Sequence record: MT862763.1
DNA length: 40,294 nt
Source of the DNA: Escherichia phage vB_EcoP-U8
Reading direction: 5' to 3' (one strand)
Part shown: positions 1 through 40,294 of the stretch, one piece after another
How the letters are laid out: each line of letters begins with the position of its first letter
Numbering within the stretch: the first letter of the stretch is position 1
Program-made: the position numbers and the translations under genes
Notes under the pieces: generated by a model
The model's database searches: none
Told to the model about the DNA's origin: nothing
The model's input: the letters and a program-made list of their open reading frames with translations, nothing else

Positions 1-982
1 AGCCTTCGTATGGGTTATCGAAGCAAGGTTCGTTACCACCAATACCGTACGGCGCAAAGATGCCAACCGCAGCAAGCGTGTCATCCTTGACCTTAGCCGT
101 AAACTCGTCCTTCTGCTCCTCGGTCAGACCACAAGCATTAACCACCATGCCATCCTCAAGCAGCACCTCAAAGCCAATCACCTTACCTTCGTTAGCCTTG
201 CCCGGAGTCCCCCACACGAGGCCACATACAGTTCCGTCGATGGTCTCCTCTGGCTTCATTTTCCACATTCCCGACTTCTTGCCACGCTTATATTTACCCA
301 GTGGGTCCTTGACTACCAGACCCTCGTGTCCTTCCAGACGCTTCTGTTCGTACAGGGAGTTGAGCGACTCAAGGTCATAGACCGTGTGTGACTCAGACAG
401 AGCCCAGTCGATTTCCGGGAAGTATTTCTGGAGGAGAGGGACGATAGATTCGGCCTTCAGGCGTGTGACGCTATGGATAGGACCTTCGGCTTTCGGGTCA
501 GCAATGGTTGTCATGTCGATGACACCGTAGACCACAACCTGAAGTCGTGACCGGGATCCCCAGAACGGGAGCTTCTTTCCACCAGTCGCCGGCGAATAGT
601 ATTCAGCGAACTCCTCGTTGTTAGGCTTGAGCCACTTCGTTCGGATGAGACCTGAGGAGGTGTTGAAGTCTACACCTTTGACCATGACCTCGCCATCAAT
701 CATCATGCCCACACCTTCGTAGCCGGATTGACGCAGGAACCATCGCCAGTCAGCTTGGGTCCACGCATTACCTAACTCAGAGTTCATCCACTCCAAGGCT
801 GGTAGAGGTTTCGACTCGCGGCTAAGCCAGTAGGTCTCACCTTCACGCAGGACCAGGAGGTTCAGGCGCACACCATCGTACTTCACTTCAGCTTCCAGAG
901 ACCCGGCTGCTTCCAGTGCCTTCTTAATTCCAGACTCAGAGTAATCTACAGCGCGGTGCGGGTTAGTTTTGATAGTTGTCAT
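1..982 (-). CDS. ATP-dependent DNA ligase (T7 gene 1.3-like), 5' part; runs off window start, C-terminal codons at 40207..40294
   Basis: Own RC translation from ATG at 980-982: MTTIKTNPHRAVDYSESGIKKALEAAGSLEAEVKYDGVRLN... with KYDG adenylation motif and collinear match to T7 ligase as recalled. Absent from the six-frame track because it has no in-window stop. Confidence 0.85.
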   Translation of the reverse strand, partial: MTTIKTNPHRAVDYSESGIKKALEAAGSLEAEVKYDGVRLNLLVLREGETYWLSRESKPLPALEWMNSELGNAWTQADWRWFLRQSGYEGVGMMIDGEVMVKGVDFNTSSGLIRTKWLKPNNEEFAEYYSPATGGKKLPFWGSRSRLQVVVYGVIDMTTIADPKAEGPIHSVTRLKAESIVPLLQKYFPEIDWALSESHTVYDLESLNSLYEQKRLEGHEGLVVKDPLGKYKRGKKSGMWKMKPEETIDGTVCGLVWGTPGKANEGKVIGFEVLLEDGMVVNACGLTEEQKDEFTAKVKDDTLAAVGIFAPYGIGGNEPCFDNPYEG

Positions 983-999
983 CGTTAGTGTCTCCAGAA

Positions 1000-1287
1000 T
1001 TAAAGGAATCGACCAGTGTAGTCGTTGAACTGTTTGTTAAACCAAGTGGCAACCGCTACTGTCTGCACATCTTCGTCGTGGATATTCGGGTACTCCGTGA
1101 AGTCCTTCTCGATGAGGACCTCTCGTGTATGAATGTGGACTATAACCGCCCGGACGCAGTGCCTGTTCATCACCGGGTCAAACCAAGTGCTGACCACTGC
1201 GTTATAGTCGGTCTCGGACTGCCAGTTGTGGATGGCTTTACGCAGGGTGTTCAGGTTTCCACTATGTGCTCTTGAGAACATGCCCAT
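1000..1287 (-). CDS. gp1.2-like protein (dGTPase inhibitor family in T7)
   Basis: 95 aa ORF; SD AGGAG 8 nt upstream of ATG; position and weak similarity (SGNL...HDEDV) to T7 gp1.2. Confidence 0.5.
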   Translation of the reverse strand: MGMFSRAHSGNLNTLRKAIHNWQSETDYNAVVSTWFDPVMNRHCVRAVIVHIHTREVLIEKDFTEYPNIHDEDVQTVAVATWFNKQFNDYTGRFL

Positions 1288-1290
1288 GTC

Positions 1291-1470
1291 TTACGCTCCT
1301 ACGAAATACTTCTCTTGGTTAACCATAGAGTCTTTACCTTCAGCGTTTCTGAAAGCGCCTTTGATACCACCGCCACGCTTGGTCTTGTTCAGCTTGCGGC
1401 CCTTCGGGATGTAACCTTCAGTCTGCTGACGTTCACGGATGCGCTCGAAGTTGATAGTGTTCTGATACAT
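1291..1470 (-). CDS. gp1.1-like small basic protein
   Basis: Own translation MYQNTINFERIRERQQTEGYIPKGRKLNKTKRGGG...; KGRKLNKTKR matches T7 gp1.1 as recalled; below the 60 aa ORF-track cutoff. Confidence 0.45.
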   Translation of the reverse strand: MYQNTINFERIRERQQTEGYIPKGRKLNKTKRGGGIKGAFRNAEGKDSMVNQEKYFVGA

Positions 1471-1503
1471 ACGGTTAAATCTCCAGTAGTGTTTATTTAG
1501 GGT

Positions 1504-1546
1504 TAATCATGAAGGCCACGACTTTGAGTCATGACCTTGAGTCTAA
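1504..1546 (-). promoter_or_regulatory. Conserved leader stem-loop element, copy A (candidate RNase III processing site, R1.1 position)
   Basis: Plus-strand TAATCATGAAGGCCAC...ATGACCTTGAGTCTA; RNA can pair AAGGUCAU with GUGGCCUU; same element at 10689..10726 and 34865..34905. Confidence 0.4.
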
Positions 1547-1566
1547 TCCTATAGTGATAGTTTAGG
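1544..1566 (-). promoter_or_regulatory. Phage RNA polymerase promoter (phi1.1 position)
   Basis: RC reads CTAAACTATCACTATAGGATTA; CACTATAGG core as in T7 promoters; upstream of gene 1.1. Confidence 0.75.
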
Positions 1567-1641
1567 GTTAACCTCTTCTGCGTTGGATTAAAGTGAATAC
1601 TGCGAGTGCTCCCAGCCACAGGGCCAGTAACTGTATGTCTG

Positions 1642-1857
1642 TCATTTGGCCTGCTCCAGCTTGGACACTGCGTCCTTCAGGTACTTCTCGTGGCTGGACT
1701 CGACCAGATATACAAGAGTCTTGAACGGGATGTTAAGCTGCTTGGACATCTCGGTAGGGATGACCGTGGTCTTCACCAGACCCTTGCCGTTGTGTTCTGT
1801 TACGGTCACGATTTGAGTCCCACCATTAACGCCAGTATGCTTGTGTGCAAATTTCAT
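1642..1857 (-). CDS. hypothetical protein (between gene 1 and 1.1)
   Basis: 71 aa ORF with SD AAGGAGAG upstream of ATG. Confidence 0.5.
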   Translation of the reverse strand: MKFAHKHTGVNGGTQIVTVTEHNGKGLVKTTVIPTEMSKQLNIPFKTLVYLVESSHEKYLKDAVSKLEQAK

Positions 1858-1867
1858 AACTCTCTCC

Positions 1868-2098
1868 TTATCTAATTAGAGGGAATGACGGATACTGAAT
1901 GCGCTCGTCTTCCATCCACGCGTTAAGAACTTCATCAATCGAAGCTATAAGGTTGTACTCGTTAGGTTGAATCCACCCAGTCACACCCGACTGTAATCTG
2001 TCTCGGAGAATGATTAAATCCTTATAAGTCAGCTCTACATGGCAACGTCCCGACCCATCGTTGAATACCCTGTTGTGTGCTACAAGTTTCATTGACAT
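1868..2098 (-). CDS. hypothetical protein (between gene 1 and 1.1)
   Basis: 76 aa ORF; SD AGGAG 6 nt upstream of ATG, immediately after RNAP stop. Confidence 0.5.
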   Translation of the reverse strand: MSMKLVAHNRVFNDGSGRCHVELTYKDLIILRDRLQSGVTGWIQPNEYNLIASIDEVLNAWMEDERIQYPSFPLIR

Positions 2099-2113
2099 AT
2101 ACTTCTCCTGTTG

Positions 2114-4795
2114 TTAAGCGAATGCAAAGTCTGAAGACAAGATGTCTTCGATATTCAGTTTACCTTTCTTCGGAAGCTCAGGCAACTTGTCTCTCTGGCT
2201 CTCGTGAAGCTGGTATTCAAACTGCTCGTAGAAGTCAAGCAGCACATCGTTGTCGCGGTAGGTCTCGACCATCGTCTCACGGACTCCACGGAACAGATAC
2301 TCAGCGTCAGCCGGGATGGTCCCGAAGCTATCGTGAATCACTGCGAATGACATCACGCCATATTTGCGGTGCGTGTGTACTACAGTCTTGCGGAGGTGGC
2401 TACCATCTTGTGAGTGGACGAAGTTCGGGCTAATGCCTGACTCCTGCTTGTGCTTGTCCAGCTCTTTCTTCGTGCCTTTGTTGACGGTAGGCTGAAGGTT
2501 GAATGACCCTAAGAACATCAGGTTCAGACGAGTGGTGTCCTTCTTGCGGTATTCCTGCCAGACAGGGAAACCATCAGGTGTGACCCAGTGTACCGGAAGA
2601 CAAGGCTTCAGGATTTCTCCAGTCTTCTTGTCCTTCACTTCAGCAGCAAGCAGCTTGGCAGCACCCTGAAGCCATTTCATCGCGTCAACCGCAGCAACTA
2701 CGGTCACACTCACAGCTTCCCAAATCATCTTAGCCATGAAGCGAGATGCTTGGCTTGGTTCAGTGAACATAGCGCCAGACCCTGAGTCAATCGCTGGCAT
2801 CACGATGTCCTCGTAAACTTGGTCTGCGAAGCCGTACTCTTTCGACCCGTAGGCCAGAGTCATGACCGAACGCTTAGTGACCTTTCGTGACATACCGTAG
2901 GTCAGCCACTGACGGGCAAGCTCTCGTGTCCCCAGCTTGAGACGCTCGGTAATCTCACCAGTTTTCTTGTCCTCGTGAGTTACCATCTCGTTGTCCGTAC
3001 CGTTAACCAGTAGGACTTTAAGCTCCTCCTCAATGCGGTCAGACACGATGCGGTAGATGTCTTGGACCTTACCGGATGGCGTCAGGTTTACTGCATGTCC
3101 ACCGATGTGGTCGCGAAGCATAGCGCTGAAGTGCTGAATCCCAGAGCAGGACCCATCGAACGCTATCGGCAGCGAGCAGGAGTAAGACAAGCCGTGGTGC
3201 ATTACGCCAGCATACTCGAAGCAGAACGCTAGGAAGCAGAACGGAGAGTCTAACTTGCCCCACCACTCAATGCTATCCATCGGTGCCTTGGCAGCAGCCA
3301 TGATGTTGTCGTGGTTATCTTCCACCCACTTGATACGCTCCTCGAAGGTGACTTTATCGACACCCGCGCAGTTTGCACCGTGGACCTTCAGCCATTTGAA
3401 ACCATCAGCACCAATAGGCTTACCGACTGCCAGAGTCAGAAGACCCTTTTGCATGTCGTTACCCTGAGGGTTGAACATCGGCACAGCGTAGACGCGACCG
3501 CGCCAGTCCATGTTATACGGGAACCAGATGGCCTTGAACTGAGAGAACTTGTTCGCTTGGTTGACGATAAAGCTCAGTGACAATCTTCGTGACTGTCTGG
3601 CCTTCTCGCGGCGATAGATACCAGCAGCAGCCTTCTTCCATGCCTTGAGTTCTTCTTCAGTCTCACCCGCATAGTCCTCAGGCTTCAGCGGTTCCATCTG
3701 AGGGATGTCATCAATAGGCGTGTTGTTCAGCTTCTCGACCATGTTCACCACTTCCAGAACCTTCTTGTTCACTTTCCAAGGTGTATTCTGAATGATGTTC
3801 ACAGCGTCATAGACTTCAGGCATATACACGTCTTCGTAGCGTGCTACCGCAGACTTAGACCCTAAGCGAATCAGTGGTAATGGTCTGCGTCCTTTGGCCC
3901 AGTACCCACCGCCTACGACACCAGTCCACGGCTTAGGTGGAACGACGCAAGGCTGGTAGACTGGAGCTATACCCGCAAGGCTGAATCCTCGTTGTGCCAT
4001 CTTCTTGACCCAGAAGTCTGACAGGTGGACCATCTCAACGTCAGCCGCTGCATTGCCAGCACCGTAACGCTTAAGCTCGACCAGTTGTGTGGACTGGATG
4101 ACAATCTCCAGCATCTTGATTCCAACGTGGACAGCCTCGGTCGGACTCCAAGTCCCCCACGCATCTTCCAGTTGGCCTTGCTCCAGCATGGATGCCTCGA
4201 CCGCTTGCATGTAGGCTTTCTTGTAGGACGCCCCGGCCCGCTTATTCAGGTTATCAGCTATCGCCTTCTTGAAGTGCTCTTTCTCCTTGTCACGGATGCG
4301 ACCGAAGCGGATTTCGTCCTCAAGTGTGCGACCTATCGCTGAGGCCATCGGTGTAATCGGTATCCCTTCAGGCTTGACCAGCTTGGAGAGTATGACCTTC
4401 AGTATGATAACCGCAGCAGACTCGCAGGAGATGCGCAAAGAGCGGACCTTTACGGCCTTCTCTTCAGTGCTCAACATGGTGAACGCTACGCTCGGACGAG
4501 AGGTTGACAGCTTCCCGTCTGGACCTTCATGCCACTCCTTGACGGCTTGCGCAATCTTAGGGACCAGAGTCTGCATCAAAGGCTTGGCGACCTGATTGTC
4601 TGCCAGTTCCCCTCGCTCAGTCTGTCTCTCAAGGTTCTTGATGAAACGTCGCTCGCCTTCAGTGTATGCCTCGTGCTCAAGCTGAAGCTGTTTGACTGCA
4701 AGGTCTTGCCCGTAGTGGTCAGCCAGTAGGTTAAACGGCTCAATGGCGTTCGACACATCAGAGAAGTCGTGCTTGTCAATAGAGATGACGCTCAT
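2114..4795 (-). CDS. Single-subunit DNA-directed RNA polymerase (T7 gene 1-like)
   Basis: 893 aa; collinear with T7 RNAP as recalled (MSVISIDKHDFSD..., ...ILSSDFAFA C-terminus, NMDWRGRVYAV, HDSFGT motifs). Confidence 0.97.
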   Translation of the reverse strand: MSVISIDKHDFSDVSNAIEPFNLLADHYGQDLAVKQLQLEHEAYTEGERRFIKNLERQTERGELADNQVAKPLMQTLVPKIAQAVKEWHEGPDGKLSTSRPSVAFTMLSTEEKAVKVRSLRISCESAAVIILKVILSKLVKPEGIPITPMASAIGRTLEDEIRFGRIRDKEKEHFKKAIADNLNKRAGASYKKAYMQAVEASMLEQGQLEDAWGTWSPTEAVHVGIKMLEIVIQSTQLVELKRYGAGNAAADVEMVHLSDFWVKKMAQRGFSLAGIAPVYQPCVVPPKPWTGVVGGGYWAKGRRPLPLIRLGSKSAVARYEDVYMPEVYDAVNIIQNTPWKVNKKVLEVVNMVEKLNNTPIDDIPQMEPLKPEDYAGETEEELKAWKKAAAGIYRREKARQSRRLSLSFIVNQANKFSQFKAIWFPYNMDWRGRVYAVPMFNPQGNDMQKGLLTLAVGKPIGADGFKWLKVHGANCAGVDKVTFEERIKWVEDNHDNIMAAAKAPMDSIEWWGKLDSPFCFLAFCFEYAGVMHHGLSYSCSLPIAFDGSCSGIQHFSAMLRDHIGGHAVNLTPSGKVQDIYRIVSDRIEEELKVLLVNGTDNEMVTHEDKKTGEITERLKLGTRELARQWLTYGMSRKVTKRSVMTLAYGSKEYGFADQVYEDIVMPAIDSGSGAMFTEPSQASRFMAKMIWEAVSVTVVAAVDAMKWLQGAAKLLAAEVKDKKTGEILKPCLPVHWVTPDGFPVWQEYRKKDTTRLNLMFLGSFNLQPTVNKGTKKELDKHKQESGISPNFVHSQDGSHLRKTVVHTHRKYGVMSFAVIHDSFGTIPADAEYLFRGVRETMVETYRDNDVLLDFYEQFEYQLHESQRDKLPELPKKGKLNIEDILSSDFAFA

Positions 4796-4864
4796 ACTTA
4801 AAGTCCTTGTTATTAGTCTTTCACTTAAAGTCTCTTTGGTCTTTCACTTGGAGTCTTAGACCTT

Positions 4865-4887
4865 GAGTCCTATAGTGATAGTTAAGT
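4865..4887 (-). promoter_or_regulatory. Phage RNA polymerase promoter directly upstream of the RNAP gene
   Basis: Plus strand CCTATAGTGATAGTTAAG at 4869..4886; +1 about 75 nt upstream of the RNAP start codon. Confidence 0.65.
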
Positions 4888-4892
4888 CAGAA

Positions 4893-5219
4893 TTACTTGC
4901 ATATCAGCGGGTTAGCGTGGAGATGACTGAAGTCACCATGAGTCGTGTGCTTGATGGTTGACCGTTGGTCTATCGCCTTCCAGCCTGAGACTAAAAGTTT
5001 ACCATCGTCAGTGATTGGTCGTCCACCATACACCAGACACATTAGTTCGGACTTATGGCCCTCAGCCCGGAGTCTTGCTTGCAGTACCCGGTCCCGCTCC
5101 TGCTGTTGACGTGCGGAGTGACTTGACGTTCCGTGACGATACCCGGTAGCCAGTAGGCTTAACATTTGCATGTCTGCGTCCATAGAGTGTACCAGATTAA
5201 TCCCGTATGACTTGTTCAT
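4893..5219 (-). CDS. hypothetical early protein
   Basis: 108 aa ORF in early region; His-rich segments; no recognised family. Confidence 0.45.
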   Translation of the reverse strand: MNKSYGINLVHSMDADMQMLSLLATGYRHGTSSHSARQQQERDRVLQARLRAEGHKSELMCLVYGGRPITDDGKLLVSGWKAIDQRSTIKHTTHGDFSHLHANPLICK

Positions 5220-5593
5220 TACAGTTTGCTCCCAAGTGTTGCTATATCCCAGACGTTCGCTAAGTTACGCATGAATCGTCCGTTAGGTTGACGTACAGTC
5301 CAGCTACCCAGACGTACATATTTGAATTTGTAGACTTTACGCGCTTTGTTGATGTCTCTCACCAGCACGTAGGCGATAAGTCCATAGCCTATGGCTATCA
5401 ATAGTGCGATACTCATAGTCATAAGCCCCATAACAGTTGAGTAAGGACCGGTAGTTTGCAGACTAGAGTAAACATTCCCCACGCTACGAAGCCTGAGATA
5501 GTCCAGATGATTGCAGTGCTCATAGTTAACTCCTATTAATTCAAGTGGTAATCTTTGAGGCCACCTATCAGTCGATGACCTCTCGTCTATCAC
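5219..5593 (-). CDS. hypothetical early protein with predicted transmembrane helix (start uncertain)
   Basis: 124 aa ORF; hydrophobic stretch MSIALLIAIGYGLIAYVLV; a 33-aa alternative-frame ORF with strong SD overlaps near 5430..5531. Confidence 0.3.
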   Translation of the reverse strand: MIDERSSTDRWPQRLPLELIGVNYEHCNHLDYLRLRSVGNVYSSLQTTGPYSTVMGLMTMSIALLIAIGYGLIAYVLVRDINKARKVYKFKYVRLGSWTVRQPNGRFMRNLANVWDIATLGSKL

Positions 5594-5636
5594 TCAGTAC
5601 CCGCCTGTCAGCGTTATGGTCAGGCTGTGATACACG

Positions 5637-5792
5637 TTACTTATCCTCAGCGTGCAAACTGTCGTGTATGCGCTTGCGGCCCTCATAGACCGCTTTCAGG
5701 TGACGCATAGTCGCATCGTGGTTTAATTGCCCGGTCTTGACCATAAGCCGGGCGTTAGTGACGTGGTGCTGGCAGAGACCATAAGTTACCAT
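5637..5792 (-). CDS. hypothetical early protein
   Basis: ATG at 5790-5792 overlaps kinase stop (AGATGGTAA), suggesting translational coupling; 51 aa. Confidence 0.3.
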   Translation of the reverse strand: MVTYGLCQHHVTNARLMVKTGQLNHDATMRHLKAVYEGRKRIHDSLHAEDK

Positions 5793-6310
5793 CTTGATGA
5801 CCTCACCTCTTGCAGCTTGGACACAAGGAAGAAACAATCAACCAGTATCAACTTGCCATCCACAACCCGTACATTACGTGGGCTTATCTCAAACTGAATG
5901 TCTGACCCGAAGTTAGCGCAAGCGTCCAGCGCCATCATAACATCCATCAGGCCCTCCCGCACAGTCTCAGACTCAGACCTGTCGTGTGCATCTTGGAATA
6001 TCTCGTACCACTTGTGATACAGTTCGGCAGGTCGAGAGAATACCGGAGACCGTGAGAAGCAGTCTCGCAACACCTGATAGAGTTGCCATTGGTCATCGTC
6101 TAAATGCGCCTTGAGACCTCGTGTTGGTGGCATGTATTCCATCTCATATGTGCCTACCTCAATCATTTTGACTTCAGGGAACAGTGGAGACTCAGGGAAC
6201 CATCCCCACGCCATACACTCCTTGATTGGGTCTGAAGATACCAGAATCACACGCTTCCCGCAGTCCTTCAGGTAACACTTAGTGAATGCGCCTTTTCCGA
6301 TCAGTTTCAT
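5786..6310 (-). CDS. putative protein kinase, gp0.7-like but short (kinase domain only)
   Basis: 174 aa; N-terminal IGKGAFTKCY glycine-rich loop and VDGKLILVDCFF resemble T7 gp0.7 kinase region; SD AAAGGA 8 nt upstream. Confidence 0.45.
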   Translation of the reverse strand: MKLIGKGAFTKCYLKDCGKRVILVSSDPIKECMAWGWFPESPLFPEVKMIEVGTYEMEYMPPTRGLKAHLDDDQWQLYQVLRDCFSRSPVFSRPAELYHKWYEIFQDAHDRSESETVREGLMDVMMALDACANFGSDIQFEISPRNVRVVDGKLILVDCFFLVSKLQEVRSSRW

Positions 6311-6380
6311 CTTGTTTATCCTTTAGTTAGTGACTATCAGTCAGGCCGCTATCAGTCTAACGACCTGTAGTTAATCACTC

Positions 6381-6635
6381 TCAGTTAGCGAAATAAGGAG
6401 CTGAGACGCCCACTGTAGGACTCACGGTTATCTGCGAGTCTATCAGGTATGTCTCGTTGTCTATACGCACAGTATCGACGCTGTAGTTGCTGAACTGCTT
6501 GCTTGATACCTTGCGCACTACCACACGGTGACGCGCTCCTGTCATCTCTTTAAGCTGAATCCACGCATAACCTTTAGTGTTCACGAATACTTCATTGCGA
6601 TTAGTGATTGTGCTTAAGTGTTTCATAGTGTCCAT
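6381..6635 (-). CDS. hypothetical first early protein (gene 0.3 position; not Ocr-like)
   Basis: 84 aa ORF; start may be the Met at codon 4 (better SD spacing). Confidence 0.45.
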   Translation of the reverse strand: MDTMKHLSTITNRNEVFVNTKGYAWIQLKEMTGARHRVVVRKVSSKQFSNYSVDTVRIDNETYLIDSQITVSPTVGVSAPYFAN

Positions 6636-6804
6636 CCTTTAAGTTAGTGACTATCAGTCAGGGCCTTCAGATGTAGACTCAAAGGCCCTGTAGTTAGTCG
6701 CTATCGGCGCACATTAAGAGTTTATCCAGATTGTTAAAGAGCATTCCCTTCAGTCAGAGGACTTCAGGTAGACCGTTTCAGTGTCGGTCGTCACCGTTGT
6801 TTCG

Positions 6805-6843
6805 ATGTGGTACAGCTTACATCTTATCGTTACTGCTTGTCAA
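6805..6843 (-). promoter_or_regulatory. Candidate host sigma70 early promoter (T7 A2/A3-like architecture)
   Basis: RC reads TTGACA-N18-TAAGCT-GTACCACATCGAAAC, resembling T7 A3 (TTGACA...TACGAT GTACCACATGAAAC) as recalled. Confidence 0.4.
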
Positions 6844-7104
6844 CTACTTTCTGTCATCTGCCTGTTGTTCGTATGACTTATCAGGCTGTCTACTTAACCG
6901 GGATGACCAGGCGTCTTCACTATCCGGTTGTTGCCGTGTCGTGTTGACGGAAGCTATTAGGCCATAGTCTGGACCTATAGTCAATAGGTAATTTTAAATA
7001 ATATTGATTAAGCTATCGTCGGCCCCATGGTGTAAGAGGATGTAGTCTTTGACTAACATGTCTTAGACCTTAAGTCTATATCCTTGTGTCTATTAACGTA
7101 GGTC

Positions 7105-7185
7105 TCTGACTGTAGGTAGCGGCATTACCGATGGTCGATGACTGTAGGTAGTTAGACTGTAAGTAGTTAGACTGTAGGTAGTGAC
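7105..7185. repeat. Short tandem/direct repeats (GACTGTAGGTAG x4, last three at 15-bp period) in genome-end region
   Basis: Copies at 7108, 7140, 7155 (one mismatch), 7170; lies between gene 19 and the early promoters, where T7 carries terminal-repeat and CCTAAAG-type repeats. Confidence 0.6.
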
Positions 7186-7618
7186 TCAAGGTCTGATACA
7201 GATAGAGACTCAAAGAAGACCAATAGTCCCTACCTATCGTCTTTCCCTAAGCCATAGCCACAACCTATCGTTGACCTGAAGTCTTGACCATCGGTCTAAC
7301 CTTATGATAGACTGGGGTAGGGCCTTTGGTCTGGACTAAAAGAGGGCCTATGGGGAGACTTGAGGTTCTTGAACTGTGAGATGTGGTCTCAAACTTTTGG
7401 TCCAAAACTCATCGTCACTACTGTAGACCACAGCCACTGTAGGTCAATGACCGTAGGTCAGGCGACACTAGGATAGACCAATAAGTAGGATGACCCTAAG
7501 TGAGCTTCTCTTAAGGTGTTACCTAAAGTCCTTGACTACAGTAGCTAAGGTCAGTAGAGTAGCGTCAGCTATGAACTGACCTTAGGTCTTGCTTTCGTTG
7601 ATTGTTACCATTACGGCG

Positions 7619-7777
7619 TTAACGACACTCAGACACCAGAGAACATACGAGAGTCTCGACCCACCCGACCCACTGACTTCCAGCAGTAACGCCAGCAGCA
7701 AGTAGAACAGCAGCAAGAAACCTGTATGTAGCTCGATTGGTCGCCAGAGCTTTAAGTACAGCTTTGGTCTTTGCCAT
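7619..7777 (-). CDS. small hydrophobic ORF (gene 19.5 position)
   Basis: About 52 aa, MAKTKAVLKALATNRATYRFLAAVLLAAGVTAG...; SD AGGAGG 10 nt upstream; downstream of phiOR-like promoter. Confidence 0.3.
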   Translation of the reverse strand: MAKTKAVLKALATNRATYRFLAAVLLAAGVTAGSQWVGWVETLVCSLVSECR

Positions 7778-7957
7778 ATGCTACATACCTCCTGTATCTA
7801 TGGTCGGTGACTATCTGTATTGGAGGGATTATGATTAATATCACCCTCCTTCCATCGGTGCAAGCCTTAGGTAAGAACTCGGAGTCTGCCTCCTAAGGTC
7901 TTGCATAAAGTCTGCATATGTATATTCACTACAGTAATACTATAAGTAACCGGGGGT

Positions 7958-7980
7958 CTTCCCTATAGTGATAGTTAAGT
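7958..7980 (-). promoter_or_regulatory. Phage RNA polymerase promoter (phiOR position, after gene 19)
   Basis: Plus strand CCTATAGTGATAGTTAAG at 7962..7979. Confidence 0.7.
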
Positions 7981-8074
7981 CCAAACTCCTTGTAAAACAG
8001 TAGGTTAGACTGGTAGTAACTATAGGTTACTAACTGCGTATTCATGCAGCTTTCACCTATAGTTATTCATTCAG

Positions 8075-9838
8075 CTAGTGGAACGTAACGTAGTGCCCTA
8101 GTCCAAGCTCGTCGTCCGTATCGTGAGTTACCCGGACCCCATTGTCCCAGAACTCAGTGTGGATGGACTCGAAGCCTTTCCGTGGGTTCTCCATCTGTTC
8201 CTCCAGCCACTCCTCAGTGACTTCACGTTCTCCTTTGTTGGCATCCTTAGCCATAGACTCAACGAAGAACTGTACACCGATAGCCAGCGCATCAAGTCGG
8301 TCATCGTGTGCCAAGGCCCCACGTTCACGAGAGATACGGGTCATCTGATAGAAGAGAGAGTAGATAGGGTTACGAACACCATCCTTGTCAGAGGCTGTCT
8401 GGTAGTCTTGGACGATAGCAGCAGCGTTGACGATAAGTCGGTGAGACCCCATGATAGGCTCCAGAACGTCACAGATGCGGAGTTCTTTCTGACCCTTACT
8501 CTTCACTTCAGTTACAGCCGCAGGATGGATACGGGCCGCTACAGGCTTGAATAACTCAAGGTACATACCATCACCGAAGTTACCCTCAATGACGTATTCG
8601 TTGACCTTCCACTTACGACCAATCTTAGCCAAGGCTTCCAGAGTAGAGTCTTCATAACCACCACGCATACCGCCTACTTCCATAGCGAAGATGTAGCCGT
8701 TGAGCTGATACAGTACCGCATAGCCAGTTTCATCCTTACCACGACCACTAGGGTCAATGACCAGAATCTTCTGGGTGTACGAGCTGAAGGCAGAACCTAC
8801 AGTCTGATACGTGTGGTATGAGTCACCCATGAGTCCAACGTTAGGGACGTCCTCACGCTTGTTCTGAGGGTTAGGCAACCATTGGTAGACCATTGGACTA
8901 GACGCTGGGTCCAAGTCCGCTACGATAAGGTCACGGAGCTTCAGAGGGTACTTCTCAGCATCACTCAGGTTCGGGTTAAGCATGAACTGTAGAGCGAAGC
9001 CAGCTTTACCATAGGACAGCTCACGTTCCTTCAGGTCCGTATCATCGAATCGTACCTCATCGGTCGGACGCCAGTAGAAGGACTCAGGGTCCTCTTCCAG
9101 TTCTGCCTGAAGCATAGGAGCCAGACGGTCGCCGTAAGACTGCCAGTCCTTCCTGTCGCGTGGGTAACGAGCAGGCCAGATAGTAGTGGTGTACCCACGA
9201 CCTTCCAACTCACGGTACAGGGTCATCTCGTTCTGAGGAGTACCCAGATAAATGATTGTGCCTCCCGGCTTCAGGATAGCGTCGAACTCTTTCACAAGCT
9301 CTGACAGACGGTCTCGTGCAGCCTGAGTCGCAGAGTTATTAGGAACCTCCACGTCATCTGCAATCAGGATGTCAGCACGACTACCAGTCAACTGACCAGT
9401 GATACCAACAGACTTAACCGAAGGTGAGTGGTCTGGCTTGGCTGGCCCAACGTCGAAGCTAATAACAGCATCTCGCTGTCCCTGCTTAGGTTTGAGTTCC
9501 TGAAGCTGAGGCATGAGGTCGATGATTCGCTTGATGAATATGGAGTTAGCATCGGCTCGTTCCTTTGAGGCCGACACAATCATGAACTTCAAGTCTGGGT
9601 TGTTCCATAGTTTCCAGACCACGAATGCACACGTAATGAATGACTTCCCGATACCACGGAACGCCTGAAGGATGAAACGCCTGTTGTCCCCAGCCGATAG
9701 TTTCTTCGCCATGTCAATCTGACAGCGAGTCGGGACTGGGAGCGACAGAGCTTTCCACAGGACGAACAGGAAGAACACGAAGTCGGCCTTCATACGTGCC
9801 GTCATAAGCGCCTGACGCGCCGCTAAGTCTTGACTCAA
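8075..9838 (-). CDS. Terminase large subunit (T7 gp19-like DNA maturase B)
   Basis: 587 aa; collinear with T7 gp19 as recalled ([18 protein letters not shown] Walker A region, [19 protein letters not shown]). Confidence 0.95.
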
Positions 9839-10284
9839 GGTTTCACCTCCTTCTCTTGCTGCATGGCTCTCACGGTCTTCTGGAGGGCCTTAATCCATTC
9901 GTCACCTTTCAGTCCGATGGCGATAAGACGCTTAGCATCTCGTTCGTCAAGTTCGGCGTAACCATCAATGACGCATCGACCGTCAGTCTGGACTGTTCCA
10001 CTGGTGGGTTCGACGCGGATGCGCATCCGCTTGTTATCGCGGTTAAGGTCAGCAATAATCCTATCAGTAGAGCCTTCCAGCGCGGACATCTTGTCTTGCC
10101 ACTCGGCTGACACTTTGTCGATTTCACCTTGGACAGCAGCCCGTTGATTCTCTCGTGCCTCAAGTTTCGTGATGTACTCATCGTTTACTTTCGCCTCCCA
10201 CTTATTGTCTGCCACCCAGTAGCCTGAACAGAACAGGAGTCCTGCCACCAGCCAAGGGACGGCCTGTCGTAAAAGTTTGAGCAT
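9835..10284 (-). CDS. Rz-like i-spanin (T7 gp18.5-like)
   Basis: Matches T7 gp18.5 ([22 protein letters not shown]); start set at the Met preceded by GAGGAGGG rather than the ORF-track start at 10299. Confidence 0.8.
9909..10181 (-). CDS. Rz1-like o-spanin lipoprotein embedded in Rz (+1 frame)
   Basis: Lipobox ITSGC; matches T7 gp18.7 as recalled ([10 protein letters not shown]..., [13 protein letters not shown]). Confidence 0.75.
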   Translation of the reverse strand: MSTSRNLRHERINGLLSKVKSTKCQPSGKTRCPRWKALLIGLLLTLTAITSGCASASNPPVEQSRLTVDASLMVTPNLTNEMLSVLSPSD

Positions 10285-10302
10285 AGTTGCCCTCCTCATT
10301 TC

Positions 10303-10674
10303 TCAGAATCGACGTACAAGCGTCTTCTCTAGGTATGAAACAGCCCGCTGGACACTAGATGTAGTATCTCCCAGTGCGCCAATTGCTGCATTGCACTTGC
10401 GGCATAAAACCCCTCTAATCACCCCAGTGGAATGACAGTGGTCAATACACGCAGAGTCTGTATCTCCTTTCTTCCCACCTACTTTAAGCGGAGTCTTGCA
10501 AATCTCGCATGAGCTTCCCACCGAGTGCATCAGGTCCTCGAACTGTTCAAGCGTGAGACCATATAGGCTCTTTATCTGCGAAATGCGCTTAGTCCTCTTT
10601 CTTCGTTCCTCCCGTTCCTCTCGTAATTTACGAGCAGCTTGAACGTTAGCCTTTATAACATCTTCCGATACCAT
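10303..10674 (-). CDS. Endonuclease VII-family protein (putative homing endonuclease) between gene 18 and 18.5
   Basis: CEICK...IDHCHSTGVIRGVLCRKCN, the Cys/His pattern of T4 endo VII-type proteins; SD AGGAGGTGGT before ATG. Confidence 0.75.
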   Translation of the reverse strand: MVSEDVIKANVQAARKLREEREERRKRTKRISQIKSLYGLTLEQFEDLMHSVGSSCEICKTPLKVGGKKGDTDSACIDHCHSTGVIRGVLCRKCNAAIGALGDTTSSVQRAVSYLEKTLVRRF

Positions 10675-10688
10675 ACCACCTCCTAGTG

Positions 10689-10726
10689 TTAATCATAAAG
10701 GCCACCAATAGATGACCTTGAGTCTA
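10689..10726 (-). promoter_or_regulatory. Conserved leader stem-loop element, copy B (candidate RNase III site, R18.5 position)
   Basis: TAATCATAAAGGCCAC-N-ATGACCTTGAGTCTA immediately upstream of the endo VII-like gene RBS. Confidence 0.4.
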
Positions 10727-10730
10727 ACAC

Positions 10731-10994
10731 TTACTGGACACCATACCCAGTGTCATTATCCTCGGTCGCTGATAGCACCTTGTCGTACTCTCTGTTCAGC
10801 GCCTCCATGTCTGCCAACTGCTTCTCGTCCACCGACACCTTGCTTAACACAAAGTTGTGACGGGCCAGCAGCTTCTCGATGGCGTTGTAGAGCTGGGGCG
10901 AACGCTTAGAGTCATCCCGCAGGTCTTGCAGCATTAGTCGAGCACGTTCGGTGTCCAGCATTAACAGGAACTTCTCTAAGTCCATCTGCGTCAT
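10731..10994 (-). CDS. Terminase small subunit (T7 gp18-like)
   Basis: 87 aa; FLLMLDTERARLML...RSPQLYNAIEKLL matches T7 gp18 as recalled. Confidence 0.85.
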   Translation of the reverse strand: MTQMDLEKFLLMLDTERARLMLQDLRDDSKRSPQLYNAIEKLLARHNFVLSKVSVDEKQLADMEALNREYDKVLSATEDNDTGYGVQ

Positions 10995-11185
10995 GTCTTA
11001 CCTCCGCTCTTAATCGTCTTGTAAATTAGGACGCCAATCTGCACCACGGTGTACGCGATAGCAGCGACGTAGAACCATTCGTTGAGCGTTAGCCCAAAGA
11101 AGAACCGACTGGCACCATCAGCCGCAGCGGTCCCGACGATAGGCGAGGCTTTGAGGACCTCATTCTTGAAGTCAAACTCAATCAT
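10991..11185 (-). CDS. Holin (T7 gp17.5-like)
   Basis: 64 aa; GLTLNEWFYVAAIAYTVVQIG nearly identical to T7 gp17.5 as recalled. Confidence 0.85.
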   Translation of the reverse strand: MIEFDFKNEVLKASPIVGTAAADGASRFFFGLTLNEWFYVAAIAYTVVQIGVLIYKTIKSGGKT

Positions 11186-11252
11186 AATACCTCCATTGTT
11201 AAACGGGCCGTCCTTGACCCAAAGTTGTTACCATACGTTGGTCAGCGTGTAG

Positions 11253-14108
11253 TTAGCCCCTACCTCCACAACCTTCAAGTTTATCCAGTCGTGTTTCAAT
11301 CCTGTCGCAGCGACGTCGCTGATAAGCGGCCTCCAACCAGAAACACTGATCTGGACGAATGCCCCAGCGATTACCGGCAGCTCTAGTAAGTAGGGTATTA
11401 CCGGTTTCCACTTGACGGGTAACTTCGGTATCGACACCATCAATATTAACAGTGATAACCTCATCAACGAACTCAGGTTCATACTCATCTTCCCACTCGT
11501 CATAGCAAAGCAGACCGAAGGTAGTACCATCCAAACCATGCTTTATGAAGGTATCACGAACTTGCTGGGCAATTACCCCGAAATGCCAACGAGCAGAATC
11601 TTCACCTTTAGCCGCAATAGAAGATAACCACTTGTACGTGATTATCTGCACGTCGCCCCAGGCATCAAGGATATCATCCGAGATTTCAAACGGGTAAGTT
11701 TTTTCACGGGAGTCGGACGTATTAATAGTACCAATCGCTGCGAAGACTTGAGCCACACGTAATGCTGGGTTGCCTAAATTGTAAGCGTTATCTGTGTATG
11801 GACGTAGAGATGTATTATCTATACGCCATCGAATAGTGCCACCTACGGTTTCGGGCGACGGATTAGTAGCAAAACTAATAGACGTAGCACTCTTAAATAC
11901 CGACGATCCACCACCTAAGATAAGAGAATGTGCAGATGCGGAACTTTGTTGATCGAGGACAAGAATCTGTTCTGATTCGGTTAAAGTTTTATTACCGAAA
12001 GCCCTAGCTGCAATTCGACCTTGGGTTAATGCACCAGAGTCAGTATTATTCAGGGTTAAGCGATAAGTCTCTAAACCGATAGCCCCAGTAATTACGGTAT
12101 AACCGGAAGTGTCATAAGTTACACGCACAGTCTTACGGGTAGTTGGCCCAGTCTGATCTATAGAGAAGCTCTGATTATTCAGGTTGCTGATATGAAGCTC
12201 TATCCCAATTGGGTAGGCAACTCCATCCAGATCTGTAAGACCGGTGCTTGACGTATAGATAGTAACTGCCTTCTGCCCAGACAGCCGCATAAAGTCCAAT
12301 ACTGCTGACATTGAAGTCATGGCACTACCGGTCAGAGGGTTATAGAGTACGTCGCCTGCGAGGATTCGTGGATAAACCCCAGAAGCCATCCGAATGGTAT
12401 CGTAACCTGGAGATACCGTTGTCACCGCAGAAAAATCCAAGTCTGGGGAGTTGGAATACTCTTTGGTAATTAGGATCCCATGCGTATACGCATTCGAGGC
12501 GGTTCGGTTGTTATAGATCCATAAGGTGAACACCTCACCATTTGAATAGCAGATGCCCTCATTCTCTATACGAGAAGTCGTTAAGCCTTTAGCGTCCAGA
12601 ACACTAATAAAACCAGTAGGGGGCATTACTGCCTCCACCATTTTGTGCCCGTCAGTGCTGAATGCTTTTACTCCCTGATAATTAGTAGGTGCTTCCACAG
12701 TTGTTCCTGTAATGTAAACACCACCGAATGCCATAATCAGAACACCCGGAGCTAAACAGATTGCTTGTCGCTTAGTTTGAAGCGGCCCGTAATCAGTAGT
12801 AGTTGTCGTGATGTATCCAGCATCATACGGAGAAAATTCCGTGAAACCAGTTAATGCAAATGCGGAGTTGAAGTACGCAATAACATTACGTTGACGGTTA
12901 ATGCCCAACGCTGGGATGGCCTGTTCAACTGCCCACATTCCATTATGGAAGGAGAACTGGTTATACAGACCCACTTGGTGTAACGCTGTATAGCTAATCG
13001 TGGTGCCATAGGTCACTGCTGAGATATCAAACTCAGCTAAGTTACCATCGTAGGATCCAAGGAATAACTTAAGTGAACCATAGTAATTGGTTACGATAAT
13101 CCCCTCGGATACCGCAGAACCATTTACCCCTGTGCCTCCATTATTAGTCTGGAGATACCCTAAGTATTCACCTTCACCTGAGTAAACTACAACGAAACGT
13201 TCCGTAGCTGCGTTGTTACTTGGGCCATATGCAATGTAGATATTGCCATCATCCCCGATACAGAATGACCCCGGATAAATAAACGTCCAGTCAGGGTGCG
13301 CCGCCAGAATAGCATCGTAATCTGGGAATAGTAATGGCAGGTCAAAACTAATTTCTTTTTTATCTGCGCCAGAATTAGCCCAACGGCTGCTCAGGACTGT
13401 AGACAGTGTTTCCCCGTTTTTTGTGCCGATTAAATTTGTTCCGGTTGGTTTTGCAATATCGGCGCGCAATGACGCATCACCAACACTAACCCACGCACCC
13501 AAACCAACGCCGCCAGACGTTTCAGGAGTTGAACCAACAGGCACTGTTTTTGGCAGTCCACCATCCCAGCGGTAATACTCACCATCAGCTTCCCATAGCA
13601 GGACCTCGTTCCATGTTGTAATGTTGATGCCTTTCTCGAAGGAGCGACGGGTAATATAGCCGATTCGACCAGATGCCTGGATATTATCAGCGATTCGTCG
13701 TGCTTCGTCCTCGCTATCCTTAGCGTTGCCAGCAGAGCTACCAGCAGCATCTGCATATTCCTTCACTAAGTCAACCGTTTGGTCTCGACCTTCTTCTGCA
13801 ATATGGATAGCCTGAAGCTCTGAATTTGTCAGGTCACTAGCTGTCAACACTGAGCCATTCCTGAAATCTACCACTAAGTCAGTTCCAGTCTGACGGTGAA
13901 TACGAACTATGTCGAAACCTGATTGGTCAACCAACATCTCAATCATCGTTGGATTAAGGAATCGGTAATCTCGACCAACTTCCAGTACACGGTTCAGGGT
14001 AGGGTTAGAGCTATTCACCAGCGTAACAACAACAAACGTTCTGGATAGGTAGTCGAACTCAATCCTGTACTGAGTGTTTCCTGAAGGGAATTGTGTAATC
14101 GTGGACAT
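11253..14108 (-). CDS. Tail fiber/tailspike (gp17-like N-terminal adapter, divergent distal domain, C-terminal chaperone-like domain)
   Basis: 951 aa vs 553 in T7; first ~150 aa match T7 gp17 N-terminus (FVVVTL, LVVDFRNGSVL); C-terminus contains NTSDSREK...WHFGVIAQQV resembling intramolecular chaperone (peptidase S74-like) domains. Confidence 0.9.
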   Translation of the reverse strand: MSTITQFPSGNTQYRIEFDYLSRTFVVVTLVNSSNPTLNRVLEVGRDYRFLNPTMIEMLVDQSGFDIVRIHRQTGTDLVVDFRNGSVLTASDLTNSELQAIHIAEEGRDQTVDLVKEYADAAGSSAGNAKDSEDEARRIADNIQASGRIGYITRRSFEKGINITTWNEVLLWEADGEYYRWDGGLPKTVPVGSTPETSGGVGLGAWVSVGDASLRADIAKPTGTNLIGTKNGETLSTVLSSRWANSGADKKEISFDLPLLFPDYDAILAAHPDWTFIYPGSFCIGDDGNIYIAYGPSNNAATERFVVVYSGEGEYLGYLQTNNGGTGVNGSAVSEGIIVTNYYGSLKLFLGSYDGNLAEFDISAVTYGTTISYTALHQVGLYNQFSFHNGMWAVEQAIPALGINRQRNVIAYFNSAFALTGFTEFSPYDAGYITTTTTDYGPLQTKRQAICLAPGVLIMAFGGVYITGTTVEAPTNYQGVKAFSTDGHKMVEAVMPPTGFISVLDAKGLTTSRIENEGICYSNGEVFTLWIYNNRTASNAYTHGILITKEYSNSPDLDFSAVTTVSPGYDTIRMASGVYPRILAGDVLYNPLTGSAMTSMSAVLDFMRLSGQKAVTIYTSSTGLTDLDGVAYPIGIELHISNLNNQSFSIDQTGPTTRKTVRVTYDTSGYTVITGAIGLETYRLTLNNTDSGALTQGRIAARAFGNKTLTESEQILVLDQQSSASAHSLILGGGSSVFKSATSISFATNPSPETVGGTIRWRIDNTSLRPYTDNAYNLGNPALRVAQVFAAIGTINTSDSREKTYPFEISDDILDAWGDVQIITYKWLSSIAAKGEDSARWHFGVIAQQVRDTFIKHGLDGTTFGLLCYDEWEDEYEPEFVDEVITVNIDGVDTEVTRQVETGNTLLTRAAGNRWGIRPDQCFWLEAAYQRRRCDRIETRLDKLEGCGGRG

Positions 14109-14154
14109 TATGCCTCCTTTGTGATTTAAATGGAGACCTATGGTAGCGCCTCCA

Positions 14155-14177
14155 GTTTCCTATAGTGATAGTTTAGT
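14155..14177 (-). promoter_or_regulatory. Phage RNA polymerase promoter (phi17 position)
   Basis: CCTATAGTGATAGTTTAG at 14159..14176; overlaps gene 16 stop codon; 50 nt upstream of gene 17 ATG. Confidence 0.75.
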
Positions 14178-17100
14178 CCTTGATGTGGATGCCTTGCTCC
14201 TCAAACGTTCCAAGCAGCAGCTTCTGGGTAATGGGGTCGTTCGGAACCAGTTCACGGAACGTATTATACATCCCGGTCATGTAGTCACGCTCGTTGACAC
14301 GAGTATCAGCCTTGAGGTAGCCAGCCAAGTTGTAAGCCGAAGCGCCAACGTTAGCAGCATATCCGAAAGCTGGAACCTGCTCCAAGAAGTTACCAACAAC
14401 ATTCATCACAGGGTCACTTGTAGCTGCACCATACGCGATGGCACGCTCAGGCTTCTCTGTAGGAGAACGAGGTAGGATAGAAGAACGGAGCATCTTAGTG
14501 TCCTCATATCCAGCGATGCCTCCCAGAATGTTAGCTACCCCAAGTGGGCCACCAAGATGTGAACTACGGGACAGGGCCGCATAGCCAATCATCGTTGGGT
14601 CCAGAGCTTGCTTAAGGTAGTCACGGTCTCGACCATCCTGCATAGCATAAGCCTTGACATGCGCCTGAGCCATGTAGTAGATACCAGCCAGACCCATAGA
14701 CATCACGGTCGACAGTGCAGCGTCAATCGCTCTGTTGTTCTTCGTGGCGTTATAGAAGGTTCGCATGGTTCTCCCATTGATAGACTTGATGACGAAGTTC
14801 TTAAACTGAAGGACAGTCTTAGCGAGAGGACCATAAGCCTTGGCGTCCATGTTTGACAGCTTATGAGGCCGGAGTAACGTCTCGTCAGCGATGGTGTCAC
14901 CCATACGCCACAGGTCCATAGCCCTTGGGTCCTGACTAAACGCCTTCTTATCCTTGATGGTGTACTTCCCGTCTGGACCACGAGTCACTGACTCACGGAT
15001 TAGGGACTTAATACCCTTCCACTGCTCGTCAGAGATACCAGCGGTCTTCAGCCAGCGGTCATCAAACTTACGCTTACTACCAGTCAGACTATGCTCCACG
15101 ATGTCAGACAGGAAGCCTTGACGTCCAGCATCTAACAGGTAGTTTGTCGTACCGTTGAGGACTTTAGTGAACGGAGAGCGTACTGCAAGTTCACCAGTGT
15201 AATACTTGGCAGTCCCCAGAGCTGTGGCTGTACCACTACCTAGGTCACTGTAAGATCTCAGACGGTCAATGACATCCTGTTTAGACGGACGGATTGAGTC
15301 ATCCAGTTCCTTACCGAAGATAACATTGTGCAGGTCCTTAATCTCTGAGGCCCCTACCTTCTTGTTACGGAAGGCTAGGTCACGGAACATAGGGACTCCA
15401 TGTAGCAATGCACGAACGTTACCACGAGCTAGCATACCACCAATCTCCGTTAAGTTCTGAACACCCATGTAGGCATTCTTAGCGAAGAACGATAGGTCTG
15501 TCATTGTGCGCATCACGGTAGCGAAGGCAGCATCGTCAGCACCATCACGTCGGGCACGACCAGTGAGAATCTTCAAGGTGTCACGTAAGGTCGAGACCTC
15601 ACCTTTCAACTTGCCGTCATCACCAGCCTTGTTCATCATGGTCTCAACCAAGTCCTTCATATCCTTCGTGGTTTTGCCTGTACCAGCCATGATAGCAATA
15701 TCGCCATTAACTCGACGGTTGTAGGCCGGGACAATCTTGTCCATGTCCCACTCACGCAGGTTGTTGACACTGAAGGTCTGACCGTTAGGCAGGACGATTG
15801 ACATATCACTATCGAACAGGTTACGAGCCTCAAGGAAGCTGTTGTTCTCCAGACCAACCAGGCCGTTGATGTTCTCTTCCATTACGGATGAACGTTCGAA
15901 CTGCTCGGTGTGAGAGATACCATAAGCCTTATCGTTTGCGTACTTATCTACCGCAGCCGCAAGTCCTTCTGGAGTCAACGTAGGGTCAGCCTCTAAGAGT
16001 GCCTCGTCCACACGTTTCTTGACCTCAGGTCGAGACGCATAGCTGGTCAACCATGACTTCTTGATGGCCTCCTGTAGTGCCTCTGGACTTCCAAGCTCCT
16101 TGATGTACAGCTCCTTCATCTGTTTGCTATACACATGCGGGACGTAGGTTCCCTTGAAGCGGCTACCCGGAAAGATAGACTGAGCGTCTGGACGACCAAA
16201 CATCGCTGGGTTCTCCATCATCTCACGCTTGGCGTCGAACTGGTTCTTCAGTAGGTCATAGACTTTCAGTTCTCCAGGAGTCAGTTCAGCCTTCAGGTTT
16301 CCGCTACCGTCTTCGATAGCCATAGACACACGCTGGTAGATGTCCTGACGGAATGCGCCAGAGTCTCGCCAGAATGCAGTCTGGAAGTACGGGTCCTTTA
16401 GTGCCTCAGTAACCGCATCGTCGATGTCGTTGTAGAACCGATGGTCCACAGAACGAAGTCTCTCGAACACGTCTGACGCAGTTGTCCCGATTTTACCTGA
16501 GGCCCCAGACTGCATACCAGTAGGTGAACGCACTAAGTCAGCAGCTACTCCACGAATCTCAGGGTTCTCAGACCGAAGCAGCTTCAGGCCAATCTCGGTA
16601 AGTCCACCAAGGTTCACACCAGCAGCGGCACGTTCCGGCTCAATCACTTCGTCAAAGACTTGACGTGTCTTAGGGTTCAGAGGGTTCTCACCAATCAGGA
16701 TTGAACCGTCTTCCAGTCGTACACTTCCCGGCTCATTCGGAACGTCAGCGAACTTAACGCCTTGATGACTAAAGGTCTGCTCACCTTCCTGAATAGGTAG
16801 ACGAGATAGGTCCTGACCATCAACGTTACGAGCAGTCTCACGAGCTTCCAGACGTGTAGCTGGACCAGCGAACTCATTAGTGTTTCGACCTAAGGCTCTG
16901 CCTAATCCATCAGCGATAGCAGTCATACCTCCACCGAAGAGAGCACCACCAAGGATAGCCTCAGCCACATGAGCATCCCCACCAGCCACTGATGTACGGG
17001 CCATCTCTGACACACCAGCAAGTGCTCCAGATTGAGCAGCCACGGTGAACATCTTATTGACCAGCTTAGCACCTTTACCAACCTGTCCAGCAATAGGAAC

Positions 17101-18060
17101 GTATGTCAGAGGGTCCACGCCAGCACCAATAACACCAGCAGCTAACTGAGCGCCAGTCCCAGCCTTGGCCTTCTCTTGGTCCAACTTCTGGTTCTCAATC
17201 GCCAAGTTAATAAGCTCAGTCAGGTTCTGAGGGGAGCCACCAGTAATGACTCCGTAATACTGAGGCAGAACCCCAGCGTTACGAATCTGGTCCAGCTCCT
17301 CACGAGACCACTTATGGTTGTTCCATCGCGTCGGGTTGAACACATCGCCAATGACATCCAGTGAGTCCTCAGTCTGACCAGCTCTGATAGCCACGCCGAC
17401 CATAGAGTTCTTCACTTCAGCTTCTGTAGCCGCACCGAAACCGAACCACGTAGAGCGATCCTCTCGTTCCTGCATGGTCTCGCCAGTAGCCTTATAGAAC
17501 ATCTCACCGAACGATTCGTTGGGAGCTTCAGGTGCTTGACCCTCAATGTTCATACCAGCAGCGGTCGGAAGGTTCTCACCCAGAGCTACTTTAGGTTTAT
17601 CCTTGAGTCCTTCCGTGAGTGCGTCAAATACGTTAGCGCTTACTGGTGGAGTCTTTGGGCTAATGCCATTGAGTGCTCGTGCGACTCCCTTCTGATAGAC
17701 TTCAGGGTCGTACCGGGAGCCTGTCTCATGGAAGCTGATAGCTTGAGCCAGAGAAGACAGGGTGTCAGGGTCCGATAGGTCGAGACTCTGGGTCGCCGGG
17801 ATGCCCGTAGCCGAAGCCACTGACTGAATGTACGCCTGAGTGTCGTTCTCGTTCGGAGGTGCCCAACGGTTGATAATCTTCTCGATAGAGTCATAACCTT
17901 GGCGACCGTAGCTTTGAAGGTTTTTAGCTAAGGCTCGGACCCCAGATTCAGGACTATCGAAGATAACGAACGCACCATCATCACCTATAGCACCTTCCCA
18001 TTGGTCTTTGGACTTACGGAGGTTCCCGGGGTTTGAATTCCTTACTCCACGTGTCGCCAT
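14173..18060 (-). CDS. Internal virion protein D (gp16-like) with non-canonical N-terminal domain
   Basis: 1295 aa; long collinear match to T7 gp16 from about residue 250 onward (ENPAMFG, GTYVPHVY, AYNRRVNGDIAIMG); N-terminal ~120 aa does not match the T7 transglycosylase motif. Confidence 0.9.
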   Translation of the reverse strand: MATRGVRNSNPGNLRKSKDQWEGAIGDDGAFVIFDSPESGVRALAKNLQSYGRQGYDSIEKIINRWAPPNENDTQAYIQSVASATGIPATQSLDLSDPDTLSSLAQAISFHETGSRYDPEVYQKGVARALNGISPKTPPVSANVFDALTEGLKDKPKVALGENLPTAAGMNIEGQAPEAPNESFGEMFYKATGETMQEREDRSTWFGFGAATEAEVKNSMVGVAIRAGQTEDSLDVIGDVFNPTRWNNHKWSREELDQIRNAGVLPQYYGVITGGSPQNLTELINLAIENQKLDQEKAKAGTGAQLAAGVIGAGVDPLTYVPIAGQVGKGAKLVNKMFTVAAQSGALAGVSEMARTSVAGGDAHVAEAILGGALFGGGMTAIADGLGRALGRNTNEFAGPATRLEARETARNVDGQDLSRLPIQEGEQTFSHQGVKFADVPNEPGSVRLEDGSILIGENPLNPKTRQVFDEVIEPERAAAGVNLGGLTEIGLKLLRSENPEIRGVAADLVRSPTGMQSGASGKIGTTASDVFERLRSVDHRFYNDIDDAVTEALKDPYFQTAFWRDSGAFRQDIYQRVSMAIEDGSGNLKAELTPGELKVYDLLKNQFDAKREMMENPAMFGRPDAQSIFPGSRFKGTYVPHVYSKQMKELYIKELGSPEALQEAIKKSWLTSYASRPEVKKRVDEALLEADPTLTPEGLAAAVDKYANDKAYGISHTEQFERSSVMEENINGLVGLENNSFLEARNLFDSDMSIVLPNGQTFSVNNLREWDMDKIVPAYNRRVNGDIAIMAGTGKTTKDMKDLVETMMNKAGDDGKLKGEVSTLRDTLKILTGRARRDGADDAAFATVMRTMTDLSFFAKNAYMGVQNLTEIGGMLARGNVRALLHGVPMFRDLAFRNKKVGASEIKDLHNVIFGKELDDSIRPSKQDVIDRLRSYSDLGSGTATALGTAKYYTGELAVRSPFTKVLNGTTNYLLDAGRQGFLSDIVEHSLTGSKRKFDDRWLKTAGISDEQWKGIKSLIRESVTRGPDGKYTIKDKKAFSQDPRAMDLWRMGDTIADETLLRPHKLSNMDAKAYGPLAKTVLQFKNFVIKSINGRTMRTFYNATKNNRAIDAALSTVMSMGLAGIYYMAQAHVKAYAMQDGRDRDYLKQALDPTMIGYAALSRSSHLGGPLGVANILGGIAGYEDTKMLRSSILPRSPTEKPERAIAYGAATSDPVMNVVGNFLEQVPAFGYAANVGASAYNLAGYLKADTRVNERDYMTGMYNTFRELVPNDPITQKLLLGTFEEQGIHIKD

Positions 18061-18491
18061 GTCTTTCTCCTCAAGATATTTCTAATAGAAACCGTACTCA
18101 CTCCATAGCGTTCAGCCAAGAGTGAAACCTTTAGGTCGCTGGACCTTATATCACGCACACTTTCCTCAGTGAGCTTAGACGAGCCTACGAAGCATCCTAA
18201 CGCTTGGCGACCTCTAGTCACCTTATCCTTTATGTTATCAGCTTGGGTGCCAACTTCAAGGTGGCTTGGGTCTATACAGGACGGGTTGTCGCACTTATGG
18301 CGAACAACGTACCCATCCGGTATAGGACCGTTAGCAAGCTCGTAAGCAAGTCTATGCGCTCTGTATTTGACCCTGTTGACCATTATCCTTCCATATCCTT
18401 CTCCGTCTAAGTGGCCTGTAAATCGGATACAGCCAGACTCTTCAGCTACTGACAGTTCTGCCAGTCTCTCACTGGCTGTCCCGTTCTTCAT
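18042..18491 (-). CDS. HNH homing endonuclease-like protein between gene 15 and 16
   Basis: GYVVRHKCDNPSCIDPSHLEVGTQADN HNH motif; 149 aa; not present at this position in T7. Confidence 0.8.
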   Translation of the reverse strand: MKNGTASERLAELSVAEESGCIRFTGHLDGEGYGRIMVNRVKYRAHRLAYELANGPIPDGYVVRHKCDNPSCIDPSHLEVGTQADNIKDKVTRGRQALGCFVGSSKLTEESVRDIRSSDLKVSLLAERYGVSTVSIRNILRRKTWRHVE

Positions 18492-18493
18492 GT

Positions 18494-20776
18494 TTACTCC
18501 TTACCAATTAGTACGTTTGCGATACCCTCCAGTGAGACGTCATTGTACATCCCACCGCGCTTCTCGATGTTGGCCTCTCGGTCAGCTCGACGTTTGTCAC
18601 CAGCAGCTTTAGTCCCGACGATACGCGCTCGCTTGTTAGCGTCACGTTCTGCCTGAGCATATGCGGCATCTTGTGCCTTCTGCTGTTGTTCGCGGTAGAG
18701 TTTACCTACAAGTTCTTTATCGTAGCGAATACGAATAGTACCTGTAGCGTCTTGGAGGAAGATAGAGCCGTTCTGTTCAACAACGGACAACTGAGAGTTC
18801 ACTACCCAAGGGTTGGCCTTAATGAGCTGCTTACGAGCGGTGTCGATAATGTCTCGACCAACCTGCCACGACTCTGGGTTATCCCCGACCATAAGCTGGT
18901 GCTTCGACACCATGCCGATGGACTTACCGTCAGAACCTTCAGACTGGAACGTTACGGTGTTCTCATTCAGCCAGCGTTGAGTCTGCTGCGTTGCAGCGTC
19001 AGCGTTACCTGTACGATAGTACCATGAGTCCCAGACCTTACGAGCACTTGAGTCTAGAGACGTAGGAAGACGCGAAAGGTCCTTATTCCGAGAGTCGTTC
19101 TTCAACTCCTGCCACGCCTTGTCTGACTCCATGCGCATCTCACGGCTTTGACTTGCAGCTTGCTTATCAGCTTCAATCATCGTCTGAGGGTCCAGACCCA
19201 TCTTATCCATCTGGTCGAACGTAGAGAACAACTGAGCTTGGTCAGGATACAGAGCAGCGAAACTTGAAGGGTCCTGAGTGTAGGCACGACGAAGAGATTC
19301 GAAGCGTTGCATCTTGTCTGGGTCGTACTGCCCACGGATGACCGCAGCTTGCCACTCACCAGCAGCGTCCTGAGTAAGCGTTTGGAAGGCATTACGGAAC
19401 GGACCGTTGTTAGTGTCAGCTCTTAATAATGCAACCTTCTGTGCGTCCTTAGCAGCCTCAGGGATGTCCATCTGGTCAATCTGCTGTAGCTTAGAAGACG
19501 CATAGTTGTTCATGTCTGAACGCTTGAACTCTCCTGTGGCTTCAGAGACCGGAAGGTCCTCATAGTTGGTGGACACGTTGTCTCCAGCCAGACGTCGCTG
19601 ATAAACTTGGTCAATGACCAGTTGCTTGTTCTGGGTCTGGATTAACTTCGTGTTCTCCTTCGCCTGTTCAGCAGACTTACGCTTGACCGCTTCCAGTAAG
19701 CTGGCTTCGGCATTAATAAGCATCTGACGCTGAGGCGTGAGTTCTTCCCCCGGCTGAAGCAGGTTGTTCTGCTCCTTGAGTTTCTGAATCTGGGCCAGAC
19801 CGATGGTTGGGTCGTCCTGAAGAATCGCAGACTGAACGCCTAACGATAAGTCTTCCTGATACTTAGCCACCAACTTGTACTCGGTACCTTGAGCCTCAAC
19901 CACAGCAGCATTGAAGACGTCAGGGCCTACAATCTCTTCGATGGTAGCATCAATACCGTTAAGGGTGATACGCTCGCCACGGACTTGCTGTAGGAAGTTT
20001 GAGCCTCCTGACTTCTGGATTGCGTCACGGACCGTCTGGGTAATGACCTCTCGTGCTCGCTGGTCCGAAGGGATAGCAGCAGTCGTTAGTCCATCCCGAA
20101 GGTAGGCCATGAAGGTATTTCCAGACTCAGGCGAACGCATCAGGTCCCCATCGTTAAGGAACGAGTTCATCTCAATACGAGTGTTCAACATTGCTGTCTC
20201 TTCAGACTGCTTGCTGAAATACTTATTGAAAGACCCATAGATAGCGATGTTTCGGTCTGTGATGTTATCGTTGAACCCGCGCTGGAAGAACTCGTCGGTA
20301 GGGTTAATACCCGCCTCTTCAGCATAGGACTTAGCGGCGTCCTGAAGTCTCTGGTGGCGATACTCTTCCATGTCCTGACGTGTACGGAACTCACCGTTCT
20401 GAATCTTAACGTTAATCTCGTCATCAACCGCAAAGGCAGCGTTACGGCCCGTCTTGACTCGAAGTGCTTCCATAGCGTAAGGGTCATCCTGATACAGCAA
20501 TGTACCGTTCTGGATAGCCTCACGTCTTTGCTGAGGTGTCAGCTTACGGATAATCTCGTTAGACCGCTCGTCGGCCCGTGTCTTCTCCTCGTCTTTGAAC
20601 TGCTTGTATAATCCAGTACCAGACTCAACGAAGTTGGTTAACGCCCGAGCAAGACCTGAGTCACCAGTTGGAGCCTGAACGCTGGCTGCTTGATAGTTGA
20701 CGGCGATAGTTTTACCCGGAGCCCTGCCACGACCCATAGTCCGATTAGCCAGAGCTGATTCAATATTACTAGCCAT
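18494..20776 (-). CDS. Internal virion protein C (gp15-like)
   Basis: 760 aa; matches T7 gp15 as recalled (ADERSNEIIRKLTPQQRREAIQNGTLLYQDDPYAMEALRVKTGRNAA). Confidence 0.92.
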   Translation of the reverse strand: MASNIESALANRTMGRGRAPGKTIAVNYQAASVQAPTGDSGLARALTNFVESGTGLYKQFKDEEKTRADERSNEIIRKLTPQQRREAIQNGTLLYQDDPYAMEALRVKTGRNAAFAVDDEINVKIQNGEFRTRQDMEEYRHQRLQDAAKSYAEEAGINPTDEFFQRGFNDNITDRNIAIYGSFNKYFSKQSEETAMLNTRIEMNSFLNDGDLMRSPESGNTFMAYLRDGLTTAAIPSDQRAREVITQTVRDAIQKSGGSNFLQQVRGERITLNGIDATIEEIVGPDVFNAAVVEAQGTEYKLVAKYQEDLSLGVQSAILQDDPTIGLAQIQKLKEQNNLLQPGEELTPQRQMLINAEASLLEAVKRKSAEQAKENTKLIQTQNKQLVIDQVYQRRLAGDNVSTNYEDLPVSEATGEFKRSDMNNYASSKLQQIDQMDIPEAAKDAQKVALLRADTNNGPFRNAFQTLTQDAAGEWQAAVIRGQYDPDKMQRFESLRRAYTQDPSSFAALYPDQAQLFSTFDQMDKMGLDPQTMIEADKQAASQSREMRMESDKAWQELKNDSRNKDLSRLPTSLDSSARKVWDSWYYRTGNADAATQQTQRWLNENTVTFQSEGSDGKSIGMVSKHQLMVGDNPESWQVGRDIIDTARKQLIKANPWVVNSQLSVVEQNGSIFLQDATGTIRIRYDKELVGKLYREQQQKAQDAAYAQAERDANKRARIVGTKAAGDKRRADREANIEKRGGMYNDVSLEGIANVLIGKE

Positions 20777-20787
20777 TAGTCCTCCTC

Positions 20788-21342
20788 TTAGCTATGACCT
20801 GTAGGTGTGCCTTTAGCAGCACTAATCGGTGCGGCACCACCGGAGCTTGATGCCCCAGATATTGACTTGCCAGCAGCGTACCCTTGCATCCCGGCGTTAG
20901 CAACATTAAGTGCATGAGCTAGTGGGCTGGTCTTGATGATTTTACCTTGACCACGGATAGCAGACTTGGTGTTCTCAATGTTGGCGATACGGTTCCCGAA
21001 GATAGCCGCATAGTCACGGTTGTAGCTTTCGGTAATCCCGGCTCTCTCCTTGACTGTGTCTCCCGCGACTTGACGTTCAATCCTGTCCATAGAGTTACCT
21101 TCCAGACCGGACTCAGCTACCGCAGCTCGGACCATACCCTGATTGCGGATACCGTTTAACGTGGTCTCTGTCAGTTCAGCCATCTGCTGCTCCTTCAGGT
21201 CTCGCTCCTGCATCTTCAGGTTGGCGTCAGAGTAGTTCATCTGCTTAATCATCTCCTGAGCCTGACGGTTCTGAGCGTCGATAGCAGCACCCTCAGCCTT
21301 GGCCTGTTGGGATGCGGACATAGTGGCACCAGCTACAGACAT
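20788..21342 (-). CDS. Internal virion protein B (gp14-like)
   Basis: 184 aa; EGNSMDRIERQVAG and C-terminal AAKGTPTG match T7 gp14 as recalled. Confidence 0.85.
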   Translation of the reverse strand: MSVAGATMSASQQAKAEGAAIDAQNRQAQEMIKQMNYSDANLKMQERDLKEQQMAELTETTLNGIRNQGMVRAAVAESGLEGNSMDRIERQVAGDTVKERAGITESYNRDYAAIFGNRIANIENTKSAIRGQGKIIKTSPLAHALNVANAGMQGYAAGKSISGASSSGGAAPISAAKGTPTGHS

Positions 21343-21378
21343 AATACCTAAACCGATTGAAATTGGTTCGCAAATTTC

Positions 21379-21765
21379 CTAATCCCCCTTCCGGCTTGTA
21401 GCCAGATAGTCAGCAGCCTTACCATCGAAATCTTCGCATTTAGAGTGGTAGTTTCTACGGGTCAGCTTTAGGTTGCAGGTATGACATAGGATTCCTCGGA
21501 CTTTCCCGGAGGTGTGACAGTGGTCAACGCATACTCCTCGGCTAGTTCCTAATGTCTTGCAGATTGCGCAGACCCCGCCCTGCTCTTTTAGGATGGAATC
21601 ATATTCTATCTGCGTAATGTGATACGTCTCGTATCCCTTGTTCTTGTGGCTCCGTCCATTATGACACAGCTTACAGGCAGAGCGTACACCACACTTAGAG
21701 TCTTTCCGTGTAGAGAACGCTTCTAGTGGCTTTTCAATTTTACAGACGGTACAGACCTTAGTCAC
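21379..21765 (-). CDS. Endonuclease VII-family protein (putative homing endonuclease) between gene 13 and 14
   Basis: GGVCAICK...[19 protein letters not shown]; GTG start with SD AAGGAGG; start overlaps gp13 stop. Confidence 0.78.
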
Positions 21766-22220
21766 GTGTCCTCCTTAGAGATAGTGAATAATTGAAAACG
21801 CTCACCAGTTACAGGGCTGATAGTCCAATCATCATGGAACTTAGCCCCAAGCAACTTCAAGAATTTAATGTGAGACTTATTGCCTGACCACACGTAGTTC
21901 CAGATGGTCCCGTATTGGTCTAACATTAAGTCCCTGTACTCAGAGATACACTTTATGAACTCTCGCTTCTCTTTAGGCCCCAGCTTGTAGACCAGACCAG
22001 AAGTCAAGAACCATACGTTATCCCCTTGGTTTCCACCATAGGCAAACACTTCACCTACACCGTTCGTTAAAACCACAGATGATGGAGATAGGTGCTTAAG
22101 CAGTCTCTCTGAGAGACCCACGGTTGACCCGTAGTTTGCTTTGCATTCATTAACATCATCTGCTGAAAGATGCCACAGAAAGTAGTGGACATCTGGTTCC
22201 GTAGCCTTGCGAATATACAT
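21762..22220 (-). CDS. gp13-like protein (internal virion protein A position)
   Basis: 152 aa ORF with SD AAGGAG between gene 12 and 14; assignment by position, sequence not confidently recognised. Confidence 0.5.
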
Positions 22221-22239
22221 AAAGTCTCCTTATAACCTT

Positions 22240-22289
22240 AAGGGCCTATAGTCCCTATAGTGATAGTTAAGGTAAATCTATAGGCCCTT
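22240..22289. repeat. Perfect 12-bp inverted repeat (AAGGGCCTATAG / CTATAGGCCCTT) enclosing the phi13 promoter
   Basis: Arms at 22240..22251 and 22278..22289, 26-nt spacer containing promoter core. Confidence 0.8.
22250..22272 (-). promoter_or_regulatory. Phage RNA polymerase promoter (phi13 position)
   Basis: CCTATAGTGATAGTTAAG at 22254..22271. Confidence 0.75.
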
Positions 22290-22296
22290 CAATAAG

Positions 22297-24654
22297 TTAG
22301 ACGGAACGAGCTTTCTTAGCGTATGACGCCTCCCAGCCACAGCCAACGATGGACACTGGGGTAGGATAATCTGACTCTAAGGTTAGACTCGTGGTTAATG
22401 CGTTACCATTCATAGCGAAGCGATACTGACCGTCACCAATGTTGGTAGTCCCAATGGTCTGCTGACCAAGGGTGTACCCATTAAAGGTGTTCACGAACTC
22501 CCGCTCACCGTTTCTGACAATGAGTCTAAGAGCGCCAGTGTCCTTGTAGTTGACCCAAGCCCGACGAAGTTGTAGGCGTCCAGTGTCTTCAGACTGAGTG
22601 CCGCTATCGTCTTCAATCTTAATCAGGAACCGTGAGAACTTGTAGGACATCAGATAAGACCGTCCTATGAACACTGTACGTCCTGACCAATCGCCATTTA
22701 GTATAGCCACAGTTGAGATGTCTGTCAATTCACCAAGGTCCACGTAGGCACCCTGACTGTCAATAAGATAGTACCGACCGGGAGACGGAGCGTTTCCACC
22801 ATAAGCAGAACCAATGTCAACCGTAGTCTTATAGGTGTCAACGTTGTATGAGCCAATTGGTATTACCATAGACACCTTGGAGTCAACGTGGAGTCTATAT
22901 GGCTCTAACGGAAAGTCGGTTGCCTCCTTGATAAACTTAAGGTGCTCAAGGTCCACACCGCCTTGGTGCTGACGAACAATGAACATGGTAGAGCCAATCG
23001 AAGCAGACGCCAGAATCTTATCAGCTTTAGGGAACTCCCAGTGCGACCAAGAGGCTTGAAGCTGTACGCCGTCCTTAAACAAGAACTTATAGATGTAGAT
23101 TCGGTTGTATGCACCTGTAGAGTTGACGCAGATGTAGTTCTCAGTCCCTGTACCTTGAATGTCAAACACCCCGTTAGGGATATAGGACAGTACGTGACCA
23201 GTGGTATCATCGGCATCCTTCACGTCAGACACATCTGCTACAGCGAAGTATCGCTTAATGCTGGTGAATGACCCACGAGGCGCTGAGAAGAAGACTGAGC
23301 GTCCTACAGCGAACGGTCTGGCGTTATCACCTAAGGCAAACTCTGAGCCTACATCAAGCTGGATAGACTTCGAGGTAAGGACCCCAGAGCTTGTCATCAC
23401 GAACTGCACCTCATCCGACCAAAGTAGTAGCTGCTCGCTAAACGGAACGGCATACTTAAGGATTGAGATTCTAGGATGACTTACAGCTACGTCAATAGGA
23501 TCATCATCACTCAGTGTAGCCACACTCTTAGGGAAGAACGCAAAGTAGCTGGCTGAACGGCTCATGATTACGTTCTCGCCTGACAAGAACCCCAGCCTAT
23601 TCCTGTAGAAGAACACATCGTTAATCGTAGCATCCACGAAGCTAGGCATAGGGTTTGTGTCATCATTACCAGCACCACGATTAGACCAGTCCAGAGTCTT
23701 GAACTCAAAGGAGCCGTCAGATTGTCTCACCAGAGCATGAGGCATTGTGGTGTTATCGAACCCAGTGACCACTCCCGGCTCTACTGTCTCCTTCCACGTC
23801 TTAGTGTTGGAGTCATACATCACGTAATATTCATCGGCGCTACTGTTGGTCTCACCTTGAATCTTAATGATGTACCCATTTGGAGCTGCAAGAGGCAACT
23901 TAGAGATTGTTTGCACCGTGTCGAGTACTGGGCTGATTAGCTGGTTAGCATAGCCATCCTCCGTCTCCACTGAGTTAATGTCAGTCCCTGAAGGGGCAGT
24001 GATTAACAGGAATCCAGACCCAAGGTCGAACGTGAAGGTAGGGTAAGCAGCAACAAGAAGGTCTCTCAGAGCTGCACCGATGGCTTGAGCGTCCACCTTA
24101 GGTGGGTCATTCTCGGCATCATTACCTGCTGGTAGCTTATGCGAGACCTTAACGCCACCGTTGATTCCCACCTTAAGGGTTCGACCATACTGTCCGCCAC
24201 GCAGGTTAATTAAAGCTCGTGCTTTGCGGTTATAACCAGAGTGTGACTTCTCGCTTCCACCTTTAACGACAACCTTACGGTTCACGATGAACGTATAGTC
24301 TGCAACAGTAACGACACGGATGTCATCTCGCGGGTTGGACGACTTAACGTAATCTACCGCACCGGAAACTGAGTATTGATTACCACTCAAGTCAACTACC
24401 TGAATGTTTGACCCGTTGAACACGATGTAATACTGCTCATGCTCGTCACGGTTAATCAGGTGGAACTTAGGGTTGCTCCCAACGTCGATGTTAAGACGTC
24501 TCTTGAAGACTGTAGGTGGACGCTTCTGTAGGCCATCACTCTCTGATGACCAGCAGTTTACCTGTTCCTCGCCTTGGTCCGAGAACCTCAGGATGTCTGG
24601 CTGCTGGCTAATGCCACCTTTAAGGTTCTTGATTGATTGAGTAATTAGTGGCAT
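22297..24654 (-). CDS. Tail tubular protein B (gp12-like)
   Basis: 785 aa; MPLITQSIKNLKGGISQQPDILRF and GRLQLRRAWVNY match T7 gp12 as recalled. Confidence 0.95.
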   Translation of the reverse strand: MPLITQSIKNLKGGISQQPDILRFSDQGEEQVNCWSSESDGLQKRPPTVFKRRLNIDVGSNPKFHLINRDEHEQYYIVFNGSNIQVVDLSGNQYSVSGAVDYVKSSNPRDDIRVVTVADYTFIVNRKVVVKGGSEKSHSGYNRKARALINLRGGQYGRTLKVGINGGVKVSHKLPAGNDAENDPPKVDAQAIGAALRDLLVAAYPTFTFDLGSGFLLITAPSGTDINSVETEDGYANQLISPVLDTVQTISKLPLAAPNGYIIKIQGETNSSADEYYVMYDSNTKTWKETVEPGVVTGFDNTTMPHALVRQSDGSFEFKTLDWSNRGAGNDDTNPMPSFVDATINDVFFYRNRLGFLSGENVIMSRSASYFAFFPKSVATLSDDDPIDVAVSHPRISILKYAVPFSEQLLLWSDEVQFVMTSSGVLTSKSIQLDVGSEFALGDNARPFAVGRSVFFSAPRGSFTSIKRYFAVADVSDVKDADDTTGHVLSYIPNGVFDIQGTGTENYICVNSTGAYNRIYIYKFLFKDGVQLQASWSHWEFPKADKILASASIGSTMFIVRQHQGGVDLEHLKFIKEATDFPLEPYRLHVDSKVSMVIPIGSYNVDTYKTTVDIGSAYGGNAPSPGRYYLIDSQGAYVDLGELTDISTVAILNGDWSGRTVFIGRSYLMSYKFSRFLIKIEDDSGTQSEDTGRLQLRRAWVNYKDTGALRLIVRNGEREFVNTFNGYTLGQQTIGTTNIGDGQYRFAMNGNALTTSLTLESDYPTPVSIVGCGWEASYAKKARSV

Positions 24655-24663
24655 AGGCCCTCC

Positions 24664-24891
24664 TTAAATCATACTCATTAGGACGTATCCCTCAGCGATG
24701 TCACCAACGTCAGCAATGTGGACAACCTTACGTGCTACCTGTTGTCCAGTATACCCGTTGTCCCACTCATTCAGGATAAGCCAGTCGCCAACCTTAAAGT
24801 CCCGGTCGTTAAGTCTCAGCTCTGCTGTCTTTAGACCCAGTTGTACCGGACCAAAGTGCTGGCGGTGAATCTTCAGGTTGTGACTAGCCAT
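24664..24891 (-). CDS. DUF3850/ASCH-like small protein inserted between gene 11 and 12
   Basis: 75 aa; HNLKIHRQHFGPVQLGLKTAELRLNDRDFKVGDWLIL...GYVLMSM fits the DUF3850 (PUA-like) pattern as recalled; no gene at this position in T7. Confidence 0.6.
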   Translation of the reverse strand: MASHNLKIHRQHFGPVQLGLKTAELRLNDRDFKVGDWLILNEWDNGYTGQQVARKVVHIADVGDIAEGYVLMSMI

Positions 24892-25457
24892 TAGTCCCTC
24901 CCGATGTCGGACATCATGTTGTAGCGACCAGTGTCCATCTCGTACTCCATCACCTGCTGGTAGAGTTCTGCTTCCTGCTCACGAAGGTACAGTTCAGACT
25001 CTGGGCTACCGAAGAACTTAGCGTTGAACTCACGGCTAGCCTTGGTAACGATGTAGTCACGGAATACTACAGGCATCTCAGCGAACGGTTTCATCTCCAC
25101 CAGTTCGACTGTAATTGGTCCAGTGAAGGTCGTGGACTGAGTGGACAGGTCATAGAGATAGCCCCCCATGTTGCTGTAGTAACTGGTAGCACCAGCAGTC
25201 ATGACCCGAAGGTAAGACGGCAGGAATCGAATCCTATTGTCTTGGACATCAGGTGTCAGGACAGCAGCTTCGTTGATGTTAAAGTTCCAGCCTTTAGCTT
25301 GGACCTGACGATTGACACGATGCAGGATACGTTGAGCGTTCGAGACGTCAGCGTTACCTTCGTCAAGCTGTAGGACTGCTGGTTCACCGATAGCTGCTAA
25401 CATATCGTTGATGGCATCTAAGTCATCGTTAGCATTCAGTGGAATGTATTGAGCCAT
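24891..25457 (-). CDS. Tail tubular protein A (gp11-like)
   Basis: 188 aa; matches T7 gp11 as recalled (IVTKASREFNAKFFG, MEYEMD). Confidence 0.9.
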   Translation of the reverse strand: MAQYIPLNANDDLDAINDMLAAIGEPAVLQLDEGNADVSNAQRILHRVNRQVQAKGWNFNINEAAVLTPDVQDNRIRFLPSYLRVMTAGATSYYSNMGGYLYDLSTQSTTFTGPITVELVEMKPFAEMPVVFRDYIVTKASREFNAKFFGSPESELYLREQEAELYQQVMEYEMDTGRYNMMSDIGRD

Positions 25458-25571
25458 AGGTTTACTCCTTAACGGTCATAGGCGCTAGACGGTGAGCTGG
25501 ACAGCAGGTACGCCCAGAATAAGACGAATAGTGCTAACCCTGTGTAAATAAGGACCATAGTCCCTCCTTAA

Positions 25572-25610
25572 GCAAAAAAACCCCTCAAGCACCCGAAGGC
25601 ACCCAAGGGG
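25572..25610 (-). terminator. Rho-independent terminator, T-phi equivalent after capsid gene
   Basis: RC: CCCCTTGGGTGCCTTCGGGTGCTTGAGGGG followed by TTTTTTTG; close to T7 T-phi as recalled. Confidence 0.85.
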
Positions 25611-25616
25611 TTTCAA

Positions 25617-26929
25617 TTAGTTTGTGAAAGATACGTTGAAGGAACGCACAGGCGTACCGTCATACCCAACAATCACCAGACCTTCCACGCCAGAGGTGGC
25701 CTTGAAGTAGAGACTGTTGGTTCTACGGGAGTAGCTAACACCATCAGGCGTAGCCACCTCAAGCAGCGACCAATCGGTCACATCTGAAAGCTCAGGGAAG
25801 TCAACCTTCAGGCTGGTTCCCACCGTAGAACTATACGTCTCTAAGGTAGGACCCTCTGTAGAGAGGGCCTTAAAGGTCGTTAACCCGCTGACGCCGCTGT
25901 GAAAACCAGTGCGCCTGCTGCTTCTGGACGCAGACCACCGTGACCCATAGCGTACTTACCAACAATCAGGTCGCCCTGAGCATCGACGTCACGGTCACGT
26001 TCCAGCGCCAAGTCACGCAGCTTAACAGTACCTACAGCAGAACGGTGAGAGAACAGGCCCACAACGTTGTCCAGAGCAACTTTAACATCACCAGTAGCAG
26101 TAGCTGGGAAGGCGTGCTTCTGACCAGTCGCAATAGTGATACCATCGGCACCACGAGTTTCCCCAGCACCACCCTGAGTCAAGTGTGGAACTTCAACAAC
26201 CACGAAGCCCATTACGTTACGGATGTTACCAGTCTCTGGGTCAATCAGCGCAGCATAGTTAGCAGCGTTCGGCATCAGAGCCGCGAGGATTGCAGAGTAG
26301 TTGTCCGGCGTGGTGTAGAAGTAACGGTCGCCAGCAGGAACGTAGTTGGATGTCAGCTTCGCACGAGCAATGGTCAGTTGACCGATGATTGCTTCACCCA
26401 GCTTAGCCGGAGTGTTCAGGTCTGCTTTAGTACCAACTTCCAGCACAGACGCTTTGCCAAGACCAGCGATGTTTTCATCAGATGCAGCCGGTAGGTTACA
26501 CAGAATAGCCATCTCAGCCAGTACCGCACCATCGGCAGCGATAGCCAGAGCTTCGCCCAACTGGTTGGAGTACTCGCCAGCCACGTCATAGTGGTTCATC
26601 GCGTCTTCAATGTCGAAAATCATCACATCGGCAGTCAGCAGACCATCAATGGTAATCACTTTCTCGGTATGTTTGATACCTTTACGCTTATCGGACAGTC
26701 GCTCACCCGGAGCCAGATACACACCAGAGGTGCGACCCATGACCGGGAACTGAGCAGACTTACCGTTCTGAATGGTACGGACAATATGCTTGTCAGCAGT
26801 TACAGAGCGGCGAGTGAATGCTGTCAGGACTTCGCCAGCAAAGACCTTCAGGAACAACGCCAGAGCGTCGGAACCAGATTTGCCTTTACCTTGGTCTGTA
26901 CCAACTTTCTGACCCGGAACGTTTGCCAT
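25617..26929 (-). CDS. Minor capsid protein 10B (10A plus C-terminal extension via -1 frameshift)
   Basis: -1 frame is open from the slippery site at 25901..25907 to a stop at 25617, about 95 extra codons; T7 makes 10B this way. Confidence 0.6.
25880..26929 (-). CDS. Major capsid protein 10A
   Basis: 349 aa; extensive match to T7 gp10A as recalled (KHTEKVITIDGLLTADV, ALMPNAANYAALIDPE, AMGHGGLRPEAAGA). Confidence 0.96.
   Translation of the reverse strand: MANVPGQKVGTDQGKGKSGSDALALFLKVFAGEVLTAFTRRSVTADKHIVRTIQNGKSAQFPVMGRTSGVYLAPGERLSDKRKGIKHTEKVITIDGLLTADVMIFDIEDAMNHYDVAGEYSNQLGEALAIAADGAVLAEMAILCNLPAASDENIAGLGKASVLEVGTKADLNTPAKLGEAIIGQLTIARAKLTSNYVPAGDRYFYTTPDNYSAILAALMPNAANYAALIDPETGNIRNVMGFVVVEVPHLTQGGAGETRGADGITIATGQKHAFPATATGDVKVALDNVVGLFSHRSAVGTVKLRDLALERDRDVDAQGDLIVGKYAMGHGGLRPEAAGALVFTAASAG
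25901..25907 (-). other. Putative -1 ribosomal frameshift site G GTT TTC near end of 10A
   Basis: Heptamer GGTTTTC in 10A frame (CTG GTT TTC) 7 codons before the stop; same heptamer I recall for T7 gene 10. Confidence 0.55.
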
Positions 26930-27031
26930 ATGATAATTCTCCTATTCAATTGAAAGATAAAGTTTATTACTTACTGTATGCCCAATCCGTATGGACTGAA
27001 GTAATAGGGAAACCTTGAGTCTTTCTCTTGG

Positions 27032-27054
27032 TCTCCCTATAGTGATAGTTTAGT
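27032..27054 (-). promoter_or_regulatory. Phage RNA polymerase promoter (phi10), full consensus with GGGAGA start
   Basis: RC: CTAAACTATCACTATAGGGAGACC; transcript 5' end can form GGGAGACC...GGUUUCCC stem as in T7 phi10 leader. Confidence 0.85.
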
Positions 27055-27055
27055 C

Positions 27056-27976
27056 CTACAGGCTTGAGGCAGCTACCTTAGCGCGAACTTCCATCGTGTA
27101 TTTAGCGTCACGCAGGTATCGCGGGTCACTCATAGCCTTAATCATGTCAGCCTTGGAGCTGAATGCTTCGGTCTGAGGAGCCTTAGGTGCGACCACAGGT
27201 TTAGCCTGAGTGGTGATGGTACGCTGAGGTTTAACACCCACAGCTTTACCCAGAGTCTTGCCAGCCAGATTCAGCAGAGCTTTGGTAGTCGCAATGTCCT
27301 TACGAACGATGGCAGCTTCCAATGCTTCACGAGTTGACGGGTCGTTGGACTCAAGGTGTGACAGGATGCGATTAAACTGTTCAGCACCACCAGCGTAGCG
27401 AACCACACCAGCGGCATACTGTTCAGCCAGAGCTTCCTGACCACGGACAAACGAATCTACGAAGCGCTTGGTGTAACCTGCTTCCTGCAACTTAGCGTAG
27501 GATGCGTCAGACAGCTTACCGTCCTTGGCGTATTCAGCCTTGATAGCGGTAATTTCATCAGCAGTGACCTTGCCAGCTTCTACAGCAGAAGACACCATGT
27601 CGTCAAATGCAGCTTCGTTTTCATCCAGAGCGGTGACACTTTCGGTCAGCTCTTTCGGTGCATCACCTAGTTCGACGAACTCAGGTTGTTCACCATCGGT
27701 ATCAGACTCTTCATCGTCATCGGACCCATGGTCTTCATCACCCTCAGTCTCTTCGACGTTCTCGTCTTCTTCGGTCGCCTCTTCCTGCTCGGCTTCCAGT
27801 TGCTTGAAGGTAATGGCGTCATCGCCATCACGGACAGCTACGTCCTTCTCCAGCATAGACTGTTGGTGTTCGTTAAGGTCCTCAACGGAGCCAGTGATTG
27901 CATTAGGGCTAACGCCGAACTCGGCATAAACTGATTGGGACATTAAGTCTCTCCTTTGGTAGTTAATAGGTAACAC
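27056..27976 (-). CDS. Capsid assembly scaffolding protein (gp9-like)
   Basis: 306 aa, highly acidic (D/E-rich) with coiled-coil character, between portal and capsid. Confidence 0.85.
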   Translation of the reverse strand: MLPINYQRRDLMSQSVYAEFGVSPNAITGSVEDLNEHQQSMLEKDVAVRDGDDAITFKQLEAEQEEATEEDENVEETEGDEDHGSDDDEESDTDGEQPEFVELGDAPKELTESVTALDENEAAFDDMVSSAVEAGKVTADEITAIKAEYAKDGKLSDASYAKLQEAGYTKRFVDSFVRGQEALAEQYAAGVVRYAGGAEQFNRILSHLESNDPSTREALEAAIVRKDIATTKALLNLAGKTLGKAVGVKPQRTITTQAKPVVAPKAPQTEAFSSKADMIKAMSDPRYLRDAKYTMEVRAKVAASSL

Positions 27977-28019
27977 CTGCCTCGTCTAGTTGACTCACCT
28001 AGAGTTGGACTTACGGTGT

Positions 28020-28042
28020 TGTTCCTATAGTGATAGTTTAGG
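28020..28042 (-). promoter_or_regulatory. Phage RNA polymerase promoter (phi9 position)
   Basis: CCTATAGTGATAGTTTAGG at 28024..28042; overlaps portal stop codon. Confidence 0.75.
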
Positions 28043-29606
28043 CTTGAGCCATGTCCTCACCAGCTCCCTGACCTACAGCAGCACCCATGTTAGCACCAGC
28101 AGCACTAGCACCTTGGACAACTGCCTGTTGTGACGACTGCTCAGCCATGCGCTGAATCTTCTCGTCTTGCGTCAGGAGTAGGCCAGCGGTGTCGATACCC
28201 AGAGCGTTCAGGAGTCGCAGCTTAAGGGTCGGCAAATTGATGTCCGGGTCCTGAGATAGCGGCTGAAGACCAGTCATCATGTTAACCGCCTGAGTCAGCT
28301 TCTCCAAGTCCTGACCACGGCCCAGAGCTTCCAGACCAGTTGAGACAGTAGGCTCTACCGCTTCTTTCGGAAGGTCAGGAATCATGCCAGCAGACTGAAG
28401 TTGGTTCATCAGCACACGGACGATAGGTAACTGAAGCTCTTGTGACTGTACTGAGTACACGCCACCTAAGGTCGCCTCCAGTTCGCCAGCAACATAACGA
28501 ATCTCTTCAGCAGTGACACGCTCTGCATTACGCTGAACAGCACTATTAAGAAGGAAGGCCCAGCCTAAACGTTGCTCGATAGCGTCAGCCACCGACTTGG
28601 CAATCGTAAAGTCCTGACCTTTCGTCAGTTGCAGGAAGTTGATGTCCTCAACGCGACCAGCCACGAACTCACCTGTAGCCGCCTTGTTCAGACGACGAGG
28701 TTGCGTGATACCGTTCGGGTTAACGAGGCCCACCACCTTGGAGGCTACCTTAGCCATTTTGGTGATAGCTTCTGTAATCGTCTCCAGCGAGTTAAGGTCT
28801 CCCAGATACTCCTCGCAGTAAGAACGACCGTAGTCTTCACCGTCCAGTCGAACCATTCGTACCGGGATGTATGGACATGCGGTCAGAGGATATGAACCAT
28901 CGGTCCCTGTTACCTCAATTCCTTCCACTTCCTCGTAGCGCAGATACTCGTCGTCCTGACGGTAGATGTGCGTATACACTTCCAGCTCGGTGTCAGGCTC
29001 ATAGTCGTCTGCATTGAGTTGAGACTTCACGTCTTCCGGTAGAGCACTGAAAGCTACCTTGTCGAGAGTCACAATCTGCAAGATGTTACCGAACGCATCA
29101 CGTTGAACAACGTAAGACACTAAGCGGTACATCCGCATCGGACTGTAAGTACCCTGTTCAGGCTCTGGAATGTAAAGCAGACAGTTACCGGAGACGATAA
29201 GCTGCTTCAGAGCTTCGAACAATGGCACACGGAAACTGTTAGTCTCCATGTAGGCCATCAACACACGCTCGACCATAGCAAGCCCTTCGTCAACACGAGC
29301 AGCAGCCTCTGAGTCCTGACTCAAGGTCTTGGCCTCATATTCGGAGACTGTCAGTCGCATCCACGGTGACTGAGGGAATAACGCCAACATCAGCTTTGCA
29401 GCCAAGTTGTTCAAGCAGCGAGCACCTACAGCTTGCCACGGAGTGGTATATTCAGTAGACGAGTTGTCTGATTCCTTAGGAAACAGTGACGGGATAGTGA
29501 CAGCAGCACAGTTCTGTGCGCGGGTCTCGTAAGGCTGTCGTCCGTTCTTCAATCTATCATAAACTGACTTAGCGCCTTCAGCAGCGAACCCTTCACGTTC
29601 AGCCAT
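28038..29606 (-). CDS. Portal (head-tail connector) protein gp8-like
   Basis: 522 aa; matches T7 gp8 as recalled (YETRAQNCA, ACPYIPVRMVRLDGEDYGRSY, GLVNPNGITQPRRL). Confidence 0.96.
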   Translation of the reverse strand: MAEREGFAAEGAKSVYDRLKNGRQPYETRAQNCAAVTIPSLFPKESDNSSTEYTTPWQAVGARCLNNLAAKLMLALFPQSPWMRLTVSEYEAKTLSQDSEAAARVDEGLAMVERVLMAYMETNSFRVPLFEALKQLIVSGNCLLYIPEPEQGTYSPMRMYRLVSYVVQRDAFGNILQIVTLDKVAFSALPEDVKSQLNADDYEPDTELEVYTHIYRQDDEYLRYEEVEGIEVTGTDGSYPLTACPYIPVRMVRLDGEDYGRSYCEEYLGDLNSLETITEAITKMAKVASKVVGLVNPNGITQPRRLNKAATGEFVAGRVEDINFLQLTKGQDFTIAKSVADAIEQRLGWAFLLNSAVQRNAERVTAEEIRYVAGELEATLGGVYSVQSQELQLPIVRVLMNQLQSAGMIPDLPKEAVEPTVSTGLEALGRGQDLEKLTQAVNMMTGLQPLSQDPDINLPTLKLRLLNALGIDTAGLLLTQDEKIQRMAEQSSQQAVVQGASAAGANMGAAVGQGAGEDMAQA

Positions 29607-29617
29607 TCGTCACCTCC

Positions 29618-29866
29618 TTATATAGAAATACCGCCACCAGATGTACGAGAGACCTGAAGGCTACGCTTACCGGAGCGCTTCACTTTCTTCTCGTCAGATG
29701 CGGTTGTTTCAGTATCCACATCCTCCACTTTGTCGTTCGGTACTTCCACTGGTGCTGCTGGGGTCTGAGCCTCAACAACCTTAGGTGCATCGTTAGAACC
29801 AAGACCAACGGTCCCTAAAGCACCTTTTACTACTTTACTGAAGGCCTTACTGATTGATTTACCCAC
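29618..29866 (-). CDS. gp7.3-like virion protein
   Basis: 82 aa; C-terminal SGGGISI as T7 gp7.3 (SGGGINI) as recalled. Confidence 0.7.
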   Translation of the reverse strand: MGKSISKAFSKVVKGALGTVGLGSNDAPKVVEAQTPAAPVEVPNDKVEDVDTETTASDEKKVKRSGKRSLQVSRTSGGGISI

Positions 29867-30281
29867 GGTTAATCTCCTTGTTCGTGCTAACGCACTTGGT
29901 TGTTACGATGTCTACCGACCCGGAAACATGCTTGACACGAGAATACCAGCCAAGACCCCAACGCTTGCACTCTTCGTCTATGATGTACCTGACAGTCTCA
30001 AGAACCTTGCGGGAGGACTGCGAGTCACGACGAATAGCGACGATTGAAAGGTCAAGACCGGGAGTCGGTCGGTGCCAAGATGTGGTAGCCAGCATGTAGA
30101 GATACGCTACTGGTTGACCTGAGACATCGTAGATTGTGTACTCTTCACCGTCGAACTCGTCAGCAATACGGTAAGTATGAGCCTTGAAGTCCTCGAATGA
30201 CTTGAAGTTAGACTGCCCGTCTTCCCAGAGGCGGCAGGCGCACATGTGGCGACCTTCGCGTGAGTTGAGATATGGTAGCAT
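29859..30281 (-). CDS. gp7-like protein (host-range protein position)
   Basis: 140 aa ORF between gp6.7 and gp7.3; positional assignment. Confidence 0.5.
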   Translation of the reverse strand: MLPYLNSREGRHMCACRLWEDGQSNFKSFEDFKAHTYRIADEFDGEEYTIYDVSGQPVAYLYMLATTSWHRPTPGLDLSIVAIRRDSQSSRKVLETVRYIIDEECKRWGLGWYSRVKHVSGSVDIVTTKCVSTNKEINRG

Positions 30282-30285
30282 TGTC

Positions 30286-30510
30286 TTACCCCATGTTTAC
30301 GCCAGAGGCTCGCATAGCGCGACTCACTGACGATTTATCTTTAGGTGCAGACTCCTTCTTAACCTTAAGGTCTTTGATACCTTTGGTCTCGTTGGTGTCC
30401 ACATCCGATTCGGCCCCGATGTCAACTGACGCAACTTCCTCACTCAGGGGTGCTGGTTCAGGTGCTTGGACCGAAGGCTTCGGAGTGCTAATCTTTGGAC
30501 TGAAACACAT
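30286..30510 (-). CDS. gp6.7-like virion protein
   Basis: 74 aa; N-terminus MCFSPKI matches T7 gp6.7 as recalled. Confidence 0.75.
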   Translation of the reverse strand: MCFSPKISTPKPSVQAPEPAPLSEEVASVDIGAESDVDTNETKGIKDLKVKKESAPKDKSSVSRAMRASGVNMG

Positions 30511-30524
30511 AGTCCCTCCTACAG

Positions 30525-30797
30525 TTAATCGAACTGAACGGTATCTTTCAGCTCACGACGCATAGCAATCGCAGAGTCGAGAGTGTCAGAACAATACTGG
30601 AGACCCTTGATGAACCCGGCAATGAACGCATCGCTGTAGCCTTGCTGCTTGAGGAGACTGATAGCTCCCATCTTCTCAGCGTAGCTTGCGTTGAACAGTA
30701 CGTGCAGGAACTGGATGGCAGACTGGGAGATGTTCGGGACATCAAGTCTTTCTTCCTGTAATTGCTTAACAACGTTTTCAATAGCATTAAGCGCCAT
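30525..30797 (-). CDS. gp6.5-like protein
   Basis: 90 aa ORF downstream of phi6.5-position promoter. Confidence 0.5.
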   Translation of the reverse strand: MALNAIENVVKQLQEERLDVPNISQSAIQFLHVLFNASYAEKMGAISLLKQQGYSDAFIAGFIKGLQYCSDTLDSAIAMRRELKDTVQFD

Positions 30798-30858
30798 CTT
30801 GAATCTCCTCTTTAAGTTAAGACTAAAGTCTATCTTATAGTCATATCTTAGGTCCTAA

Positions 30859-30881
30859 AGTCCCTATAGTGATAGTTTAGT
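30859..30881 (-). promoter_or_regulatory. Phage RNA polymerase promoter (phi6.5 position)
   Basis: CCTATAGTGATAGTTTAG at 30863..30880. Confidence 0.75.
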
Positions 30882-30933
30882 GTTTCACCTATGGATGACT
30901 GTTGGATTGATAGGATATGACTATCGGCTAGAC

Positions 30934-31026
30934 TCAGTGTTTAGGACGGTTGTTCGACCCGAACCACTTGTACATGCAGTAAAGGGCCAGAAGTCCGACC
31001 CAGTAAATTACATGGATGGTGTCCAT
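30934..31026 (-). CDS. small hydrophobic protein (gp6.3 position)
   Basis: 30 aa MDTIHVIYWVGLLALYCMYKWFGSNNRPKH; SD AGGAGG 7 nt upstream; overlaps gene 6 3' end. Confidence 0.4.
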   Translation of the reverse strand: MDTIHVIYWVGLLALYCMYKWFGSNNRPKH

Positions 31027-31880
31027 AGGATGACCTCCTTGGACTTAGGGTCGTAGTCGTAGGCTCGGCAAATACGAGCGACCTGAGCTTGGACCAGAAG
31101 TTCCTCCTCGGTCATCCCAGCTTTAGCAGCCAGAGTCACCATGCAGTCCCACAGCGTCATGTCGTCACGCTTTGGATACTTCTTCCACTCAGTCTTAATC
31201 TGGCCTTTGTTCTTACCAGTCTTAAGCTCACGGCTCTCCTGTACGAAGTAGTACGGCTCGTCAAGGAACGCGCGTGTGGTATCCTCACCCATCCCCGGAA
31301 TGCCACCGTAGCCATCTGTGGTGTCACCCTTGATGGTTTGCTCCATGTGCCAGTAGTCTGCCTCAGCAGTCGTATGACTCAGGATTTCACCAGTGGTTAA
31401 CCAGAAGAACTCACAGTTCGGGATGGTCTTGAAGTCCTTATCACAGGACACCAGAACAGCATGGTCACAGCCTACAATCTGAGGTCTGGTCCCGATGATA
31501 CCCATACAATCATCGCCTTCAAGCGTAGGACGCAGGAAGCTGTTGAACCGTGTGTCAGCCATCACTTCGGCTACGAACTTCTTGTAACCTACAGGCTTGC
31601 GAGAACCTTTACGGTTGGCCTTATAGGTAGGCAGGACGTCCTTACGCCAGTTGTAATCGTCAGTGAAGCACATCACAATCTTAGCGTCTTTCCACGCCTT
31701 GCGCTTCTTAACGATTTCAGCGATGGTGTTCTCAAGGATACGACGAGCCTTTGCATGGTCGCAGATAAGGGTATAAATATCATCGCCCCAATCTGTCTCG
31801 TCCTCAGCAGCAGCCATAGATGAAAACACTAAGTAGTCACCATCTAACACAAGAGCTATTTTCTTTTCGCTCACAGGCAT
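31008..31880 (-). CDS. 5'-3' exonuclease (gp6-like); start uncertain (ORF-track start 31928, alternatives 31880 or GTG 31874)
   Basis: Matches T7 gp6 as recalled (CDKDFKTIPNCEFFW, KGDTTDGY, TLWDCMVTLAAKAGMTEE). Confidence 0.9.
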   Translation of the reverse strand: MPVSEKKIALVLDGDYLVFSSMAAAEDETDWGDDIYTLICDHAKARRILENTIAEIVKKRKAWKDAKIVMCFTDDYNWRKDVLPTYKANRKGSRKPVGYKKFVAEVMADTRFNSFLRPTLEGDDCMGIIGTRPQIVGCDHAVLVSCDKDFKTIPNCEFFWLTTGEILSHTTAEADYWHMEQTIKGDTTDGYGGIPGMGEDTTRAFLDEPYYFVQESRELKTGKNKGQIKTEWKKYPKRDDMTLWDCMVTLAAKAGMTEEELLVQAQVARICRAYDYDPKSKEVILWTPSM

Positions 31881-32080
31881 CCTCCATGTTGGTTCAGGAA
31901 CTTGGTGCCAGCAGCGGTAATCTCCCACGCACCGTTGTTACGCCCGTCCATAGACAGACAGCTCAGATGTCCACGACTCGCAGCCTCAGCCACCAGTGCC
32001 GCATTGTTGCGCACGTAGTTGGACTGGAAGGTCTTCGGGCAGGACTTAAGGGCCGCTAGGACCCGTAAGTATTCACTCAT
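31871..32080 (-). CDS. gp5.7-like protein
   Basis: 69 aa; MSEYLRVLAALKSCPKTFQSNYVRNNAALVAEAASRGH nearly identical to T7 gp5.7 as recalled. Confidence 0.85.
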   Translation of the reverse strand: MSEYLRVLAALKSCPKTFQSNYVRNNAALVAEAASRGHLSCLSMDGRNNGAWEITAAGTKFLNQHGGCL

Positions 32081-32370
32081 TGCTTGACCTCGAATCGCAG
32101 GTTAGATACTCCGAACTGGTCATAACCAAAGTCGTCTACCAGCTCCTCCTTGATGGTCTTCTTGAGGGCAATTTCAAGGGCAGACTCAGGGCCTGACTCG
32201 ATTGCGGTTTTGACCAGAGCCAACTGAAGACCATCCAGCTTCTCACCCTCAGCGTAGGCTTTAGTCATCTCAGCCAGTTGGCGACACATGGTATCTTCTT
32301 CCTTTGAGTTAACAACCATCTTCAGATCAAAACTCACACGAATACGTTTAGTAATAGCCATTAGTGACAC
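32077..32370 (-). CDS. gp5.5-like protein (H-NS-binding protein family in T7)
   Basis: ATG at 32368-32370 with SD AAGAAGGAG; MAITKRIRVSFDL...EVKQ resembles T7 gp5.5 as recalled. Confidence 0.8.
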   Translation of the reverse strand: MSLMAITKRIRVSFDLKMVVNSKEEDTMCRQLAEMTKAYAEGEKLDGLQLALVKTAIESGPESALEIALKKTIKEELVDDFGYDQFGVSNLRFEVKQ

Positions 32371-32786
32371 TCCTTCTTAACAAGTTTGCGCTCACGGTTC
32401 GTCTTAATGACGTGTTCGCGTTTTGGAATACACTGTAGATGCTCTATGTTGCAGCACCCACGGTTCAAGCACAAATGGTCTATTTCGTAGCCATTTGGTA
32501 TAGGTCCGCGCCTCTGCTCCCACACCCATCGGTGGAACATGAAGGCGAACTTGTTGCCCTTCCTGTAGCTTCCCATGGAGTACCGGAAGTACCCATCTTG
32601 GTTCCTCTTGTGGGACACGCAGACGATACATCCGGTAGGCATGGTGTGGAAGCGTAGGGTCTGGGTTCGAGGGTCAATGACACTCTTTCCACGTTGGTCC
32701 AATCTTACCCTCCGTATCAAGTTCACACTTGAAGTTATAGAAGCGTCCGACCTCGCGCATCGCCTCTTGAGCAATACGGACGACAT
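32361..32786 (-). CDS. HNH homing endonuclease-like protein overlapping the 3' end of the DNA polymerase gene
   Basis: HRWVWEQRRGPIPNGYEIDHLCLNRGCCNIEHLQ HNH motif; ATG at 32786 has SD GGAG, overlapping pol by 113 nt in another frame; an internal Met at 32642 has no SD. Confidence 0.75.
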   Translation of the reverse strand: MSSVLLKRRCARSDASITSSVNLIRRVRLDQRGKSVIDPRTQTLRFHTMPTGCIVCVSHKRNQDGYFRYSMGSYRKGNKFAFMFHRWVWEQRRGPIPNGYEIDHLCLNRGCCNIEHLQCIPKREHVIKTNRERKLVKKECH

Positions 32787-34845
32787 CTTCTGCTATCTCC
32801 TGAGTACGGCACGCTATCTGCAATTCATCGTGAATCCAAGCCATTAGCGCAAAGTCGCCGTCCCATCCGTTACCGTAACCAGCCTCTTCAAGTTTCTTCT
32901 CAGTCAGTACCATCCAGTGCTTACAGACAACCGCACCGTCCCCCTGAAGTAGGGCGTTAAGTGCTGAGTGTGGAGACCGGATGTGAATACGACGACCATC
33001 CAGACCTTTCAGCCAGCGACGTTTCCACTTGACGATATTCTCACCGTCCACCCACTTAGAGTCTGAGATTAACGTATTACTCACAGCTTCCCTGAGGTCC
33101 TTGATGGCTGGTGTACCCTCAATGAATTTCTTCATCAGAGCTGAACCTTCCTTCTTACCACCGCCTACTATCAGTCCAATCTTAGCGGCCCCTGCACCAT
33201 ACAGGAACGCGTAGATGAACGTCTTAGCGTTGTTACGGAAAGCCTCATGGTCGTGGTTAGACTTATCGCGTTGGACGTTAGGTGCTAACCCAGCGTTTAC
33301 TGCGTTGGCCCAGTGGATGTCACCTTCTACCACAGTCTTCGCATATGCACCACCATCAAACGGAGCCGCTCTGTTCCCAAGACAACGAAGCTCAAGACCT
33401 GAGGCATCCACACCAACTTGAATCCAAGGGTCTGGCTTACCGTCCTTCTTGTTCCACGCTGCACCGAAAGCACCACGGCAAGTCTCACCATATGGAGCAC
33501 CGTTAGCCGGGACCTGAGCCATGTTTGGTGAACTATGGGTCGCACGTCCGGTTACTGCCCCGCATGGGTTTATTGAGCCGTGCATACGTCCGTCTGGACC
33601 TACAAGTTTCAACCATGCGTTCTTACCTTCAGCAGCCTGACCGATGCGCTTCTGGACGACCAGATATTCACGGACCAGCTCTACGCAAGCCTGAGCCTCT
33701 GCGTCTGGTAACTTAACGTGTTCTAACGTCTCGTCATCGACTACAGGTTTCCCGGTGTCAGTGAAGTCTACAGGCTCCCAGCCACGCTCCATCAGGACTT
33801 TCGCTAAGTGGTCTCCGCTTCCCGGATTAAACTCAACGTAAGTGATTGGCGTGAAAGGCGCTCCTTCCATCGTGTCTCGCGTATCACGCTCACAAGGTTC
33901 AAGACCTAAGCGTTGAGCTTTGTTCTTCGGCTTCTTAAAGATGCCACCGACCTTAGGATACACGACTCGCGGATACTTCGGAAGGTCCTTGCCAGTCCGT
34001 GGGTGCTTGAAGAACTCCTTGCCTCCCTTTGGTGCGTACCAGCTACCGAAAGTCGAACGCAGCTTGTCCAGCAGCTCTGCACGTTTGACGGTTAGTTCAC
34101 GATATAAGCCTTCGACCATCTCGGTGTTCATCGGATAGCCGTTACGTTCCATCTTCGCACAGGTCCACGCAGCATCATGTTCCAGACGCAACGCATAAAT
34201 CTGGTCGAAAGCGAACTGTTCAGACTGGAAGTAATACTTGTCAGTCAGGAACTTCTTGAACAACGCCAGTGTGACCACAACGTCCTGAACGTTATAGTCC
34301 AGCATCTCCTGAGACGGGAACAACCATTCGTCCCCAGCCTTATATTCGATACCTTCTGCCTTGCACTTGGCAACGTAATCGTGTTTGTACTCACCCTTCA
34401 TCTCACCGAGACGATAACCCCAAGCCTCAAGAGACTGGCGTCCCATCATCTTAGGAGGCAGACGACCAGCTTTCACCGCGCCCATGTCTGAGAACTTAAT
34501 GTTGGGATACATCAAGCGACCCAGCACCAAGGTATCAATCATCTTGTGTTTCGGGAAGTTAAAGCGTTTCCCGAAGTACAGACGCTTCAGCTTGTCAATA
34601 GCCGGGACGTCATAGTTGATACCGTTGTGGAATACCAGCATACCATCAGGTGATGCGGCAATCTCTTCCACCTTCTGCACATACTCTTTGAAGCCACCGA
34701 CGATACCGACCATCGGAGCTACCCCATACTTAAGGGTCTCATTCGACTCGGCGTTAATCAGGACCCCACAGTGAAACTGGGAGACTGTATCAAGGAGACC
34801 GTTGGTCTCGATGTCAGAACCCCAGATACTCTTAAGGTCAAACAT
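32674..34845 (-). CDS. DNA polymerase (T7 gp5-like, family A with 3'-5' exonuclease)
   Basis: Collinear with T7 gp5 as recalled; start set at MFDLKS (GGAGG SD) rather than ORF-track start 34881; ends ...KECH. Confidence 0.97.
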   Translation of the reverse strand: MFDLKSIWGSDIETNGLLDTVSQFHCGVLINAESNETLKYGVAPMVGIVGGFKEYVQKVEEIAASPDGMLVFHNGINYDVPAIDKLKRLYFGKRFNFPKHKMIDTLVLGRLMYPNIKFSDMGAVKAGRLPPKMMGRQSLEAWGYRLGEMKGEYKHDYVAKCKAEGIEYKAGDEWLFPSQEMLDYNVQDVVVTLALFKKFLTDKYYFQSEQFAFDQIYALRLEHDAAWTCAKMERNGYPMNTEMVEGLYRELTVKRAELLDKLRSTFGSWYAPKGGKEFFKHPRTGKDLPKYPRVVYPKVGGIFKKPKNKAQRLGLEPCERDTRDTMEGAPFTPITYVEFNPGSGDHLAKVLMERGWEPVDFTDTGKPVVDDETLEHVKLPDAEAQACVELVREYLVVQKRIGQAAEGKNAWLKLVGPDGRMHGSINPCGAVTGRATHSSPNMAQVPANGAPYGETCRGAFGAAWNKKDGKPDPWIQVGVDASGLELRCLGNRAAPFDGGAYAKTVVEGDIHWANAVNAGLAPNVQRDKSNHDHEAFRNNAKTFIYAFLYGAGAAKIGLIVGGGKKEGSALMKKFIEGTPAIKDLREAVSNTLISDSKWVDGENIVKWKRRWLKGLDGRRIHIRSPHSALNALLQGDGAVVCKHWMVLTEKKLEEAGYGNGWDGDFALMAWIHDELQIACRTQEIAEDVVRIAQEAMREVGRFYNFKCELDTEGKIGPTWKECH

Positions 34846-34864
34846 GGTTAATCCTCCGTTTAGT

Positions 34865-34905
34865 CTAATCATAAAGGCCACTCTATGTGAATGACCTTTA
34901 GTCTA
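34865..34905 (-). promoter_or_regulatory. Conserved leader stem-loop element, copy C (candidate RNase III site upstream of gene 5)
   Basis: CTAATCATAAAGGCCAC-N-ATGACCTTTAGTCTA immediately upstream of pol RBS. Confidence 0.4.
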
Positions 34906-34908
34906 GAC

Positions 34909-35072
34909 CTAGAAGTCTGTACGCAAGAAGTGGTACATAAACTTCCGGTTAGCTTTCTTCCATGCCTTAGAGTCGAACCTCTGGTCTCCCAGAATGTTGG
35001 ACAGGAAGGTTGCTTCATCGCTCCACCATTTGTACATGAACCGATGGTAGCGAGCTTTAAGTTTCTTGAACA

Positions 35073-35073
<1 letters not shown>
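34909..35073 (-). CDS. hypothetical small basic protein (gene 4.3/4.5 position)
   Basis: 54 aa MFKKLKARYHRFMYKWW...; ATG preceded by GAGGAGGAGGAGGAGG. Confidence 0.45.
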
Positions 35074-36831
<1,758 letters not shown>

Positions 36832-36842
36832 TCACTCCTTAG

Positions 36843-36921
36843 TGGCGTCTCCACGGGGATTCGAACCCTAATCGCAATAGGCCATCACGACCCGCCGCTC
36901 TACCGTTTGAGCTATGGAGAC
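36843..36921 (-). tRNA. tRNA-like gene (anticodon arm atypical; possible anticodon CGU)
   Basis: RC: GTCTCCA TA GCTC AAACGGTA GAGC ... TAGGG TTCGAAT CCCCG TGGAGAC G CCA; perfect 7-bp acceptor stem, U8, canonical D-arm, T-loop and CCA; anticodon stem imperfect and region 3 nt longer than standard. Confidence 0.6.
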
Positions 36922-36966
36922 ATTTCTTAATCTCAAATGCGAACAAAGGGACAAGACTCGTGGTCT

Positions 36967-36989
36967 CATCCCTAAGGTGATAGTTTAGC
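36967..36989 (-). promoter_or_regulatory. Variant phage promoter upstream of tRNA-like gene and gene 4
   Basis: CCTAAGGTGATAGTTTAG at 36971..36988 (RC CTAAACTATCACCTTAGG, two changes at -4/-3). Confidence 0.55.
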
Positions 36990-37197
36990 TGAAGAAGCCT
37001 TTCAGTTGCTCGGCTTTCTTGTCAAGACCTTTGGCACGTAGGCCAGCGTCCAGAGACTTGATGCGCAGACTATCCGCTTCCGCAGCAGCCGCTTCCGCAC
37101 CTTTAGCCGCAGCAGATGCGACTTTTCGTTCCACACTCGCAGCACGAGAATAGCCACGCACAACCAGACGACCCAGAAATTCAATAAGTTTAATCAT
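36985..37197 (-). CDS. hypothetical Ala/Lys-rich small protein
   Basis: 70 aa ORF between amidase and gene 4. Confidence 0.5.
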   Translation of the reverse strand: MIKLIEFLGRLVVRGYSRAASVERKVASAAAKGAEAAAAEADSLRIKSLDAGLRAKGLDKKAEQLKGFFS

Positions 37198-37211
37198 GTT
37201 AATTCTCCTTA

Positions 37212-37670
37212 TTAGCCTCGGTCGGAAGTGACCAGTTCGTTAGTGTTAAGCCAGCGCTGCAAGTCGAAACTTGGGCAAGCCTTTGGTGCTACATCGTGGT
37301 GAGCCTTGATTTCTGCCTGAGGATACAAGTCCTTCAGGTCAGCCAGCTTGTTGCGCAGGGAGTTCATCTGGGCTGGAGTGAAGTTAGCTTCAAACTTGCC
37401 CTTAGCGTCAATTCCACCTACAAGGCAGACGCCTACAGACCGTGAGTTCCAGTCCTTAACGTGTGACCCTACGACATTGACAGGGCGTCCCTCTTCCACA
37501 GTACCATCGCGCTTGATGATAAAGTGGTAGCCTACGTCCAGCCAGCCTTGCTGCTTGTGCCACATACGGATGGTCTCTACCCCGATGTCCATCTCTGGCT
37601 TGGTTGCGCTACAGTGAACGAAGATAGCGTCAGTCCGGGACCGTGGGTTGAACTGAACCTTACTCACCAT
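37212..37670 (-). CDS. N-acetylmuramoyl-L-alanine amidase / T7 lysozyme (gp3.5-like)
   Basis: 152 aa; AIFVHCSATKP, WLDVGYHFIIKRDGTVEEGR, PKACPSFDL match T7 lysozyme as recalled. Confidence 0.95.
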   Translation of the reverse strand: MVSKVQFNPRSRTDAIFVHCSATKPEMDIGVETIRMWHKQQGWLDVGYHFIIKRDGTVEEGRPVNVVGSHVKDWNSRSVGVCLVGGIDAKGKFEANFTPAQMNSLRNKLADLKDLYPQAEIKAHHDVAPKACPSFDLQRWLNTNELVTSDRG

Positions 37671-37887
37671 CGTACACCACCAGCTCTACAGCTACGAGGT
37701 TCAGATGACGTTGGAAGCGGTTAGCATCCGTGGTGTGCATCTGGAGCAACTTATGGTTGAAGACGTGAGAGTTACTAATCTTCACGTACACTTCACCCGG
37801 CTTACCGTGAACGATAAACGCATAGCCTACCGGGATTTTATCAATGGTCAGACGCTTACGAACGACCTTAACTTCTTGAGTCATCAC
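37660..37887 (-). CDS. hypothetical protein between gene 3 and 3.5
   Basis: 75 aa ORF tightly packed between endonuclease I and amidase. Confidence 0.45.
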   Translation of the reverse strand: MMTQEVKVVRKRLTIDKIPVGYAFIVHGKPGEVYVKISNSHVFNHKLLQMHTTDANRFQRHLNLVAVELVVYDGE

Positions 37888-38336
37888 TTAACTCCTTTCT
37901 TCTTGGGGATGAGTATACCTGAAGGCAGACGTACAGTCGCCTCTCGCAGCCACTCAACCGGGATGAACTTATCGGCATACTTATAGCCGTTCTTTTCGCA
38001 CCATGCGCCATACGTGGTCGGAGACCCTTTGTATAGCTTGGAGCGTGAACTTGAGAACACGAACCGGATGTCTAACTCTGGGTGCTGTTCTCGTACCAGA
38101 AGGTGCTTCTTACGGTCATCACTATCGAAGATACCTTTGGTCTCCACGATGATACCGTTGGGAAGGATAAAATCTGGTGTGTACTTGTGGTCGGAAGCCG
38201 GAATCACATAGTTGATATAATGGCTTTCGTACTCCGCTTTGACGCCGTTCTGTTCCAGCCACTGCTGGTTCTTGGCTTCAAGTCCAGAGCGGTAGGCACC
38301 CACAGAGTGCCCCCGTTTTGCAGACCATTGGGCCAT
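37884..38336 (-). CDS. Endonuclease I (gp3-like Holliday junction resolvase)
   Basis: 150 aa; YTPDFILPNGIIVETKG, DDRKKHLLVREQHPELDIRFVFSSS match T7 gp3 as recalled. Confidence 0.95.
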   Translation of the reverse strand: MAQWSAKRGHSVGAYRSGLEAKNQQWLEQNGVKAEYESHYINYVIPASDHKYTPDFILPNGIIVETKGIFDSDDRKKHLLVREQHPELDIRFVFSSSRSKLYKGSPTTYGAWCEKNGYKYADKFIPVEWLREATVRLPSGILIPKKKGVK

Positions 38337-39034
38337 TAGAAGTCGTAATCGCCACCAGGGTTGGAGTCGTCACCACCTTCGGAACCATCGTCACCGAAGT
38401 CATCACCACCGAAGTCACCAACGGTTGACGCTTTGTAGCCAGTACCAAGGTCTTCATCATCACCCCAGCCACCATCGCCACCAGCACCATCGCCTTTCCA
38501 CTCCTTCAGTTCTACCAGAAGGCAGGACTCAAGCTGGAGCTTAACGCTTGCACCAGTCGCAGCGTTCCACTTGAACGGCAGGACTTTAAACTTGACCTTC
38601 AGCTTAGACCCAGCGCAGATATTCGGGACGTCACGGATGAGTTTAGCATCGGTGTCGTAGAACCGTAATACGATAGGCTCGGACTTGCCGTCTTTCAGGT
38701 AAGACGCAAAGCATTTAAACTTAAGGGTAACAGTACCGTCACCATTCTCAATCCACGGCATGTCGCCTTCTCGTGGTTCAATAGGCTTCTTGCCACGCTG
38801 AACCTGAGGTGGGTTCTTCTCGTGGTCTGCGAGTGCTTTTGCATACGCATCGTCGTGAATCTTCTGTAAGACATCAATCATCTTACGGACCTTATGGTTG
38901 CTCAGGTCGAATGTCAGGTTAACCTTATGCTCACCACGCTCGTTAAACTTGGTGTCTGCTTTGTTCAGCCATGCGTAAGGCTCAACGATACCAGCTACCG
39001 GAGTGGTGAAAGTCTTCAGTTGCTCTTTAGCCAT
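38336..39034 (-). CDS. Single-stranded DNA-binding protein (gp2.5-like)
   Basis: 232 aa; matches T7 gp2.5 as recalled incl. acidic C-terminus ending DF. Confidence 0.95.
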   Translation of the reverse strand: MAKEQLKTFTTPVAGIVEPYAWLNKADTKFNERGEHKVNLTFDLSNHKVRKMIDVLQKIHDDAYAKALADHEKNPPQVQRGKKPIEPREGDMPWIENGDGTVTLKFKCFASYLKDGKSEPIVLRFYDTDAKLIRDVPNICAGSKLKVKFKVLPFKWNAATGASVKLQLESCLLVELKEWKGDGAGGDGGWGDDEDLGTGYKASTVGDFGGDDFGDDGSEGGDDSNPGGDYDF

Positions 39035-39074
39035 CGGTGTAAATCTCCTAATTTAAAAGTTACTAACTGGACGT

Positions 39075-39097
39075 CTGTCCTACAGTGATAGTTTAGG
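39075..39097 (-). promoter_or_regulatory. Phage promoter (phi2.5 position), one-base variant
   Basis: CCTACAGTGATAGTTTAG at 39079..39096; overlaps gp2 stop. Confidence 0.65.
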
Positions 39098-39251
39098 TCT
39101 CAGGGCGAATCCGTCCGACCACAAACCCAGCGTCCTCATACTCTTGGGACTTCAGGGTAGCCTCTTCAAGAGACTTTGCGTACAACGGAACCTCGAAGGA
39201 CTGAACGTGACCCTCAAGCTCCACGATGTATTTCTTTTCTTCAAGGCTCAT
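39093..39251 (-). CDS. gp2-like host RNA polymerase inhibitor
   Basis: [14 protein letters not shown]...[10 protein letters not shown] resembles T7 gp2; start set at Met with AGGAG SD (ORF track extends to 39314). Confidence 0.7.
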
Positions 39252-39329
39252 AGCCCTTTCTCCTTCCACATATGGTACATGGACAGGTAGTCCACATTCC
39301 CGGTTGAGACCCACTGTCTAAAACACCAA

Positions 39330-39668
39330 CTACTTGGAGTCATAGCACTTACCTTTGTGCAGGTCGAATAGCTCCTGATAGAAGGCTGCTTTGTTCAAGT
39401 CCTTCTCCATAGTAGCCATCTCGGACTTCTTACCAGCCCGGAGTCTATACTTCAGGACGTTACCCATGCAGAACCCACGGAACTCACTCACAGTCATTGA
39501 CCGTGCGATAATCTCAATGGATTCCACGCCATCAAAGACCTTATAGTGGGACGGCTTGCGGACGCCATCAATTTCTTGTAGTTTGTTACCTACAAGTTTA
39601 CCAACGTGCGGGAAGCGGTCGTCACCATTACATGCTTCACAGTATGTGGTGCTATCACAGTATGTCAT
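39330..39668 (-). CDS. gp1.7-like nucleotide kinase (short form)
   Basis: KPSHYKVFDGVESIEIIARSMTVSEFRGFCMGNVLKYRLRAGKKSE matches C-terminal part of T7 gp1.7 as recalled; 112 aa vs 196 in T7. Confidence 0.75.
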   Translation of the reverse strand: MTYCDSTTYCEACNGDDRFPHVGKLVGNKLQEIDGVRKPSHYKVFDGVESIEIIARSMTVSEFRGFCMGNVLKYRLRAGKKSEMATMEKDLNKAAFYQELFDLHKGKCYDSK

Positions 39669-39922
39669 CAGAGCGCCTCCTTAATTACCAGAAGTGCCAG
39701 CTTAATGCGAGGCCATTTTGTAATGACCACAGGCACATCAACTTGTTCTTTATCCATAGCCTTCAGCATAGACTTGCGGGTGACTAGCGCATGAACTGCT
39801 GGAGACAGAGCCACTGTCTTACCAAAGCGTGGTAATGGTTGATTAGCTTTATGGAAGCTGAATGGGCTATGCGACAGGTGGAAGCTTCGAGTAAATCGGT
39901 TGAACATTAAGTTTTTAGACAT
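39668..39922 (-). CDS. gp1.6-like protein
   Basis: 84 aa; weak resemblance to T7 gp1.6 and position. Confidence 0.45.
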   Translation of the reverse strand: MSKNLMFNRFTRSFHLSHSPFSFHKANQPLPRFGKTVALSPAVHALVTRKSMLKAMDKEQVDVPVVITKWPRIKLALLVIKEAL

Positions 39923-39947
39923 AAGGTTTCTCCTTTGGTCGGTTAGG

Positions 39948-39970
39948 GTTGTCCTATAGTGATAGCTTAG
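39948..39970 (-). promoter_or_regulatory. Phage promoter (phi1.5/1.6 position), one-base variant
   Basis: CCTATAGTGATAGCTTAGG at 39952..39970. Confidence 0.65.
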
Positions 39971-39986
39971 GGTCTAGCTGGTGGCC

Positions 39987-40023
39987 CAGAAGCAAAGAAA
40001 CCCAGCAGTCCTAAGACCACTGG
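39987..40023 (-). terminator. Candidate rho-independent terminator (early terminator TE equivalent)
   Basis: RC: CCCAGTGGTC-TTAG-GACTGCTGGG (10-bp stem incl. two G-U) followed by TTTCTTTGCTTCT. Confidence 0.5.
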
Positions 40024-40030
40024 GTTGACG

Positions 40031-40210
40031 TTAACGCATCTTAAAGTTGTTCACCTTAGCAGCCTTACGGTAGCGATGACTCATGGTTGATATTGTCTCT
40101 TCATCGTAGTAGGACTTGGCCCACTTCTTGAGTTTACGATACCACAGCTCGCCATTTACCACAGCGTAGAGTTGACCACTTGCTATGTTGATATAAAGTT
40201 GTGTACTCAT
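40031..40210 (-). CDS. hypothetical small basic protein (gene 1.4/1.5 position)
   Basis: ATG at 40208-40210 overlaps ligase stop (TCATGA); MSTQLYINIASGQLYAVVNGELWYRKLKKW... Confidence 0.45.
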   Translation of the reverse strand: MSTQLYINIASGQLYAVVNGELWYRKLKKWAKSYYDEETISTMSHRYRKAAKVNNFKMR

Positions 40211-40294
40211 GACTTCACCGTGGGGTTGTCTTCGGTTCCACGCCAGCACTTGAAGCTGGGGTGACGAAGGGAGCCATCAGGGAACCGCTCCATT
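40207..40294 (-). CDS. DNA ligase C-terminal fragment (continuation of the gene at 1..982)
   Basis: RC translation MERFPDGSLRHPSFKCWRGTEDNPTVKS* matches T7 ligase C-terminus (MEETPDGSLRHPSFVMFRGTEDNP) as recalled. Confidence 0.8.
   Translation of the reverse strand, partial: MERFPDGSLRHPSFKCWRGTEDNPTVKS

Follow-up and report, generated by a model that had tools for sequence, protein, structure and literature searches.

Escherichia phage vB_EcoP-U8: an essentially complete Kayfunavirus genome whose record appears to open within the DNA ligase gene

Described systems close to this genome include phage T7 (NC_001604), phage K1F (NC_007456, the type member of Kayfunavirus) and phage Peacock (MK903279). 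T7, which belongs to a different genus, has a terminal repeat of 160 bp followed by CCTAAAG repeats and carries a tail fibre rather than a tailspike. The K1F record contains an exact direct terminal repeat (DTR) of 178 bp; its published length is 179 bp, and DTRs of 183–190 bp have been determined experimentally for K1F-like phages (PMC4925675). The Peacock record begins at the physical left terminus of the genome and has a 179-bp DTR predicted by PhageTerm. Many deposited Kayfunavirus records are permuted: that of vB_EcoP-101136BS1 (MZ234024) starts inside gene 16, and those of vB_Eco_ZCEC02 (PV833354) and LI10P1 (OZ035801) are permuted as well.

The sequence analysed here, referred to as the window, is the whole 40,294-nt record of Escherichia phage vB_EcoP-U8, which a preliminary description had read as a near-complete, circularly permuted T7-like genome with its ligase gene split across the two ends. 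Searching with K1F proteins (tblastn) recovered the full K1F gene set, with proteins 0.6 to 19 colinear on the minus strand, which carries all of the genes in T7/K1F order. These results bear out the claim of a near-complete T7-like genome and support assignment of the window to an essentially complete coliphage genome of the K1F group, genus Kayfunavirus. RNA polymerase, portal, terminase, gp15 and gp16 are 96–99% identical to their K1F counterparts (portal, 99.6%; gp15, 98.8%; polymerase and terminase as listed in the table). Across the junction of the two window ends the genes run 1 (RNA polymerase), 1.1/1.2, 1.3 (ligase), then 1.6, 1.7, 1.8, 2, 2.5, 3, 3.5, 4 and onward to 19, so that the T7-like order proposed for this stretch also holds, 1.3 being followed by 1.6 to 2.5 as in T7 and K1F. 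Sites resembling phage RNA polymerase promoters numbered 12, against 0.75 expected, and all lie on the minus strand; the consensus here, TATCACTATAGG, differs from that of T7. The architecture as a whole is that of T7, with one-strand transcription by a phage RNA polymerase, genes arranged in the same sequence and short-repeat arrays on either side of the terminal repeat; possession of its own single-subunit RNA polymerase and of one-strand genes in the conserved T7 order supports placement of the phage in Autographiviridae and Studiervirinae. Overall, the best explanation, which we consider very likely, is that the record represents a single genome unit of a lytic T7-like Kayfunavirus, given in reverse complement relative to the usual orientation, with an arbitrary opening point within the DNA ligase gene.

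Coordinates of features in the 40,294-nt window of vB_EcoP-U8
Feature	Position	Strand	Basis or remark
Ligase 5' part, ATP-dependent DNA ligase (T7 gene 1.3 homologue)	1..982	-	327 codons plus first base (T) of codon 328; runs off window start
Gene 1.2 homologue, 95 aa, directly upstream of ligase	1000..1287	-	Pfam T7-like_gp12 recorded for identical protein
Single-subunit RNA polymerase (gene 1), family hallmark	2114..4795	-	99.4% identical to K1F gp1, 893 residues
Short-repeat array of ACCTACAGTC-like units, just inside left end	7085..7203	-	TRF, repeat families D1-D3, motif scan
15-nt tandem array	7140..7182	-	TRF
Direct terminal repeat (predicted), single collapsed copy, ~177-178 bp	7204..7381	-	Homology to K1F and Peacock termini
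Short-repeat region just before terminal repeat, right end of unique sequence, downstream of gene 19.5	7382..7590	-	
Gene 19.5 homologue, 52 aa, last gene before right end	7619..7777	-	ORF; relatives' 159-nt CDS at same position
Promoter-like site TATCACTATAGGGA, downstream of terminase gene	7960..7973	-	
Terminase large subunit (gene 19)	8075..9838	-	99.3% identical to K1F gp19, 575 residues, window 9805..8078
Genes after ligase: small ORF overlapping ligase stop, then 1.6, 1.7, 1.8, 2 and 2.5 homologues	38336..40249	-	tblastn with K1F proteins and relatives' annotations
Ligase 3' part	40207..40294	-	40293..40207 = 28 codons (MERFPDGSLRHPSFKCWRGTEDNPTVKS) plus stop; 40294 = last base of split codon
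Promoter-like sites (12)	1546, 4867, 7960, 14157, 22252, 26128, 27034, 28022, 30861, 36969, 39077, 39951	-	

K1F has the same gene content and order as the window, but overall similarity between the two is only 77.6% (83.6% coverage, 92.8% identity). The tailspikes have in common an N-terminal adaptor and a C-terminal chaperone domain and not the central endosialidase part of K1F; nothing in the window matches K1F gene 0.3 (Ocr), the K1F homing endonucleases occupy other sites, and K1F lacks a tRNA-like element that the window has upstream of gene 4. The closest whole genomes found were MZ234024, ZCEC02 and LI10P1 (89–92% coverage, 93–95% identity), at an intergenomic similarity of 85–86%. The first has the same type of ligase, and the other two have the same tailspike (95.6–96.1% identity). 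Peacock gave the best match from gene 1.3 to gene 2.5 (97.5% identity), whereas beyond the repeat the early regions of Peacock and the window differ. Because the closest relative differs from module to module, the genome is a mosaic. Similarity to K1F and to these three genomes exceeds the genus criterion of about 70% nucleotide similarity genome-wide, and the best value among the four closest candidates compared, about 85.5%, is below the cut-off commonly used for phage species (at least 95% whole-genome nucleotide similarity). With 78–86% similarity to its four closest relatives compared, vB_EcoP-U8 is therefore a new Kayfunavirus genome, one more mosaic in a well-sampled genus used for phage-therapy work.

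The ligase gene starts at an ATG at position 982 of the minus strand, with GGAG 8–9 nt upstream, and its translation reaches the edge of the window as ...FDNPYEG plus one base, T. This 5' part is 82% identical to K1F gp1.3 (residues 1–299) and contains the KxDG motif of ATP-dependent ligases of the T7 gp1.3 type, as KYDG in ...EAEVKYDGVR... of the adenylation domain. Pfam matched DNA_ligase_A_M to residues 18–243 (E 3e-22) and DNA_ligase_C to residues 244–327 (E 5.8e-27), the latter match stopping at profile position 84 of 109. The 3' fragment at the opposite end of the window aligned on its own with profile positions 92–109 of DNA_ligase_C and with the 3' ends of relatives' ligases. When the 7 missing residues were restored, this OB-fold C-terminal domain was matched over its full length (1–109 of 109), and the score rose from 94.3 bits (profile 1–84) to 133.9 bits (profile 1–109). 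Judged by these sequence matches, the two fragments are parts of one gene, split over both window ends as the preliminary description had it; unrelated fragments, the finding that would have told against it, were not seen, since the pieces are colinear in relatives and one Pfam profile fits both.

The gap between the window ends amounts to 7 residues, or 19 nt counting the two flanking partial-codon bases. In four relatives (MZ234024, MZ234009, MZ234021 and OZ035813) the ends map 19 nt apart. A 619-nt junction built with a 19-nt filler gave a single ungapped alignment of 617–619 nt at 94–96% identity with 18 relatives in Kayfunavirus, and in all 18 the contig ends are thus adjacent. Six relatives have the identical filler, GGCAGTGTGAAGTCCTCTT, the stretch is intact in MZ234024, and K1F likewise has 19 nt at this point; the missing 19 nt of vB_EcoP-U8 are accordingly read, by comparison, as most probably GGCAGTGTGAAGTCCTCTT. 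An assembly about 20 nt longer had been predicted, and exactly 19 nt separate the ligase fragments in every close relative examined. The proposed check of the reading frame gave a matching outcome: direct joining of end to start creates a TAA stop right after ...YEG (Gly327), and restoring 19 nt yields the complete DNA_ligase_C match. The two window ends show no terminal overlap, nor do they abut exactly, so that the assembly is an almost-closed circle rather than a clean one. At base 40294, beside the gap, the window has A where every aligned relative has C; this points to a contig end of poor quality, though it could be a real variant.

The physical ends were placed by homology to phages whose termini have been determined or predicted. 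Both K1F ends map inside the window, and the left ends (position 1) of K1F and Peacock both map to 7381; the minus-strand sequence at this point, TCTCACAGT, consists of the same nine terminal bases as at the T7 left end. The last base of K1F, its right end, maps to 7205, and the non-duplicated right end of Peacock to 7382. The right boundary of the repeat (...CT/ATCTGT.ACAG, the slash marking the boundary) is homologous to that of T7. The Peacock DTR is identical at 174/179 positions to window 7381..7204, with the same start base, and the K1F DTR at 168/179. The virion ends of vB_EcoP-U8 are therefore predicted, from this homology to K1F and Peacock, at 7381 on the left (TCTCACAGTT...) and at 7205 (K1F-type) or 7204 (Peacock/T7-type) for the right end of the repeat, the right boundary being uncertain by about 2 nt. 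A self-BLAST of the window revealed neither a second repeat copy nor long internal repeats; the repeat is present internally as one collapsed copy. For the mature genome this predicts a length of about 40,294 + 19 + 177 = 40,490 bp.

The predicted termini fall inside 6990..7960, the repeat-rich region to which the true ends had been assigned. Apart from the gene 19.5 homologue and some short ORFs that lack support, this region is non-coding; ZCEC02 labels the 159-nt CDS at the gene 19.5 position 'Gp19.5 family'. The repeat-rich character of the region is confirmed by short repeats resembling ACCTACAGTC, enriched about 10-fold (17 of 130 matches within 615 bp in a motif scan), and by the 15-nt tandem array. 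The array just inside the left end is the positional equivalent of the CCTAAAG repeats of T7. Before the terminal repeat, motif matches lie at 7435, 7449, 7521 and 7578, and this stretch is colinear with K1F, LM33_P1 and Peacock at their right ends. A scan of 6300..8100 for sigma-70 promoters and terminators returned 5 sites, not above the 3.0 ± 1.3 in shuffled sequences.

A plausible origin for such a record can be proposed. Virion DNA of K1F-group phages is linear, with fixed ends and a DTR of about 178 bp, and replicating DNA consists of genomes head to tail with one repeat copy common to neighbours, at which the gene 19 terminase would cut the concatemers. Because a repeat copy is common to joined genomes, reads from both ends or from concatemer junctions would overlap; an assembler may thus circularize the genome, retaining one copy of the repeat, before linearizing it at any point. 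In vB_EcoP-U8 the cut would have fallen in gene 1.3, with 19 nt dropped at the break. 'Circularly permuted' accordingly describes the assembly well but not the virion DNA, for which fixed ends and a DTR are expected. Of the circular or concatemeric source suggested earlier, a permuted assembly is supported, and its circularized and concatemer-spanning forms look alike in sequence. The split ligase, the gap and the repeat features are not attributable to chance, because DNA identity to many sequenced Kayfunavirus genomes is 93–97%. We infer that both the break and the loss of 19 nt arose as artefacts of assembly and are not new biology.

The gap itself fits this explanation poorly, since the ends of a circular de Bruijn assembly normally overlap. 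A gap where a cleanly circular assembly should overlap could instead mark a real insertion in gene 1.3 that was unassembled or variable in the population, such as a homing-endonuclease or intron-like cassette or a strain-variable segment, in which case more than 19 nt would be missing. The deviant base beside the gap would fit such an event, as would the four free-standing endonuclease genes that the window already has where K1F or MZ234024 has none or another, and the HNH element within K1F gene 5. We nevertheless consider an insertion very improbable: none of 18 close relatives has one here (0/18), neither window end bears partial foreign sequence, the flanks are in frame, and the Pfam profile fits with exactly 7 residues missing. 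Less probable again is that the 19 nt are truly absent from a closed 40,294-bp circle, the ligase being truncated after ...DNPYEG by the stop that the join creates immediately after Gly327. In favour of this reading, T7 ligase (gene 1.3) is dispensable on ligase-proficient hosts; yet the downstream 28 codons are intact, conserved and free of further damage, no such deletion occurs in the 18 relatives compared, and a deletion would need to fall precisely at the point, itself arbitrary, where the contig was opened.

Least probable of all is that the DNA molecule itself ended where the window does, either through headful packaging of a truly permuted genome or as a prophage or host-flanked fragment. 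Beyond the linearity of the contig nothing speaks for it, and the ends cut through a conserved gene. Headful packaging is made unlikely by the T7-type terminase and by the internal position of the conserved terminal-repeat sequence with its T7-like nonamer. The prophage or host-flanked reading was rejected, as the gene set has no integrase and host DNA is absent: megablast of window 1..3000 matched none of 5,426 complete E. coli genomes and no plasmid, and all of the window except for known variable cassettes is covered by relatives. Flanking host DNA, which would have contradicted the preliminary description, was thus not found. Exact 37–39-mers from each window end had no match in IMG/VR, metagenome contigs matched neither a plain 37-mer nor the gapped junction pattern, and GTDB genomes did not match the 37-mer; no identical record was present in the collections searched (IMG/VR, metagenome contigs, GTDB, E. 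coli genomes and plasmids).

The value of assigning the record to a permuted assembly is mainly practical; the finding is an ordinary one and opens no new biological question. For annotation, the contig should be rotated so that minus-strand position 7381 comes first and a second repeat copy added, and the 19 nt of the ligase should be restored or resequenced, so that neither two ligase fragments nor a pseudogene is called. Of the remaining elements, a 174-aa ORF occupies the gene 0.3 position; it has no Pfam family, BLASTP did not match it to relatives' Ocr proteins, and a comparison with PDB sequences gave nothing meaningful. The putative tRNA-like element was called solely by two tRNA detectors; its folding energy (z = -1.1) resembles that of shuffled sequences and speaks neither for nor against structure. 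An exact-protein look-up for gp1.2, encoded directly upstream of the ligase, retrieved identical proteins from Citrobacter phage SH5 and from a Logan contig, both of which have different ligases.

Every long open reading frame (ORF) of the window is encoded on the minus strand. When 50,697 phage records were searched by megablast, hundreds of Autographiviridae genomes matched, the top matches (92–97% identity) being Kayfunavirus (K1F group) phages of Escherichia. By tblastn, the proteome of Escherichia phage K1F (NC_007456), the type member of the genus, gave colinear minus-strand matches in the window, which included gene 1 (RNAP, 99.4%) as well as genes 0.6, 1.3, 1.6, 1.7, 1.8, 2, 2.5, 3, 3.5, 4, 5.5, 5.7, 6, 6.5, 6.7, 7, 7.3 and 8 through 19. 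The phage-promoter-like motif TATCACTATAGG was present at 12 sites (0.75 expected), all on the minus strand. Based on the ORF orientation, the Kayfunavirus matches, the colinearity with K1F and the one-strand promoters, the window is a T7-like genome, as the preliminary description had stated, written as its reverse complement.

The same description had a ligase gene (the T7 gene 1.3 homologue) starting at 982 and running off position 1, with about 7 residues lacking between this fragment and a second one at the opposite end. Minus-strand translation bore this start out: the ORF extends from 982 over 327 codons, to ...FDNPYEG, with one further base (T), and at the other end of the window one base (A) precedes a stretch of 28 codons, MERFPDGSLRHPSFKCWRGTEDNPTVKS, closed by a stop (40293..40207). 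The two ends share no overlap, and joining them directly reads GGC TAA, a stop codon. When mapped on MZ234024, MZ234009, MZ234021 and OZ035813, the window ends lay exactly 19 nt apart. A junction test sequence of 619 nt, rebuilt with the 19 nt of MZ234024, gave one ungapped 617–619-nt alignment at 94–96% identity in 18 records. In the Pfam DNA_ligase_C model, the match of the N-terminal fragment ended at profile position 84 and that of the C-terminal fragment began at 92, as expected for the gap of about 7 residues; the rebuilt ligase covered positions 1–109/109, with the score rising from 94.3 to 133.9 bits. Taken together, these three independent results set the length of the lost segment at 19 nt (7 codons), and the suggested check, an end-to-start join with about 20 nt to restore the ligase frame, gave a full-length match with 19 nt. 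The filler, GGCAGTGTGAAGTCCTCTT, is shared unchanged by six relatives, one of them the more distant SFP21B; K1F, too, has 19 nt here. Next to the gap, base 40294 is A in the window and C in all seven aligned relatives, a difference that could be either a variant replacing Phe by Leu (TTC to TTA, in the split codon) or an error where the contig ends.

An unassembled insertion within the ligase gene is unlikely and found no support, as none of the 18 close relatives carries an insertion at the junction and both the reading frame and the domain model agree with a 7-residue gap. A real 19-nt deletion in the gene is highly improbable, since it would have to fall exactly at the point where the contig was opened. 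That the window ends are genuine, or that the sequence is a prophage or bounded by host flanks, is contradicted by the gene set, by T7-type ends within the window and by a megablast search of window 1..3000 that gave no match in E. coli genomes or plasmids.

For the physical ends, the records of K1F and of phage Peacock (MK903279) were used as references. The two ends of the K1F record are identical over 178 bp, a repeat for which PMC4925675 cites a published length of 179 bp, and the K1F-like Citrobacter phages SH3–SH5 have direct terminal repeats of 183–190 bp by run-off sequencing (PMC4925675). In the Peacock record, a 179-bp repeat is annotated from PhageTerm prediction, and its right copy is not duplicated. 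Base 1 of both K1F and Peacock aligned to window position 7381, and the last base aligned to 7382 for Peacock and 7205 for K1F. From 7381 onwards, the minus-strand sequence is TCTCACAGTTCAAG..., the first nine bases being the same as the left end of T7 (NC_001604), whose repeat was confirmed from its record as 160 bp. At the right boundary (slashes), the window reads ...GAGTCTC/T/ATCTGTATCAG and the homologous T7 sequence ...GTGTCCCT/ATCTGTTACAG. The repeat of the window is identical at 174/179 positions to that of Peacock and at 168/179 to that of K1F. Homology thus predicts physical ends at 7381 and 7204/7205 (the latter ± about 2 nt), both inside the 6990..7960 interval proposed earlier. 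Self-BLAST of the window found no second copy of the repeat and no other long repeat; hence the window contains a single, collapsed terminal repeat, which is the state expected where genomes join in a concatemer and also in an assembly closed into a circle. The predicted mature genome is ~40,490 bp (40,294 + 19 + 177).

Short ACCTACAGTC-like repeats border the terminal repeat on both sides and are ~10-fold enriched in 6973..7587, paralleling the CCTAAAG arrays that adjoin the T7 repeat. The sequences straddling the predicted repeat boundaries (7199..7215 and 7378..7394; minus strand, CTTTGAGTCTCTATCTG and GTTTGAGACCACATCTC) are mutually similar, with 13/17 identical bases and a spacing of 179 nt. 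T7 has a similar ...T(A)TCT context at both repeat boundaries, and the likeness may reflect the terminase cutting context.

In T7, the virion DNA begins and ends with the same repeat, and concatemers contain one copy per junction. From this biology, reads would be expected to run from the right end into the left end through the repeat, and the assembler would make a circle and then reopen it at an arbitrary place. Deposited relatives are likewise permuted, with record coordinates of the ligase gene that vary between about 4.5 and about 37 kb; position 1 is inside gene 16 in vB_EcoP-101136BS1 (locus L010, MZ234024.1), and vB_Eco_ZCEC02 (locus L016, PV833354.1) starts in the early region. As such "complete genome" records are arbitrarily permuted, coordinates of Kayfunavirus records are not comparable without rotation. 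We infer that the split ligase is a routine assembly artefact.

Identical sequence was not found in IMG/VR, metagenome contigs, GTDB genomes, E. coli genomes or plasmids. Genome similarity (coverage × identity) was compared with four candidates and came to 77.6% for K1F, 84.8% for MZ234024 and 85.5% each for ZCEC02 and LI10P1 (OZ035801). By these comparisons, the genome is thus a new mosaic Kayfunavirus, probably under the 95% species line at least with respect to these four.

Features located in the window, with strand and setting
Feature	Coordinates	Strand	Setting or basis
174-aa ORF, phrog_11084	5786..6310	-	gene 0.3 position, where relatives encode Ocr
15-nt tandem array	7140..7182		part of the short-repeat flank
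Gene 19.5	7619..7777		one flank of the terminal repeat; early region on the other
Endonuclease VII-like gene	10303..10674	-	between 18 and 18.5
Tailspike, 951 aa	11253..14108	-	
HNH (HNH_3) endonuclease gene	18042..18491	-	between 15 and 16
Endonuclease VII-like gene	21379..21765	-	between 13 and 14
HNH (HNH_3) endonuclease gene	32361..32786	-	after gene 5
tRNA-like element	36843..36921	-	ARAGORN and Rfam

Four free-standing endonuclease genes, two HNH and two endonuclease VII-like, occur as insertions between conserved genes. K1F and MZ234024 have no nucleotide match to the segments holding three of them (all but the HNH gene after gene 5). The tailspike combines a T7-type N-terminal adaptor with a C-terminal endosialidase-type chaperone domain (Peptidase_S74), but its central domain is unlike the endosialidase of K1F. 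About 2.3 kb of its gene is 91.7% identical (DNA) to genes of unrelated phages, namely HC6, 6947 and ST1UNAM (47.7 kb) and PBM-3 (72.9 kb), suggesting that phages of different families have recently exchanged the receptor-binding module. The 174-aa ORF matched nothing in Pfam or the PDB and is unlike both Ocr of K1F, MZ234024 and ZCEC02 and gp3 of LM33_P1; a tblastn search of the window with K1F Ocr found nothing. A candidate role for this ORF is that of an alternative early gene or an anti-defence gene.

To our knowledge, tRNA genes are normally missing from T7-like phages. In the interval that separates a promoter-like site (36969..36982) from the gene 4 start, ARAGORN called a tRNA-Thr (anticodon CGT); the Rfam tRNA model scored this element at 36.7 bits (threshold, 29). 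The acceptor stem, D arm and T loop are normal and CCA is encoded; the anticodon arm is irregular and too long. K1F and MZ234024 lack the element, whereas many other Kayfunavirus records carry it at 95–100% identity, inconsistently labelled as tRNA-Thr, tRNA-OTHER or tRNA-Pseudo, or unannotated. Possible interpretations are a pseudo-tRNA and a signal for mRNA processing.

Follow-up and report, generated by a model that had tools for sequence, protein, structure and literature searches.

Promoters of the class discussed here have been described in several phages and in an engineered system. Takatsuki et al. (J Biol Chem 2025) purified the RNA polymerase of the Kayfunavirus phage Ro45lw, defined its minimal promoter as ACTTAACTATCACTATAGGGA and mapped its +1 in vitro to a G by 5'-end sequencing (PMC12272871). 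Temme et al. (Nucleic Acids Res 2012) placed the specificity loop of K1F RNA polymerase in the T7 enzyme by swapping Q744-I761, exchanged the T7 promoter segment from -12 to -7 for the K1F subfamily consensus and obtained a 17-fold induction; the T7(K1F) chimera was orthogonal to T7, T3 and N4 promoters, each polymerase being described as highly orthogonal with respect to non-cognate promoters (PMC3458549). In a covariation study from 2025, residues 748, 756 and 758 (T7 numbering) emerged as the main determinants of specificity, residue 756 being coupled to -10 as well as to -9; K1F formed a cluster of its own defined by these three residues together with promoter positions -12 to -8 (PMC11880802). 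Finally, a 2026 genome paper on the Kayfunavirus Sparklingdew printed the consensus 5'-CTWAACTATCACTATAGG-3' and called the corresponding sites promoters (PMC13298934).

The DNA analysed here, a stretch of 40,294 nt referred to below as the window, is a K1F-like coliphage genome (Kayfunavirus, Studiervirinae) presented as a circularly permuted reverse complement. All of its long open reading frames are on the minus strand, and its best matches are Kayfunavirus isolates at 92-97% identity, with the window forming a mosaic of various isolates. K1F proteins mapped onto the window yielded a full T7-like gene order, the same as that of K1F. The left and right ends of K1F map to positions 7381 and 7205, respectively; a terminal duplication was sought in the window and not found, the terminal repeat (~177 bp, about 7205-7381) being present in a single copy, and both ends of the window fall inside the DNA ligase gene. 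Eleven copies of a short repeat in this genome are, with little room for doubt, phage promoters recognized by the T7-like RNA polymerase that the phage itself encodes and that has K1F-type specificity. The set belongs to the established K1F/Kayfunavirus class, which is publicly annotated and biochemically characterised, and is not new.

Occurrence and limits of the repeat

The whole window was searched with the pattern CCTATAGTGATAGTTWAG, allowing for up to three mismatches. CTWAACTATCACTATAGG, the 18-mer as read on the minus strand, was found at 11 places, without exception on the minus strand; the chance expectation from shuffled sequence was 0.07 matches, and none of the shuffles got to 11. 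The eleven copies claimed by an earlier sequence-only reading of this DNA were thus confirmed; that reading had placed the 18-mer on the plus strand, whereas the promoters read on the minus strand, but it was right that they are correctly oriented, i.e. along with the genes. The sites start at 1548, 4869, 7962, 14159, 22254, 27036, 28024, 30863, 36971, 39079 and 39953, the first ten as previously listed and the last one nucleotide away from the 39952 then given. Eight carry no mismatch to the search pattern, two carry one and the remaining site carries two.

A weight matrix, a check that the earlier reading had proposed, was derived from the 11 sites themselves and then scanned over both strands of the window. 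The sites scored 29.5-35.7 bits, and the search for extra or weak promoters returned runners-up of only 13.7 bits on the coding strand and 7.7 bits on the opposite strand. Because of this gap, there are no hidden further copies and none within genes; the promoter set is complete and sharply bounded. A similar density of the motif inside coding regions, which had been named as grounds for giving up the promoter interpretation, was likewise not observed, no copy reaching into a gene beyond its last 4 nt.

Base counts over the sites revealed near-invariance from -16 to +2, the span of the 18-mer, with little information at -17 and beyond +4. Within this span, the core from -7 to +2 (CACTATAGG) is invariant in 8 of the 11 sites and carries one or two base changes in the other three, and the block from -12 to -8 reads ACTAT in all sites but one, where it reads GCTAT. 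The repeat thus has the makeup of a T7-group promoter, namely a conserved element of ~20 bp that runs into the initiation region and contains the core CACTATAG and a G as start base. As the earlier reading had it, the core is shared with T7: the architecture is that of T7 class II/III promoters (TAATACGACTCACTATAGGGAGA), and positions -8 to +2 (TCACTATAGG) are identical to the T7 consensus. Its claim of a divergent upstream block also held, although the block spans -16 to -8 rather than -17 to -9. The bases that differ from T7 are those at -16, -15, -14, -12, -11, -10 and -9; the window has ACTA from -12 to -9 where T7 has CGAC, while -8 and -7 are as in T7.

Gene junctions, T7 counterparts and relatives

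A rough gene model (90% coding) was used to place the sites relative to genes. The earlier statement that all are intergenic applies in full to seven; the other four (14159, 28024, 36971 and 39079) overlap the last 4 nt, and no more, of the upstream gene, whose stop codon is the TAA within C-TAA-AC. The copies run in the direction of the genes, at boundaries syntenic with the phi promoters of T7. Positions equivalent to those of T7 had been claimed for all of them, and on the basis of neighbouring genes ten can be matched, to phi1.1, phi1.6, phi2.5, phi3.8, phi6.5, phi9, phi10, phi13, phi17 and phiOR; the site at 4869 is without a counterpart in T7, T3 or K11. All features described below are on the minus strand, and their +1 positions are predicted.

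The site without a T7 counterpart, CTTAACTATCACTATAGG (4869..4886, +1 at 4870), precedes the RNA polymerase gene (gene 1) by 75 nt. It corresponds to K1F position 2475 and to EcoDS1 2244-2266, annotated 'phi' in that record, and Ro45lw has its own variant, CACTAAAGG, before gene 1. Located 3' of gene 1 and two small ORFs, the phi1.1A/B-like promoter CTAAACTATCACTATAGG (1548..1565, +1 at 1549) has an RNase III-type hairpin downstream and matches K1F 5553, EcoDS1 6034-6056 and Ro45lw 5483-5505 (annotated).

The three promoters departing from the consensus all reside in the DNA-metabolism (class II) region, while the structural genes are driven by exact-consensus copies, as in T7. The phi1.6-like CTAAGCTATCACTATAGG (39953..39970, +1 at 39954) has a G at -12 and is found 3' of the ligase gene and of a TE-like terminator; this variant recurs at the equivalent place in K1F, EcoDS1 (annotated phi1.6), LM33_P1 and Ro45lw. 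The phi2.5-like CTAAACTATCACTGTAGG (39079..39096, +1 at 39080) has a G at -3, supplies the stop codon of gene 2 and is also present in these four phages (annotated phi2.5 in EcoDS1). Upstream of the primase/helicase gene 4, the phi3.8-like CTAAACTATCACCTTAGG (36971..36988, +1 at 36972) has a C at -4 and a T at -3, and its TAA ends a small upstream ORF; this variant is identical in K1F and EcoDS1, and close variants occur in Ro45lw and in LM33_P1, which has its own CACCGTAGG at the gene 4 site.

The consensus promoters of the late region begin with a phi6.5-like copy (30863..30880, +1 at 30864), the first late (class III-like) promoter. It is followed by a phi9-like copy (28024..28041, +1 at 28025), with a TAA that ends portal gene 8, and by a phi10-like copy upstream of the major capsid gene (27036..27053, +1 at 27037), which has the same start region, GGGAGACC, as the class III promoters of T7. 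Further downstream are a phi13-like copy beginning with CTTAAC (22254..22271, +1 at 22255), a phi17-like copy upstream of the tail-spike gene (14159..14176, +1 at 14160), in which the TAA terminates gene 16, and, 3' of the large terminase gene 19, the phiOR-like CTTAACTATCACTATAGG (7962..7979, +1 G at 7963). Counterparts of the latter were found at K1F 38853, at EcoDS1 38500-38522 (annotated phiOR), and in LM33_P1 and Ro45lw. A Tphi-type terminator hairpin with a 17-bp stem and a T run (25577..25614) is located 3' of capsid gene 10; it aligns with T7 Tphi and with an annotated terminator of EcoDS1, and is predicted to end or attenuate the phi6.5, phi9 and phi10 transcripts.

The window and T7 are alike in carrying promoters before genes 1.1, 1.6, 2.5, 3.8/4, 6.5, 9, 10, 13 and 17 and at the right end, in the ability of an in-promoter TAA to end the upstream gene, in Tphi after gene 10 and in weaker class II variants. 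The window has 11 sites compared to 17 in T7, T7 phiOL, phi1.3, phi4c, phi4.3 and phi4.7 having no counterpart. Before gene 1, the sole promoter of T7 and T3 is the host promoter C and none is annotated in K11, whereas the window has the phage promoter at 4869, the single feature that departs from the T7 pattern.

Among Kayfunavirus relatives, on the other hand, nothing of substance differs from the window: K1F, EcoDS1, LM33_P1 and Ro45lw have the consensus 18-mer in common with it, and their polymerases are 95-99% identical to that of the window. K1F yielded 11 matches, at the same junctions and inclusive of the three variants (G at -12; G at -3; C at -4 with T at -3); EcoDS1 yielded 11 and a weak additional one and shares all three non-consensus variants; LM33_P1 yielded 11 at the same gene junctions; and Ro45lw yielded 12, the twelfth being its own and lying ahead of the DNA polymerase gene. 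In the EcoDS1 RefSeq record, precisely this set of 11, with the copy in front of gene 1 among them, carries phage promoter annotation, and the annotated 23-mers agree with the window down to +6, inclusive of +3 to +6. Six of the sites are annotated as promoters in the GenBank record of Ro45lw. In viral contigs, at least 120 stretches carry AACTATCACTATAGG, mostly in contigs of 39-41 kb among the matches listed, which may indicate that the element is widespread.

The polymerase and its specificity

Gene 1 (2114..4795) encodes a T7-like single-subunit RNA polymerase of 893 residues. The product matches the Pfam families RNA_pol (1.5e-106) and RPOL_N (7.8e-15) and, over its full length, the T7 RNA polymerase structures 1ARO and 1CEZ; the genome thus encodes a polymerase of its own. 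Amino acid identity is 99% to K1F, 95% to Ro45lw, 64% to T7 and T3 and 60% to K11, and at the nucleotide level the gene is 99.9% identical to that of Kayfunavirus LM33P1. Matches spanning at least 80% of the gene exist in more than 200 phage records.

The specificity loop, YRKKDTTRLNLMFLGSFNLQPTVNKGTKKELD (2456..2551), comprises residues 749-780, equivalent to T7 739-770. In an alignment with T7, T3 and K11, TTRLNLMFLGSFNLQPTV proved identical to the K1F loop and different from the other three, in agreement with the earlier expectation of a loop with its own recognition, which may now be assigned to the K1F class. R756, N758 and Q768 are retained from T7 (R746, N748 and Q758), while N766 stands in place of T7 R756; Q744T, Q754S and I761V are further changes, and residues 763-767 differ. 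The residues at T7 positions 748, 756 and 758 are accordingly N, N and Q, the K1F combination. The coupling of residue 756 to -10 and -9 (PMC11880802) fits R756N as the main specificity switch, the residue-to-base contacts being inferred. N748 is retained even though -11 and -10 differ from T7, from which it follows that the one-residue-one-base rule derived from T7 is not a full account of specificity.

A second region of the polymerase, DGKLSTSRPS (4490..4519), is the counterpart of the AT-rich recognition loop of T7 (residues 93-101, KAKRGKRPT). In T7, this loop contacts -17 to -13 (structure 1CEZ). The window version is far less basic, consistent with the different bases at -16 to -14.

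Loop and promoter were considered together in assigning the specificity class, T3 and K11 promoter sequences being taken from annotated records and loop residues from the polymerase alignment. The window combines ACTAT at -12 to -8 with Asn at 756, where T7 (Teseptimavirus) has CGACT with R756, T3 (Teetrevirus) has ACCCT with Asp at 748, and K11 (Przondovirus) has GGGCA or GGACA with Lys at both 748 and 758. The SP6 consensus, ATTTAGGTGACACTATAGAAG, also differs from the promoters of the window. The specificity is thus distinct from those of T7, T3, K11 and SP6. ACTAT is the K1F-type block, and the GCTAT of the one deviating site likewise occurs in K1F, EcoDS1, LM33_P1 and Ro45lw.

Comparison with the two experimentally studied systems bears on function. 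The Ro45lw minimal promoter ACTTAACTATCACTATAGGGA equals the CTTAAC-type sites of the window (4869, 7962 and 22254), and the Ro45lw polymerase differs from that of the window by one substitution in the loop (M to L) and one just past it (T to S); the Ro45lw study is biochemistry on a synthetic template, whereas the window is known here from its sequence. T7(K1F) and its promoter PK1F have the specificity loop and the -12 to -7 block in common with the window; that PK1F carries the ACTAT block rests on the text of Temme et al. (the -12 to -7 swap) and on the present K1F scan. Engineered on a T7 backbone with T7 promoter flanks, this pair is without the natural -16 to -14 (CTW) and the natural N-terminal AT-rich loop. 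Sequence, orientation, placement, conservation and loop identity thus come from the present analysis; the start at G and the orthogonality towards promoters of T7 type were shown by others on near-identical enzymes. By analogy, the relatives would also supply the basis for start sites and relative promoter strengths in the window.

Alternative readings and proposed mode of action

That the repeats are some other dispersed element, for instance signals for recombination or packaging or sites bound by a regulator, has their being repeats as its sole support and appears most improbable given their strict single orientation, their placement at gene starts, the CACTATAGG core common to T7 promoters and the in vitro transcription obtained from the same sequence with a 95%-identical polymerase (PMC12272871). 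We consider it just as implausible, with nothing in its favor, that the sites are read by host sigma-70 RNA polymerase. The 18-mer is without a -35/-10 architecture, the phage encodes its own polymerase, and in EcoDS1 the host-type promoters are annotated elsewhere, in the early leader near the left end of the genome; a sigma-70 scan of the equivalent region of the window returned only weak matches (9 of 12) that did not exceed those in shuffled sequence.

A role in addition to that of promoter deserves somewhat more weight. In T7, phi1.1A/B is the primary origin of replication, and phiOR and phiOL are near the genome ends. By analogy, the phi1.1-like site at 1548 and the phiOR-like site at 7962, above all, could serve mainly in replication or concatemer processing, with transcription priming or opening the DNA. 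The T3 record annotates a primary origin right after phi1.05, and over ~186 nt downstream of the 7962 site, which points towards the terminal repeat, no convincing gene is present. Both sites are, however, exact consensus promoters indistinguishable by sequence from the others, and we regard a mainly replicative function as unlikely; it would add to the promoter role rather than replace it.

Under the favored interpretation of the repeats as promoters of the phage polymerase, the early region, inclusive of gene 1, would first be transcribed by host RNA polymerase. The gene 1 product would then bind each promoter as duplex DNA from about -16 to -5, melt the TATA segment and initiate at the G after TATA, i.e. 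at the eleven +1 positions predicted above. Specificity relative to T7 would reside in -12 to -9, read by the beta-hairpin specificity loop, and the 11 sites would act as middle and late promoters, timing classes that we infer.

Beyond correct annotation, the significance of these results is small, the K1F polymerase-promoter pair being already a published tool for synthetic biology, among orthogonal T7 variants, and for in vitro transcription. The repeats now have an explanation, the polymerase is identified together with its specificity loop, and the phage has its place in a known genus. The promoter at 4869 may have a further consequence, in that a consensus promoter directly before the polymerase gene implies self-amplifying polymerase expression; autoregulation through a comparable layout has been proposed in a T7-like vibriophage (PMC4099482). 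With the 4869 site known from the EcoDS1 annotation, the novelty, if this were true, would be confined to the physiological consequence: polymerase synthesis in K1F-like phages would be self-amplifying, resulting in a switch-like early-to-middle transition, a scenario which we put forward tentatively and rate at somewhat less than an even chance.

Termini of the genome and probable opening of the assembly

Both ends of the window fall within the DNA ligase gene (gene 1.3), which is thereby split on the minus strand into 1-982 and 40210-40294. The N-terminal part of the enzyme, of ~300 amino acid residues, reads from 982 down to about 1, while the C-terminal ~28 residues are encoded from 40293 to 40210 in a frame that differs from that of the N-terminal part; judged against the C-terminus of the T7 ligase, ~20 nt are apparently absent at the junction. 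The contig thus has the look of an assembly that was circular or derived from a concatemer and was cut open at an arbitrary position, rather than of a genome bounded by its physical ends. Mapping of the related phage K1F onto the window placed its left end at 7381 and its right end at 7205, delimiting a direct terminal repeat of ~177 bp (7205-7381) of which the window holds a single, collapsed copy. The real genome termini are located at 7205-7381, with the phiOR-like promoter on one side and the early genes on the other. A 12-bp hairpin with a T-rich tail after it (39999-40026, minus strand) separates the ligase region from the phi1.6-like promoter and occupies the position at which the early terminator TE is annotated in phage EcoDS1.

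Promoter-like copies and a second repeated motif

Two further minus-strand sequences resemble the phage promoters. One, CTAAATAAACACTACTGG (1482-1508), lies 65 bp downstream of the promoter at 1548-1565 and shares with it the upstream flank TTAACC, the pair bringing to mind the tandem phi1.1A/1.1B of T7. The phi6.5-like promoter is followed, 12 bp downstream, by the other, CTAAGATATGACTATAAGAT (30832-30851), which reaches 13.7 bits with the weight matrix built on the 11 promoters. Both score far under the real promoter sites and are decayed promoter-like copies.

A second motif, GACTCAAGGTC, is also over-represented, with 16 matches in the window at no more than one mismatch vs 1.2 expected. 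Examples are found on the minus strand (1533-1543, 4859-4869, 10714-10724 and 27011-27021) and on the plus strand (7183-7193 and 29318-29328). At 1500-1545 and 10690-10725, copies of the motif make up the 5′ arm of stable hairpins (z-scores of -2.7 and -2.0, respectively), both of which read AAGGUC...GGCCUU followed by AUGAUUAAC and resemble the T7 RNase III processing sites at the R1.1 and R18.5 positions. Several further copies, the plus-strand ones among them, lie outside any obvious hairpin.

Accessory reading frames and the tail spike

Three small free-standing nuclease ORFs, all on the minus strand, look like mobile inserts of the homing type, which are common in T7-like phages. An HNH endonuclease ORF (18042-18491; PF13392, 2.9e-17) is inserted between genes 15 and 16, a pair that stands side by side in K1F, and endonuclease VII-family ORFs (PF02945) are found between genes 13 and 14 (21379-21765) and between genes 18 and 18.5 (10303-10674). 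Between tail genes 11 and 12, a 75-residue ORF (24664-24891, minus strand) encodes a DUF3850/ASCH domain (1.9e-19); K1F lacks it at this junction, and the EcoDS1 annotation names it 'RNA-binding protein'.

The tail spike (gene 17; 11253-14108, minus strand; 951 residues) matches the K1F endosialidase only over its N-terminal ~226 residues (88%) and its C-terminal chaperone domain (Peptidase_S74; 41% identical to that of K1F). The central, receptor-binding part is unlike that of the K1F enzyme and, judging from this divergence, the capsule or O-antigen specificity of the phage is therefore probably not K1.

Follow-up and report, generated by a model that had tools for sequence, protein, structure and literature searches.

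Probable T7-type RNase III processing signals in the K1F-like coliphage vB_EcoP-U8

Introduction

The genome of Escherichia phage vB_EcoP-U8 (MT862763.1) raises a simple question: what is the function of a structured element that recurs just ahead of three of its genes? The window, meaning the whole stretch of 40,294 nucleotides that was analysed, is the complete, circularly permuted genome of a T7-like coliphage of the genus Kayfunavirus (K1F group); its genes lie on the minus strand. Processing of T7-group mRNAs by RNase III has been textbook knowledge since the 1970s–80s. The enzyme processes the polycistronic transcripts of T7 at specific sites (PMC6938266), and an internal loop in the substrate confines E. 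coli RNase III to one cut, so that a protective 3' hairpin is left (PMC1540722). The evidence assembled here makes it very probable that all three elements act as T7-type RNase III processing signals in polycistronic mRNAs, and that the genome carries six or more of this kind.

Structure and position of the three hairpins

A strict pattern, TAGACTMAAGGTCAT-N(4-14)-GTGGCCTTYATGATTA, matches the window exactly three times, always on the minus strand (1504-1545, 10690-10726 and 34866-34905), and is absent from dinucleotide-preserving shuffles (0 matches). These hits bear out, to within 1 nt, the copies that an earlier sequence-only reading had placed at 1504..1546, 10689..10726 and 34865..34905. 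That reading set the copies 10-45 nt ahead of a start codon; the measured distances are 33 nt (ATG 1470), 15 nt (ATG 10674) and 20 nt (ATG 34845), and the downstream genes are the ones it named: a gene 1.1 homologue, an endonuclease VII-like ORF and DNA polymerase. Each copy is a hairpin of about 55 nt, consisting of a lower stem, an asymmetric internal loop (5/6 nt; GACUC / UAUGAU) and an upper stem of 9-12 bp. The 8-bp stem originally described, AAGGUCAU/GUGGCCUU, is present with two G.U pairs but is merely the base of this longer upper stem, and what had been seen as flanking partial complementarity is a genuine lower stem of 5-8 bp. All three copies have the irregular two-turn form of a T7-type single-cut, internal-loop RNase III signal, and the T7 sites fold alike. 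In every copy the fold is stable: against shuffles, z lies between -3.2 and -4.4. Each copy is intercistronic, lies on the transcribed strand and occupies a position syntenic with a T7 site.

Copy 1 (1496..1553, minus strand; pattern match, 59.0 bits with the covariance model, E 1.8e-13) follows the RNA polymerase gene and is flanked by a phi1.1A-like promoter on one side and gene 1.1 on the other, in synteny with T7 R1.1. Its lower stem, UAGGAUUA/UAACCCUA, contains one A.C mismatch, its internal loop reads GACUC / CAUGAU, and its 12-bp upper stem is closed by a CAA loop (fold -20.2 kcal/mol, z -4.4). The phage-RNAP promoter (1548..1566, minus strand) is one of 11 matches to CCTAAACTATCACTATAGG, with 0 expected by chance; its transcript begins GGAUUA, which is the 5' strand of the copy 1 lower stem. 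The 3' strand of this stem is formed by the 5' part of a degenerate second promoter-like box, found by motif match at the phi1.1B position (1487..1506, minus strand), which departs from the promoter consensus at -11, -10, -8, -2 and -1. The first gene downstream of copy 1 is the gene 1.1 homologue (1291..1470, minus strand; 59 aa, phrog_4383), whose product is 41% identical to T7 gp1.1 (E 7e-6).

Copy 2 (10682..10734, minus strand; pattern match, 61.3 bits) comes right after gene 18, which encodes the small terminase subunit (10731..10994, minus strand; phrog_1351, E 1e-34), in synteny with R18.5. The gene 18 stop codon lies inside its lower stem, AGUGUUA/UAACACU; the internal loop is GACUC / UAUGAU and the 9-bp upper stem carries a UAUU loop (fold -20.8 kcal/mol, z -3.2). 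The endonuclease VII-like gene (10303..10674, minus strand; PHROG endonuclease VII families, E 7e-31) sits between copy 2 and an Rz-like gene (9835-10299). It is absent from that place in 23 of 23 close relatives, in which Rz directly follows the site, and is a strain-specific insertion.

Copy 3 (34858..34913, minus strand; pattern match, 61.7 bits) separates the gene 4 cluster from gene 5, the DNA polymerase gene (32674..34845, minus strand; phrog_17, E 3e-164), in synteny with R4.7. It combines a GUCUA/UAGAC lower stem with a GACUA / UAUGAU loop and a 10-bp upper stem, AAGGUCAUUC/GAGUGGCCUU (fold -25 kcal/mol, z -4.3). In one fold, an outer CUUCU/GGAGG stem, with its 5' strand in coding sequence, extends over the polymerase Shine-Dalgarno sequence.

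Relationship to the T7 sites

T7 R0.5, R1.1, R4.7 and R18.5 have nearly the same sequence as the three copies, and their columns align. The consensus ACUCAAGGUC...GUGGCCUU(U/C)AUGAUUA is common to both groups, as are the succession of lower stem, asymmetric loop and upper stem, the strand, the intercistronic placement and the synteny. In an alignment with seven T7 sites, conservation covers the upper-stem base together with the strands of the loop (ACUCAAGGUC ... GGCCUUUAUGAUU). T7 R0.5, which reads GAUAGACUCAAGGUCGC...GAGUGGCCUUUAUGAUUAUC, has TAGACUCAAGGUC...GUGGCCUUUAUGAUUA in common with the elements here and loops identical to those of copy 2. T7 R1.1 reads ACUCAAGGUCAUUC-GCAA-GAGUGGCCUUUAUGAUUG; copy 3 matches it throughout the 10-bp upper stem and in the 3' loop strand, and a 56-nt blastn query of copy 3 matches T7 5858-5892, which is R1.1. 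Pairs 2-9 of copy 2 are those of T7 R1, and pairs 1-8 of copy 1 are those of R1.1, with pairs 9-12 lacking a T7 precedent. These comparisons bear on whether antideterminant (inhibitory) base pairs may lie in the proximal or distal box of the helix beside the scissile bond. The T7 site and cleavage coordinates used are those we take to be given by Dunn & Studier (1983), cross-checked only by the common UAU^G register in six independent sites (R0.3, R0.5, R1.1, R4.7 and R18.5 among them, compared base by base) and by the model matches. In the versions consulted, T7 records NC_001604 and V01146 list promoters and no RNase III features.

The two groups differ in their lower-stem sequences and apical loops, and in local context. 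In copy 1 the lower stem runs into the promoter boxes on either side; in T7, by contrast, phi1.1B starts beyond R1.1. T7 R4.7 is followed by phi4.7, but copy 3 by no promoter; unlike T7, the present phage has no gene 4.7 homologue between copy 3 and the polymerase gene, and it carries the inserted endonuclease VII gene after copy 2.

Complementarity of the lower stems is kept among the three copies although their sequences differ. In the alignment of the seven T7 sites with the three copies, 95.3% of cells are paired, and both sides have changed in 7 of 15 pairs. The covariation score is 0.447 versus 0.203 in shuffles (0/500 reach 0.447), and at most 0.104 with slid partners. Compensatory change of the kind expected of a T7-type RNase III signal is thus found across the T7 sites and the three copies. 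Within single Kayfunavirus orthologous sets covariation is weak, because the site sequences are too similar; one A-U to G-C swap is seen in three distinct sequences of relatives. The structure is also strand-specific. The three copies score 59-62 bits with the covariance model on the minus strand versus 10-14 bits on the plus strand; the T7 sites themselves score 40-65 bits, and the model also recovered T7 R6.5, which was absent from its training set. In the strand comparison, fold energies are -19 to -22 kcal/mol for sense RNA and -10 to -18 kcal/mol for antisense RNA, a difference explained by the G.U pairs in the stems.

Conservation among relatives

Among the relatives compared, which are IMG/VR phage genomes or loci, copy 1 is kept in 24 of 24; for close relatives the figures are 23/23 for copy 2 and 24/24 for copy 3. 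Upper stems in these relatives are perfect at 9-14 bp, and apical sequence and length vary. K1F (NC_007456) has the same six model matches as the present genome, at equivalent positions 12852, 36445, 5565, 1029, 1765 and 706. Sites of K1F and other Kayfunavirus phages differ from the present ones only in apical-stem and loop details and in neighbouring accessory genes. More distant T7-like IMG/VR loci (51-55% protein identity) gave no model match with filters off at E <= 1; either the consensus type belongs to the nearer clade alone, which is mainly enterobacterial, or its divergence puts it out of reach of the present covariance model. Alignment, synteny, compensatory changes and conservation together support the original suggestion that the copies are likely RNase III sites mirroring T7 R1.1, R18.5 and R4.7.

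Further sites in the genome

The three copies first reported are real, but the count was too low: the covariance model adds three diverged members, all on the minus strand. An R0.3-type early site (6326..6382; 40.9 bits, E 2e-8; fold -23.3 kcal/mol, z -3.9) directly precedes the ocr-like gene 0.3 (6310..5786) and has the same architecture, with the loop AACUAC / ACUGAU. An R0.5-type early site occurs at 5541..5597 (33.6 bits, E 2e-6; fold -18.9 kcal/mol, z -1.8). The remaining early site, at 6643..6705 (30.1 bits, E 2e-5; fold -25.6 kcal/mol, z -3.4), is upstream of an 84-aa ORF (6635..6381). Their K1F equivalents are 1029-1085, 1765-1821 and 706-768, respectively.

Hairpins of another type occur in T7 at R3.8, R6.5 and R13, where they include a phage promoter or the transcript 5' end. 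Two stems in the present genome, both seen by eye and both on the minus strand, resemble these; unlike the three copies, they have neither the ACUCAAGGUC/GGCCUUUAUGAUUA consensus nor an internal loop. The R3.8-like leader hairpin (36936..36972), identified by alignment with T7 phi3.8/R3.8 and K1F, lies at the 5' end of the transcript from promoter 36971-36989. It folds at -14.6 kcal/mol (z -2.7), has CCCUUUGUUCGCAUU (15 nt) in common with T7 R3.8 and shows one compensatory pair difference in K1F; the covariance model gave no match at this hairpin. The possible R13-like site (22240..22289) is a 12-bp stem, GAAGGGCCUAUAG/CUAUAGGCCCUU (z -3.1), that encloses phage promoter 22254-22272; its likeness to T7 R13 is presumed, and it is the weakest of the sites listed. 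The genome therefore contains at least six or seven sites, not three: six of the consensus type, the R3.8-like leader and possibly the R13-like stem, compared with ten sites in T7. With the covariance model and folds, no convincing equivalent of R1 or R1.3 was found in this genome. A candidate R1-type site upstream of the RNA polymerase gene has ACUCAAGGUC right after a promoter, but was rejected on its z-score of -0.6 and lack of a model match. In an Rfam search of the window at E <= 1 the sole match is a tRNA (36846-36921), with none at the three sites; absence of an Rfam family there says nothing against the RNase III assignment.

Proposed processing mechanism and alternatives

Homology with the T7 sites suggests how the three copies would act. 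(i) The minus-strand RNA of each copy is predicted to fold into an irregular helix of about 20 bp, to which host RNase III would bind. (ii) The internal loop would restrict the enzyme to one cut, as in T7, in the 3' loop strand at (U/C)AU^GAU; the predicted minus-strand cuts fall between 1509 and 1508, 10695 and 10694, and 34871 and 34870. (iii) The upstream RNA (gene 1 region, gene 18 and ORF71/gene 4 region) would then end in a complete upper hairpin, protecting it from 3' exonucleases, so that gene 18 mRNA, for example, would terminate in the copy 2 hairpin. (iv) The downstream RNA would begin GAUUA..., with a leader of 38, 20 or 25 nt to the start codon released from the lower stem; the 25-nt leader would be that of the DNA polymerase gene. 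An effect on mRNA stability would follow from these steps, and one on translation is plausible. At copy 2 a translational effect would have no conserved basis, because relatives carry a different gene downstream of the site, about 40 nt further on. Since T7 itself can grow in the absence of RNase III (PMC6938266), the sites are perhaps dispensable. The present phage has no gp0.7-size kinase ORF, and T7-style stimulation of RNase III would accordingly be missing. The literature searched contained no experimental end-mapping for vB_EcoP-U8 or any Kayfunavirus, and no paper mentioning both Kayfunavirus and RNase III.

Stable folds alone would also suit hairpins that are never cut, which would stop 3' exonucleases or, like some engineered R1.1 variants, be bound but not cleaved by RNase III, and would separate cistrons structurally. 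Loop or bulge motifs that permit RNase III binding and inhibit cleavage are indeed known (PMC1540722). This account is nevertheless improbable: T7 sites, R1.1 among them, have exactly this helix beside the scissile bond and exactly this 3' loop strand, and within a polycistronic RNA a 3' barrier can arise only after an endonucleolytic cut. R1.1 itself serves as the standard substrate for assays of E. coli RNase III, as in the work of the Nicholson laboratory.

Two further accounts are less probable still. As intergenic hairpins on the transcribed strand, the copies might stop or stall the host or phage RNA polymerase, as terminators or pause sites do, and one Vibrio phage record annotates a terminator–promoter feature under a weak match. 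Yet the stems are A/U- and G.U-rich, and immediately beyond them, without an intervening promoter, come essential genes (Rz, terminase large subunit and DNA polymerase). A terminator scan of 1-12000 left copies 1 and 2 unflagged, and the stems are followed by UAUGAUUA with no T-run; intrinsic (rho-independent) termination was rejected on these grounds. It is just as hard to credit the copies as DNA-level elements, such as recombination or homing-endonuclease targets or the ends of mobile cassettes, even though this would explain the accessory genes beside them. Strain-specific genes do lie right next to sites: endonuclease VII here, an HNH endonuclease in relatives L013 and L014, a cytosine methyltransferase in L005 and an extra ORF in L049. 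However, pairing requires G.U pairs, which are C.A mismatches on the other strand, and the lower stems covary, a signature of RNA structure. The sites are present with or without an insertion, and insertions at intergenic boundaries are expected anyway.

Implications and a possible second role

As RNase III signals, the copies are near-identical orthologues of T7 sites, and the finding is correct but ordinary, with little discovery value. Its practical use is annotation: Kayfunavirus records, including the K1F RefSeq entry NC_007456, carry no RNase III features, and the covariance model built here recovers the sites reliably. The sites set mRNA boundaries and can aid transcriptome reading of therapeutic K1-type coliphages. 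They can also guide engineering, for example in the choice of safe insertion slots.

E. coli RNase III recognises mostly helix geometry. The internal-loop nucleotides and their borders (GACUC opposite UAUGAUUA) are nevertheless near-invariant from T7 to K1F-like phages and over roughly 900 phage records, which leaves room for a sequence-specific role. A joint reading, in which the loop has such a second role and the site-adjacent slot is a preferred landing place for accessory genes, is doubtful. The single cut might be enforced by a structured loop motif or by an additional factor of the host or the phage; alternatively, the conserved GAUUA 5' end might have a function on the downstream mRNA. 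The slot just 3' of each site may be where endonuclease VII, HNH and methyltransferase genes preferentially land. If so, inserted accessory genes would gain a processed, translatable 5' end.

The hairpins and their genomic setting

The strict pattern, in which the conserved strands at the base of the upper stem are separated by a spacer of 4-14 nt, matches the window exactly three times, always on the minus strand (1504-1545, 10690-10726 and 34866-34905). Shuffled sequence gives no match. The sequence-only reading had placed three copies of one leader element before particular genes, and these are the genes found: copy 1 is followed at 33 nt by the start of a gene 1.1 homologue (59 aa), copy 2 at 15 nt by that of an endonuclease VII-like ORF, and copy 3 at 20 nt by that of the DNA polymerase gene. 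The genome is T7-like, with all genes on the minus strand; on the ORF map, the RNA polymerase gene spans 4795..2114, the large terminase gene 9838..8075 and the DNA polymerase gene 34845..32674 (all -). By megablast, the first 12 kb of the window is ~96% identical to Kayfunavirus (K1F group) phages of Escherichia. The phage genome is circularly permuted in the window, whose ends (positions 1 and 40294) fall within the ligase gene. The phage-polymerase promoter, CCTAAACTATCACTATAGG, occurs in 11 copies on the minus strand, where chance predicts 0.

RNA folding resolves each copy into a lower stem, an asymmetric internal loop and an upper stem. In copies 1, 2 and 3 the lower stem (5-8 bp) is UAGGAUUA/UAACCCUA, AGUGUUA/UAACACU and GUCUA/UAGAC, respectively. 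The loop carries GACU(C/A) on its 5' side and (U/C)AUGAU on its 3' side, and the upper stem extends for 12, 9 and 10 bp in copies 1, 2 and 3. The 8-bp stem originally proposed is present as the first eight upper-stem pairs, AAGGUCAU/GUGGCCUU, two of them G.U; the structure as a whole is larger, with the lower stem and internal loop added. The copies fold at -20 to -25 kcal/mol (z-scores -3.2 to -4.4).

The hairpins are interleaved with other signals. The gene 18 stop codon falls within the 5' strand of the copy 2 lower stem, and the stop codon of ORF 34909-35124 within that of copy 3. Copy 1 has a consensus promoter on one side (1548-1566) and, on the other, a promoter-like box that is degenerate (1487-1506, -): the 5' strand of its lower stem is the start of the transcript from the promoter, and the 3' strand supplies the first bases of the box. 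This box, at the position of T7 phi1.1B, departs from the 11-promoter consensus at -11, -10, -8, -2 and -1, and may be inactive.

Relation to the T7 sites

The T7 RNase III sites are not annotated in the T7 records (NC_001604, V01146). The coordinates of the ten sites used for extraction are taken to be those of Dunn & Studier 1983. At the sites checked base by base, these coordinates share one register, UAU^G, and are thereby supported. A consensus, ACUCAAGGUC...GUGGCCUUUAUGAUUA, is common to seven of the ten; R0.5 reads GAUAGACUCAAGGUCGC..GAGUGGCCUUUAUGAUUAUC. The consensus sites fold, like the three copies, as lower stem, loop and upper stem. The likeness extends to individual sites: the upper stem of R1.1, AAGGUCAUUC/GAGUGGCCUU, is that of copy 3, with an identical 3' loop strand, while R1 and copy 2 have upper-stem pairs 2-9 in common and a shared 9-bp-plus-tetraloop geometry. 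In an alignment of seven T7 sites with the three copies, 95.3% of cells pair and 7/15 pairs show changes on both sides. Folding and covariance analysis, the check suggested at the outset, reveal a stable conserved fold: the covariation score is 0.447, compared with 0.203 in shuffles (0/500 reach 0.447) and at most 0.104 with partners slid.

A covariance model built from this ten-sequence alignment was run over the window with filters off and scored the three copies at 59-62 bits. The initial count of three proved too low, as the model adds three early-region sites on the minus strand: one just before the ocr-like gene 0.3, at 6326-6382 (40.9 bits), and two others at 5541-5597 (33.6 bits) and 6643-6705 (30.1 bits). 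Their folded architecture is that of copies 1-3. Plus-strand images reach only 10-14 bits. The same six sites are recovered in the Kayfunavirus phage K1F; in T7, the model also recovers R6.5, which had been left out of model building. Folding and the covariance-model search gave no R1-type site before the RNA polymerase gene. The leader from promoter 36971-36989, found by eye, is an R3.8-type hairpin; it has CCCUUUGUUCGCAUU in common with T7 R3.8 and is supported by a compensatory pair change in the alignment with K1F. Promoter 22254-22272 is enclosed by a 12-bp stem, presumably comparable to T7 R13.

Conservation

Loci were fetched from IMG/VR with the DNA polymerase N-terminus, gp18 and the RNA polymerase C-terminus as queries. 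A site occupies the equivalent place in 24/24, 23/23 and 24/24 close relatives, respectively. Their upper-stem base and loop strands are near-invariant; the apical upper stem varies in sequence and length, yet forms a perfect 9-14-bp helix in every one. In three distinct sequences, G-C takes the place of one A-U pair. At 5/6 sites the sense RNA folds better than the antisense, in line with G.U pairing in an RNA element. With copy 3 as a 56-nt query, blastn matches 894 phage records, T7 R1.1 included, with Klebsiella, Escherichia, Salmonella, Yersinia, Vibrio and others as hosts. T7-like environmental contigs with DNA polymerase or gp18 51-55% identical (L026-L041, L065-L076) gave no covariance-model match with filters off; the consensus-type site seems confined to a closer, mainly enterobacterial clade.

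Proposed processing and alternative explanations

By homology with T7, host RNase III would bind the ~20-bp helix of each hairpin and make a single cut at (U/C)AU^GAU, within the 3' strand of its internal loop. The predicted cuts lie between 1509 and 1508, 10695 and 10694, and 34871 and 34870. The downstream RNAs would then carry leaders of 38, 20 and 25 nt, released from the lower stem. T7 stimulates RNase III via phosphorylation. In vB_EcoP-U8 this stimulation is probably absent, because the ORF map has no ORF of gp0.7 kinase size between the ocr-like and RNA polymerase genes (4796-6310). At internal loops, E. coli RNase III is limited to one phosphodiester; the 3' hairpin left by the cut shields RNA from 3'-5' exonucleases (PMC1540722; PMC6993053). 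RNase III processes T7 polycistronic transcripts at specific sites, and T7 is able to grow without the enzyme (PMC6938266). A putative effect of processing on translation is plausible; it cannot be conserved at copy 2.

Hairpins upstream of genes might instead terminate transcription. This is excluded: no U-run follows the stems, a terminator scan of 1-12000 leaves copies 1 and 2 unflagged, and essential genes lie downstream without an intervening promoter. Nor does a purely DNA-level role fit, given pairing that is G.U-dependent and strand-specific and pairs that covary. That the hairpins are structural and uncleaved is unlikely in view of the identity to the R1.1 substrate. Sequence, fold and covariation support the original reading of the three elements as RNase III sites, orthologous to those of T7, in a K1F-like phage. 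Elements of this kind are thoroughly known; public records (K1F RefSeq record) leave these ones unannotated.

Accessory genes, promoters and a tRNA-like gene

An Rz-like gene 18.5 lies ~40 nt after the copy 2-equivalent site in 23/23 close relatives. In vB_EcoP-U8 the endonuclease VII-like gene (10303-10674, -) is inserted directly 3' of the copy 2 lower stem; its association with copy 2 is incidental and not conserved. Loci L013 and L014 carry an HNH endonuclease (570-1007), and L005 a C5 cytosine methyltransferase (100-1008), after the R4.7-position site and before the polymerase gene; both genes re-use the DNA polymerase ribosome-binding context. In L049, gene 18 and the site are separated by an ORF of 160 aa (1464-1946). 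Slots adjoining processing sites hold strain-specific accessory genes in vB_EcoP-U8 and these four loci.

The gene for the phage RNA polymerase (start 4795) is immediately preceded by a consensus phage-polymerase promoter (4869-4887, -), which could provide positive feedback; T7, in contrast, lacks such a promoter at the matching position. The vB_EcoP-U8 transcript from this promoter begins GGACUCAAGGUC, the 5' half of the RNase III consensus, with no matching 3' half and no significant fold. At 26966-27054 (-), the promoter that precedes the capsid gene gives a transcript opening with a stable 5' hairpin, GGGAGACCAAGAG...GGUUUCCCU, similar to the T7 phi10 leader hairpin and to the R3.8-type stem.

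A tRNA-like gene (36843-36921, -) follows the R3.8-like hairpin in the gene 4 leader and precedes the Shine-Dalgarno sequence of gene 4. ARAGORN calls it tRNA-Thr (CGU), 79 nt, and the Rfam tRNA score is 36.7 bits; the CCA end is encoded and the anticodon arm is over-long. Relative to K1F, which like T7 lacks it, the gene is an ~85-nt insertion. At least 34 Kayfunavirus records contain it, under inconsistent annotations (tRNA-Thr, pseudo, other). It may function as a tRNA, or serve as a tRNA-like signal for RNase P processing.

Follow-up and report, generated by a model that had tools for sequence, protein, structure and literature searches.

Phage promoters directly ahead of gene 1, the gene for the T7-type RNA polymerase, are on record for relatives of the phage studied here, and the idea of feedback through such a promoter has already been published for other T7-like phages (phiA318 and LUZ100). 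The site described below, at 4887-4865 on the minus strand of the window (the whole stretch analysed, 40,294 nucleotides of Escherichia phage vB_EcoP-U8), is itself not new, being annotated in EcoDS1 (EU734172) and having its equivalent in gh-1 (NC_004665). The curated record of the Kayfunavirus coliphage EcoDS1 (EU734172 / NC_011042) lists an orthologous promoter, "phi", at 2244-2266 that is identical over its 23 bp (ACTTAACTATCACTATAGGACTC), its +1 lies 75 nt before the gene 1 ATG, and its leader is identical to that of the window. A 2026 Kayfunavirus genome paper describes CTWAACTATCACTATAGG repeats, one of which is placed at the 3' end of the gene just ahead of that for the polymerase (PMC13298934). 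In gh-1 the phage promoter phi1 (939-961; labelled "phi1; putative gh-1 RNAP promoter" in the record) follows the host promoters and immediately precedes gene 1, as in the window, and the leader likewise holds short direct repeats rich in TAAAGAC. The gh-1 locus differs in its promoter consensus (AAAAACCCTCACTGTGGC), in the start of the promoter 118 nt before the ATG, and in having almost no early genes, and in its record phi1 overlaps an annotated minor terminator and a host promoter.

Two further phages come with an explicit statement of autoregulation. For the Pseudomonas phage LUZ100, a transcript start was mapped by ONT-cappable-seq at the phage promoter phi1 directly upstream of the polymerase gene, and a positive-feedback model was proposed for that promoter (PMC10134795); LUZ100 shows features of a temperate phage, and its loop is proposed to be gated by a MarR-like repressor, whereas neither such a regulator nor a lysogeny module is evident in the window. 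For Vibrio phage phiA318, a predicted promoter (phi-A8) just upstream of the kinase and RNA polymerase genes was described as "suggesting autoregulation" (PMC4099482), but that phage is SP6/K1E-like with another consensus, its promoter precedes two genes, and the case is a prediction only. T7 itself (NC_001604) has phiOL at nt 405, which resembles the window site in its orientation, in lying upstream of gene 1 and in being leftmost on the genome, but which sits ∼2.8 kb upstream, ahead of the host promoters A1-A3, and is off-consensus (CAACTCACTATAAGG). In the T7 0.7/1 intergenic region there is no phage promoter, only the minor Escherichia coli promoter C at 3113. The initial annotation of the window had described T7 gene 1 as served only by host promoters, with the first phage promoter downstream of it; the T7 record agrees with this as far as the 0.7/1 intergenic region is concerned but not for the first phage promoter, because phiOL lies upstream of both the host promoters and gene 1. 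The same circuit logic, a polymerase that transcribes its own gene, was reportedly built by Dubendorff and Studier in 1991 as a synthetic T7 "autogene", with T7 gene 1 behind a T7 promoter. That construct was engineered and needed lac repression and lysozyme for tolerance, whereas the arrangement in the window is natural and stands within a lytic programme.

Layout of the early region and the promoter ahead of gene 1

The large genes of the window are on the minus strand. Over the 801 bases around the promoter that were compared, the best match was Escherichia phage LM33_P1 (99.9% identical), and the same stretch matched 203 phage records, nearly all from Kayfunavirus, the genus of K1F-like phages within the T7 subfamily Studiervirinae, to which the window also belongs. 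BLAST placed nt 1-217 of EcoDS1 at window positions 7381-7163 and the right end of that genome at 8178-7204. The two ends meet on a single terminal-repeat copy, which shows the window to be circularly permuted and puts the left end of the mature genome at ∼7381 in window coordinates; the assembly is reverse-complemented as well. Read from the left end, the minus strand carries host-type early promoters, small early ORFs down to 4893, the promoter at 4887-4865, and gene 1. The features of this region and of its surroundings are as follows.

7958-7980, minus strand: promoter of phiOR type, +1 at 7963, located at the mature genome's right end (consensus scan; EcoDS1 phiOR)
7204-7381, minus strand: terminal repeat, single copy (BLAST mapping of EcoDS1 ends)
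6650-6983, minus strand: host (sigma-70) early promoter region, approximate (EcoDS1 left end mapped by BLAST)
4893-5219, minus strand: last early ORF, 108 aa, at the position of K1F/EcoDS1 gene 0.38 (ORF list; gp0.38 annotation of relatives)
4865-4887, minus strand: predicted promoter for the phage RNA polymerase, K1F specificity type, spanning -17 to +6, ACTTAACTATCACTATAGGACTC (genome consensus match, EcoDS1 annotation, conservation)
2114-4795, minus strand: gene 1, single-subunit T7-type RNA polymerase, 893 aa (Pfam PF00940, RNA_pol, 1.5e-106, and PF14700, RPOL_N)
1544-1566, minus strand: next phage promoter, downstream of gene 1, +1 at 1549 (consensus scan)

The host promoter region takes its location from the EcoDS1 mapping, in which host RNAP promoters are annotated at 469-505, 609-647, and 764-800; a generic sigma-70 scan of the window did not convincingly pick out the early host promoters. 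A Pfam search assigned the 108-aa product of the last early ORF to no family, and the EcoDS1 gp0.38 is longer (132 aa). The gene 1 product is 99.4% identical to K1F gp1 over 872 aa and its specificity loop, RLNL..FNLQ, is identical to that of K1F, and thus the genome encodes a cognate single-subunit polymerase with a matching loop. We note that several RefSeq records (NC_031937, NC_011042, NC_007636, and others) label this T7-type gene 1 product "N4-like RNA polymerase", a misleading name that stems from automated annotation, and that the IMM-002 record (MF630921) looks over-annotated, with many implausible short overlapping or antisense coding sequences under names such as "glycine cleavage system protein H", "50S ribosomal protein L31", and "ATPase 8".

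In T7 numbering, the predicted +1 of the gene 1-proximal promoter is G4870, which places it 75 nt from the polymerase ATG at 4795. The upstream ORF stops with the TAA at 4895-4893, and the promoter therefore begins 5 nt past the stop codon; both the distance of about 75 nt and the position after the last early ORF had been given correctly in the initial annotation. The site is intergenic, is oriented like the genes, and precedes a gene with a ribosome-binding site. At 4865-4887 it gives a 23-bp match (-17 to +6) that includes the CACTATAG core expected of T7-group promoters of K1F specificity type, and it has no mismatch to the genome's own consensus, CTWAACTATCACTATAGG. A scan of the genome for that consensus, with up to three mismatches allowed, returned 11 sites, every one of them on the minus (coding) strand and with at most two mismatches, compared to 0.03 expected. 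Eight copies are perfect, the gene 1-proximal site among them, and the core CACTATAGG occurs nine times in the window, all on the minus strand, compared to 0.28 expected. The initially transcribed bases are GGACTC at the gene 1-proximal promoter versus GGGAGA at the capsid-gene promoter. On the minus strand, neither the stretch from the host promoters to gene 1 nor that from the promoter to the ATG contains a terminator-like site, and the sole one on that strand within window positions 1-8200 is at 1024-1010, downstream of gene 1.

Given the mature left end at ∼7381, the promoter with its +1 at 7963 is phiOR and not phiOL. The EcoDS1 record correspondingly annotates phiOR (38500-38522) and no phiOL, and in the consensus scan of the window nothing of phiOL type turned up from the left end to gene 1; in EcoDS1 as in the window, the phage promoter that comes first on the mature genome is the gene 1-proximal site. 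The next one, with its +1 at 1549, is followed by a candidate T7-type hairpin (GACTCAAGGTCAT...GTGGCCTTCATGATT), which may be RNase III-like, judged by the sequences of T7 sites. Elsewhere in the genome three promoter copies depart from the consensus (36971-36988, 39079-39096, and 39953-39970, all on the minus strand), with the sequences CACCTTAGG, CACTGTAGG, and CTAAGC in place of CTAAAC. By sequence they appear to match the EcoDS1 promoters at 11107-11129 (before gene 4), phi2.5, and phi1.6, and they are probably weaker middle-gene promoters.

Conservation and co-variation with the polymerase

The initial annotation had proposed a comparison with related genomes, and the promoter was present at the same position before gene 1 in all 27 of the Kayfunavirus-like relatives examined (EcoDS1, K1F, 21 IMG/VR contigs, and four more distant Kayfunavirus records). 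The distance from the +1 to the gene 1 ATG was 75/76 or 81/82 nt in every one of them, and the position did not change across about 15% polymerase divergence within the genus. The 181-nt region around the promoter matched 220 phage records, 218 of them over at least 80% of its length.

The specificity bases of the promoter (-12 to -8) follow the specificity loop of the polymerase in each lineage. At the positions of T7 N748 and R756, the polymerases of ACTAT-type phages, including the window phage and K1F, have N and N. In L023 (one of the compared sequences), EcpYZU01, and SFP20, by contrast, these residues are D and R, as they are in the polymerase of the T3-type phage phiCFP-1; the promoters elsewhere in the stretches fetched for these three are of the AACCCTCACTATAGG type, and the gene 1-proximal site likewise reads CCCTC. 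Because the promoter changes specificity along with the enzyme, it appears to be kept for that enzyme, and we regard this co-variation as good evidence of promoter function. In vivo, a T7 polymerase carrying the K1F specificity loop gave 17-fold activation of a promoter with the K1F-subfamily consensus at -12 to -7 (PMC3458549). Within Kayfunavirus the polymerase loop thus has an N/N form, which goes with ACTAT promoters, and a D/R form, which goes with T3-like CCCTC promoters, and this split amounts to a recent switch of promoter specificity inside one genus, at 85-89% polymerase identity (window gene 1, L023, L037, and L039).

The perfect consensus match, the orientation, the presence in 27 of 27 relatives, the co-variation with the loop, and the EcoDS1 annotation bear out the initial proposal of a cognate phage promoter. 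Judged from these sequence comparisons, the gene 1-proximal site is a real and conserved cognate promoter whose function is almost certain, and it is highly probable that 4887-4865 on the minus strand works as a promoter for the phage's own single-subunit polymerase and is the first such promoter on the mature genome.

Other lineages have substitutions at -2 or -3 of the gene 1-proximal site (TAAAGG, TGTAGG, and TAGAGG), and the promoter may be weak where they occur. Like variants are found at other middle-gene promoters in the whole-genome promoter lists of IMM-002 and EcoDS1, and for that reason we dropped the proposal that the gene 1-proximal promoter has been selectively weakened in IMM-002/LET1, EcpYZU01, and SFP20. 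A proposed tie between the proximal promoter and loss of the gene 0.7 kinase was also rejected, as LET1, SFP20, and IMM-002 have both the kinase and the promoter.

Beyond Kayfunavirus, genera were compared by using curated or de novo promoter sets around gene 1; the panel included K11 (Przondovirus), BA14 and CECAV_058 (Berlinvirus), a Yersinia phage, phiCFP-1 (Teetrevirus), Erwinia L1 (Elunavirus), and Vibrio Rostov-1 (Chatterjeevirus). T7, K11, BA14, and five others have no proximal copy and a phiOL-like copy 1.4-3.3 kb upstream, and SP6 also has no gene 1-proximal copy. The absence from T7, K11, BA14, and five other genera indicates that the promoter is not essential to the T7 plan. A proximal copy is present in the Pseudomonas phages 17A and gh-1 (Ghunavirus), where the consensus copy starts the same 118 nt before the ATG, and in Issaku (Pifdecavirus), where it starts 120 nt before the start codon and is accompanied by a phiOL-like copy (-3622). 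The initial annotation had set the arrangement apart from that of T7, a reading that would fail if T7-group phages routinely carried a phage promoter at this place. For part of the group they do, since proximal promoters are genus-wide in Kayfunavirus, occur also in Ghunavirus (gh-1 and 17A) and Pifdecavirus, and have been reported for phiA318 and LUZ100, and the arrangement is not unusual. We also considered whether the gene 1-proximal promoter is a phiOL that has moved, and set this candidate aside because the word shared by its leader and the T7 phiOL leader, AAAGAGACTT, is too short at 10 nt to support it.

The leader and its repeats

A transcript from the predicted start would begin with a short leader that includes two direct repeats.

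4796-4870, minus strand: leader of the predicted phage-promoter transcript, 75 nt (sequence)
4813-4833 and 4836-4856, minus strand: two 21-nt direct repeats, AGACTCCAAGTGAAAGACCAA and AGACTTTAAGTGAAAGACTAA (repeat search)

The leader has an AAGGA Shine-Dalgarno sequence at 4808-4804, 8 nt ahead of the gene 1 ATG, and across the 11 sequences aligned from different lineages its first ∼18 nt and last ∼20 nt show little or no variation. The direct repeats, noticed in the initial annotation at about 4816 and 4838, are real, and those coordinates are right to within 1 nt. They are 86% identical and 23 nt apart, with weaker copies at 4788-4805 and 4852-4869. The 21-nt repeats are kept in the K1F/EcoDS1, L023, and SFP20 lineages, and other AAGAC-rich sequence takes their place in the IMM-002/LET1 and EcpYZU01 lineages. 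Short AAGAC-rich repeats are a recurrent feature of non-coding DNA at the left end or in leaders of T7-group genera: ahead of gene 1 in gh-1, the leader (L041 960-1030) has ATCTTAAAGAC direct repeats, and the T7 left end (L024 238-340) has ACCTAAAGAC four times.

There is no supported RNA structure in the leader. Its fold was no better than that of shuffled controls, either alone (z of 0.01) or with flanks (z of -0.20 to -0.96), and an Rfam search of the leader gave no match. RNAalifold, applied to 11 diverse leaders, returned only a 9-bp pairing of +3..+12 with the Shine-Dalgarno region, and the pairs are invariant in the 11 leaders, with no covariation.

The leader starts with GACTCAAGGTC (4869-4859), the word that makes up the 5' arm in RNase III sites of T7 type. 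As the criterion for such a site we used an irregular hairpin of ∼20 bp with the arms ..ACUCAAGGUC.. and ..GGCCUU(U/C)AUGAUU.., these arms following T7-type sites and, in part, the complete sites at ∼10724 and 1543 of the window. The 3' arm word GGCCTT(T/C)ATGATT is missing from the leader, which is therefore not called an RNase III site, and an equivalent of T7 R1 in the leader was rejected on this absence together with folds equal to shuffles and the lack of covariation. The 9-mer GACTCAAGG occurs 10 times in the window, five times per strand (366, 7183, 9832, 27348, and 29318 on the plus strand; 27021, 17609, 10724, 4869, and 1543 on the minus strand), compared to ∼0.3 expected by a uniform estimate. 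Its minus-strand copies at ∼10724 and 1543 are the 5' arms of complete T7-type RNase III-like hairpins of the form ..AAGGTCAT..GTGGCCTT(T/C)ATGATT. A separate observation concerns the IMM-002/LET1 clade, in which an 11-nt word of the leader, CTTTAGTGATA, ∼45-55 nt downstream of the promoter, is exactly the reverse complement of the clade's promoter core TATCACTAAAG (L016-L021, L036, and L038); the -2 T>A change of the promoter in this clade is matched within the leader sequence.

Role of the promoter and alternative readings

By analogy with T7 and from the EcoDS1 annotation, the host RNA polymerase would start at the sigma-70 promoters (∼6983-6650) and read through the early genes into gene 1. 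The newly made phage polymerase would then initiate at G4870, giving the 75-nt leader with its AAGGA, followed by the polymerase gene and the genes downstream of it. The enzyme would in this way add to its own mRNA, and the feedback would keep gene 1 expressed after the host polymerase is shut off. With a cognate promoter upstream of the polymerase's own gene and no terminator-like site between the two, self-amplification follows logically from the layout, and we consider positive autoregulation of gene 1 plausible. Because gene 1 already belongs to the host-transcribed early operon, the contribution of the extra promoter may be small. A candidate limiter of the loop is also encoded.

37212-37670, minus strand: gp3.5-like amidase, a T7 lysozyme homologue (Pfam Amidase_2, 7.7e-17)

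By T7 analogy, this protein is likely a brake on the polymerase, and the loop is probably limited by its binding to the enzyme; the non-consensus GGACTC start may limit it as well. A more elaborate version, in which the proximal promoter replaced phiOL and the strength of a tuned loop is set by the GGACTC start and the -2/-3 variants of other lineages together with a throttle in the leader, seems to us unlikely. The throttle in that version would consist of the AAGAC-rich repeats and the complementarity between the 5' end and the Shine-Dalgarno sequence, acting through RNA or through a protein. The gh-1-like phages may share such a leader throttle, as their gene 1 leader has similar TAAAGAC repeats.

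Autoregulation has to be weighed against the possibility that the promoter is functional but serves mainly as a stand-in for phiOL, that is, as the first entry point for the phage polymerase, which would there take over transcription-driven DNA internalisation and middle-gene expression, with any extra gene 1 mRNA a by-product. Genome entry in T7 is coupled to transcription, neither EcoDS1 nor the mapped window has a phiOL-type copy anywhere from the left end to gene 1, the gene 1-proximal site is the first phage promoter on the mature genome, and in each of the eight genera without a proximal copy a phiOL-like one lies 1.4-3.3 kb upstream of gene 1. These points lend the proposal some weight, yet we doubt that it describes the main job of the site. 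Issaku, with its phiOL-like copy at -3622 and its proximal copy at -120, shows that phiOL and the proximal promoter are not simple alternatives; the next promoter (1549), only ∼3.3 kb further on, would also be in the cell once the polymerase is made; and a transcript from 4870 passes through gene 1 regardless.

Another proposal is that the promoter is a replication origin, or part of one, at which transcripts of the phage polymerase would prime DNA synthesis in the manner of T7 phi1.1A/B and phiOL. T7 has a secondary origin at phiOL, and the site shares with it the leftmost position on the genome; the leader is A+T-rich and a TGGTC primase-type word is found on the opposite strand at ∼4838-4842. 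A 5-nt primase word is, however, expected by chance every few hundred bases, and the T7 primary origin is downstream of gene 1, where the window phage has a promoter too (+1 at 1549), which leaves an origin at 4865-4887 very unlikely. That the promoter and leader block is kept at least partly for a role at the RNA level is, in our estimate, quite unlikely. One form of this proposal has the promoter sequence in host read-through RNA pairing with the second repeat in an irregular hairpin that would act as an R1-like RNase III processing site, and another has the 5' end of the leader pairing with the ribosome-binding region and throttling translation. The former draws on the minimum-energy folds of the window and L023, which pair UCACU..AGG.CUC..GGUCU with AGACC..GAG.CUU..AGUGA (4878-4822), on the complementarity of CTTTAGTGATA to the promoter TATCACTAAAG in the IMM-002 clade, and on GACTCAAGGTC, the 5' arm word of an RNase III site, at the start of the leader; the 9-bp RNAalifold pairing of +3..+12 with the Shine-Dalgarno region speaks for the latter. 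Set against these, the fold energies are no better than those of shuffled controls (z of 0.01, -0.20, -0.96, -0.93, and -0.23), the minimum-energy fold of the IMM-002 type does not use the promoter-leader pairing, the RNAalifold pairs never vary and so show no covariation, and the leader has neither the 3' arm motif of the two complete sites nor an Rfam match. An inert consensus match with no use in vivo is the reading we find hardest to credit, given a perfect match against a chance expectation of 0.03, a position fixed across about 15% polymerase divergence within the genus, and specificity bases that in three lineages have changed from ACTAT to CCCTC in step with the polymerase loop.

The preferred reading, a working promoter through which the polymerase plausibly raises its own expression, leaves a comparative residue in the division of the Studiervirinae genera between those with a gene 1-proximal promoter (Kayfunavirus, Ghunavirus, and Pifdecavirus) and those with the distal phiOL only. 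If the loop works as proposed, expression of K1F-type polymerases would be partly independent of the host enzyme, which would bear on the speed with which K1F-type phages take over the cell, and self-activation would be a toxicity risk for K1F-type polymerase/promoter pairs in synthetic circuits.

Follow-up and report, generated by a model that had tools for sequence, protein, structure and literature searches.

A direct repeat in the early region of a K1F-like phage probably marks the 3′ arms of two RNase III processing sites

A direct repeat that precedes two early genes of Escherichia phage vB_EcoP-U8 most probably (at roughly 85%) represents the 3′ arms of two hairpins for host RNase III in the polycistronic early transcript, which would make these hairpins the counterparts of R0.3 and R0.5 of phages T7 and T3. 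The window analysed here, the whole 40,294-nucleotide stretch of record MT862763.1, is a complete genome of a K1F-like (Kayfunavirus) member of the T7 group, which is read on its minus strand and is circularly permuted. Positions 5700-7300 match 392 phage records, the best of which are Escherichia phages of the genus Kayfunavirus with roughly 90-95% identity. Position 7300 of the window corresponds to about base 82 of linear Kayfunavirus genomes, and thus the left genome end lies near window position 7380 and the repeat falls within the early region, 700-1050 bases from that end. Judged by their architecture and partly by their sequence, the two hairpins belong to the RNase III processing-site family of T7-group phages, a textbook kind of element that is here found in a K1F-like phage, where it is largely unannotated.

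The preliminary description had reported a 26-nt direct repeat, and both copies are indeed present on the minus strand, beyond what shuffled sequences yield. Specifically, a 21-nt core is exact at positions 6325-6345 and 6642-6662 (minus strand) and occurs exactly twice in the window, whereas 100 dinucleotide shuffles give an expectation of 0 even when three mismatches are allowed. With a one-base indel, the identity extends through AAAGGAT, such that 28 of 29 bases match. Copy 1 ends 9 nt before ATG 6310 of the 174-aa open reading frame (ORF), and copy 2 adjoins ATG 6635 and ends 9 nt before ATG 6626. The parts of copy 2 are the last 2 nt of an upper stem, the 3′ side of an internal loop, the 3′ strand of a lower stem, a spacer and the Shine-Dalgarno sequence AAGGA.

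A GGGCCTT...AAGGCCC hairpin had also been noticed just upstream of copy 2. This hairpin exists (6688..6661), but it overlaps the first two bases of the copy and constitutes the upper stem of the same element rather than a separate feature. Beyond what had been described, copy 1 also has an equivalent hairpin of different sequence (CAGGTCGTTA...TAGCGGCCTG, 6366..6341), a second, outer helix is present at both copies in which the repeat pairs with sequence upstream of the hairpin, and four further elements of the same family reside elsewhere in the window.

The hairpins at copy 2 (site A) and copy 1 (site B) span 55-62 nt, with an upper stem of 10-12 bp, an asymmetric internal loop of 4/5 nt and a lower stem of 8-9 bp (Table 1). 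At site A, the lower stem is formed by UAGCGACUA and UAGUCACUA, and the upper stem by CAGGGCCUUU... and ...GAAGGCCCUG. At site B, AGUGAUUA pairs with UAGUCACU in the lower stem and CAGGUCGUUA with UAGCGGCCUG in the upper stem, the sequence of which is unlike that of the site A upper stem. The internal loop (5′ ACUA / 3′ ACUGA) is common to both. Folded in isolation, site A yields -25.6 kcal/mol (z -6.3) and site B -23.3 kcal/mol (z -5.1), with 0 of 200 shuffles as stable in each case, and the two-helix hairpins also form when the sites are folded in a 161-nt context. The distance from the hairpin end to the start codon is 17 nt at site A and 16 nt at site B. Both sites represent a sub-type, GGCC(C)UGACUGAUAG, whose loop-proximal sequence is nearest to that of T7 site R1.

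Table 1 Features of the window, and extended variants of site A in relatives
Feature	Coordinates	Strand	Description
Repeat copy 1	6320..6345	-	Reads CCTGACTGATAGTCACTAACTAAAGG; 3′ arm of site B plus leader and Shine-Dalgarno of 174-aa gene
Repeat copy 2	6636..6662	-	Reads CCTGACTGATAGTCACTAACTTAAAGG; 3′ arm of site A plus spacer and Shine-Dalgarno of first early gene
Site A, RNase III-type hairpin	6634..6707 (core 6704..6643)	-	Upstream of first early gene; positional analogue of T7/T3 R0.3
Site B, RNase III-type hairpin	6317..6384 (core 6381..6326)	-	Between 81-aa and 174-aa genes; positional analogue of T7/T3 R0.5
Site C, third early-region RNase III-type hairpin	5532..5599	-	Model R1 36.9 bits, model R2 36.3 bits; fold z -3.2
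Site D, T7 R1.1/R1.3-like hairpin	1490..1555	-	CUCAAGGUCAUG...GUGGCCUUCAUGAUUAACC; model R1 42 bits, model R2 51.3 bits
Site E, RNase III-type hairpin	10674..10736	-	Model R1 47.2 bits, model R2 53.3 bits; fold z -5.3
Site F, RNase III-type hairpin	34852..34915	-	Model R1 47.1 bits, model R2 45.7 bits; fold z -5.2
First early gene	6381..6626	-	81 aa from ATG 6626 (84 aa from ATG 6635); K1F gp0.2 homologue; phrog_10124, E 1e-39
174-aa early gene	5786..6310	-	phrog_11084 (function-unknown PHROG), E 2e-94
Single-subunit RNA polymerase	2114..4795	-	893-aa ORF
Candidate host sigma-70 early promoter	6814..6843	-	TTGACA-18-TAAGCT; relaxed scan; upstream of site A
Second candidate host sigma-70 early promoter	6956..6984	-	TTGACT-17-CCTAAT; relaxed scan only
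tRNA-like element	36843-36921	-	Rfam tRNA 36.7 bits; ARAGORN tRNA-Thr (CGT)
Extended site A variants	L006 831-927, L008 784-879, L013 726-821, L018 1603-1699, L024 2107-2204, L057 8535-8631		

Kinship with the T7 and T3 sites is evident from both alignment and covariance models. MAFFT brings sites A and B into register with T7 sites R0.3, R0.5, R1, R1.1 and R1.3, and the AGG...CCU at the loop-proximal end of the upper stem is invariant across these sequences. A common two-helix structure pairs 91% of cells in alignment A1, as opposed to 30-48% after a shift of the 3′ partner by 1-3 columns, and 11 pairs carry double changes. Covariance model R1, which was built from the alignment of sites A and B with the five T7 sites, recovers three T7 sites outside its training set (13850-13914, 18498-18585 and 36813-36878) with a wide score gap to noise; these we take to be R4.7, R6.5 and R18.5. 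When applied to the first 7 kb of T3, the same model finds all five stem-loops annotated 'RNase III recognition site' and nothing else at E<=1. Its scores for sites B and A are 66.4 bits and 59.9 bits, respectively.

Because model R1 had been trained on sites A and B, the model was rebuilt to remove this circularity. The resulting model, R2, derives from eight T7 and five T3 sites only; model R1, whose training had included window sites, was used to lay out the alignment, but all parameters come from T7/T3 sequences. Model R2 scores site B at 46.9 bits (E 7.5e-9) and site A at 35.4 bits (E 6e-6), and the best non-site match in the window reaches 11.1 bits. Rfam holds no family for T7-group RNase III sites.

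Sites A and B are like R0.3 and R0.5 of T7 and T3 in their strand and in their place in the genome, which is downstream of the host promoters at the left end and between early genes. They also have in common with the T7/T3 sites the two-helix hairpin, the asymmetric internal loop and the loop-proximal AGG...CCU pairs. In contrast, the internal loop of most T7/T3 sites is 5′ ACUC / 3′ UUAUGA, the loop region is CUACAGG / CCUGACUGAU in sites A and B but CUCAAGG / CCUUUAUGAU in most T7 sites, and the pair that closes the upper stem is C-G here and A-U in most T7 sites. Among T7 sites, only R1 has both the loop features and the closing C-G of sites A and B. Two further differences concern the genome rather than the hairpin: two sites with an identical 21-nt 3′ arm occur in this phage, unlike in T7/T3, and the T7 R1-type site before the RNA polymerase gene is missing. 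A search ahead of that gene produced no match with either covariance model and a fold z of only -1.3.

Both models identify the same number of sites in the window, namely six, all of which lie on the minus (transcribed) strand and between ORFs. Site C precedes a group of small membrane-like ORFs that starts at ATG 5522. Site D, which is very similar in sequence to T7 R1.1 and R1.3, is positioned directly downstream of a phage-promoter-like motif (the reverse complement of CCTATAGTGATAG) that is present in about ten copies in the window. Near the right end of the genome, site E lies directly upstream of a 123-aa ORF (10303..10674), a location that presumably corresponds to that of T7 R18.5. Site F is located in the DNA-metabolism (class II) region. 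The loop of sites D, E and F is of the T7 type, GGCCUU(U/C)AUGAUUA.

Also consistent with a functional RNA structure is the pattern of sequence change in relatives, which we sampled in about 20 genomes (5 loci found by the 174-aa protein and 17 stretches by an exact-arm scan). In K1F, site A is sequence-identical at 704-777, and site B resides at 1027-1094. Across 54 distinct sites from viral-contig loci (alignment A3), 93.9% of cells are paired, compared with 23-47% in slid controls, although the alignment was fitted to the covariance model, which favours the structure. Double changes are seen in 12 of 19 pairs, and both stems covary. G-U pairs, which would be A-C mismatches on the opposite strand, are frequent among these sites, and reverse-strand matches remain below 15 bits; the structure thus belongs to the RNA and to the transcribed strand. 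Entropy per alignment column is high in both flanks and low across the hairpin, with its minimum in the internal loop. Sequences like site B are present in 155 phage records, whose hosts include Escherichia, Salmonella, Enterobacter, Citrobacter, Klebsiella, Yersinia and Cronobacter, among others.

The preliminary description had named absence of the repeat from relatives with the same genes as the observation that would speak against it. Instead, both copies are present in K1F and in other relatives that have a gene between the sites, and exactly one is present in relatives without this gene. The exactness of the repeat probably has two reasons. Within this sub-type of site, constraint would be strongest on the loop and on the lower stem's 3′ strand, and the sites would be common junctions of gain, loss and exchange of early-gene cassettes. 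Over all sites, the 3′ arm differs little from the 5′ arm in conservation (0.62 versus 0.85 bits per column), and the corresponding comparison within the sub-type is biased by the way the sequences were selected. In the records examined, the site is left without annotation, overlaps with an adjacent CDS labelled 'hypothetical protein' or, in ASO2B, is taken for a terminator, and it is probably mis-annotated or omitted systematically in this genus. Some relatives carry a variant of site A of 96-98 nt, in which the upper stem is lengthened by an insertion of about 30 nt (…GTCTACCGCGAGACGGGCTTGACTTGAGCG…) that looks structured itself.

The biochemistry of the T7 sites offers a model for what these hairpins may do. 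In T7, host polymerase produces an early precursor of about 7,000 nt that RNase III cuts co-transcriptionally at five sites, which gives rise to mono- and dicistronic mRNAs, and optimal translation of some of these requires processing (PMC4858673). Internal loops restrict RNase III to one phosphodiester, and the 3′ hairpin that remains shields the upstream RNA from exonucleases (PMC1540722). By the same logic, host RNA polymerase would transcribe the early region of the present phage leftwards in window coordinates, as synteny and weak promoter matches suggest, and each site would then fold into a helix of about 20 bp broken by the asymmetric internal loop, in agreement with the folding and covariation results. 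RNase III would bind this helix, and the loop would restrict it to a single cut on the 3′ side, predicted from T7 at about U6656^G6655 in site A and about U6339^G6338 in site B.

All that we propose for the cut itself at sites A and B would hold by analogy. The predicted positions were derived by alignment to T7 sites R0.3, R0.5 and R1, for which we take the cut positions to be 890, 1468 and 3138; RNase III sites are not among the features shown for T7 records NC_001604 and V01146. If this model is correct, the upstream product of each cut would retain the upper-stem hairpin at its 3′ end and so be protected from 3′ exonucleases, and the downstream product would begin inside the repeat, with a 28-29-nt leader (GAUAGUCACUAACU(U)AAAGGAU...) that bears the Shine-Dalgarno sequence. 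The expected outcome is a monocistronic message of about 317 nt for the 81-aa gene, which would end in the upper-stem hairpin of site B, and a separate message that would start 28 nt before the ATG of the 174-aa gene.

Two in-frame ATGs could serve as the start of the first early gene, one at 6635 and one at 6626, and a Shine-Dalgarno sequence, AAGGA, lies 8 nt upstream of the latter. The start at 6626 is supported by a PHROG match that covers residues 4-84 and by a 246-nt homologue in ASO2B (ASO2B_002, annotated 'similar to gp0.2 protein [K1F]'), and the 84-aa reading is probably three codons too long. The stop codon of this gene, TAA (6383..6381), lies at the start of the site B model match, immediately 5′ of the lower stem. 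The product of the 174-aa gene had been described as kinase-like, a label that finds no backing in a BLASTP comparison with T7 gp0.7 (E 0.62), in Pfam (no family) or among PDB sequences (no meaningful match). PHROGs are negative as well, and the sequence comparisons thus give no support for a protein kinase of the T7 gp0.7 type. The ocr-like anti-restriction gene of K1F is missing from this window, and the 174-aa gene is found in its stead.

Several other elements of the early region and its surroundings deserve mention. The candidate promoter at 6814..6843 corresponds by position to a homologous promoter that is annotated at 558-587 in GA2A, and a stricter promoter scan did not list it. Both this sequence and the second candidate match the consensus poorly and are weak candidates for host early promoters. 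A phage-promoter-like motif, TTAACTATCACTATAGGA, is present about 75 nt upstream of the RNA polymerase start ATG 4795 (4796-4894, minus strand), with no RNase III-type hairpin between the motif and the gene. The T7 record shows no phage promoter in the interval from phiOL (405) to gene 1, and the phage studied here may be able to transcribe its own polymerase gene from this motif. Repeats resembling GACTCAAGGTC / GGTCTCTGACTGTAGGTAG form short arrays and scattered copies at 7092-7212, 7432-7464 (plus strand), 363-395 and 39482-39514. They lie near the inferred genome end (about 7380) and may be terminal-repeat and concatemer-junction repeats as in T7.

A tRNA-like element between a 70-aa ORF and the primase/helicase gene, shortly downstream of the phage-promoter-like motif at 36956-36988, is the sole gathering-score match in an Rfam scan of the window. 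The 201 nt that contain it (36800-37000) match 161 phage records, 154 of them at >=95% identity, and 33 of the 161 cover at least 80% of the region. Among the 12 matches listed, 4 have a tRNA annotated at this element (tRNA-Thr, tRNA-Pseudo, tRNA-OTHER and 'tRNA'). tRNAs are uncommon among T7-like phages. The RNase III site R3.8 of T7, after a promoter and before gene 4, presumably occupies the same place, and the element may be a tRNA-like processing signal.

Hairpins between early genes could also be rho-independent terminators or attenuators. Indeed, in the record for ASO2B (MZ726794), the upper stem of that phage's own site B bears the label 'rho-independent terminator; discovered using WebGeSTer' (L065 718-753, equivalent to MZ726794 1060-1095), and the upper stems are G+C-rich. 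However, a U-run is absent after both hairpins, where CUGACUGAUAG comes next, and a terminator scan of 6200-7500 found none. Termination at these places would cut off the downstream RNA polymerase gene, which the phage needs, and the outer helix and the conserved internal loop would be left without a role, such that we give this explanation almost no credence. A shared function in translation, be it a conserved leader and ribosome-binding site (RBS) or the operator of a translational repressor that co-regulates the two genes, is likewise very improbable. It would account for the continuation of both copies into AAAGGAU with an equal 8-nt spacing to the ATG, and similar leaders precede several other genes of relatives. 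Yet the sequence downstream of ...CACUAAC is gene-specific in relatives, the leader of the ocr-like gene is quite different and longer, the 81-aa gene often has AACGGAU, and the part that is conserved and covaries is the hairpin, not the RBS. The 'shared translation-initiation or processing module' of the preliminary description therefore divides in two: its processing half stands, borne out by the tests for an RNase III site, and its RBS half finds little in its favour, as the unit conserved in relatives ends at ...GTCACTAAC and the leader and Shine-Dalgarno sequence vary with the downstream gene. That the two leaders are alike in T(T)AAAGGAT reflects the genes to which they belong rather than the repeated element.

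When positions 5200-6710 of the window are compared with relatives (L002-L006, L008, L009, L036-L042, L050, L055 and L061), the early region on the minus strand appears as a mosaic of small cassettes parted by RNase III-type sites, and at least six families can supply the gene that follows site A. About nine unrelated genes, each with a leader of its own, are joined to the 3′ side of the arm CCTGACTGATAGTCACTAAC in relatives, and similarity downstream stops right after ...CACTAAC. Where B-type sites follow different genes, similarity at the 5′ side starts at the first base of the lower stem. Early-region maps reveal that each optional early gene has its own site, with the number of sites ranging from 2 to 4, and three gene families (the ocr-like, 81-aa and 174-aa genes) are each found behind both types of 5′ half. 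Loci L005 and L002 have one site (A) that leads directly into the 174-aa gene through the leader TAAAGGATAAACAAG; they equal the window minus the segment between the repeats, which is the exact product expected of a crossover between the two copies. Moreover, the 20-nt arm (6326-6345 and 6643-6662, minus strand) contains stop codons in all three frames, a property of only 0.3% of its shuffles. The three frames are likewise closed by each of the six whole sites, and upstream genes terminate inside the 5′ arm. Such three-frame stops would suit a junction next to which any gene fits.

On this comparison of sequences, the RNase III sites also mark cassette boundaries and probably act as recombination linkers. 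We tentatively go one step further, with a proposal whose chances we rate somewhat below even, that in K1F-like and related Studiervirinae the RNase III hairpin serves as a portable cassette junction of about 55 nt, whose near-identical copies provide homology for the insertion, deletion and exchange of early (anti-host) genes. Such a unit would supply three-frame stops, a processing site and a fresh mRNA 5′ end. The same observations could be taken to mean that the repeats are mainly recombination linkers for early-gene cassettes, as are the promoter-early stem-loops (PeSLs) of T4, with RNA processing secondary or absent. That one arm is joined to so many unrelated genes, that three families occur behind both 5′-half types, that each optional gene brings its own site in varying number, that L005 and L002 match the crossover product and that homology breaks at the two ends of the hairpin all favour this account. 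But a pure DNA linker requires no hairpin, whereas the two stems of these elements covary and contain strand-specific G-U pairs; their T7 homologues are RNase III cleavage sites; and sites D, E and F, which belong to the same family, are found at fixed places outside the variable region. We consider it unlikely that linkage is the main role, and the linker function is best seen as an added consequence of processing sites, not as an alternative to them.

The comparison with PeSLs is nevertheless instructive. In T4-type phages, PeSLs are mobile regulatory cassettes through which modules are shuffled, and they are likewise short conserved stem-loop motifs beside small, variable and mostly unknown early genes (PMC2839356, PMC4122927), and the ends of indels and replacements between close relatives fall in the motif, as they do here (PMC2839356). 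In relatives of the present phage, too, a conserved motif lies at the ends of indels and replacements. A PeSL combines a sigma-70 promoter with a terminator hairpin (PMC2839356), whereas the element described here has neither and is taken to be an RNA-processing signal. A scan for promoters and terminators within the sites gave no match, so the composite that characterizes PeSLs is not present. The literature searched contained nothing relevant on RNase III sites in K1F or Kayfunavirus, or on deletions between RNase III-site repeats in T7. Of our findings, only the cassette-junction aspect has some novelty.

Once the RNase III-type sites are recognized, the transcripts of the early region can be mapped, a likely start codon can be assigned to the first gene, and it becomes apparent which early genes form separate messages. 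K1F is in use as a therapeutic phage and as an engineering chassis. For phage engineering, the sites represent natural places of insertion that spare the expression of neighbouring genes. If the repeats do act as cassette junctions, the 26-nt repeat in this genome would be either an active substrate through which the 81-aa gene can be lost or a scar left when that gene was gained, and the process would constitute an RNA-processing counterpart of PeSL shuffling in T4. The cassette-junction reading, should it hold, would explain by a simple mechanism how T7-like phages come to have a mosaic early anti-defence region in an otherwise conserved genome.

Follow-up and report, generated by a model that had tools for sequence, protein, structure and literature searches.

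A probable host-polymerase early promoter of the T7 A2/A3 type near the left end of a K1F-like phage genome

Results

Layout of the left end of the genome

The window analyzed here, i.e., the whole 40,294-nt stretch of record MT862763.1 from Escherichia phage vB_EcoP-U8, comes from a Kayfunavirus, a K1F-like relative of T7, and the region under study is 93–98% identical to K1F and other Kayfunavirus isolates. All of its large open reading frames (ORFs) lie on the minus strand. Position 1 of T7 aligns to window position 7381 (BLAST); the KM02 record starts at 7381 as well, the LM33_P1 record starts at 7373, and position 1 of K1F lies near 7410. Because the T7, KM02, LM33_P1, and K1F starts all align there, we read the window as a reverse-complemented, circularly permuted genome, with its left end at approximately 7381–7410. 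The first conserved ORF begins at the ATG at 6626 and encodes an 81-amino-acid protein of unknown function, the equivalent of K1F gp0.2 (6381..6626, minus strand; PHROG 10124, E = 9e-40), for which no Pfam match was found. It is followed by a 174-amino-acid ORF, called gene 0.3 in K1F records (antirestriction/Ocr-like), and then by several small ORFs. A T7-type RNA polymerase gene is found at 4795–2114 (minus strand; PHROG 414), and a Gp2-type inhibitor of host RNA polymerase is encoded at 39314–39093 on the same strand (PF16857, E = 5.5e-19). In other words, the gene set that goes with a T7-type program is present, with the phage's own single-subunit RNA polymerase downstream of the site studied here and a Gp2-type inhibitor of the host polymerase.

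The site itself lies on the gene strand in the non-coding left end, approximately 540–610 bp from the end of the genome. For T7, a clamp is believed to hold entering DNA at about 850 bp until the remainder is drawn in by transcription (PMC8954989); at 540–610 bp, the putative promoter falls inside that length. The minus strand carries TTGACA-N18-TAAGCT within the span 6805–6843, upstream of the first early gene, exactly as in the original prediction, and both direct reading and an exact pattern search returned the same layout. Going downstream on the minus strand, the -35 hexamer TTGACA (6838..6843) is followed by an 18-nt spacer, AGCAGTAACGATAAGATG (6820..6837), and by the -10 hexamer TAAGCT (6814..6819), in which T-12 is 6819, A-11 is 6818, and T-7 is 6814. 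Direct reading continues with a discriminator, GTACCAC (6807..6813), which is identical to that of T7 A3, and with the A at 6806, the transcription start predicted by homology with the T7 A3 start at 750; TCGAAAC comes directly after this A. With its flanks, the minus strand thus reads AGAAAGTAG-TTGACA-AGCAGTAACGATAAGATG-TAAGCT-GTACCAC-A-TCGAAACAACGG. By homology, transcription would begin at or near A 6806, which places the start 180 nt upstream of the ATG at 6626.

TTGACA-18-TAAGCT agrees with the sigma-70 consensus at 9/12 positions, with T-12, A-11, and T-7 all present. The -10 hexamer had been called weak, and this is borne out by its 3/6 consensus matches; the 18-bp spacer is not optimal either. 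Direct reading showed no A/T-rich, UP-like tract upstream of the -35 of the main site, and there is no correctly placed extended -10 TG, the only TG directly abutting the hexamer. The spacer also holds a copy of TAAGAT (6826–6821). We rejected this as an alternative -10: at just 11 nt from the -35 it is too near to serve, and it has no -35-like hexamer of its own 16–19 nt upstream. A promoter for the phage polymerase was likewise rejected, as the core of such promoters, ATCACTATAGG, occurs at nine other positions in the window and not at this site.

A second, weaker candidate with an A/T-rich upstream tract had been placed at about 6953..6981. The candidate and its tract exist, but the coordinates were 3 nt off: the hexamers span 6956..6984 on the minus strand, with TTGACT at 6984–6979, a 17-nt spacer ending in TGG, and CCTAAT at 6961–6956. 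The predicted start is the G at 6948 (minus strand), and the whole lies 142 nt upstream of the main promoter. The A/T-rich tract, AATCAATATTATTTAAAATTACCTA, was read directly upstream of the -35 (6985..7009, minus strand), where it would act as a UP element.

Two further features mark the leader between the predicted main start and the first gene. A boxA-like sequence, TGCTCTTTAACAA, is found in the leader transcript at 6731..6743 (minus strand), identified by its identity with T7 and relatives; GCTCTTTAACAATCTGG is the same in T7 and the window and is kept in most K1F-like relatives. We take this leader sequence to match the boxA consensus of the E. coli rrn operons. Just before the first gene lies a stable hairpin (6646..6703, minus strand), which dominates both the minimum free energy and the centroid structures when the 187-nt leader is folded. 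The leader as a whole folds with a z-score of -2.98, and none of 200 shuffled sequences (0/200) folds as well. The hairpin occupies the position of the T7 R0.3 RNase III site and, judged from that position only, may be cleaved by RNase III.

Hexamer scores in the window and at its left end

Promoter-prediction tools had been suggested as a check on the site. A generic scan passed over both candidates, and a weight matrix placed both at the top of the gene strand at the left end of the genome. The generic sigma-70 scan listed a site only if both hexamers had at least 4 of their 6 bases matching and the second base of the -10 was an A. With this threshold, 7 sites were found in the region against 5.5 expected, i.e., no excess, and neither the main site nor the second candidate was among them. 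The main site was missed because TAAGCT has only 3/6 matches, and the scan is uninformative either way. An exact search for TTGACA-N16-19-TAAGCT found 1 occurrence in the window versus 0.02 expected in shuffled sequences, a ratio that overstates the significance, because the pattern was picked after the site had been seen.

For a graded score, we used a two-hexamer weight matrix that is crude and approximate, with base frequencies that approximate those of published promoter compilations. The main site scored 9.22 bits, ranking at about 18 of 80,516 start positions on both strands; with the same matrix, the T7 controls scored 9.37 (A1), 11.15 (A2), and 12.05 (A3). About 17 other sites in the window score equally high or higher on hexamers alone, most of them within genes. 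The hexamers alone are not beyond chance, and in this window a score of this kind does not tell true promoters from background. As the hexamers are statistically unexceptional, the matrix does not count as positive evidence, except for the ranking that it gives at the left end: in the approximately 800 nt of non-coding DNA at 6600–7400, the two candidates top the gene strand, and all others score at most 6.3 bits. The case for the putative promoter is one of homology, position, and conservation.

Relationship to the early promoters of T7

In the T7 record, the E. coli promoters A1, A2, and A3 start at 498, 626, and 750. Their sequences are TTGACT-17-GATACT for A1, TTGACA-18-TAAGAT for A2, and TTGACA-17-TACGAT-GTACCAC-A, followed by TGAAACGAC, for A3. 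A sensitive BLAST comparison of the left end of the window with T7 1–1500 returned 2 high-scoring segment pairs (HSPs) that bear on the site. The first runs in the window from the A1 region to the candidate -35 and spacer, and corresponds to T7 432–619, from A1 to the -10 of A2 (E = 2e-17). The second runs from just upstream of the candidate -35 to past boxA, and corresponds to T7 698–870, from upstream of A3 to the boxA/R0.3 region (E = 2e-14). The 2 HSPs are collinear and overlap on the candidate promoter, and the 78 nt of T7 620–697, the interval from A2 to A3, have no counterpart in the window. Because the HSPs overlap on the candidate and T7 620–697 is missing, the window has a single putative promoter where T7 has both A2 and A3.

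Compared with A3, the site shares the -35 TTGACA, a -10 of the form TA...T, and the discriminator GTACCAC with its starting A. The initial transcribed sequence is homologous as well (ATCGAAAC... in the window, ATGAAAC... in T7), and the homology continues via ACACTGAAA to the boxA at GCTCTTTAACAATCTGG; the leader to the first gene is 180 nt long in the window and 175 nt in T7. The -10 itself differs (TAAGCT versus TACGAT), as does the spacer (18 versus 17 nt), and both the upstream flank and the first part of the spacer match the A2 position instead. With A2, the site has in common the upstream flank, including the 21-mer AAGTAGACAGCCTGATAAGTC (6895–6875) and ACGAAnAACAGG, the TTGACA -35, and the 18-nt spacer, and the A2 -10, TAAGAT, recurs inside the spacer of the window. 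There, however, it sits 11 nt from the -35 and is unfit as a -10; from the -10 onward the window is A3-like, and the 78-nt interval (620–697) is absent.

A trace of the -35 at the A2 position may persist upstream. In the first HSP, CAGGCAGATGACAG of the window pairs with CAGGTATTGACAAC of T7, which sets ATGACA (6852..6857, minus strand) opposite the A2 -35 as an apparent remnant. It sits 8 nt upstream of TTGACA, with a start-to-start distance of 14 nt. As a -35 in its own right, ATGACA (6857–6852) was rejected, since direct reading finds no usable -10 16–19 nt downstream of it.

The original prediction had noted a close resemblance to the T7 A2/A3 context with A3-like downstream sequence. Both T7 promoters do have this form, A3 down to its discriminator and starting A; the site is, however, not simply A3-like, being A2-like upstream. 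Taken together, the alignments support the main site as an ortholog of T7 A2/A3, with an A2-like flank, -35, and first spacer bases, and A3-like sequence from the -10 onward.

By its collinearity, the second candidate corresponds in position to T7 A1 and is its ortholog. Both have a TTGACT -35, a 17-nt spacer, and an A/T-rich upstream tract; the length to the conserved GACACGG is equal, and each is the first promoter past the terminal repeat. They differ in the -10, where the window has CCTAAT and T7 has GATACT, so that the A at -11 is missing in the window, and in a TG at -15/-14, which is present and conserved only in K1F-like sequences. On this comparison, the phage has two predicted host promoters at its left end, versus three in T7.

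Conservation among T7-like phages

To collect relatives, the 21-mer AAGTAGACAGCCTGATAAGTC, which is exact in T7 and the window, was used as a probe, and it retrieved 45 IMG/VR contigs of T7-like phages. This 21-mer is even more conserved than the promoter. Sixteen distinct K1F-like sequences were then aligned without reference to the promoter. In these, the -35 is invariant and the spacer is variable, and the -10 always keeps its bases 1, 2, and 6 and differs in the three between them (TAAGCT, TAGTAT, TAATAT, and TAGCAT); a set of 18 unique 85-mers gave the same pattern of -35 and -10 conservation. The functional positions are thus kept and the spacer drifts, in a K1F-like sample that is shallow, with about two -10 alleles. 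Between two such alleles alone, we estimate that the T/A/T positions would agree by chance about 1 time in 10. Considering that the K1F-like set comes down to essentially two -10 alleles, the footprint is convincing only when T7 and the T3/T7-like contigs are included.

The 18-nt spacer also occurs in T7 A2 and most K1F-like relatives. In an alignment of 6 sequences (the window, T7 A2, T7 A3, both promoters of contig L009, and the promoter of contig L026), the few invariant columns include TTGACA, G-T-A, and the T that closes the -10. Viral contigs were also scanned with the 15-mer GTACCACATCGAAAC; the matches were mostly chance matches in unrelated contigs, and only the T7-like ones were used. 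Among cultured phages, a 61-mer identical to that of the window is found in 4 records (SD6, EV136_1, AN24P4, and T147P5), and versions with at least 95% identity occur in about 32 records, K1F included.

The number of promoters varies among the relatives, with 1 to 3 TTGACA-type promoters per contig between A1 and boxA. In 4 contigs (L009, L035, L036, and L047), a first promoter with TAGTAT is followed, 148 nt further downstream, by a separate second one, TTGACA-17-TAAGCT-GTACCACATCGAAAC. Five T3/T7-like contigs carry the counterpart of this second promoter, likewise with a 17-nt spacer but with TAAGAT, which is one base off TAAGCT. In 3 of these (L009, L035, and L047), we compared the tandem pair, TTGACA-18-TAGTAT and TTGACA-17-TAAGCT, with the single promoter of the window. 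The flank, the -35, and the first spacer bases of the window equal the first promoter, and TGTAAGCTGTACCACATCGAAAC of the window equals the second; the two promoters lie 148 nt apart in those contigs, whereas the window has one. The varying number of promoters per contig suggests gain and loss by recombination between repeated cores. A simple crossover within the L009 arrangement would not give the window promoter, as ACGATAAGA in the middle of the window's spacer matches neither copy.

The A1-type promoter shows a different pattern. Its position is collinear with TTGACT-17-TACTAT in the T3/T7-like contigs, and the register of its -10 was taken from the homologous hexamers of other lineages (TACTAT, TATAGT, and GATACT). 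The -35 hardly changes among the K1F-like sequences, being TTGACT in all but three, which have TTGACA, and the -10 in this register reads CCTAAT, CTTAAT, TTTAAT, or TGTAAT, never with an A at -11. All of them share the TG at -15/-14 and the block TAATAG. TGG precedes the hexamer in all 16 K1F-like sequences (16/16) and is absent from the T3/T7-like A1 promoters with TACTAT. In extended -10 promoters, such a TG one base ahead of the hexamer makes up for a weak -10, but A-11 is normally kept. The A1-type site may be an extended -10 promoter, may use TAATAG with a 19-nt spacer (score 3.96), or may be weak. A consensus fold of the interval between the A1 and A2 positions gave a weak signal, with 3 pairs showing compensatory changes and a covariation term of -0.39.

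Discussion

That T7-like genomes carry early promoters for the host polymerase at their left end is textbook knowledge, and the features that define the A1/A2/A3 class of the T7 group in silico can all be found at this site: the hexamers and their spacing, position and orientation, collinearity with T7, a conservation footprint, and the accompanying gene set. We therefore put the probability that the site is a functional sigma-70 early promoter for E. coli RNA polymerase, orthologous to T7 A2/A3, at roughly 85%. The original reading of the site as a host-polymerase early promoter gains support from T7 collinearity, conservation, position, and partner genes, and its basis is comparative throughout. 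A literature search covering work other than the original K1F genome paper found no mapped early transcript starts for K1F or Kayfunavirus phages; we infer host-polymerase binding, the start site, promoter strength, leader processing, and shut-off.

As a working model, the left end of the genome would enter the cell first, and the E. coli sigma-70 holoenzyme would bind TTGACA (6843–6838) and TAAGCT (6819–6814) across the 18-bp spacer. The DNA would melt from about A-11 (6818) to T-7 (6814), with initiation at or near A 6806 and transcription running rightward in phage terms, i.e., along the minus strand of the window. The transcript would pass through the 180-nt leader, with its boxA-like sequence and the hairpin at the position of T7 R0.3, and go on into the early genes, from the 81-amino-acid gp0.2-like gene and the Ocr-like gene 0.3 to and past the RNA polymerase gene at 4795–2114. 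As in T7, this transcription would help to draw in the remaining phage DNA, and the promoter would later be shut off by the Gp2-like inhibitor of the host polymerase (39314–39093).

An unlikely alternative is that the site is a decayed homolog of T7 A2/A3, weak or silent, with early transcription and genome entry relying on the upstream A1-type promoter. Its -10 has 3/6 consensus matches, against 4/6 for the TAAGAT, TACGAT, and TAGTAT of T7 and most relatives, its matrix score of 9.22 is below the 11.15–12.05 of T7 A2 and A3, and it lacks the UP-like tract; the lineage has, moreover, already lost one promoter of the array, which means that copy number is not strictly constrained. Yet the most important positions of the -10 (T-12, A-11, and T-7) are all kept along with a perfect -35, and the score, crude as it is, is level with the score of the very strong T7 promoter A1. 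TAAGCT has also been retained in two promoter contexts across several lineages and in more than 30 cultured phages. The A1-like promoter on which the phage would then depend has the worse defect, since it is the one in which the A at -11 is missing.

A functional A2/A3-type promoter is the preferred reading, against which a chance match of the hexamers, with the conservation due to a gp0.1 ORF or to an RNA or DNA element in the transcript of the upstream promoter, is highly improbable. In its favor, about 17 positions in the window match or exceed the hexamer score, a gp0.1 ORF that ends right at the -35 is annotated in records AM084414 and LT594300, and the neighboring 21-mer (6895–6875) is more conserved than the promoter. 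Against it, such an ORF would in any case stop short of the -35, and conservation falls precisely on the -35 and the T/A/T of the -10, a pattern that is neither codon-like nor helix-like. The site can also be aligned, base for base, with two T7 promoters that were defined by experiment, and no Rfam family is found in the region (no matches for 6300–7800 with E up to 1). A coding gp0.1 in the interval between the A1 and A2 positions, as annotated in those 2 records, was rejected, as its frame is interrupted by an in-frame stop codon in the window; with the frame broken, coding constraint does not explain the conservation.

In the records that we checked (K1F twice, LM33_P1, and Pipis) and in the annotations under the other matches, no promoter is annotated at this site. 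The records show nothing here, or doubtful ORFs labeled "gp0.1," "alpha trehalase," or "hypothetical protein." The putative promoter is in this sense unannotated in the inspected public records, yet it is a biologically expected, ordinary feature. Conceptually, it adds little; of mild interest are the array copy number, which varies by apparent recombination between cores, and the atypical -10 of the A1 ortholog. The practical value lies in a corrected annotation. Engineering of K1F-type phages for therapy and diagnostics is under way, and for cell-free rebooting of genomes and the safe insertion of payloads it matters where the host-driven early transcript starts.

A more tentative idea, which we consider possible though doubtful, is that in the K1F lineage the three-promoter array has been remodeled by recombination between promoter cores, such that A2 and A3 were fused and the A1 ortholog, without the normally essential A-11, became perhaps weak or TG-dependent. 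If this were true, early transcription and the genome entry coupled to it would be driven mainly from TTGACA-18-TAAGCT rather than from A1 in these phages, and the copy number of early promoters, with 1 to 3 TTGACA promoters after A1, would evolve fast and tune how quickly an infection proceeds.

Conservation and architecture of the early region

The interval between the A1-type promoter (the candidate T7 A1 ortholog, minus strand, window 6956-6984) and the A2/A3-type promoter (the candidate host sigma-70 early promoter, minus strand, 6806-6843) contains the 21-mer AAGTAGACAGCCTGATAAGTC (minus strand, 6875-6895), which is better conserved than either of the promoters flanking it. An exact copy lies at positions 551-571 of T7, and the sequence is also unchanged in 45 contigs of IMG/VR that represent several lineages of T7-like phages. 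A small stem-loop immediately upstream of the 21-mer shows some compensatory changes (CCGG/CCGG, CCAG/CTGG, CCAC/GTGG), and a possible second stem, GCCUG...CAGGC, is invariant. Both the A1-type promoter and this interval are covered by an ORF annotated as "gp0.1" in K1F (AM084414) and LM33_P1 (minus strand, 6844-7059), a stretch labeled "alpha trehalase" or "hypothetical protein" in other records. In the window, a stop codon interrupts this ORF, which is therefore probably not a gene.

In relatives of the Vec13 and Pipis types, about 170 nt are inserted between the ATGACA remnant (the apparent leftover of a -35 element at the T7 A2 position; minus strand, 6852-6857) and the A2/A3-type promoter. 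This insertion, found at about 533-705 in contig L029 and about 1293-1465 in contig L036, is G+C-rich, looks self-complementary and is missing from the window. Downstream, the early leader contains a boxA-like sequence, TGCTCTTTAACAA (minus strand, 6731-6743), of which GCTCTTTAACAATCTGG is the same in T7 and is kept in most K1F-like relatives. The boxA elements of rrn operons and of lambda support Nus-factor-dependent processive transcription, and the presence of the boxA-like sequence in the leader suggests that early transcription of this phage may likewise be processive in a Nus-factor-dependent manner. Directly upstream of the first early gene, at the position of the T7 R0.3 RNase III site, lies a stable hairpin (minus strand, 6646-6703), within which some relatives have an extra ~20-30 nt.

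On the minus strand, the phage genome has its physical left end at about 7381-7410, where TCTCACAGTTCAAGAACCTCAAGTCTCCCCATAGG (at about 7381) aligns with positions 1-35 of T7. Since the left end thus falls inside the window, the alignment indicates that the record is a permuted, reverse-complemented assembly. The left end is followed, at about 7120-7190, by short tandem motifs (CTACCTACAGTCTAAC...) that resemble the left-end repeats of T7.

Other promoter-like sequences

No more than about 100 bp from the left end, a sigma-70-like site on the plus strand (TTGACC-18-TAGACT, with TG ahead of the -10; 7284-7313) points leftward; it is reminiscent of the leftward A0 promoter of T7, although its position differs. 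The best sigma-70 consensus match of the whole window, TTGACA-17-TATACT (11/12 consensus positions), lies on the minus strand, which is the gene strand, at 22700-22728 within a 785-aa ORF (22297-24654), and could be either a minor internal host promoter or a chance occurrence. The sequence TTGACA-17-TAGTAT-GTACCACATCGAAAC, with a ribosome-binding site and ATG directly downstream, was found on the minus strand of IMGVR_UViG_3300033069_000240, around a match at 2131-2145. This A/T-rich viral contig is apparently unrelated, and its promoter core equals that of K1F-like phages, which could reflect chance or a promoter module held in common.

Finally, a phage-polymerase promoter, GACTTAACTATCACTATAGGACTCAA (minus strand, 4863-4888), adjoins the phage RNA polymerase gene (start at 4795) on its upstream side, and an identical sequence lies at 2473 in K1F, upstream of gene 1. 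A promoter of this type ahead of the polymerase gene would mean positive feedback on polymerase expression.

Follow-up and report, generated by a model that had tools for sequence, protein, structure and literature searches.

The window, by which we mean the whole 40,294-bp stretch of DNA analysed here, comes from a Kayfunavirus (K1F-like, Studiervirinae), and its best megablast matches are 94–96% identical. All of its genes lie on the minus strand, such that the genome is read on the reverse strand, and the sequence is circularly permuted. A DNA ligase open reading frame (ORF) spans both ends of the window (1–982 and 40293–40294), from which it follows that the window is a circularised assembly, permuted so as to hold the genome-end junction internally, with one copy of the terminal repeat (TR) collapsed. 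The features of the junction and its surroundings are as follows, in the order in which the genes are read; genome positions refer to the left end at window position 7381.

9838→8075, minus strand: large terminase gene
7777→7619, minus strand: ORF of 52 amino acids at the gene 19.5 position, the last gene of the genome
7545–7585, no strand: perfect 11-bp inverted repeat, CTAAGGTCAGT / ACTGACCTTAG, with a 19-nt spacer, flanked by the gene 19.5-like ORF on one side and the SRR-type units on the other
7412–7462, minus strand: SRR-type array of three diverged 14–15 bp units, TGACCTACGGTCAT / TGACCTACAGTGGC / TGTGGTCTACAGTAG
7395–7407, no strand: perfect 13-bp palindrome, TTTTGGTCCAAAA, 14–26 bp outside the left terminus
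7373–7381, minus strand: left-terminus motif TCTCACAGT, the same as the first 9 bases of T7 DNA
7381→7204, minus strand: direct TR of 178 bp, predicted by homology, present as a single collapsed copy that starts TCTCACAGTT and ends GAGTCTCT
7203→7196, minus strand: pause/cut motif ATCTGTAT; the first base after the TR corresponds to the right-end cut position of the concatemer junction
7092–7194, minus strand: whole SRL-type array, comprising GACCTTGAGTC, four units, two higher-order units of ~32 bp and a trailing ACCTACG half-unit
7193→7183, minus strand: GACCTTGAGTC, at the array start
7170–7181, 7140–7151 and 7108–7119, plus strand: repeat units matching GACTGTAGGTAG exactly, read in the gene sense (minus) as CTACCTACAGTC at genome positions 201–212, 231–242 and 263–274
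7155–7166, plus strand: one-mismatch unit GACTGTAAGTAG, read in the gene sense (minus) as CTACTTACAGTC at genome positions 216–227
7019→6985, minus strand: stretch of 78% A+T, ~70 bp downstream of the array
6984→6948, minus strand: first host-type early promoter, TTGACT...CCTAAT (genome position ~398), placed by alignment with an annotated EcoDS1 promoter
6659–6669 and 6342–6352, minus strand: sites of a 25-nt element (genome positions 723 and 1040)
6635→6381, minus strand: first early ORF, 84 amino acids, phrog_10124 (unknown function)
4795→2114, minus strand: RNA polymerase gene

Elsewhere in the genome, exact phage promoter cores on the sense strand number nine. An exact core, TATCACTATAGG, at 4869–4880 (minus strand) precedes the RNA polymerase gene, which starts at 4795, by 74 bp, and GACTCAAGGTC comes directly after it; in the T7 record, no phage promoter is listed ahead of gene 1. 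A 123-residue ORF (10303–10674, minus strand), located between the genes that resemble the small terminase and Rz, has an HNH-endonuclease-like motif, CIDHCH...CRKCN, recognised by eye; K1F, T7 and T3 have no counterpart, which suggests that the ORF is probably a mobile homing endonuclease. The gene 5.7-like ORF (31871–32080, minus strand) runs into the beginning of the gene 6 exonuclease-like ORF (31008–31880, minus strand), such that a RecBCD inhibitor of the T7 gene 5.9 type could not be accommodated at the T7 position, and gene 5.9 is also missing from the K1F annotation.

The original prediction described four copies of GACTGTAGGTAG, one of them mismatched and three at a 15-bp period, between the gene 19.5-position ORF and the early region that begins with the 84-residue ORF, and it was correct on both the repeats and their location. 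Exact matching recovers the copies, Tandem Repeats Finder reports a period-15 array at 7140–7182 (2.9 copies, 92% matches, score 79, consensus GACTGTAGGTAGTTA), and a further repeat search returned the same four-member family, in which three of the four units (between 7108 and 7181) keep the 15-bp period. The repeat search also revealed the higher-order unit of ~32 bp, its two copies (7092–7119 and 7124–7151) being 82% identical. When up to two mismatches are allowed, GACTGTAGGTAG has 14 matches in the window versus 4.6 ± 2.1 in shuffled sequences, and none of 100 shuffles reached 14; when one is allowed, four of the five copies in the window fall inside 74 bp, the sole other copy being at 24508. 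The clustering is therefore not due to chance.

The array as a whole spans genome positions 189–290 and lies 6–100 bp past the pause/cut point. An imperfect 26-nt inverted repeat (7169–7194 / 7217–7242), centred ~2 bp from the cut, pairs the first array unit and GACCTTGAGTC with the last part of the TR. The array DNA folds at −6.3 kcal/mol versus −8.7 ± 2.4 kcal/mol when shuffled (z = +1.03) and has no Rfam match at E ≤ 1, and we reject its interpretation as a single-strand hairpin or structured RNA. Neither a sigma-70 promoter nor a terminator was found in the array, in an insensitive scan that also missed an annotated A1-type promoter.

The position of the array relative to the genome ends can be derived from relatives with determined or annotated ends. 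The genome start TCTCACAGTTCAAG is common to Vec13, Peacock, EcoDS1, GA2A and K1F, and corresponds to window position 7381 on the minus strand. Vec13 has a left terminal repeat at 1–179 and Peacock a PhageTerm direct terminal repeat (DTR) at 1–179, and the EcoDS1 annotation places the TR at 1–178, a ‘concatemeric junction’ at 177–184 and host promoters at 469, 609 and 764. A 179-bp repeat in K1F and run-off sequencing of the SH3–SH5 ends have been reported (PMC4925675). Both TR copies of Vec13 are identical and end ...GAGTCTCT, followed directly by ATCTGTAT, and the Vec13 record terminates on the right at ...GAGTCTCT; the window has the same boundary, ...GAGTCTCT|ATCTGTAT, at 7211–7196. In T7 the boundary reads ...GTGTCCCT|ATCTGTT, and T3 is arranged likewise, such that ATCTGTAT corresponds to the class II pause signal of T7 and T3, ATCTGTT, which is documented as causing T7 RNA polymerase to pause (PMC9157156). 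By homology we infer a left end at 7381 (minus strand) and a TR running from 7381 to 7204, and the virion DNA is predicted to be 40,294 + 178 = 40,472 bp in length.

The original prediction, which linked the repeats to packaging and to the terminal repeat, is supported, in that the termini of the relatives map to 7381 and the TR end to 7204, and the four units begin 22 bp farther on. Judged by these relatives, the repeats are an array flanking the TR and are neither the TR nor a terminus; we reject both of these assignments from the TR boundaries of the relatives, the duplicated segment of Vec13 stopping 22 bp before the first unit. Their description as implicated in concatemer processing is drawn from position. 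For practical purposes, the assembly can be re-oriented to the left end at 7381 (minus strand) with one 178-bp repeat added, whereas the record used as deposited would start in the middle of a gene and lack the second terminal repeat. The tandem array can also break or mis-size short-read assemblies, as in another Kayfunavirus.

Across the TR, the words ACCTACGGTC, ACCTACAGTG and GTCTACAGTAG (7412–7462) are oriented as in the main array and are weaker than in T7; the original prediction did not mention this second array. The inverted repeat at 7545–7585, on the far side of these words, overlaps a palindromic word, GACCTAAGGTC. Hairpin-type intermediates were reportedly proposed for T7 end formation by Chung, Nardone and Hinkle in 1990, and either the 13-bp palindrome or the 11-bp inverted repeat could matter for end-formation intermediates of this T7 type.

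Comparison of 38 distinct T7-like sequences, with junctions located through conserved DNA anchor loci, large-terminase alignment loci and GenBank records, places the array in a broader setting. The boundary CYCT|ATCTGT(T/A) is kept in all 38 junctions, including those of T7 and T3, and reiterated short words come next. The words differ by lineage: CCTAAAG in T7- and T3-like phages, CCTAATG(TC) or CCTAATGTC in others, CTATCAG in another, and ACCTACAGTC and ACCATAGGTC in Kayfunavirus. Every T7-group lineage with a located junction has same-orientation words of the CCTA..G type that are not alignable between lineages, and the keeping of the position while the sequence turns over argues for a function. 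T7 has CCTAAAG words after the TR, including a 15-bp tandem unit, GACCAGACCTAAAGA, and T3 has TR|ATCTGTT and then arrays of the CTTAAAG/CCTAAAG type; on the T7 top strand, 16 of the 22 CCTAAAG copies are in the TR, SRL or SRR. The names SRL and SRR were reportedly given to the T7 short repeats by Dunn and Studier in 1983, and we take the CCTAAAG arrays inspected here to be these repeats. Among 17 Kayfunavirus relatives, the distance from the junction motif to an invariant downstream anchor varies from 104 to 283 bp, which accommodates from 1 to more than 6 units of 13–16 bp, and in close relatives the first strict word lies at anything from +8 to +50 relative to the cut. This variability, in copy number and in distance alike, argues against a precise architectural role.

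We are confident that the repeats are the Kayfunavirus version of the T7-group SRL-type array. They lie just internal to the left TR and before the early promoters, as same-orientation words next to an ATCTGT boundary, with a counterpart on the SRR side and in non-coding DNA; position and orientation are held throughout the lineage, and the number of copies varies. The kind of element is already known, subfamily-wide, and the finding as submitted is an ordinary one.

The array unit also fits a pattern that extends over the entire genome. In the generalised form ACCWWNRGTC it has 44 matches in the window versus 3.0 ± 1.9 expected, and only 12 of these are in the junction region. When all trinucleotide pairs at spacings of 0–15 are ranked, GAC-N5-GTC comes first, with 77 sites versus a median of 15 at other spacings (z = 16), and it is followed by GAC-N4-AGT, ACC-N4-GTC and CCT-N3-GTC, the last two of which the array unit fits. 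Roughly 14 sites would be expected for the word, other spacings giving ~13–15. Seen in the N5 frame, the array units are TAC-N5-GTC in the window and AAC-N5-GTC (AACCTACAGTC) in many relatives. K1F has 80 GAC-N5-GTC sites versus 14.0 ± 4.0 in shuffled sequences. The relaxed forms are likewise in excess in the window (AAC-N5-GTC, 47; GAC-N5-GTT, 43; AAC-N5-GTT, 33), for a RAC-N5-GTY total of 200. On the sense strand neither asymmetric form outnumbers the other appreciably; this suggests a signal in double-stranded DNA and makes action of the word at the RNA level unlikely.

The GAC-N5-GTC excess itself is solid, and an origin as an artefact of codon usage is rejected by two kinds of shuffling. 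Within ORFs there are 54 sites versus 10.0 ± 3.2 after codon-order shuffles, and shuffles among synonymous codons, which keep every protein sequence and the codon usage of each gene, yield 15.3 ± 3.1 strict sites versus 55 observed and 58.5 ± 5.9 relaxed sites versus 157, with control spacings as expected. The word thus exceeds composition-, codon- and protein-preserving nulls, inside genes too, in the manner of HIP1, and its sites occur in all three reading frames. Intergenic DNA carries 5.1 strict sites per kb and genes carry 1.5, where chance would give ~0.3. Over the 660 bp that surround the TR, relaxed sites rise to 18 per kb, versus 4.7 per kb elsewhere (Poisson p = 1e-4).

There is no N5 peak in T7 (14 sites), T3 (11) or 50 kb of E. 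coli (6), and we therefore reject the excess as a host-like compositional trait. Among 80 T7-like loci, the 20 with a terminase at least 93% identical to that of the window show a 3.6–7.6-fold excess, one with a terminase at 81% identity shows a 4-fold excess, and nearly all of those at 76% identity or less are near 1-fold. The excess is confined to the Kayfunavirus clade, where it is 4–7-fold (the window, K1F (L024) and loci L026–L046). No alternative palindromic dyad was found in other T7-like lineages, and their array 7-mers are mostly confined to the ends. At ~85% DNA identity, 51–72% of word sites are retained versus 45–68% for control spacings, and at locus L039 specifically the retention is 23 of 40 word sites versus 29 of 51 control sites (Fisher p = 1.0). 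Purifying selection acting site by site is hence not seen; the density is held while single sites turn over.

The word is unevenly distributed among the long genes. The exchangeable tailspike gene (11253–14108, minus strand; genome positions 33568–36423) is devoid of strict sites and its relaxed density is only 1.4 per kb; most other long genes have a relaxed density of 4–6.4 per kb, and the RNA polymerase gene, at 2.2 per kb, is also poor in the word. A word-poor tailspike fits recent horizontal acquisition into a backbone that accumulates the word. A different spacing, GAC-N3-GTC, is nearly missing, with 1, 0, 1 and 1 sites in the window, K1F, T7 and T3 versus ~5–15 at most other spacings, and GTCGAC, GGTACC and GGTNACC are rare in the same four genomes; this scarcity looks like restriction-site avoidance, opposite in sign to the N5 excess. 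Directly before each of the first two early ORFs is the 25-nt element, CTGACTGATAGTCACTAAC(T)TAAAGG, which includes a GAC-N5-GTC word and may be a shared signal for translation initiation or processing.

It is possible, and we propose it tentatively, that a clade-specific word in double-stranded DNA is spread over the genome and clusters most tightly in the terminal array, and this would imply a symmetric reader. Kayfunaviruses would then use their choice among synonymous codons to hold the word at ~2 sites per kb in its strict form or 5 in its relaxed form, with the array units fitting ACC-N4-GTC / AAC-N5-GTC. The putative reader could be a phage or host protein, possibly part of the packaging machinery, acting genome-wide and most strongly around the TR, and the word could be kept either by weak selection for interchangeable binding sites or by a generative drive. 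No DNA-binding domain was recognised with Pfam and PHROGs in ten clade-specific small proteins considered as candidate readers. Resemblances to an AhdI site, matS, the MqsA palindrome, the lux box, type I and type III restriction sites and the phiKMV nick consensus were dropped for wrong spacing or asymmetry. We found no published description of a GAC-N5-GTC excess in the literature searched. An excess encoded at synonymous sites, missing in T7, in T3 and in the E. coli sample and all but lacking in the tailspike, is what a distributed protein-binding or self-marking signal would be expected to leave. A putative connection between the word and the function of the array is plausible; it lifts the interest of the locus above routine terminal-region annotation and, if true, would for the first time make the function of T7-type SRL/SRR arrays accessible to experiment.

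Taking these observations together, we somewhat favor a role for the SRL-type array as an accessory element in recognition of the junction, as the best explanation overall. In the concatemer the order would be gene 19.5, SRR-type words, TR, ATCTGT pause/cut signal, array and early promoters, which would put a row of putative protein-binding words, all in the same orientation, beside the polymerase pause and the terminase right-end cut. Such a row may help the packaging or processing machinery to recognise the concatemer junction or to assemble on it, and would be accessory and tolerant of unit number rather than an essential signal. The specific mechanism, in which the words bind protein at the concatemer junction, is a conjecture that we regard as rather doubtful. 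A frame of the GAC-N5-GTC type is abundant genome-wide, so the array need not be specific to packaging. The literature searched yielded no experimental link of T7-type arrays to packaging and no demonstrated function for the arrays flanking the T7 TR, and nothing decisive on SRL/SRR function, pacB, GACNNNNNGTC or a K1F palindrome.

Several other explanations can be weighed against a role in junction recognition. The array could be a neutral by-product of slippage-prone non-coding DNA beside the TR, with no sequence-specific role. Copy number and unit variants do differ even where terminases are 97–99% identical, and the array is devoid of structure, RNA family or promoter, as a neutral sequence would be; yet each lineage with a located junction keeps same-orientation CCTA..G-type words there although the sequences cannot be aligned, a matching array lies across the TR, and slippage predicts neither persistence at a fixed place nor a kept orientation, so we consider neutrality unlikely. 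Least credible is that the repeats are part of a small protein-coding gene or of the TR itself. The mechanical ORF list does contain a 45-residue ORF with a TTG start (7213→7076), several relatives annotate ‘hypothetical proteins’ there, and the 15-bp period is a multiple of three. Nonetheless, stop codons interrupt essentially all six frames of the segment, both in the window and in 14 relatives, its length differs between them by amounts not divisible by three, and the TR boundary of the relatives is 22 bp away, which together effectively refute both forms of this explanation.

The remaining explanations assign the array to other stages of the infection cycle. T7 DNA enters the cell left end first, and a limited initial stretch is internalised before transcription takes over. 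An array at genome positions 189–290, upstream of the first host-type promoter (~398), would be suitably placed to act on the entering genome by binding a host or virion protein for control of entry, protection of the leading end or early transcription. We think this improbable, since the same words flank the right end (the SRR side), which is the last to enter, and the array has no promoter-like site. More improbable still is a part in replication, with a secondary origin close to the left end in which the units serve as iteron-like sites or for primase loading. The 78% A+T stretch lies ~70 bp downstream, the units end in GTC, and two tandem GAC-N5-GTC words (genome positions 5839 and 5852) follow the promoter located where T7 has its primary origin. 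GTC is the core of the T7 primase recognition sequence. Against this, T7-type origins are driven by a phage promoter, of which there is none from the array to the A+T stretch, GTC is missing from most of the T7 array words (CCTAAAG and then A, C or T), and no initiator protein was found. Accessory recognition of the junction remains the reading that we prefer.

Short reiterated words beside a packaging cut site are familiar from other phages, including the R sites of lambda cosB, the P1 pac hexamers and the SPP1 pacL/pacR boxes, which are bound by the small terminase or a host factor. The array resembles these in being a set of short reiterated words next to the cut, but binding has been demonstrated in those systems, whereas protein binding to the array is putative and its units are dispensable in number. 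The closer parallel is with T7 SRL and SRR, which similarly start a few bp after TR|ATCTGT, consist of same-orientation words at a spacing of 12–16 bp, include a 15-bp tandem sub-array, have a counterpart across the TR (160 bp in T7) and are non-coding. They differ in the word itself, CCTAAAG in T7 and ACCTACAGTC/ACCATAGGTC here, and in the number of units, ~12 in T7 versus 4–5 in the window; moreover, the T7 word is essentially confined to the ends, whereas the Kayfunavirus unit fits a gapped frame that is in excess genome-wide.

Within the same genus, vB_EcoA-Sparklingdew has a 15-bp tandem unit, AACCTACAGTCCTAC, next to its DTR, with contig ends in the repeat loci (PMC13298934, 2026). It shares the ACCTACAGTC core, the 15-bp period and the adjacency to the DTR with the array described here, and differs in the bases between the cores (CTAC/TAA) and in having been treated as an assembly feature with no function offered (PMC13298934). 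For the genome-wide word only, the nearest likeness is the HIP1 palindrome of cyanobacteria, GCGATCGC, a contiguous 8-mer described as 15–300-fold over-represented and of unknown function (PMC5861425). As outlined there, HIP1 is like the word reported here in being a short, lineage-specific palindrome that is far above chance and also present in genes; it is a contiguous 8-mer of cellular genomes at 15–300-fold excess, and the Kayfunavirus word is gapped (3+5+3), 4–7-fold in excess and carried by a 40-kb phage (PMC5861425).

Follow-up and report, generated by a model that had tools for sequence, protein, structure and literature searches.

A probable DHHRN homing endonuclease gene behind an R18.5-type hairpin in the T7-like Escherichia phage vB_EcoP-U8

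Free-standing homing endonucleases are common in T7-like phages and homing genes of the endonuclease VII type are already known, and that general picture is left unchanged by the gene that we describe here. The DHHRN class of homing endonucleases was established with F-CphI of cyanophage S-PM2 (Fang et al. 2018, PMC6083498) and takes its definition from residues D40, H41, H43, R54 and N62 of T4 endonuclease VII, together with the zinc ligands C23, C26, C58 and C61 (PMC6083498). F-CphI is encoded by a free-standing gene between conserved genes, in a phage that has another resolvase, and carries its endonuclease VII motif (D, H, H, R, N and two Cys pairs) toward the C-terminus; it works with a group I intron in psbA, and its cleavage site and activity have been proven by experiment. 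For podoviruses with an endonuclease I of their own, the same study predicted that proteins bearing this motif are non-resolvases, and it put them in its endonuclease clade, apart from the resolvase clade (PMC6083498). Two relatives with solved structures are T4 endonuclease VII (gp49), a 157-aa domain-swapped dimer that resolves junctions, and Hpy99I (PDB 3fc3, 3gox), a sequence-specific enzyme that recognises DNA through a large N-terminal domain and is paired with a methylase.

The gene reported here belongs to Escherichia phage vB_EcoP-U8 (MT862763.1), the sequence of which, 40,294 nucleotides long, was analysed as a whole and is called the window below. It is a complete, circularly permuted T7-like genome of the genus Kayfunavirus with all of its genes on the minus strand, and its closest background is Escherichia phage vB_EcoP-22664BS1 (species Kayfunavirus LM33P1), to which it is about 95-100% identical across most of the window, the exceptions being the tailspike and a few short stretches. 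Compared by description with F-CphI, the gene is likewise free-standing between conserved genes of a phage that has another resolvase, here the T7-type resolvase endonuclease I, encoded at 37884-38336 (PF05367, E 3e-81), and its product likewise carries the motif toward the C-terminus. It differs in that there is no intron, in that its intergenic slot lies beside an RNA-processing hairpin, and in that it is known from sequence alone.

In coding order on the minus strand, the tailspike gene (11253-14108) and the holin gene (10991-11185) are followed by gene 18, the small terminase subunit (10731-10994; PF11123, E 4.6e-12; phrog_1351, E 1.4e-34), which is the upstream neighbour of the open reading frame (ORF) in question. 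The ORF itself occupies 10303-10674 and encodes 123 aa, with an ATG start and a TGA stop at 10303-10305. Downstream lie gene 18.5, the Rz i-spanin with Rz1 embedded in it (9835-10284; phrog_1327, Rz-like spanin, E 8.5e-57), and the large terminase gene (8075-9838). We place the Rz start at the ATG at 10284, which has the Shine-Dalgarno sequence GAGGAGG, lies 18 nt past the ORF stop codon and matches the annotation in phages Ro103C3lw and Pisces; the ATG at 10299, taken from a mechanical ORF list, was rejected in its favour. A first-pass annotation had put an endonuclease VII-like ORF between gene 18 and the Rz/Rz1 cassette at a point where T7 has none, and this placement is borne out by the Pfam and PHROG assignments of the neighbours and by the T7 spacer between genes 18 and 18.5, which holds no gene.

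Sequence searches and a structure model confirm the predicted ORF product as a member of the DHHRN beta-beta-alpha-metal family (PF02945). It matches the Pfam family Endonuclease_7 with an E value of 3.1e-20 and 72.3 bits (cutoff 23.6), residues 33-117 covering HMM positions 3-82 of 82 and hence the whole domain, and PHROG endonuclease VII families are matched as well (best E 7e-31). The first-pass annotation had called it a 123-aa endonuclease VII-like ORF, had quoted the motifs CEICK and IDHCHSTGVIRGVLCRKCN, both of which are present in the product, and had proposed an HMM search, with failure to match the family counting against the claim; the match found is strong and the description holds. 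The proposed catalytic residues are D78, H79, H81, R87 and N95 and the proposed zinc ligands C56, C59, C91 and C94. All of them are intact in the window protein, align onto their counterparts in T4 endonuclease VII and Hpy99I, and are invariant among homologues of 49-60% identity. When the family profile was compared with the PDB, Hpy99I was matched at E 1.1e-10 and T4 endonuclease VII at E 2.1e-7, with the alignment columns C-x2-C, DH-x-H, R and C-x2-C-N. The AlphaFold model of the product (pLDDT 78) has a long basic N-terminal helix, a beta-hairpin then a helix, and a C-terminal helix; the modelled strands 74-79 and 86-91, followed by a helix at 92-100, give the beta-beta-alpha-metal arrangement. 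Foldseek searches with the model returned T4 endonuclease VII (probability 0.99), Cap5 HNH and Hpy99I as the best PDB matches, at TM-scores that are low (0.31-0.38).

By sequence, the product is nearer to the sequence-specific Hpy99I than to T4 endonuclease VII. Hpy99I is its best solved sequence relative, and the alignment takes in all of the catalytic domain, up to and including the C-terminal YL.K helix; the window protein differs in having a long basic N-terminal helix in place of the large recognition domain and no partner methylase. With T4 endonuclease VII, its best structural match, it shares the Pfam family and the zinc and active-site residues, but it is without the C-terminal half of that protein: only T4 residues 7-86 of 157 are aligned, so that the full-length similarity expected of a T4-type resolvase is not seen, nor would the product be the sole resolvase of its phage. 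A YLE motif (residues 114-116) aligns to VDYLE of T4 endonuclease VII and to IEYLKK of Hpy99I, which indicates that sequence proper to the gene extends to K117 or beyond.

The gene is rare among close relatives. A near-identical copy was found in 1 of 235 related GenBank phage records, that of Ro103C3lw (Ro103_48, 98% identical, annotated as hypothetical), while the other GenBank records match the region in two pieces with a gap that is the gene; these presence counts are lower bounds, since megablast misses diverged alleles. None of 23 Kayfunavirus IMG/VR loci holds the gene, and in the gene-less phage Pisces the flanks are 97% identical to those of the window. The first-pass annotation had proposed comparing the gene 18-18.5 region among relatives and had named universal conservation of the protein at this position as the outcome that would tell against it; what the comparison reveals is an optional gene between conserved ones.

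When present, the gene keeps to one slot. Copies of 42-60% protein identity occupy the same place in Kvp1 (Berlinvirus; gene 18.2, YP_002308424; 51-55%), in PcaP1EGY (Pektosvirus; ORF37; 42-48%) and in six metagenome contigs (L007-L012). All of these homologues with readable context lie past an R18.5-type hairpin, 56-72 nt from the gene 18 stop and, as in the window and in Ro103C3lw, 18 nt before Rz, so that a single insertion site is occupied across lineages in at least three genera, Kayfunavirus, Berlinvirus and Pektosvirus. At 111 aa, the versions from Berlinvirus and Pektosvirus are without 12 residues of the N-terminal region. The copies in Kvp1, Ro103C3lw and PcaP1EGY are annotated as just hypothetical protein or endonuclease VII, and the Kvp1 paper lists 18.2 merely among the regions that phage Berlin lacks (PMC2579914). 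Remoter family members in T7-like phages occupy other places, such as the space ahead of the DNA polymerase gene or that between genes 13 and 14. A word-indexed protein search returned 6 homologues only; an exhaustive one returned 95,785 cluster representatives at E values up to 0.001 and just 4 at E values up to 1e-30, from which we take the site-specific lineage to be small.

Alignments with Pisces, T7 and 22 IMG/VR loci define the boundaries of the insertion. The stretch missing from empty sites is 10324-10685 (minus strand), about 362 nt that comprise the ribosome-binding site and codons 1-117, and it stands in place of a variable segment of 13-15 nt. In the empty allele the order is gene 18 stop, hairpin, the 13-15 nt variable segment, CTACGTGAAATCTGA, Rz ribosome-binding site and ATG; in the carrier allele it is gene 18 stop, hairpin, TAGGAGG..ATG, the ORF as far as ..YLEK, ACGCT.GTACGTnnATCTGA, ribosome-binding site and ATG. 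The last six codons, TLVRRF (10306-10323, minus strand), and the stop therefore fall in sequence common to the empty sites, namely the ACGCT.GTACGTnnATCTGA motif, which carrier and gene-less alleles alike, T7 included, have 18 nt ahead of the Rz ATG. The ribosome-binding site of the ORF, TAGGAGGTGGT, is at 10675-10685 (minus strand), with the Shine-Dalgarno sequence AGGAGG at 10679-10684 and a four-base spacer, TGGT, before the ATG. The TAGGAGG..ATG layout recurs in Kvp1 and in contigs L008-L010 and L012; contig L007 and PcaP1EGY have other purine-rich sequences there. We considered whether the empty sites might be remnants of gene deletion, given that the ribosome-binding site resembles CTAGAGAAGG near the 3' end of the gene, and dropped the idea because the similarity is weak beyond the last six codons; it is also disfavoured by the homology of the empty-site segment between T7 and Kayfunavirus. 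In folds of single sequences, the empty sites give hairpins of -5.5 to -12.2 kcal/mol of mixed significance, that of T7 being weak, and RNAalifold on a MAFFT alignment of the empty sites gave no consensus structure for this second hairpin.

Between the gene 18 stop and the ribosome-binding site lies a predicted T7-type RNase III processing hairpin of 45 nt (10686-10730, minus strand; covariance model 71.9 bits), which by position is the homologue of T7 R18.5. Its lower stem of 7 bp and its upper stem of 9 bp are separated by an asymmetric internal loop, and a hairpin is kept at the same place in the gene-less relatives and in T7. In an alignment of 17 sequences, 95.6% of the cells are paired and 7 pairs have changed on both sides, which none of 500 shuffles equalled, and slid controls of the alignment gave 22-52% pairing; the covariation supports both helices. 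The T7 R18.5 site and the window hairpin share position, the form of two stems with an internal loop, and the conserved arms ACUCAAGG...GGYCUUUAUG, so that two helices, conserved arms and an orthologous position, the marks of a T7-type RNase III site, are all found. They differ in that RNase III processing of the window hairpin is predicted from sequence; the carriers' upper stem is shorter than that of most gene-less relatives. T7 R18.5 is reported to be cleaved at nt 36856 (Dunn and Studier 1983), which on the T7 sequence falls at CUUUAU^GG; the window hairpin would presumably be cut at CUUUAU^GAUU. A passage in a preprint describes R18.5, between T7 genes 18 and 18.5, as a strong RNase III site (bioRxiv 10.1101/106799). 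The T7 GenBank records NC_001604 and V01146 list no RNase III sites, and the identification of R18.5 consequently rests on sequence, position, one citing preprint and Dunn and Studier (1983). An Rfam scan of the whole window gave no family for the stem-loop, its sole match being a tRNA.

On this evidence we read the hairpin as native to the phage, a T7-type RNase III site homologous to R18.5, and not as a leader imported by the gene. The first-pass annotation had described the ribosome-binding site as directly preceded by one of three copies of a conserved structured leader element. The hairpin does abut the ribosome-binding site, although it is native and present at empty sites, and three strong copies, with covariation, are indeed found, although two or three weaker ones exist beyond them. 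The strong copies are that at 10682-10733 on the coding strand (71.9 bits), one upstream of the DNA polymerase gene at 34858-34912 (minus strand, 63.6 bits), and one past the RNA polymerase gene, with a phage promoter on either side, at 1496-1552 (minus strand, 61.9 bits); the weaker copies lie in the early region at 5541-5596 (36.8 bits), at 6326-6381 (34.2 bits) and possibly at 6643-6704 (14.7 bits). Every copy is on the coding strand, and the layout agrees with that of the T7 R sites, the other two strong hairpins standing where T7 has R1.1 and, roughly, R4.7. T7 R1.1 sits between the promoters phi1.1A and phi1.1B, much as the copy at 1496-1552 does between its own.

Several signs in the flanking sequence point to recent horizontal movement of the gene. 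In three metagenome contigs (L055, L057 and L058) the unit 10303-10736, which starts at the stop of gene 18 and ends at that of the ORF, has 1-2 mismatches to the window (99-100% identity), and the flanks diverge by 5-22%. The first flank mismatches fall at 10737 and 10302 in L055 and at 10737 and 10278 in L058, so that in both of these contigs divergence begins within a few bases of the unit ends. A dispensable gene is thus far better conserved than its essential neighbours, which suggests recent horizontal spread, and the gene shows the excess of similarity over its flanks that, like co-conversion tracts, is looked for in homing genes. An allele with one residue changed (H50D) occurs in at least seven metagenome contigs, these three among them, beside at least three different tailspike genes. 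The identity island takes in the hairpin, which accounts for the 9-bp upper stem shared by all four Kayfunavirus carriers; the same short stem is seen in 1 of 23 gene-less loci, most gene-less relatives having 11-14 bp. The short-stem variant of the hairpin thus travels with the gene, and it is the one consistent flank polymorphism that separates carriers from non-carriers.

The window itself carries a recombinant patch around the gene. By sliding identity in 100-nt mismatch bins, a segment with a minimum extent of 9800-10900 (minus strand) is like Ro103C3lw and Pisces inside a genome that is otherwise like 22664BS1: within it each 100 nt differs from Ro103C3lw and Pisces at 0-4 positions and from 22664BS1 at 11-37, and outside it the relation is reversed. 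The upstream edge can be placed only between 10,900 and 11,200, which gives a total of roughly 1.1-1.6 kb with the gene central. Ordinary recombination in these mosaic T7-like phages could have made this patch and could explain part of the pattern; Rz is hypervariable in the genus, and the adjacent tailspike has also been exchanged.

Older history and decay have left their traces as well. More diverged alleles of 60% protein identity sit in the same slot (L007 and L012), and across the set the gene's alleles are either near-identical, with 2 differences, or saturated, at about 40% nucleotide divergence. Between the window and Kvp1, identity is 48% for gene 18, 46% for Rz and 51-55% for the endonuclease; since the gene has diverged between genera about as much as its neighbours, long vertical residence with many losses fits equally well as repeated homing. 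In Ro103C3lw a zinc ligand is gone (C59Y), as expected for an element degenerating after spread, and the two differences between this copy and that of the window both alter an amino acid.

Taking these observations together, we think it likely that the ORF is a free-standing DHHRN homing endonuclease gene whose lineage is tied to the 18/18.5 spacer after an R18.5-type hairpin. Its selfish character, proposed in the first-pass annotation, gains support from the family match, the sporadic presence, the fixed slot and the identity island. The gene would be transcribed on the late T7-RNA-polymerase transcripts; RNase III would cut within the internal loop of the hairpin, on its 3' side and some 20 nt ahead of the ATG, and the gene would then be the first cistron of a processed 18.5-19 message, with its own AGGAGG site for translation. 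During mixed infection the enzyme would cut or nick the genome of a gene-less relative at or near the empty 18/18.5 junction, carriers being immune because in them the junction is split by about 362 nt. Phage recombination would repair the break with the carrier genome as template, copying the hairpin-plus-gene unit with short, variable stretches of flank, and homology for repair would be provided by the hairpin arms, which are strongly conserved, and by the leader of Rz.

A speculative extension, which we think rather unlikely, is that the lineage recognises the DNA that encodes the hairpins at this place, namely the inverted repeats that form the RNase III site and the small second hairpin displaced by the gene. 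Such recognition could be partly structure-based, as it is in the related T4 endonuclease VII. If so, the lineage would have docked here for the long term, and the processing site would offer first-cistron expression, conserved homology for repair and a target that is hard to mutate, and we would be looking at a homing gene parasitising a regulatory RNA element, kept across at least three genera.

An active nuclease need not be a homing one. The enzyme might instead serve in competition, cutting co-infecting relatives or host DNA and excluding markers without copying itself, the gene having spread by ordinary recombination; the intact catalytic site, the diverged copies kept at one site and a conservation between genera that equals that of the neighbours would all suit such a use, and the authors of the Hafnia phage Ca study speculate similarly (PMC8861465). 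Great rarity among close relatives would nevertheless be odd for a generally useful gene, and an identity island that ends within a few bases of the unit, as in L055 and L058, fits break-initiated copying better than random crossovers, so we regard this use as unlikely. It also overlaps in part with homing, because a single mechanism underlies both exclusion and homing in T4. Decay of the enzyme to an inactive remnant, which the C59Y change and the two amino-acid differences of the Ro103C3lw copy might suggest, is hardly probable for the window gene: this copy and the allele on at least seven metagenome contigs have an open frame and all catalytic and zinc residues, and the ribosome-binding site is strong.

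Two further readings follow from the neighbourhood and from the family name. The gene lies between genes 18 and 19, and its product might be an HNH-type terminase accessory like HK97 gp74, aiding DNA packaging; a passage in PMC8861465, which refers to Kala et al. (2014), gives a precedent in HNH proteins beside terminase genes that are known packaging components. However, DNA packaging proceeds without the gene in T7 and in over 99% of the close relatives, Pisces lacks it between nearly identical flanks, and T7-type terminases have a nuclease domain of their own (PF22530, in the neighbouring gene); with nearly all relatives gene-less, we judge this role very unlikely. The known partnership of HNH protein and terminase, moreover, belongs to cos-type phages. 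Membership of Pfam Endonuclease_7 and a top structural match to T4 endonuclease VII might equally suggest a second resolvase of Holliday junctions or other branched DNA. The presence of endonuclease I, the missing C-terminal dimerisation half of the T4 enzyme and the closer sequence kinship with Hpy99I together make this highly improbable, and an optional gene whose motif is C-terminal, as in the endonuclease clade of PMC6083498, argues the same way.

A homing endonuclease gene would give a predicted function to an ORF labelled publicly as 'hypothetical protein' or 'endonuclease VII'. What would be new is a small endonuclease VII-motif homing lineage at one slot across genera, docked by an RNA-processing site and bearing clean sequence signs of recent spread. 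Near-identical pairs of carrier and non-carrier exist (Ro103C3lw or the window phage against Pisces or 22664BS1), and five natural empty-site variants are available for mapping the target specificity of a new DHHRN enzyme. In mixed infections, such elements would move markers about in the terminase-lysis region, which is relevant to therapeutic phage cocktails and to phage engineering.

The window holds three other endonuclease genes, all on the minus strand. A second Endonuclease_7 gene, of the gene 13.5 type, lies between internal virion protein genes at 21379-21765 (PF02945, E 1.7e-16); its product is 36% identical over the core to the 18.2-type protein, and its locus is covered to at least 80% in 8 of 221 records. 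Two HNH_3 genes are found between genes 15 and 16 at 18042-18491 (PF13392, E 2.9e-17) and just downstream of the DNA polymerase gene at 32361-32786 (PF13392, E 2.5e-18), with coverage of at least 80% in 16 of 197 and 31 of 244 records, respectively; in phage CR44b the counterpart of the former bears the annotation of predicted homing endonuclease. These counts, too, are lower bounds, and all four genes are optional among relatives. The first-pass annotation had counted four endonuclease-type selfish-element candidates and had called this unusually dense for a 40-kb genome; the count is right, but the density was overstated, four such genes being toward the upper end without being exceptional. 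Other T7-like phages have three or four endonuclease VII-like matches per genome, and several homing endonuclease genes have been described in Hafnia phage Ca (PMC8861465) and likewise in CR44b.

The only near-identical copy of the endonuclease VII-type gene in GenBank is Ro103_48 of phage Ro103C3lw (L001:2053-2424), whose product differs from that of the window by two amino-acid changes, H50D and C59Y, with no silent changes between the two genes; the second of these substitutions, C59Y, entails the loss of a zinc ligand in Ro103_48.

Relatives that lack the endonuclease gene (L017-L039 and L002) have a small second hairpin directly after the RNase III hairpin in the spacer between gene 18 and Rz (gene 18.5), at a point corresponding to ~10306-10330 of the window. 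The 5' arm of this hairpin is the 13-15 nt 'variable' segment of the empty site, and it is this arm that is replaced by the endonuclease gene in the carriers. The two arms vary jointly (for example, CGAGA/TCTCG versus CGTAG/CTACG, 5'/3'). Support for such a structure is mixed: single-sequence folds give -5.5 to -12.2 kcal/mol, that of T7 being weak, and RNAalifold applied to the second hairpin of the empty sites returned no consensus structure. A different insertion is seen in the same spacer of the Kayfunavirus contig IMGVR_UViG_3300045988_000029 (L024), where a 160-aa ORF of unknown function (L024:1764-2246) overlaps the gene 18 stop and precedes the hairpin; the empty-site sequence that follows the hairpin is intact.

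For the neighbouring Rz gene, the mechanical ORF list gives an ATG at 10299 as the start (ORF 9835-10299, minus strand). We place the start instead at the ATG at 10284, as indicated by its ribosome-binding site and by how relatives are annotated; the predicted product is then 149 aa.

In the tailspike gene, the C-terminal two-thirds (~11253-13250, minus strand) matches nothing in Ro103C3lw, in 22664BS1 or in Pisces. The difference is an exchange of the receptor-binding module, and it directly adjoins the recombinant patch that bears the endonuclease gene.

Weaker RNase III-type hairpins, of one family with the hairpin that precedes the endonuclease gene, lie on the minus strand between early genes of the window, at 5541-5596 (36.8 bits), 6326-6381 (34.2 bits) and possibly 6643-6704 (14.7 bits); they probably correspond to the RNase III sites of the T7 early region. 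Phage promoter copies number at least ten, as at 1547-1573, 14158-14184 and 28023-28049, with a consensus, given for the minus strand, of approximately CCTAAACTATCACTATAGGA. ARAGORN reports a tRNA-Thr(CGU)-like gene with an encoded CCA end (36843-36921, minus strand; Rfam tRNA, 36.7 bits) immediately upstream of the gene for the primase/helicase, a locus that is annotated as tRNA-Thr in some relatives and as tRNA-Pseudo or tRNA-OTHER in others. Clusters of short repeats typical of genome ends are found around 7090-7470, and the window is therefore circularly permuted.
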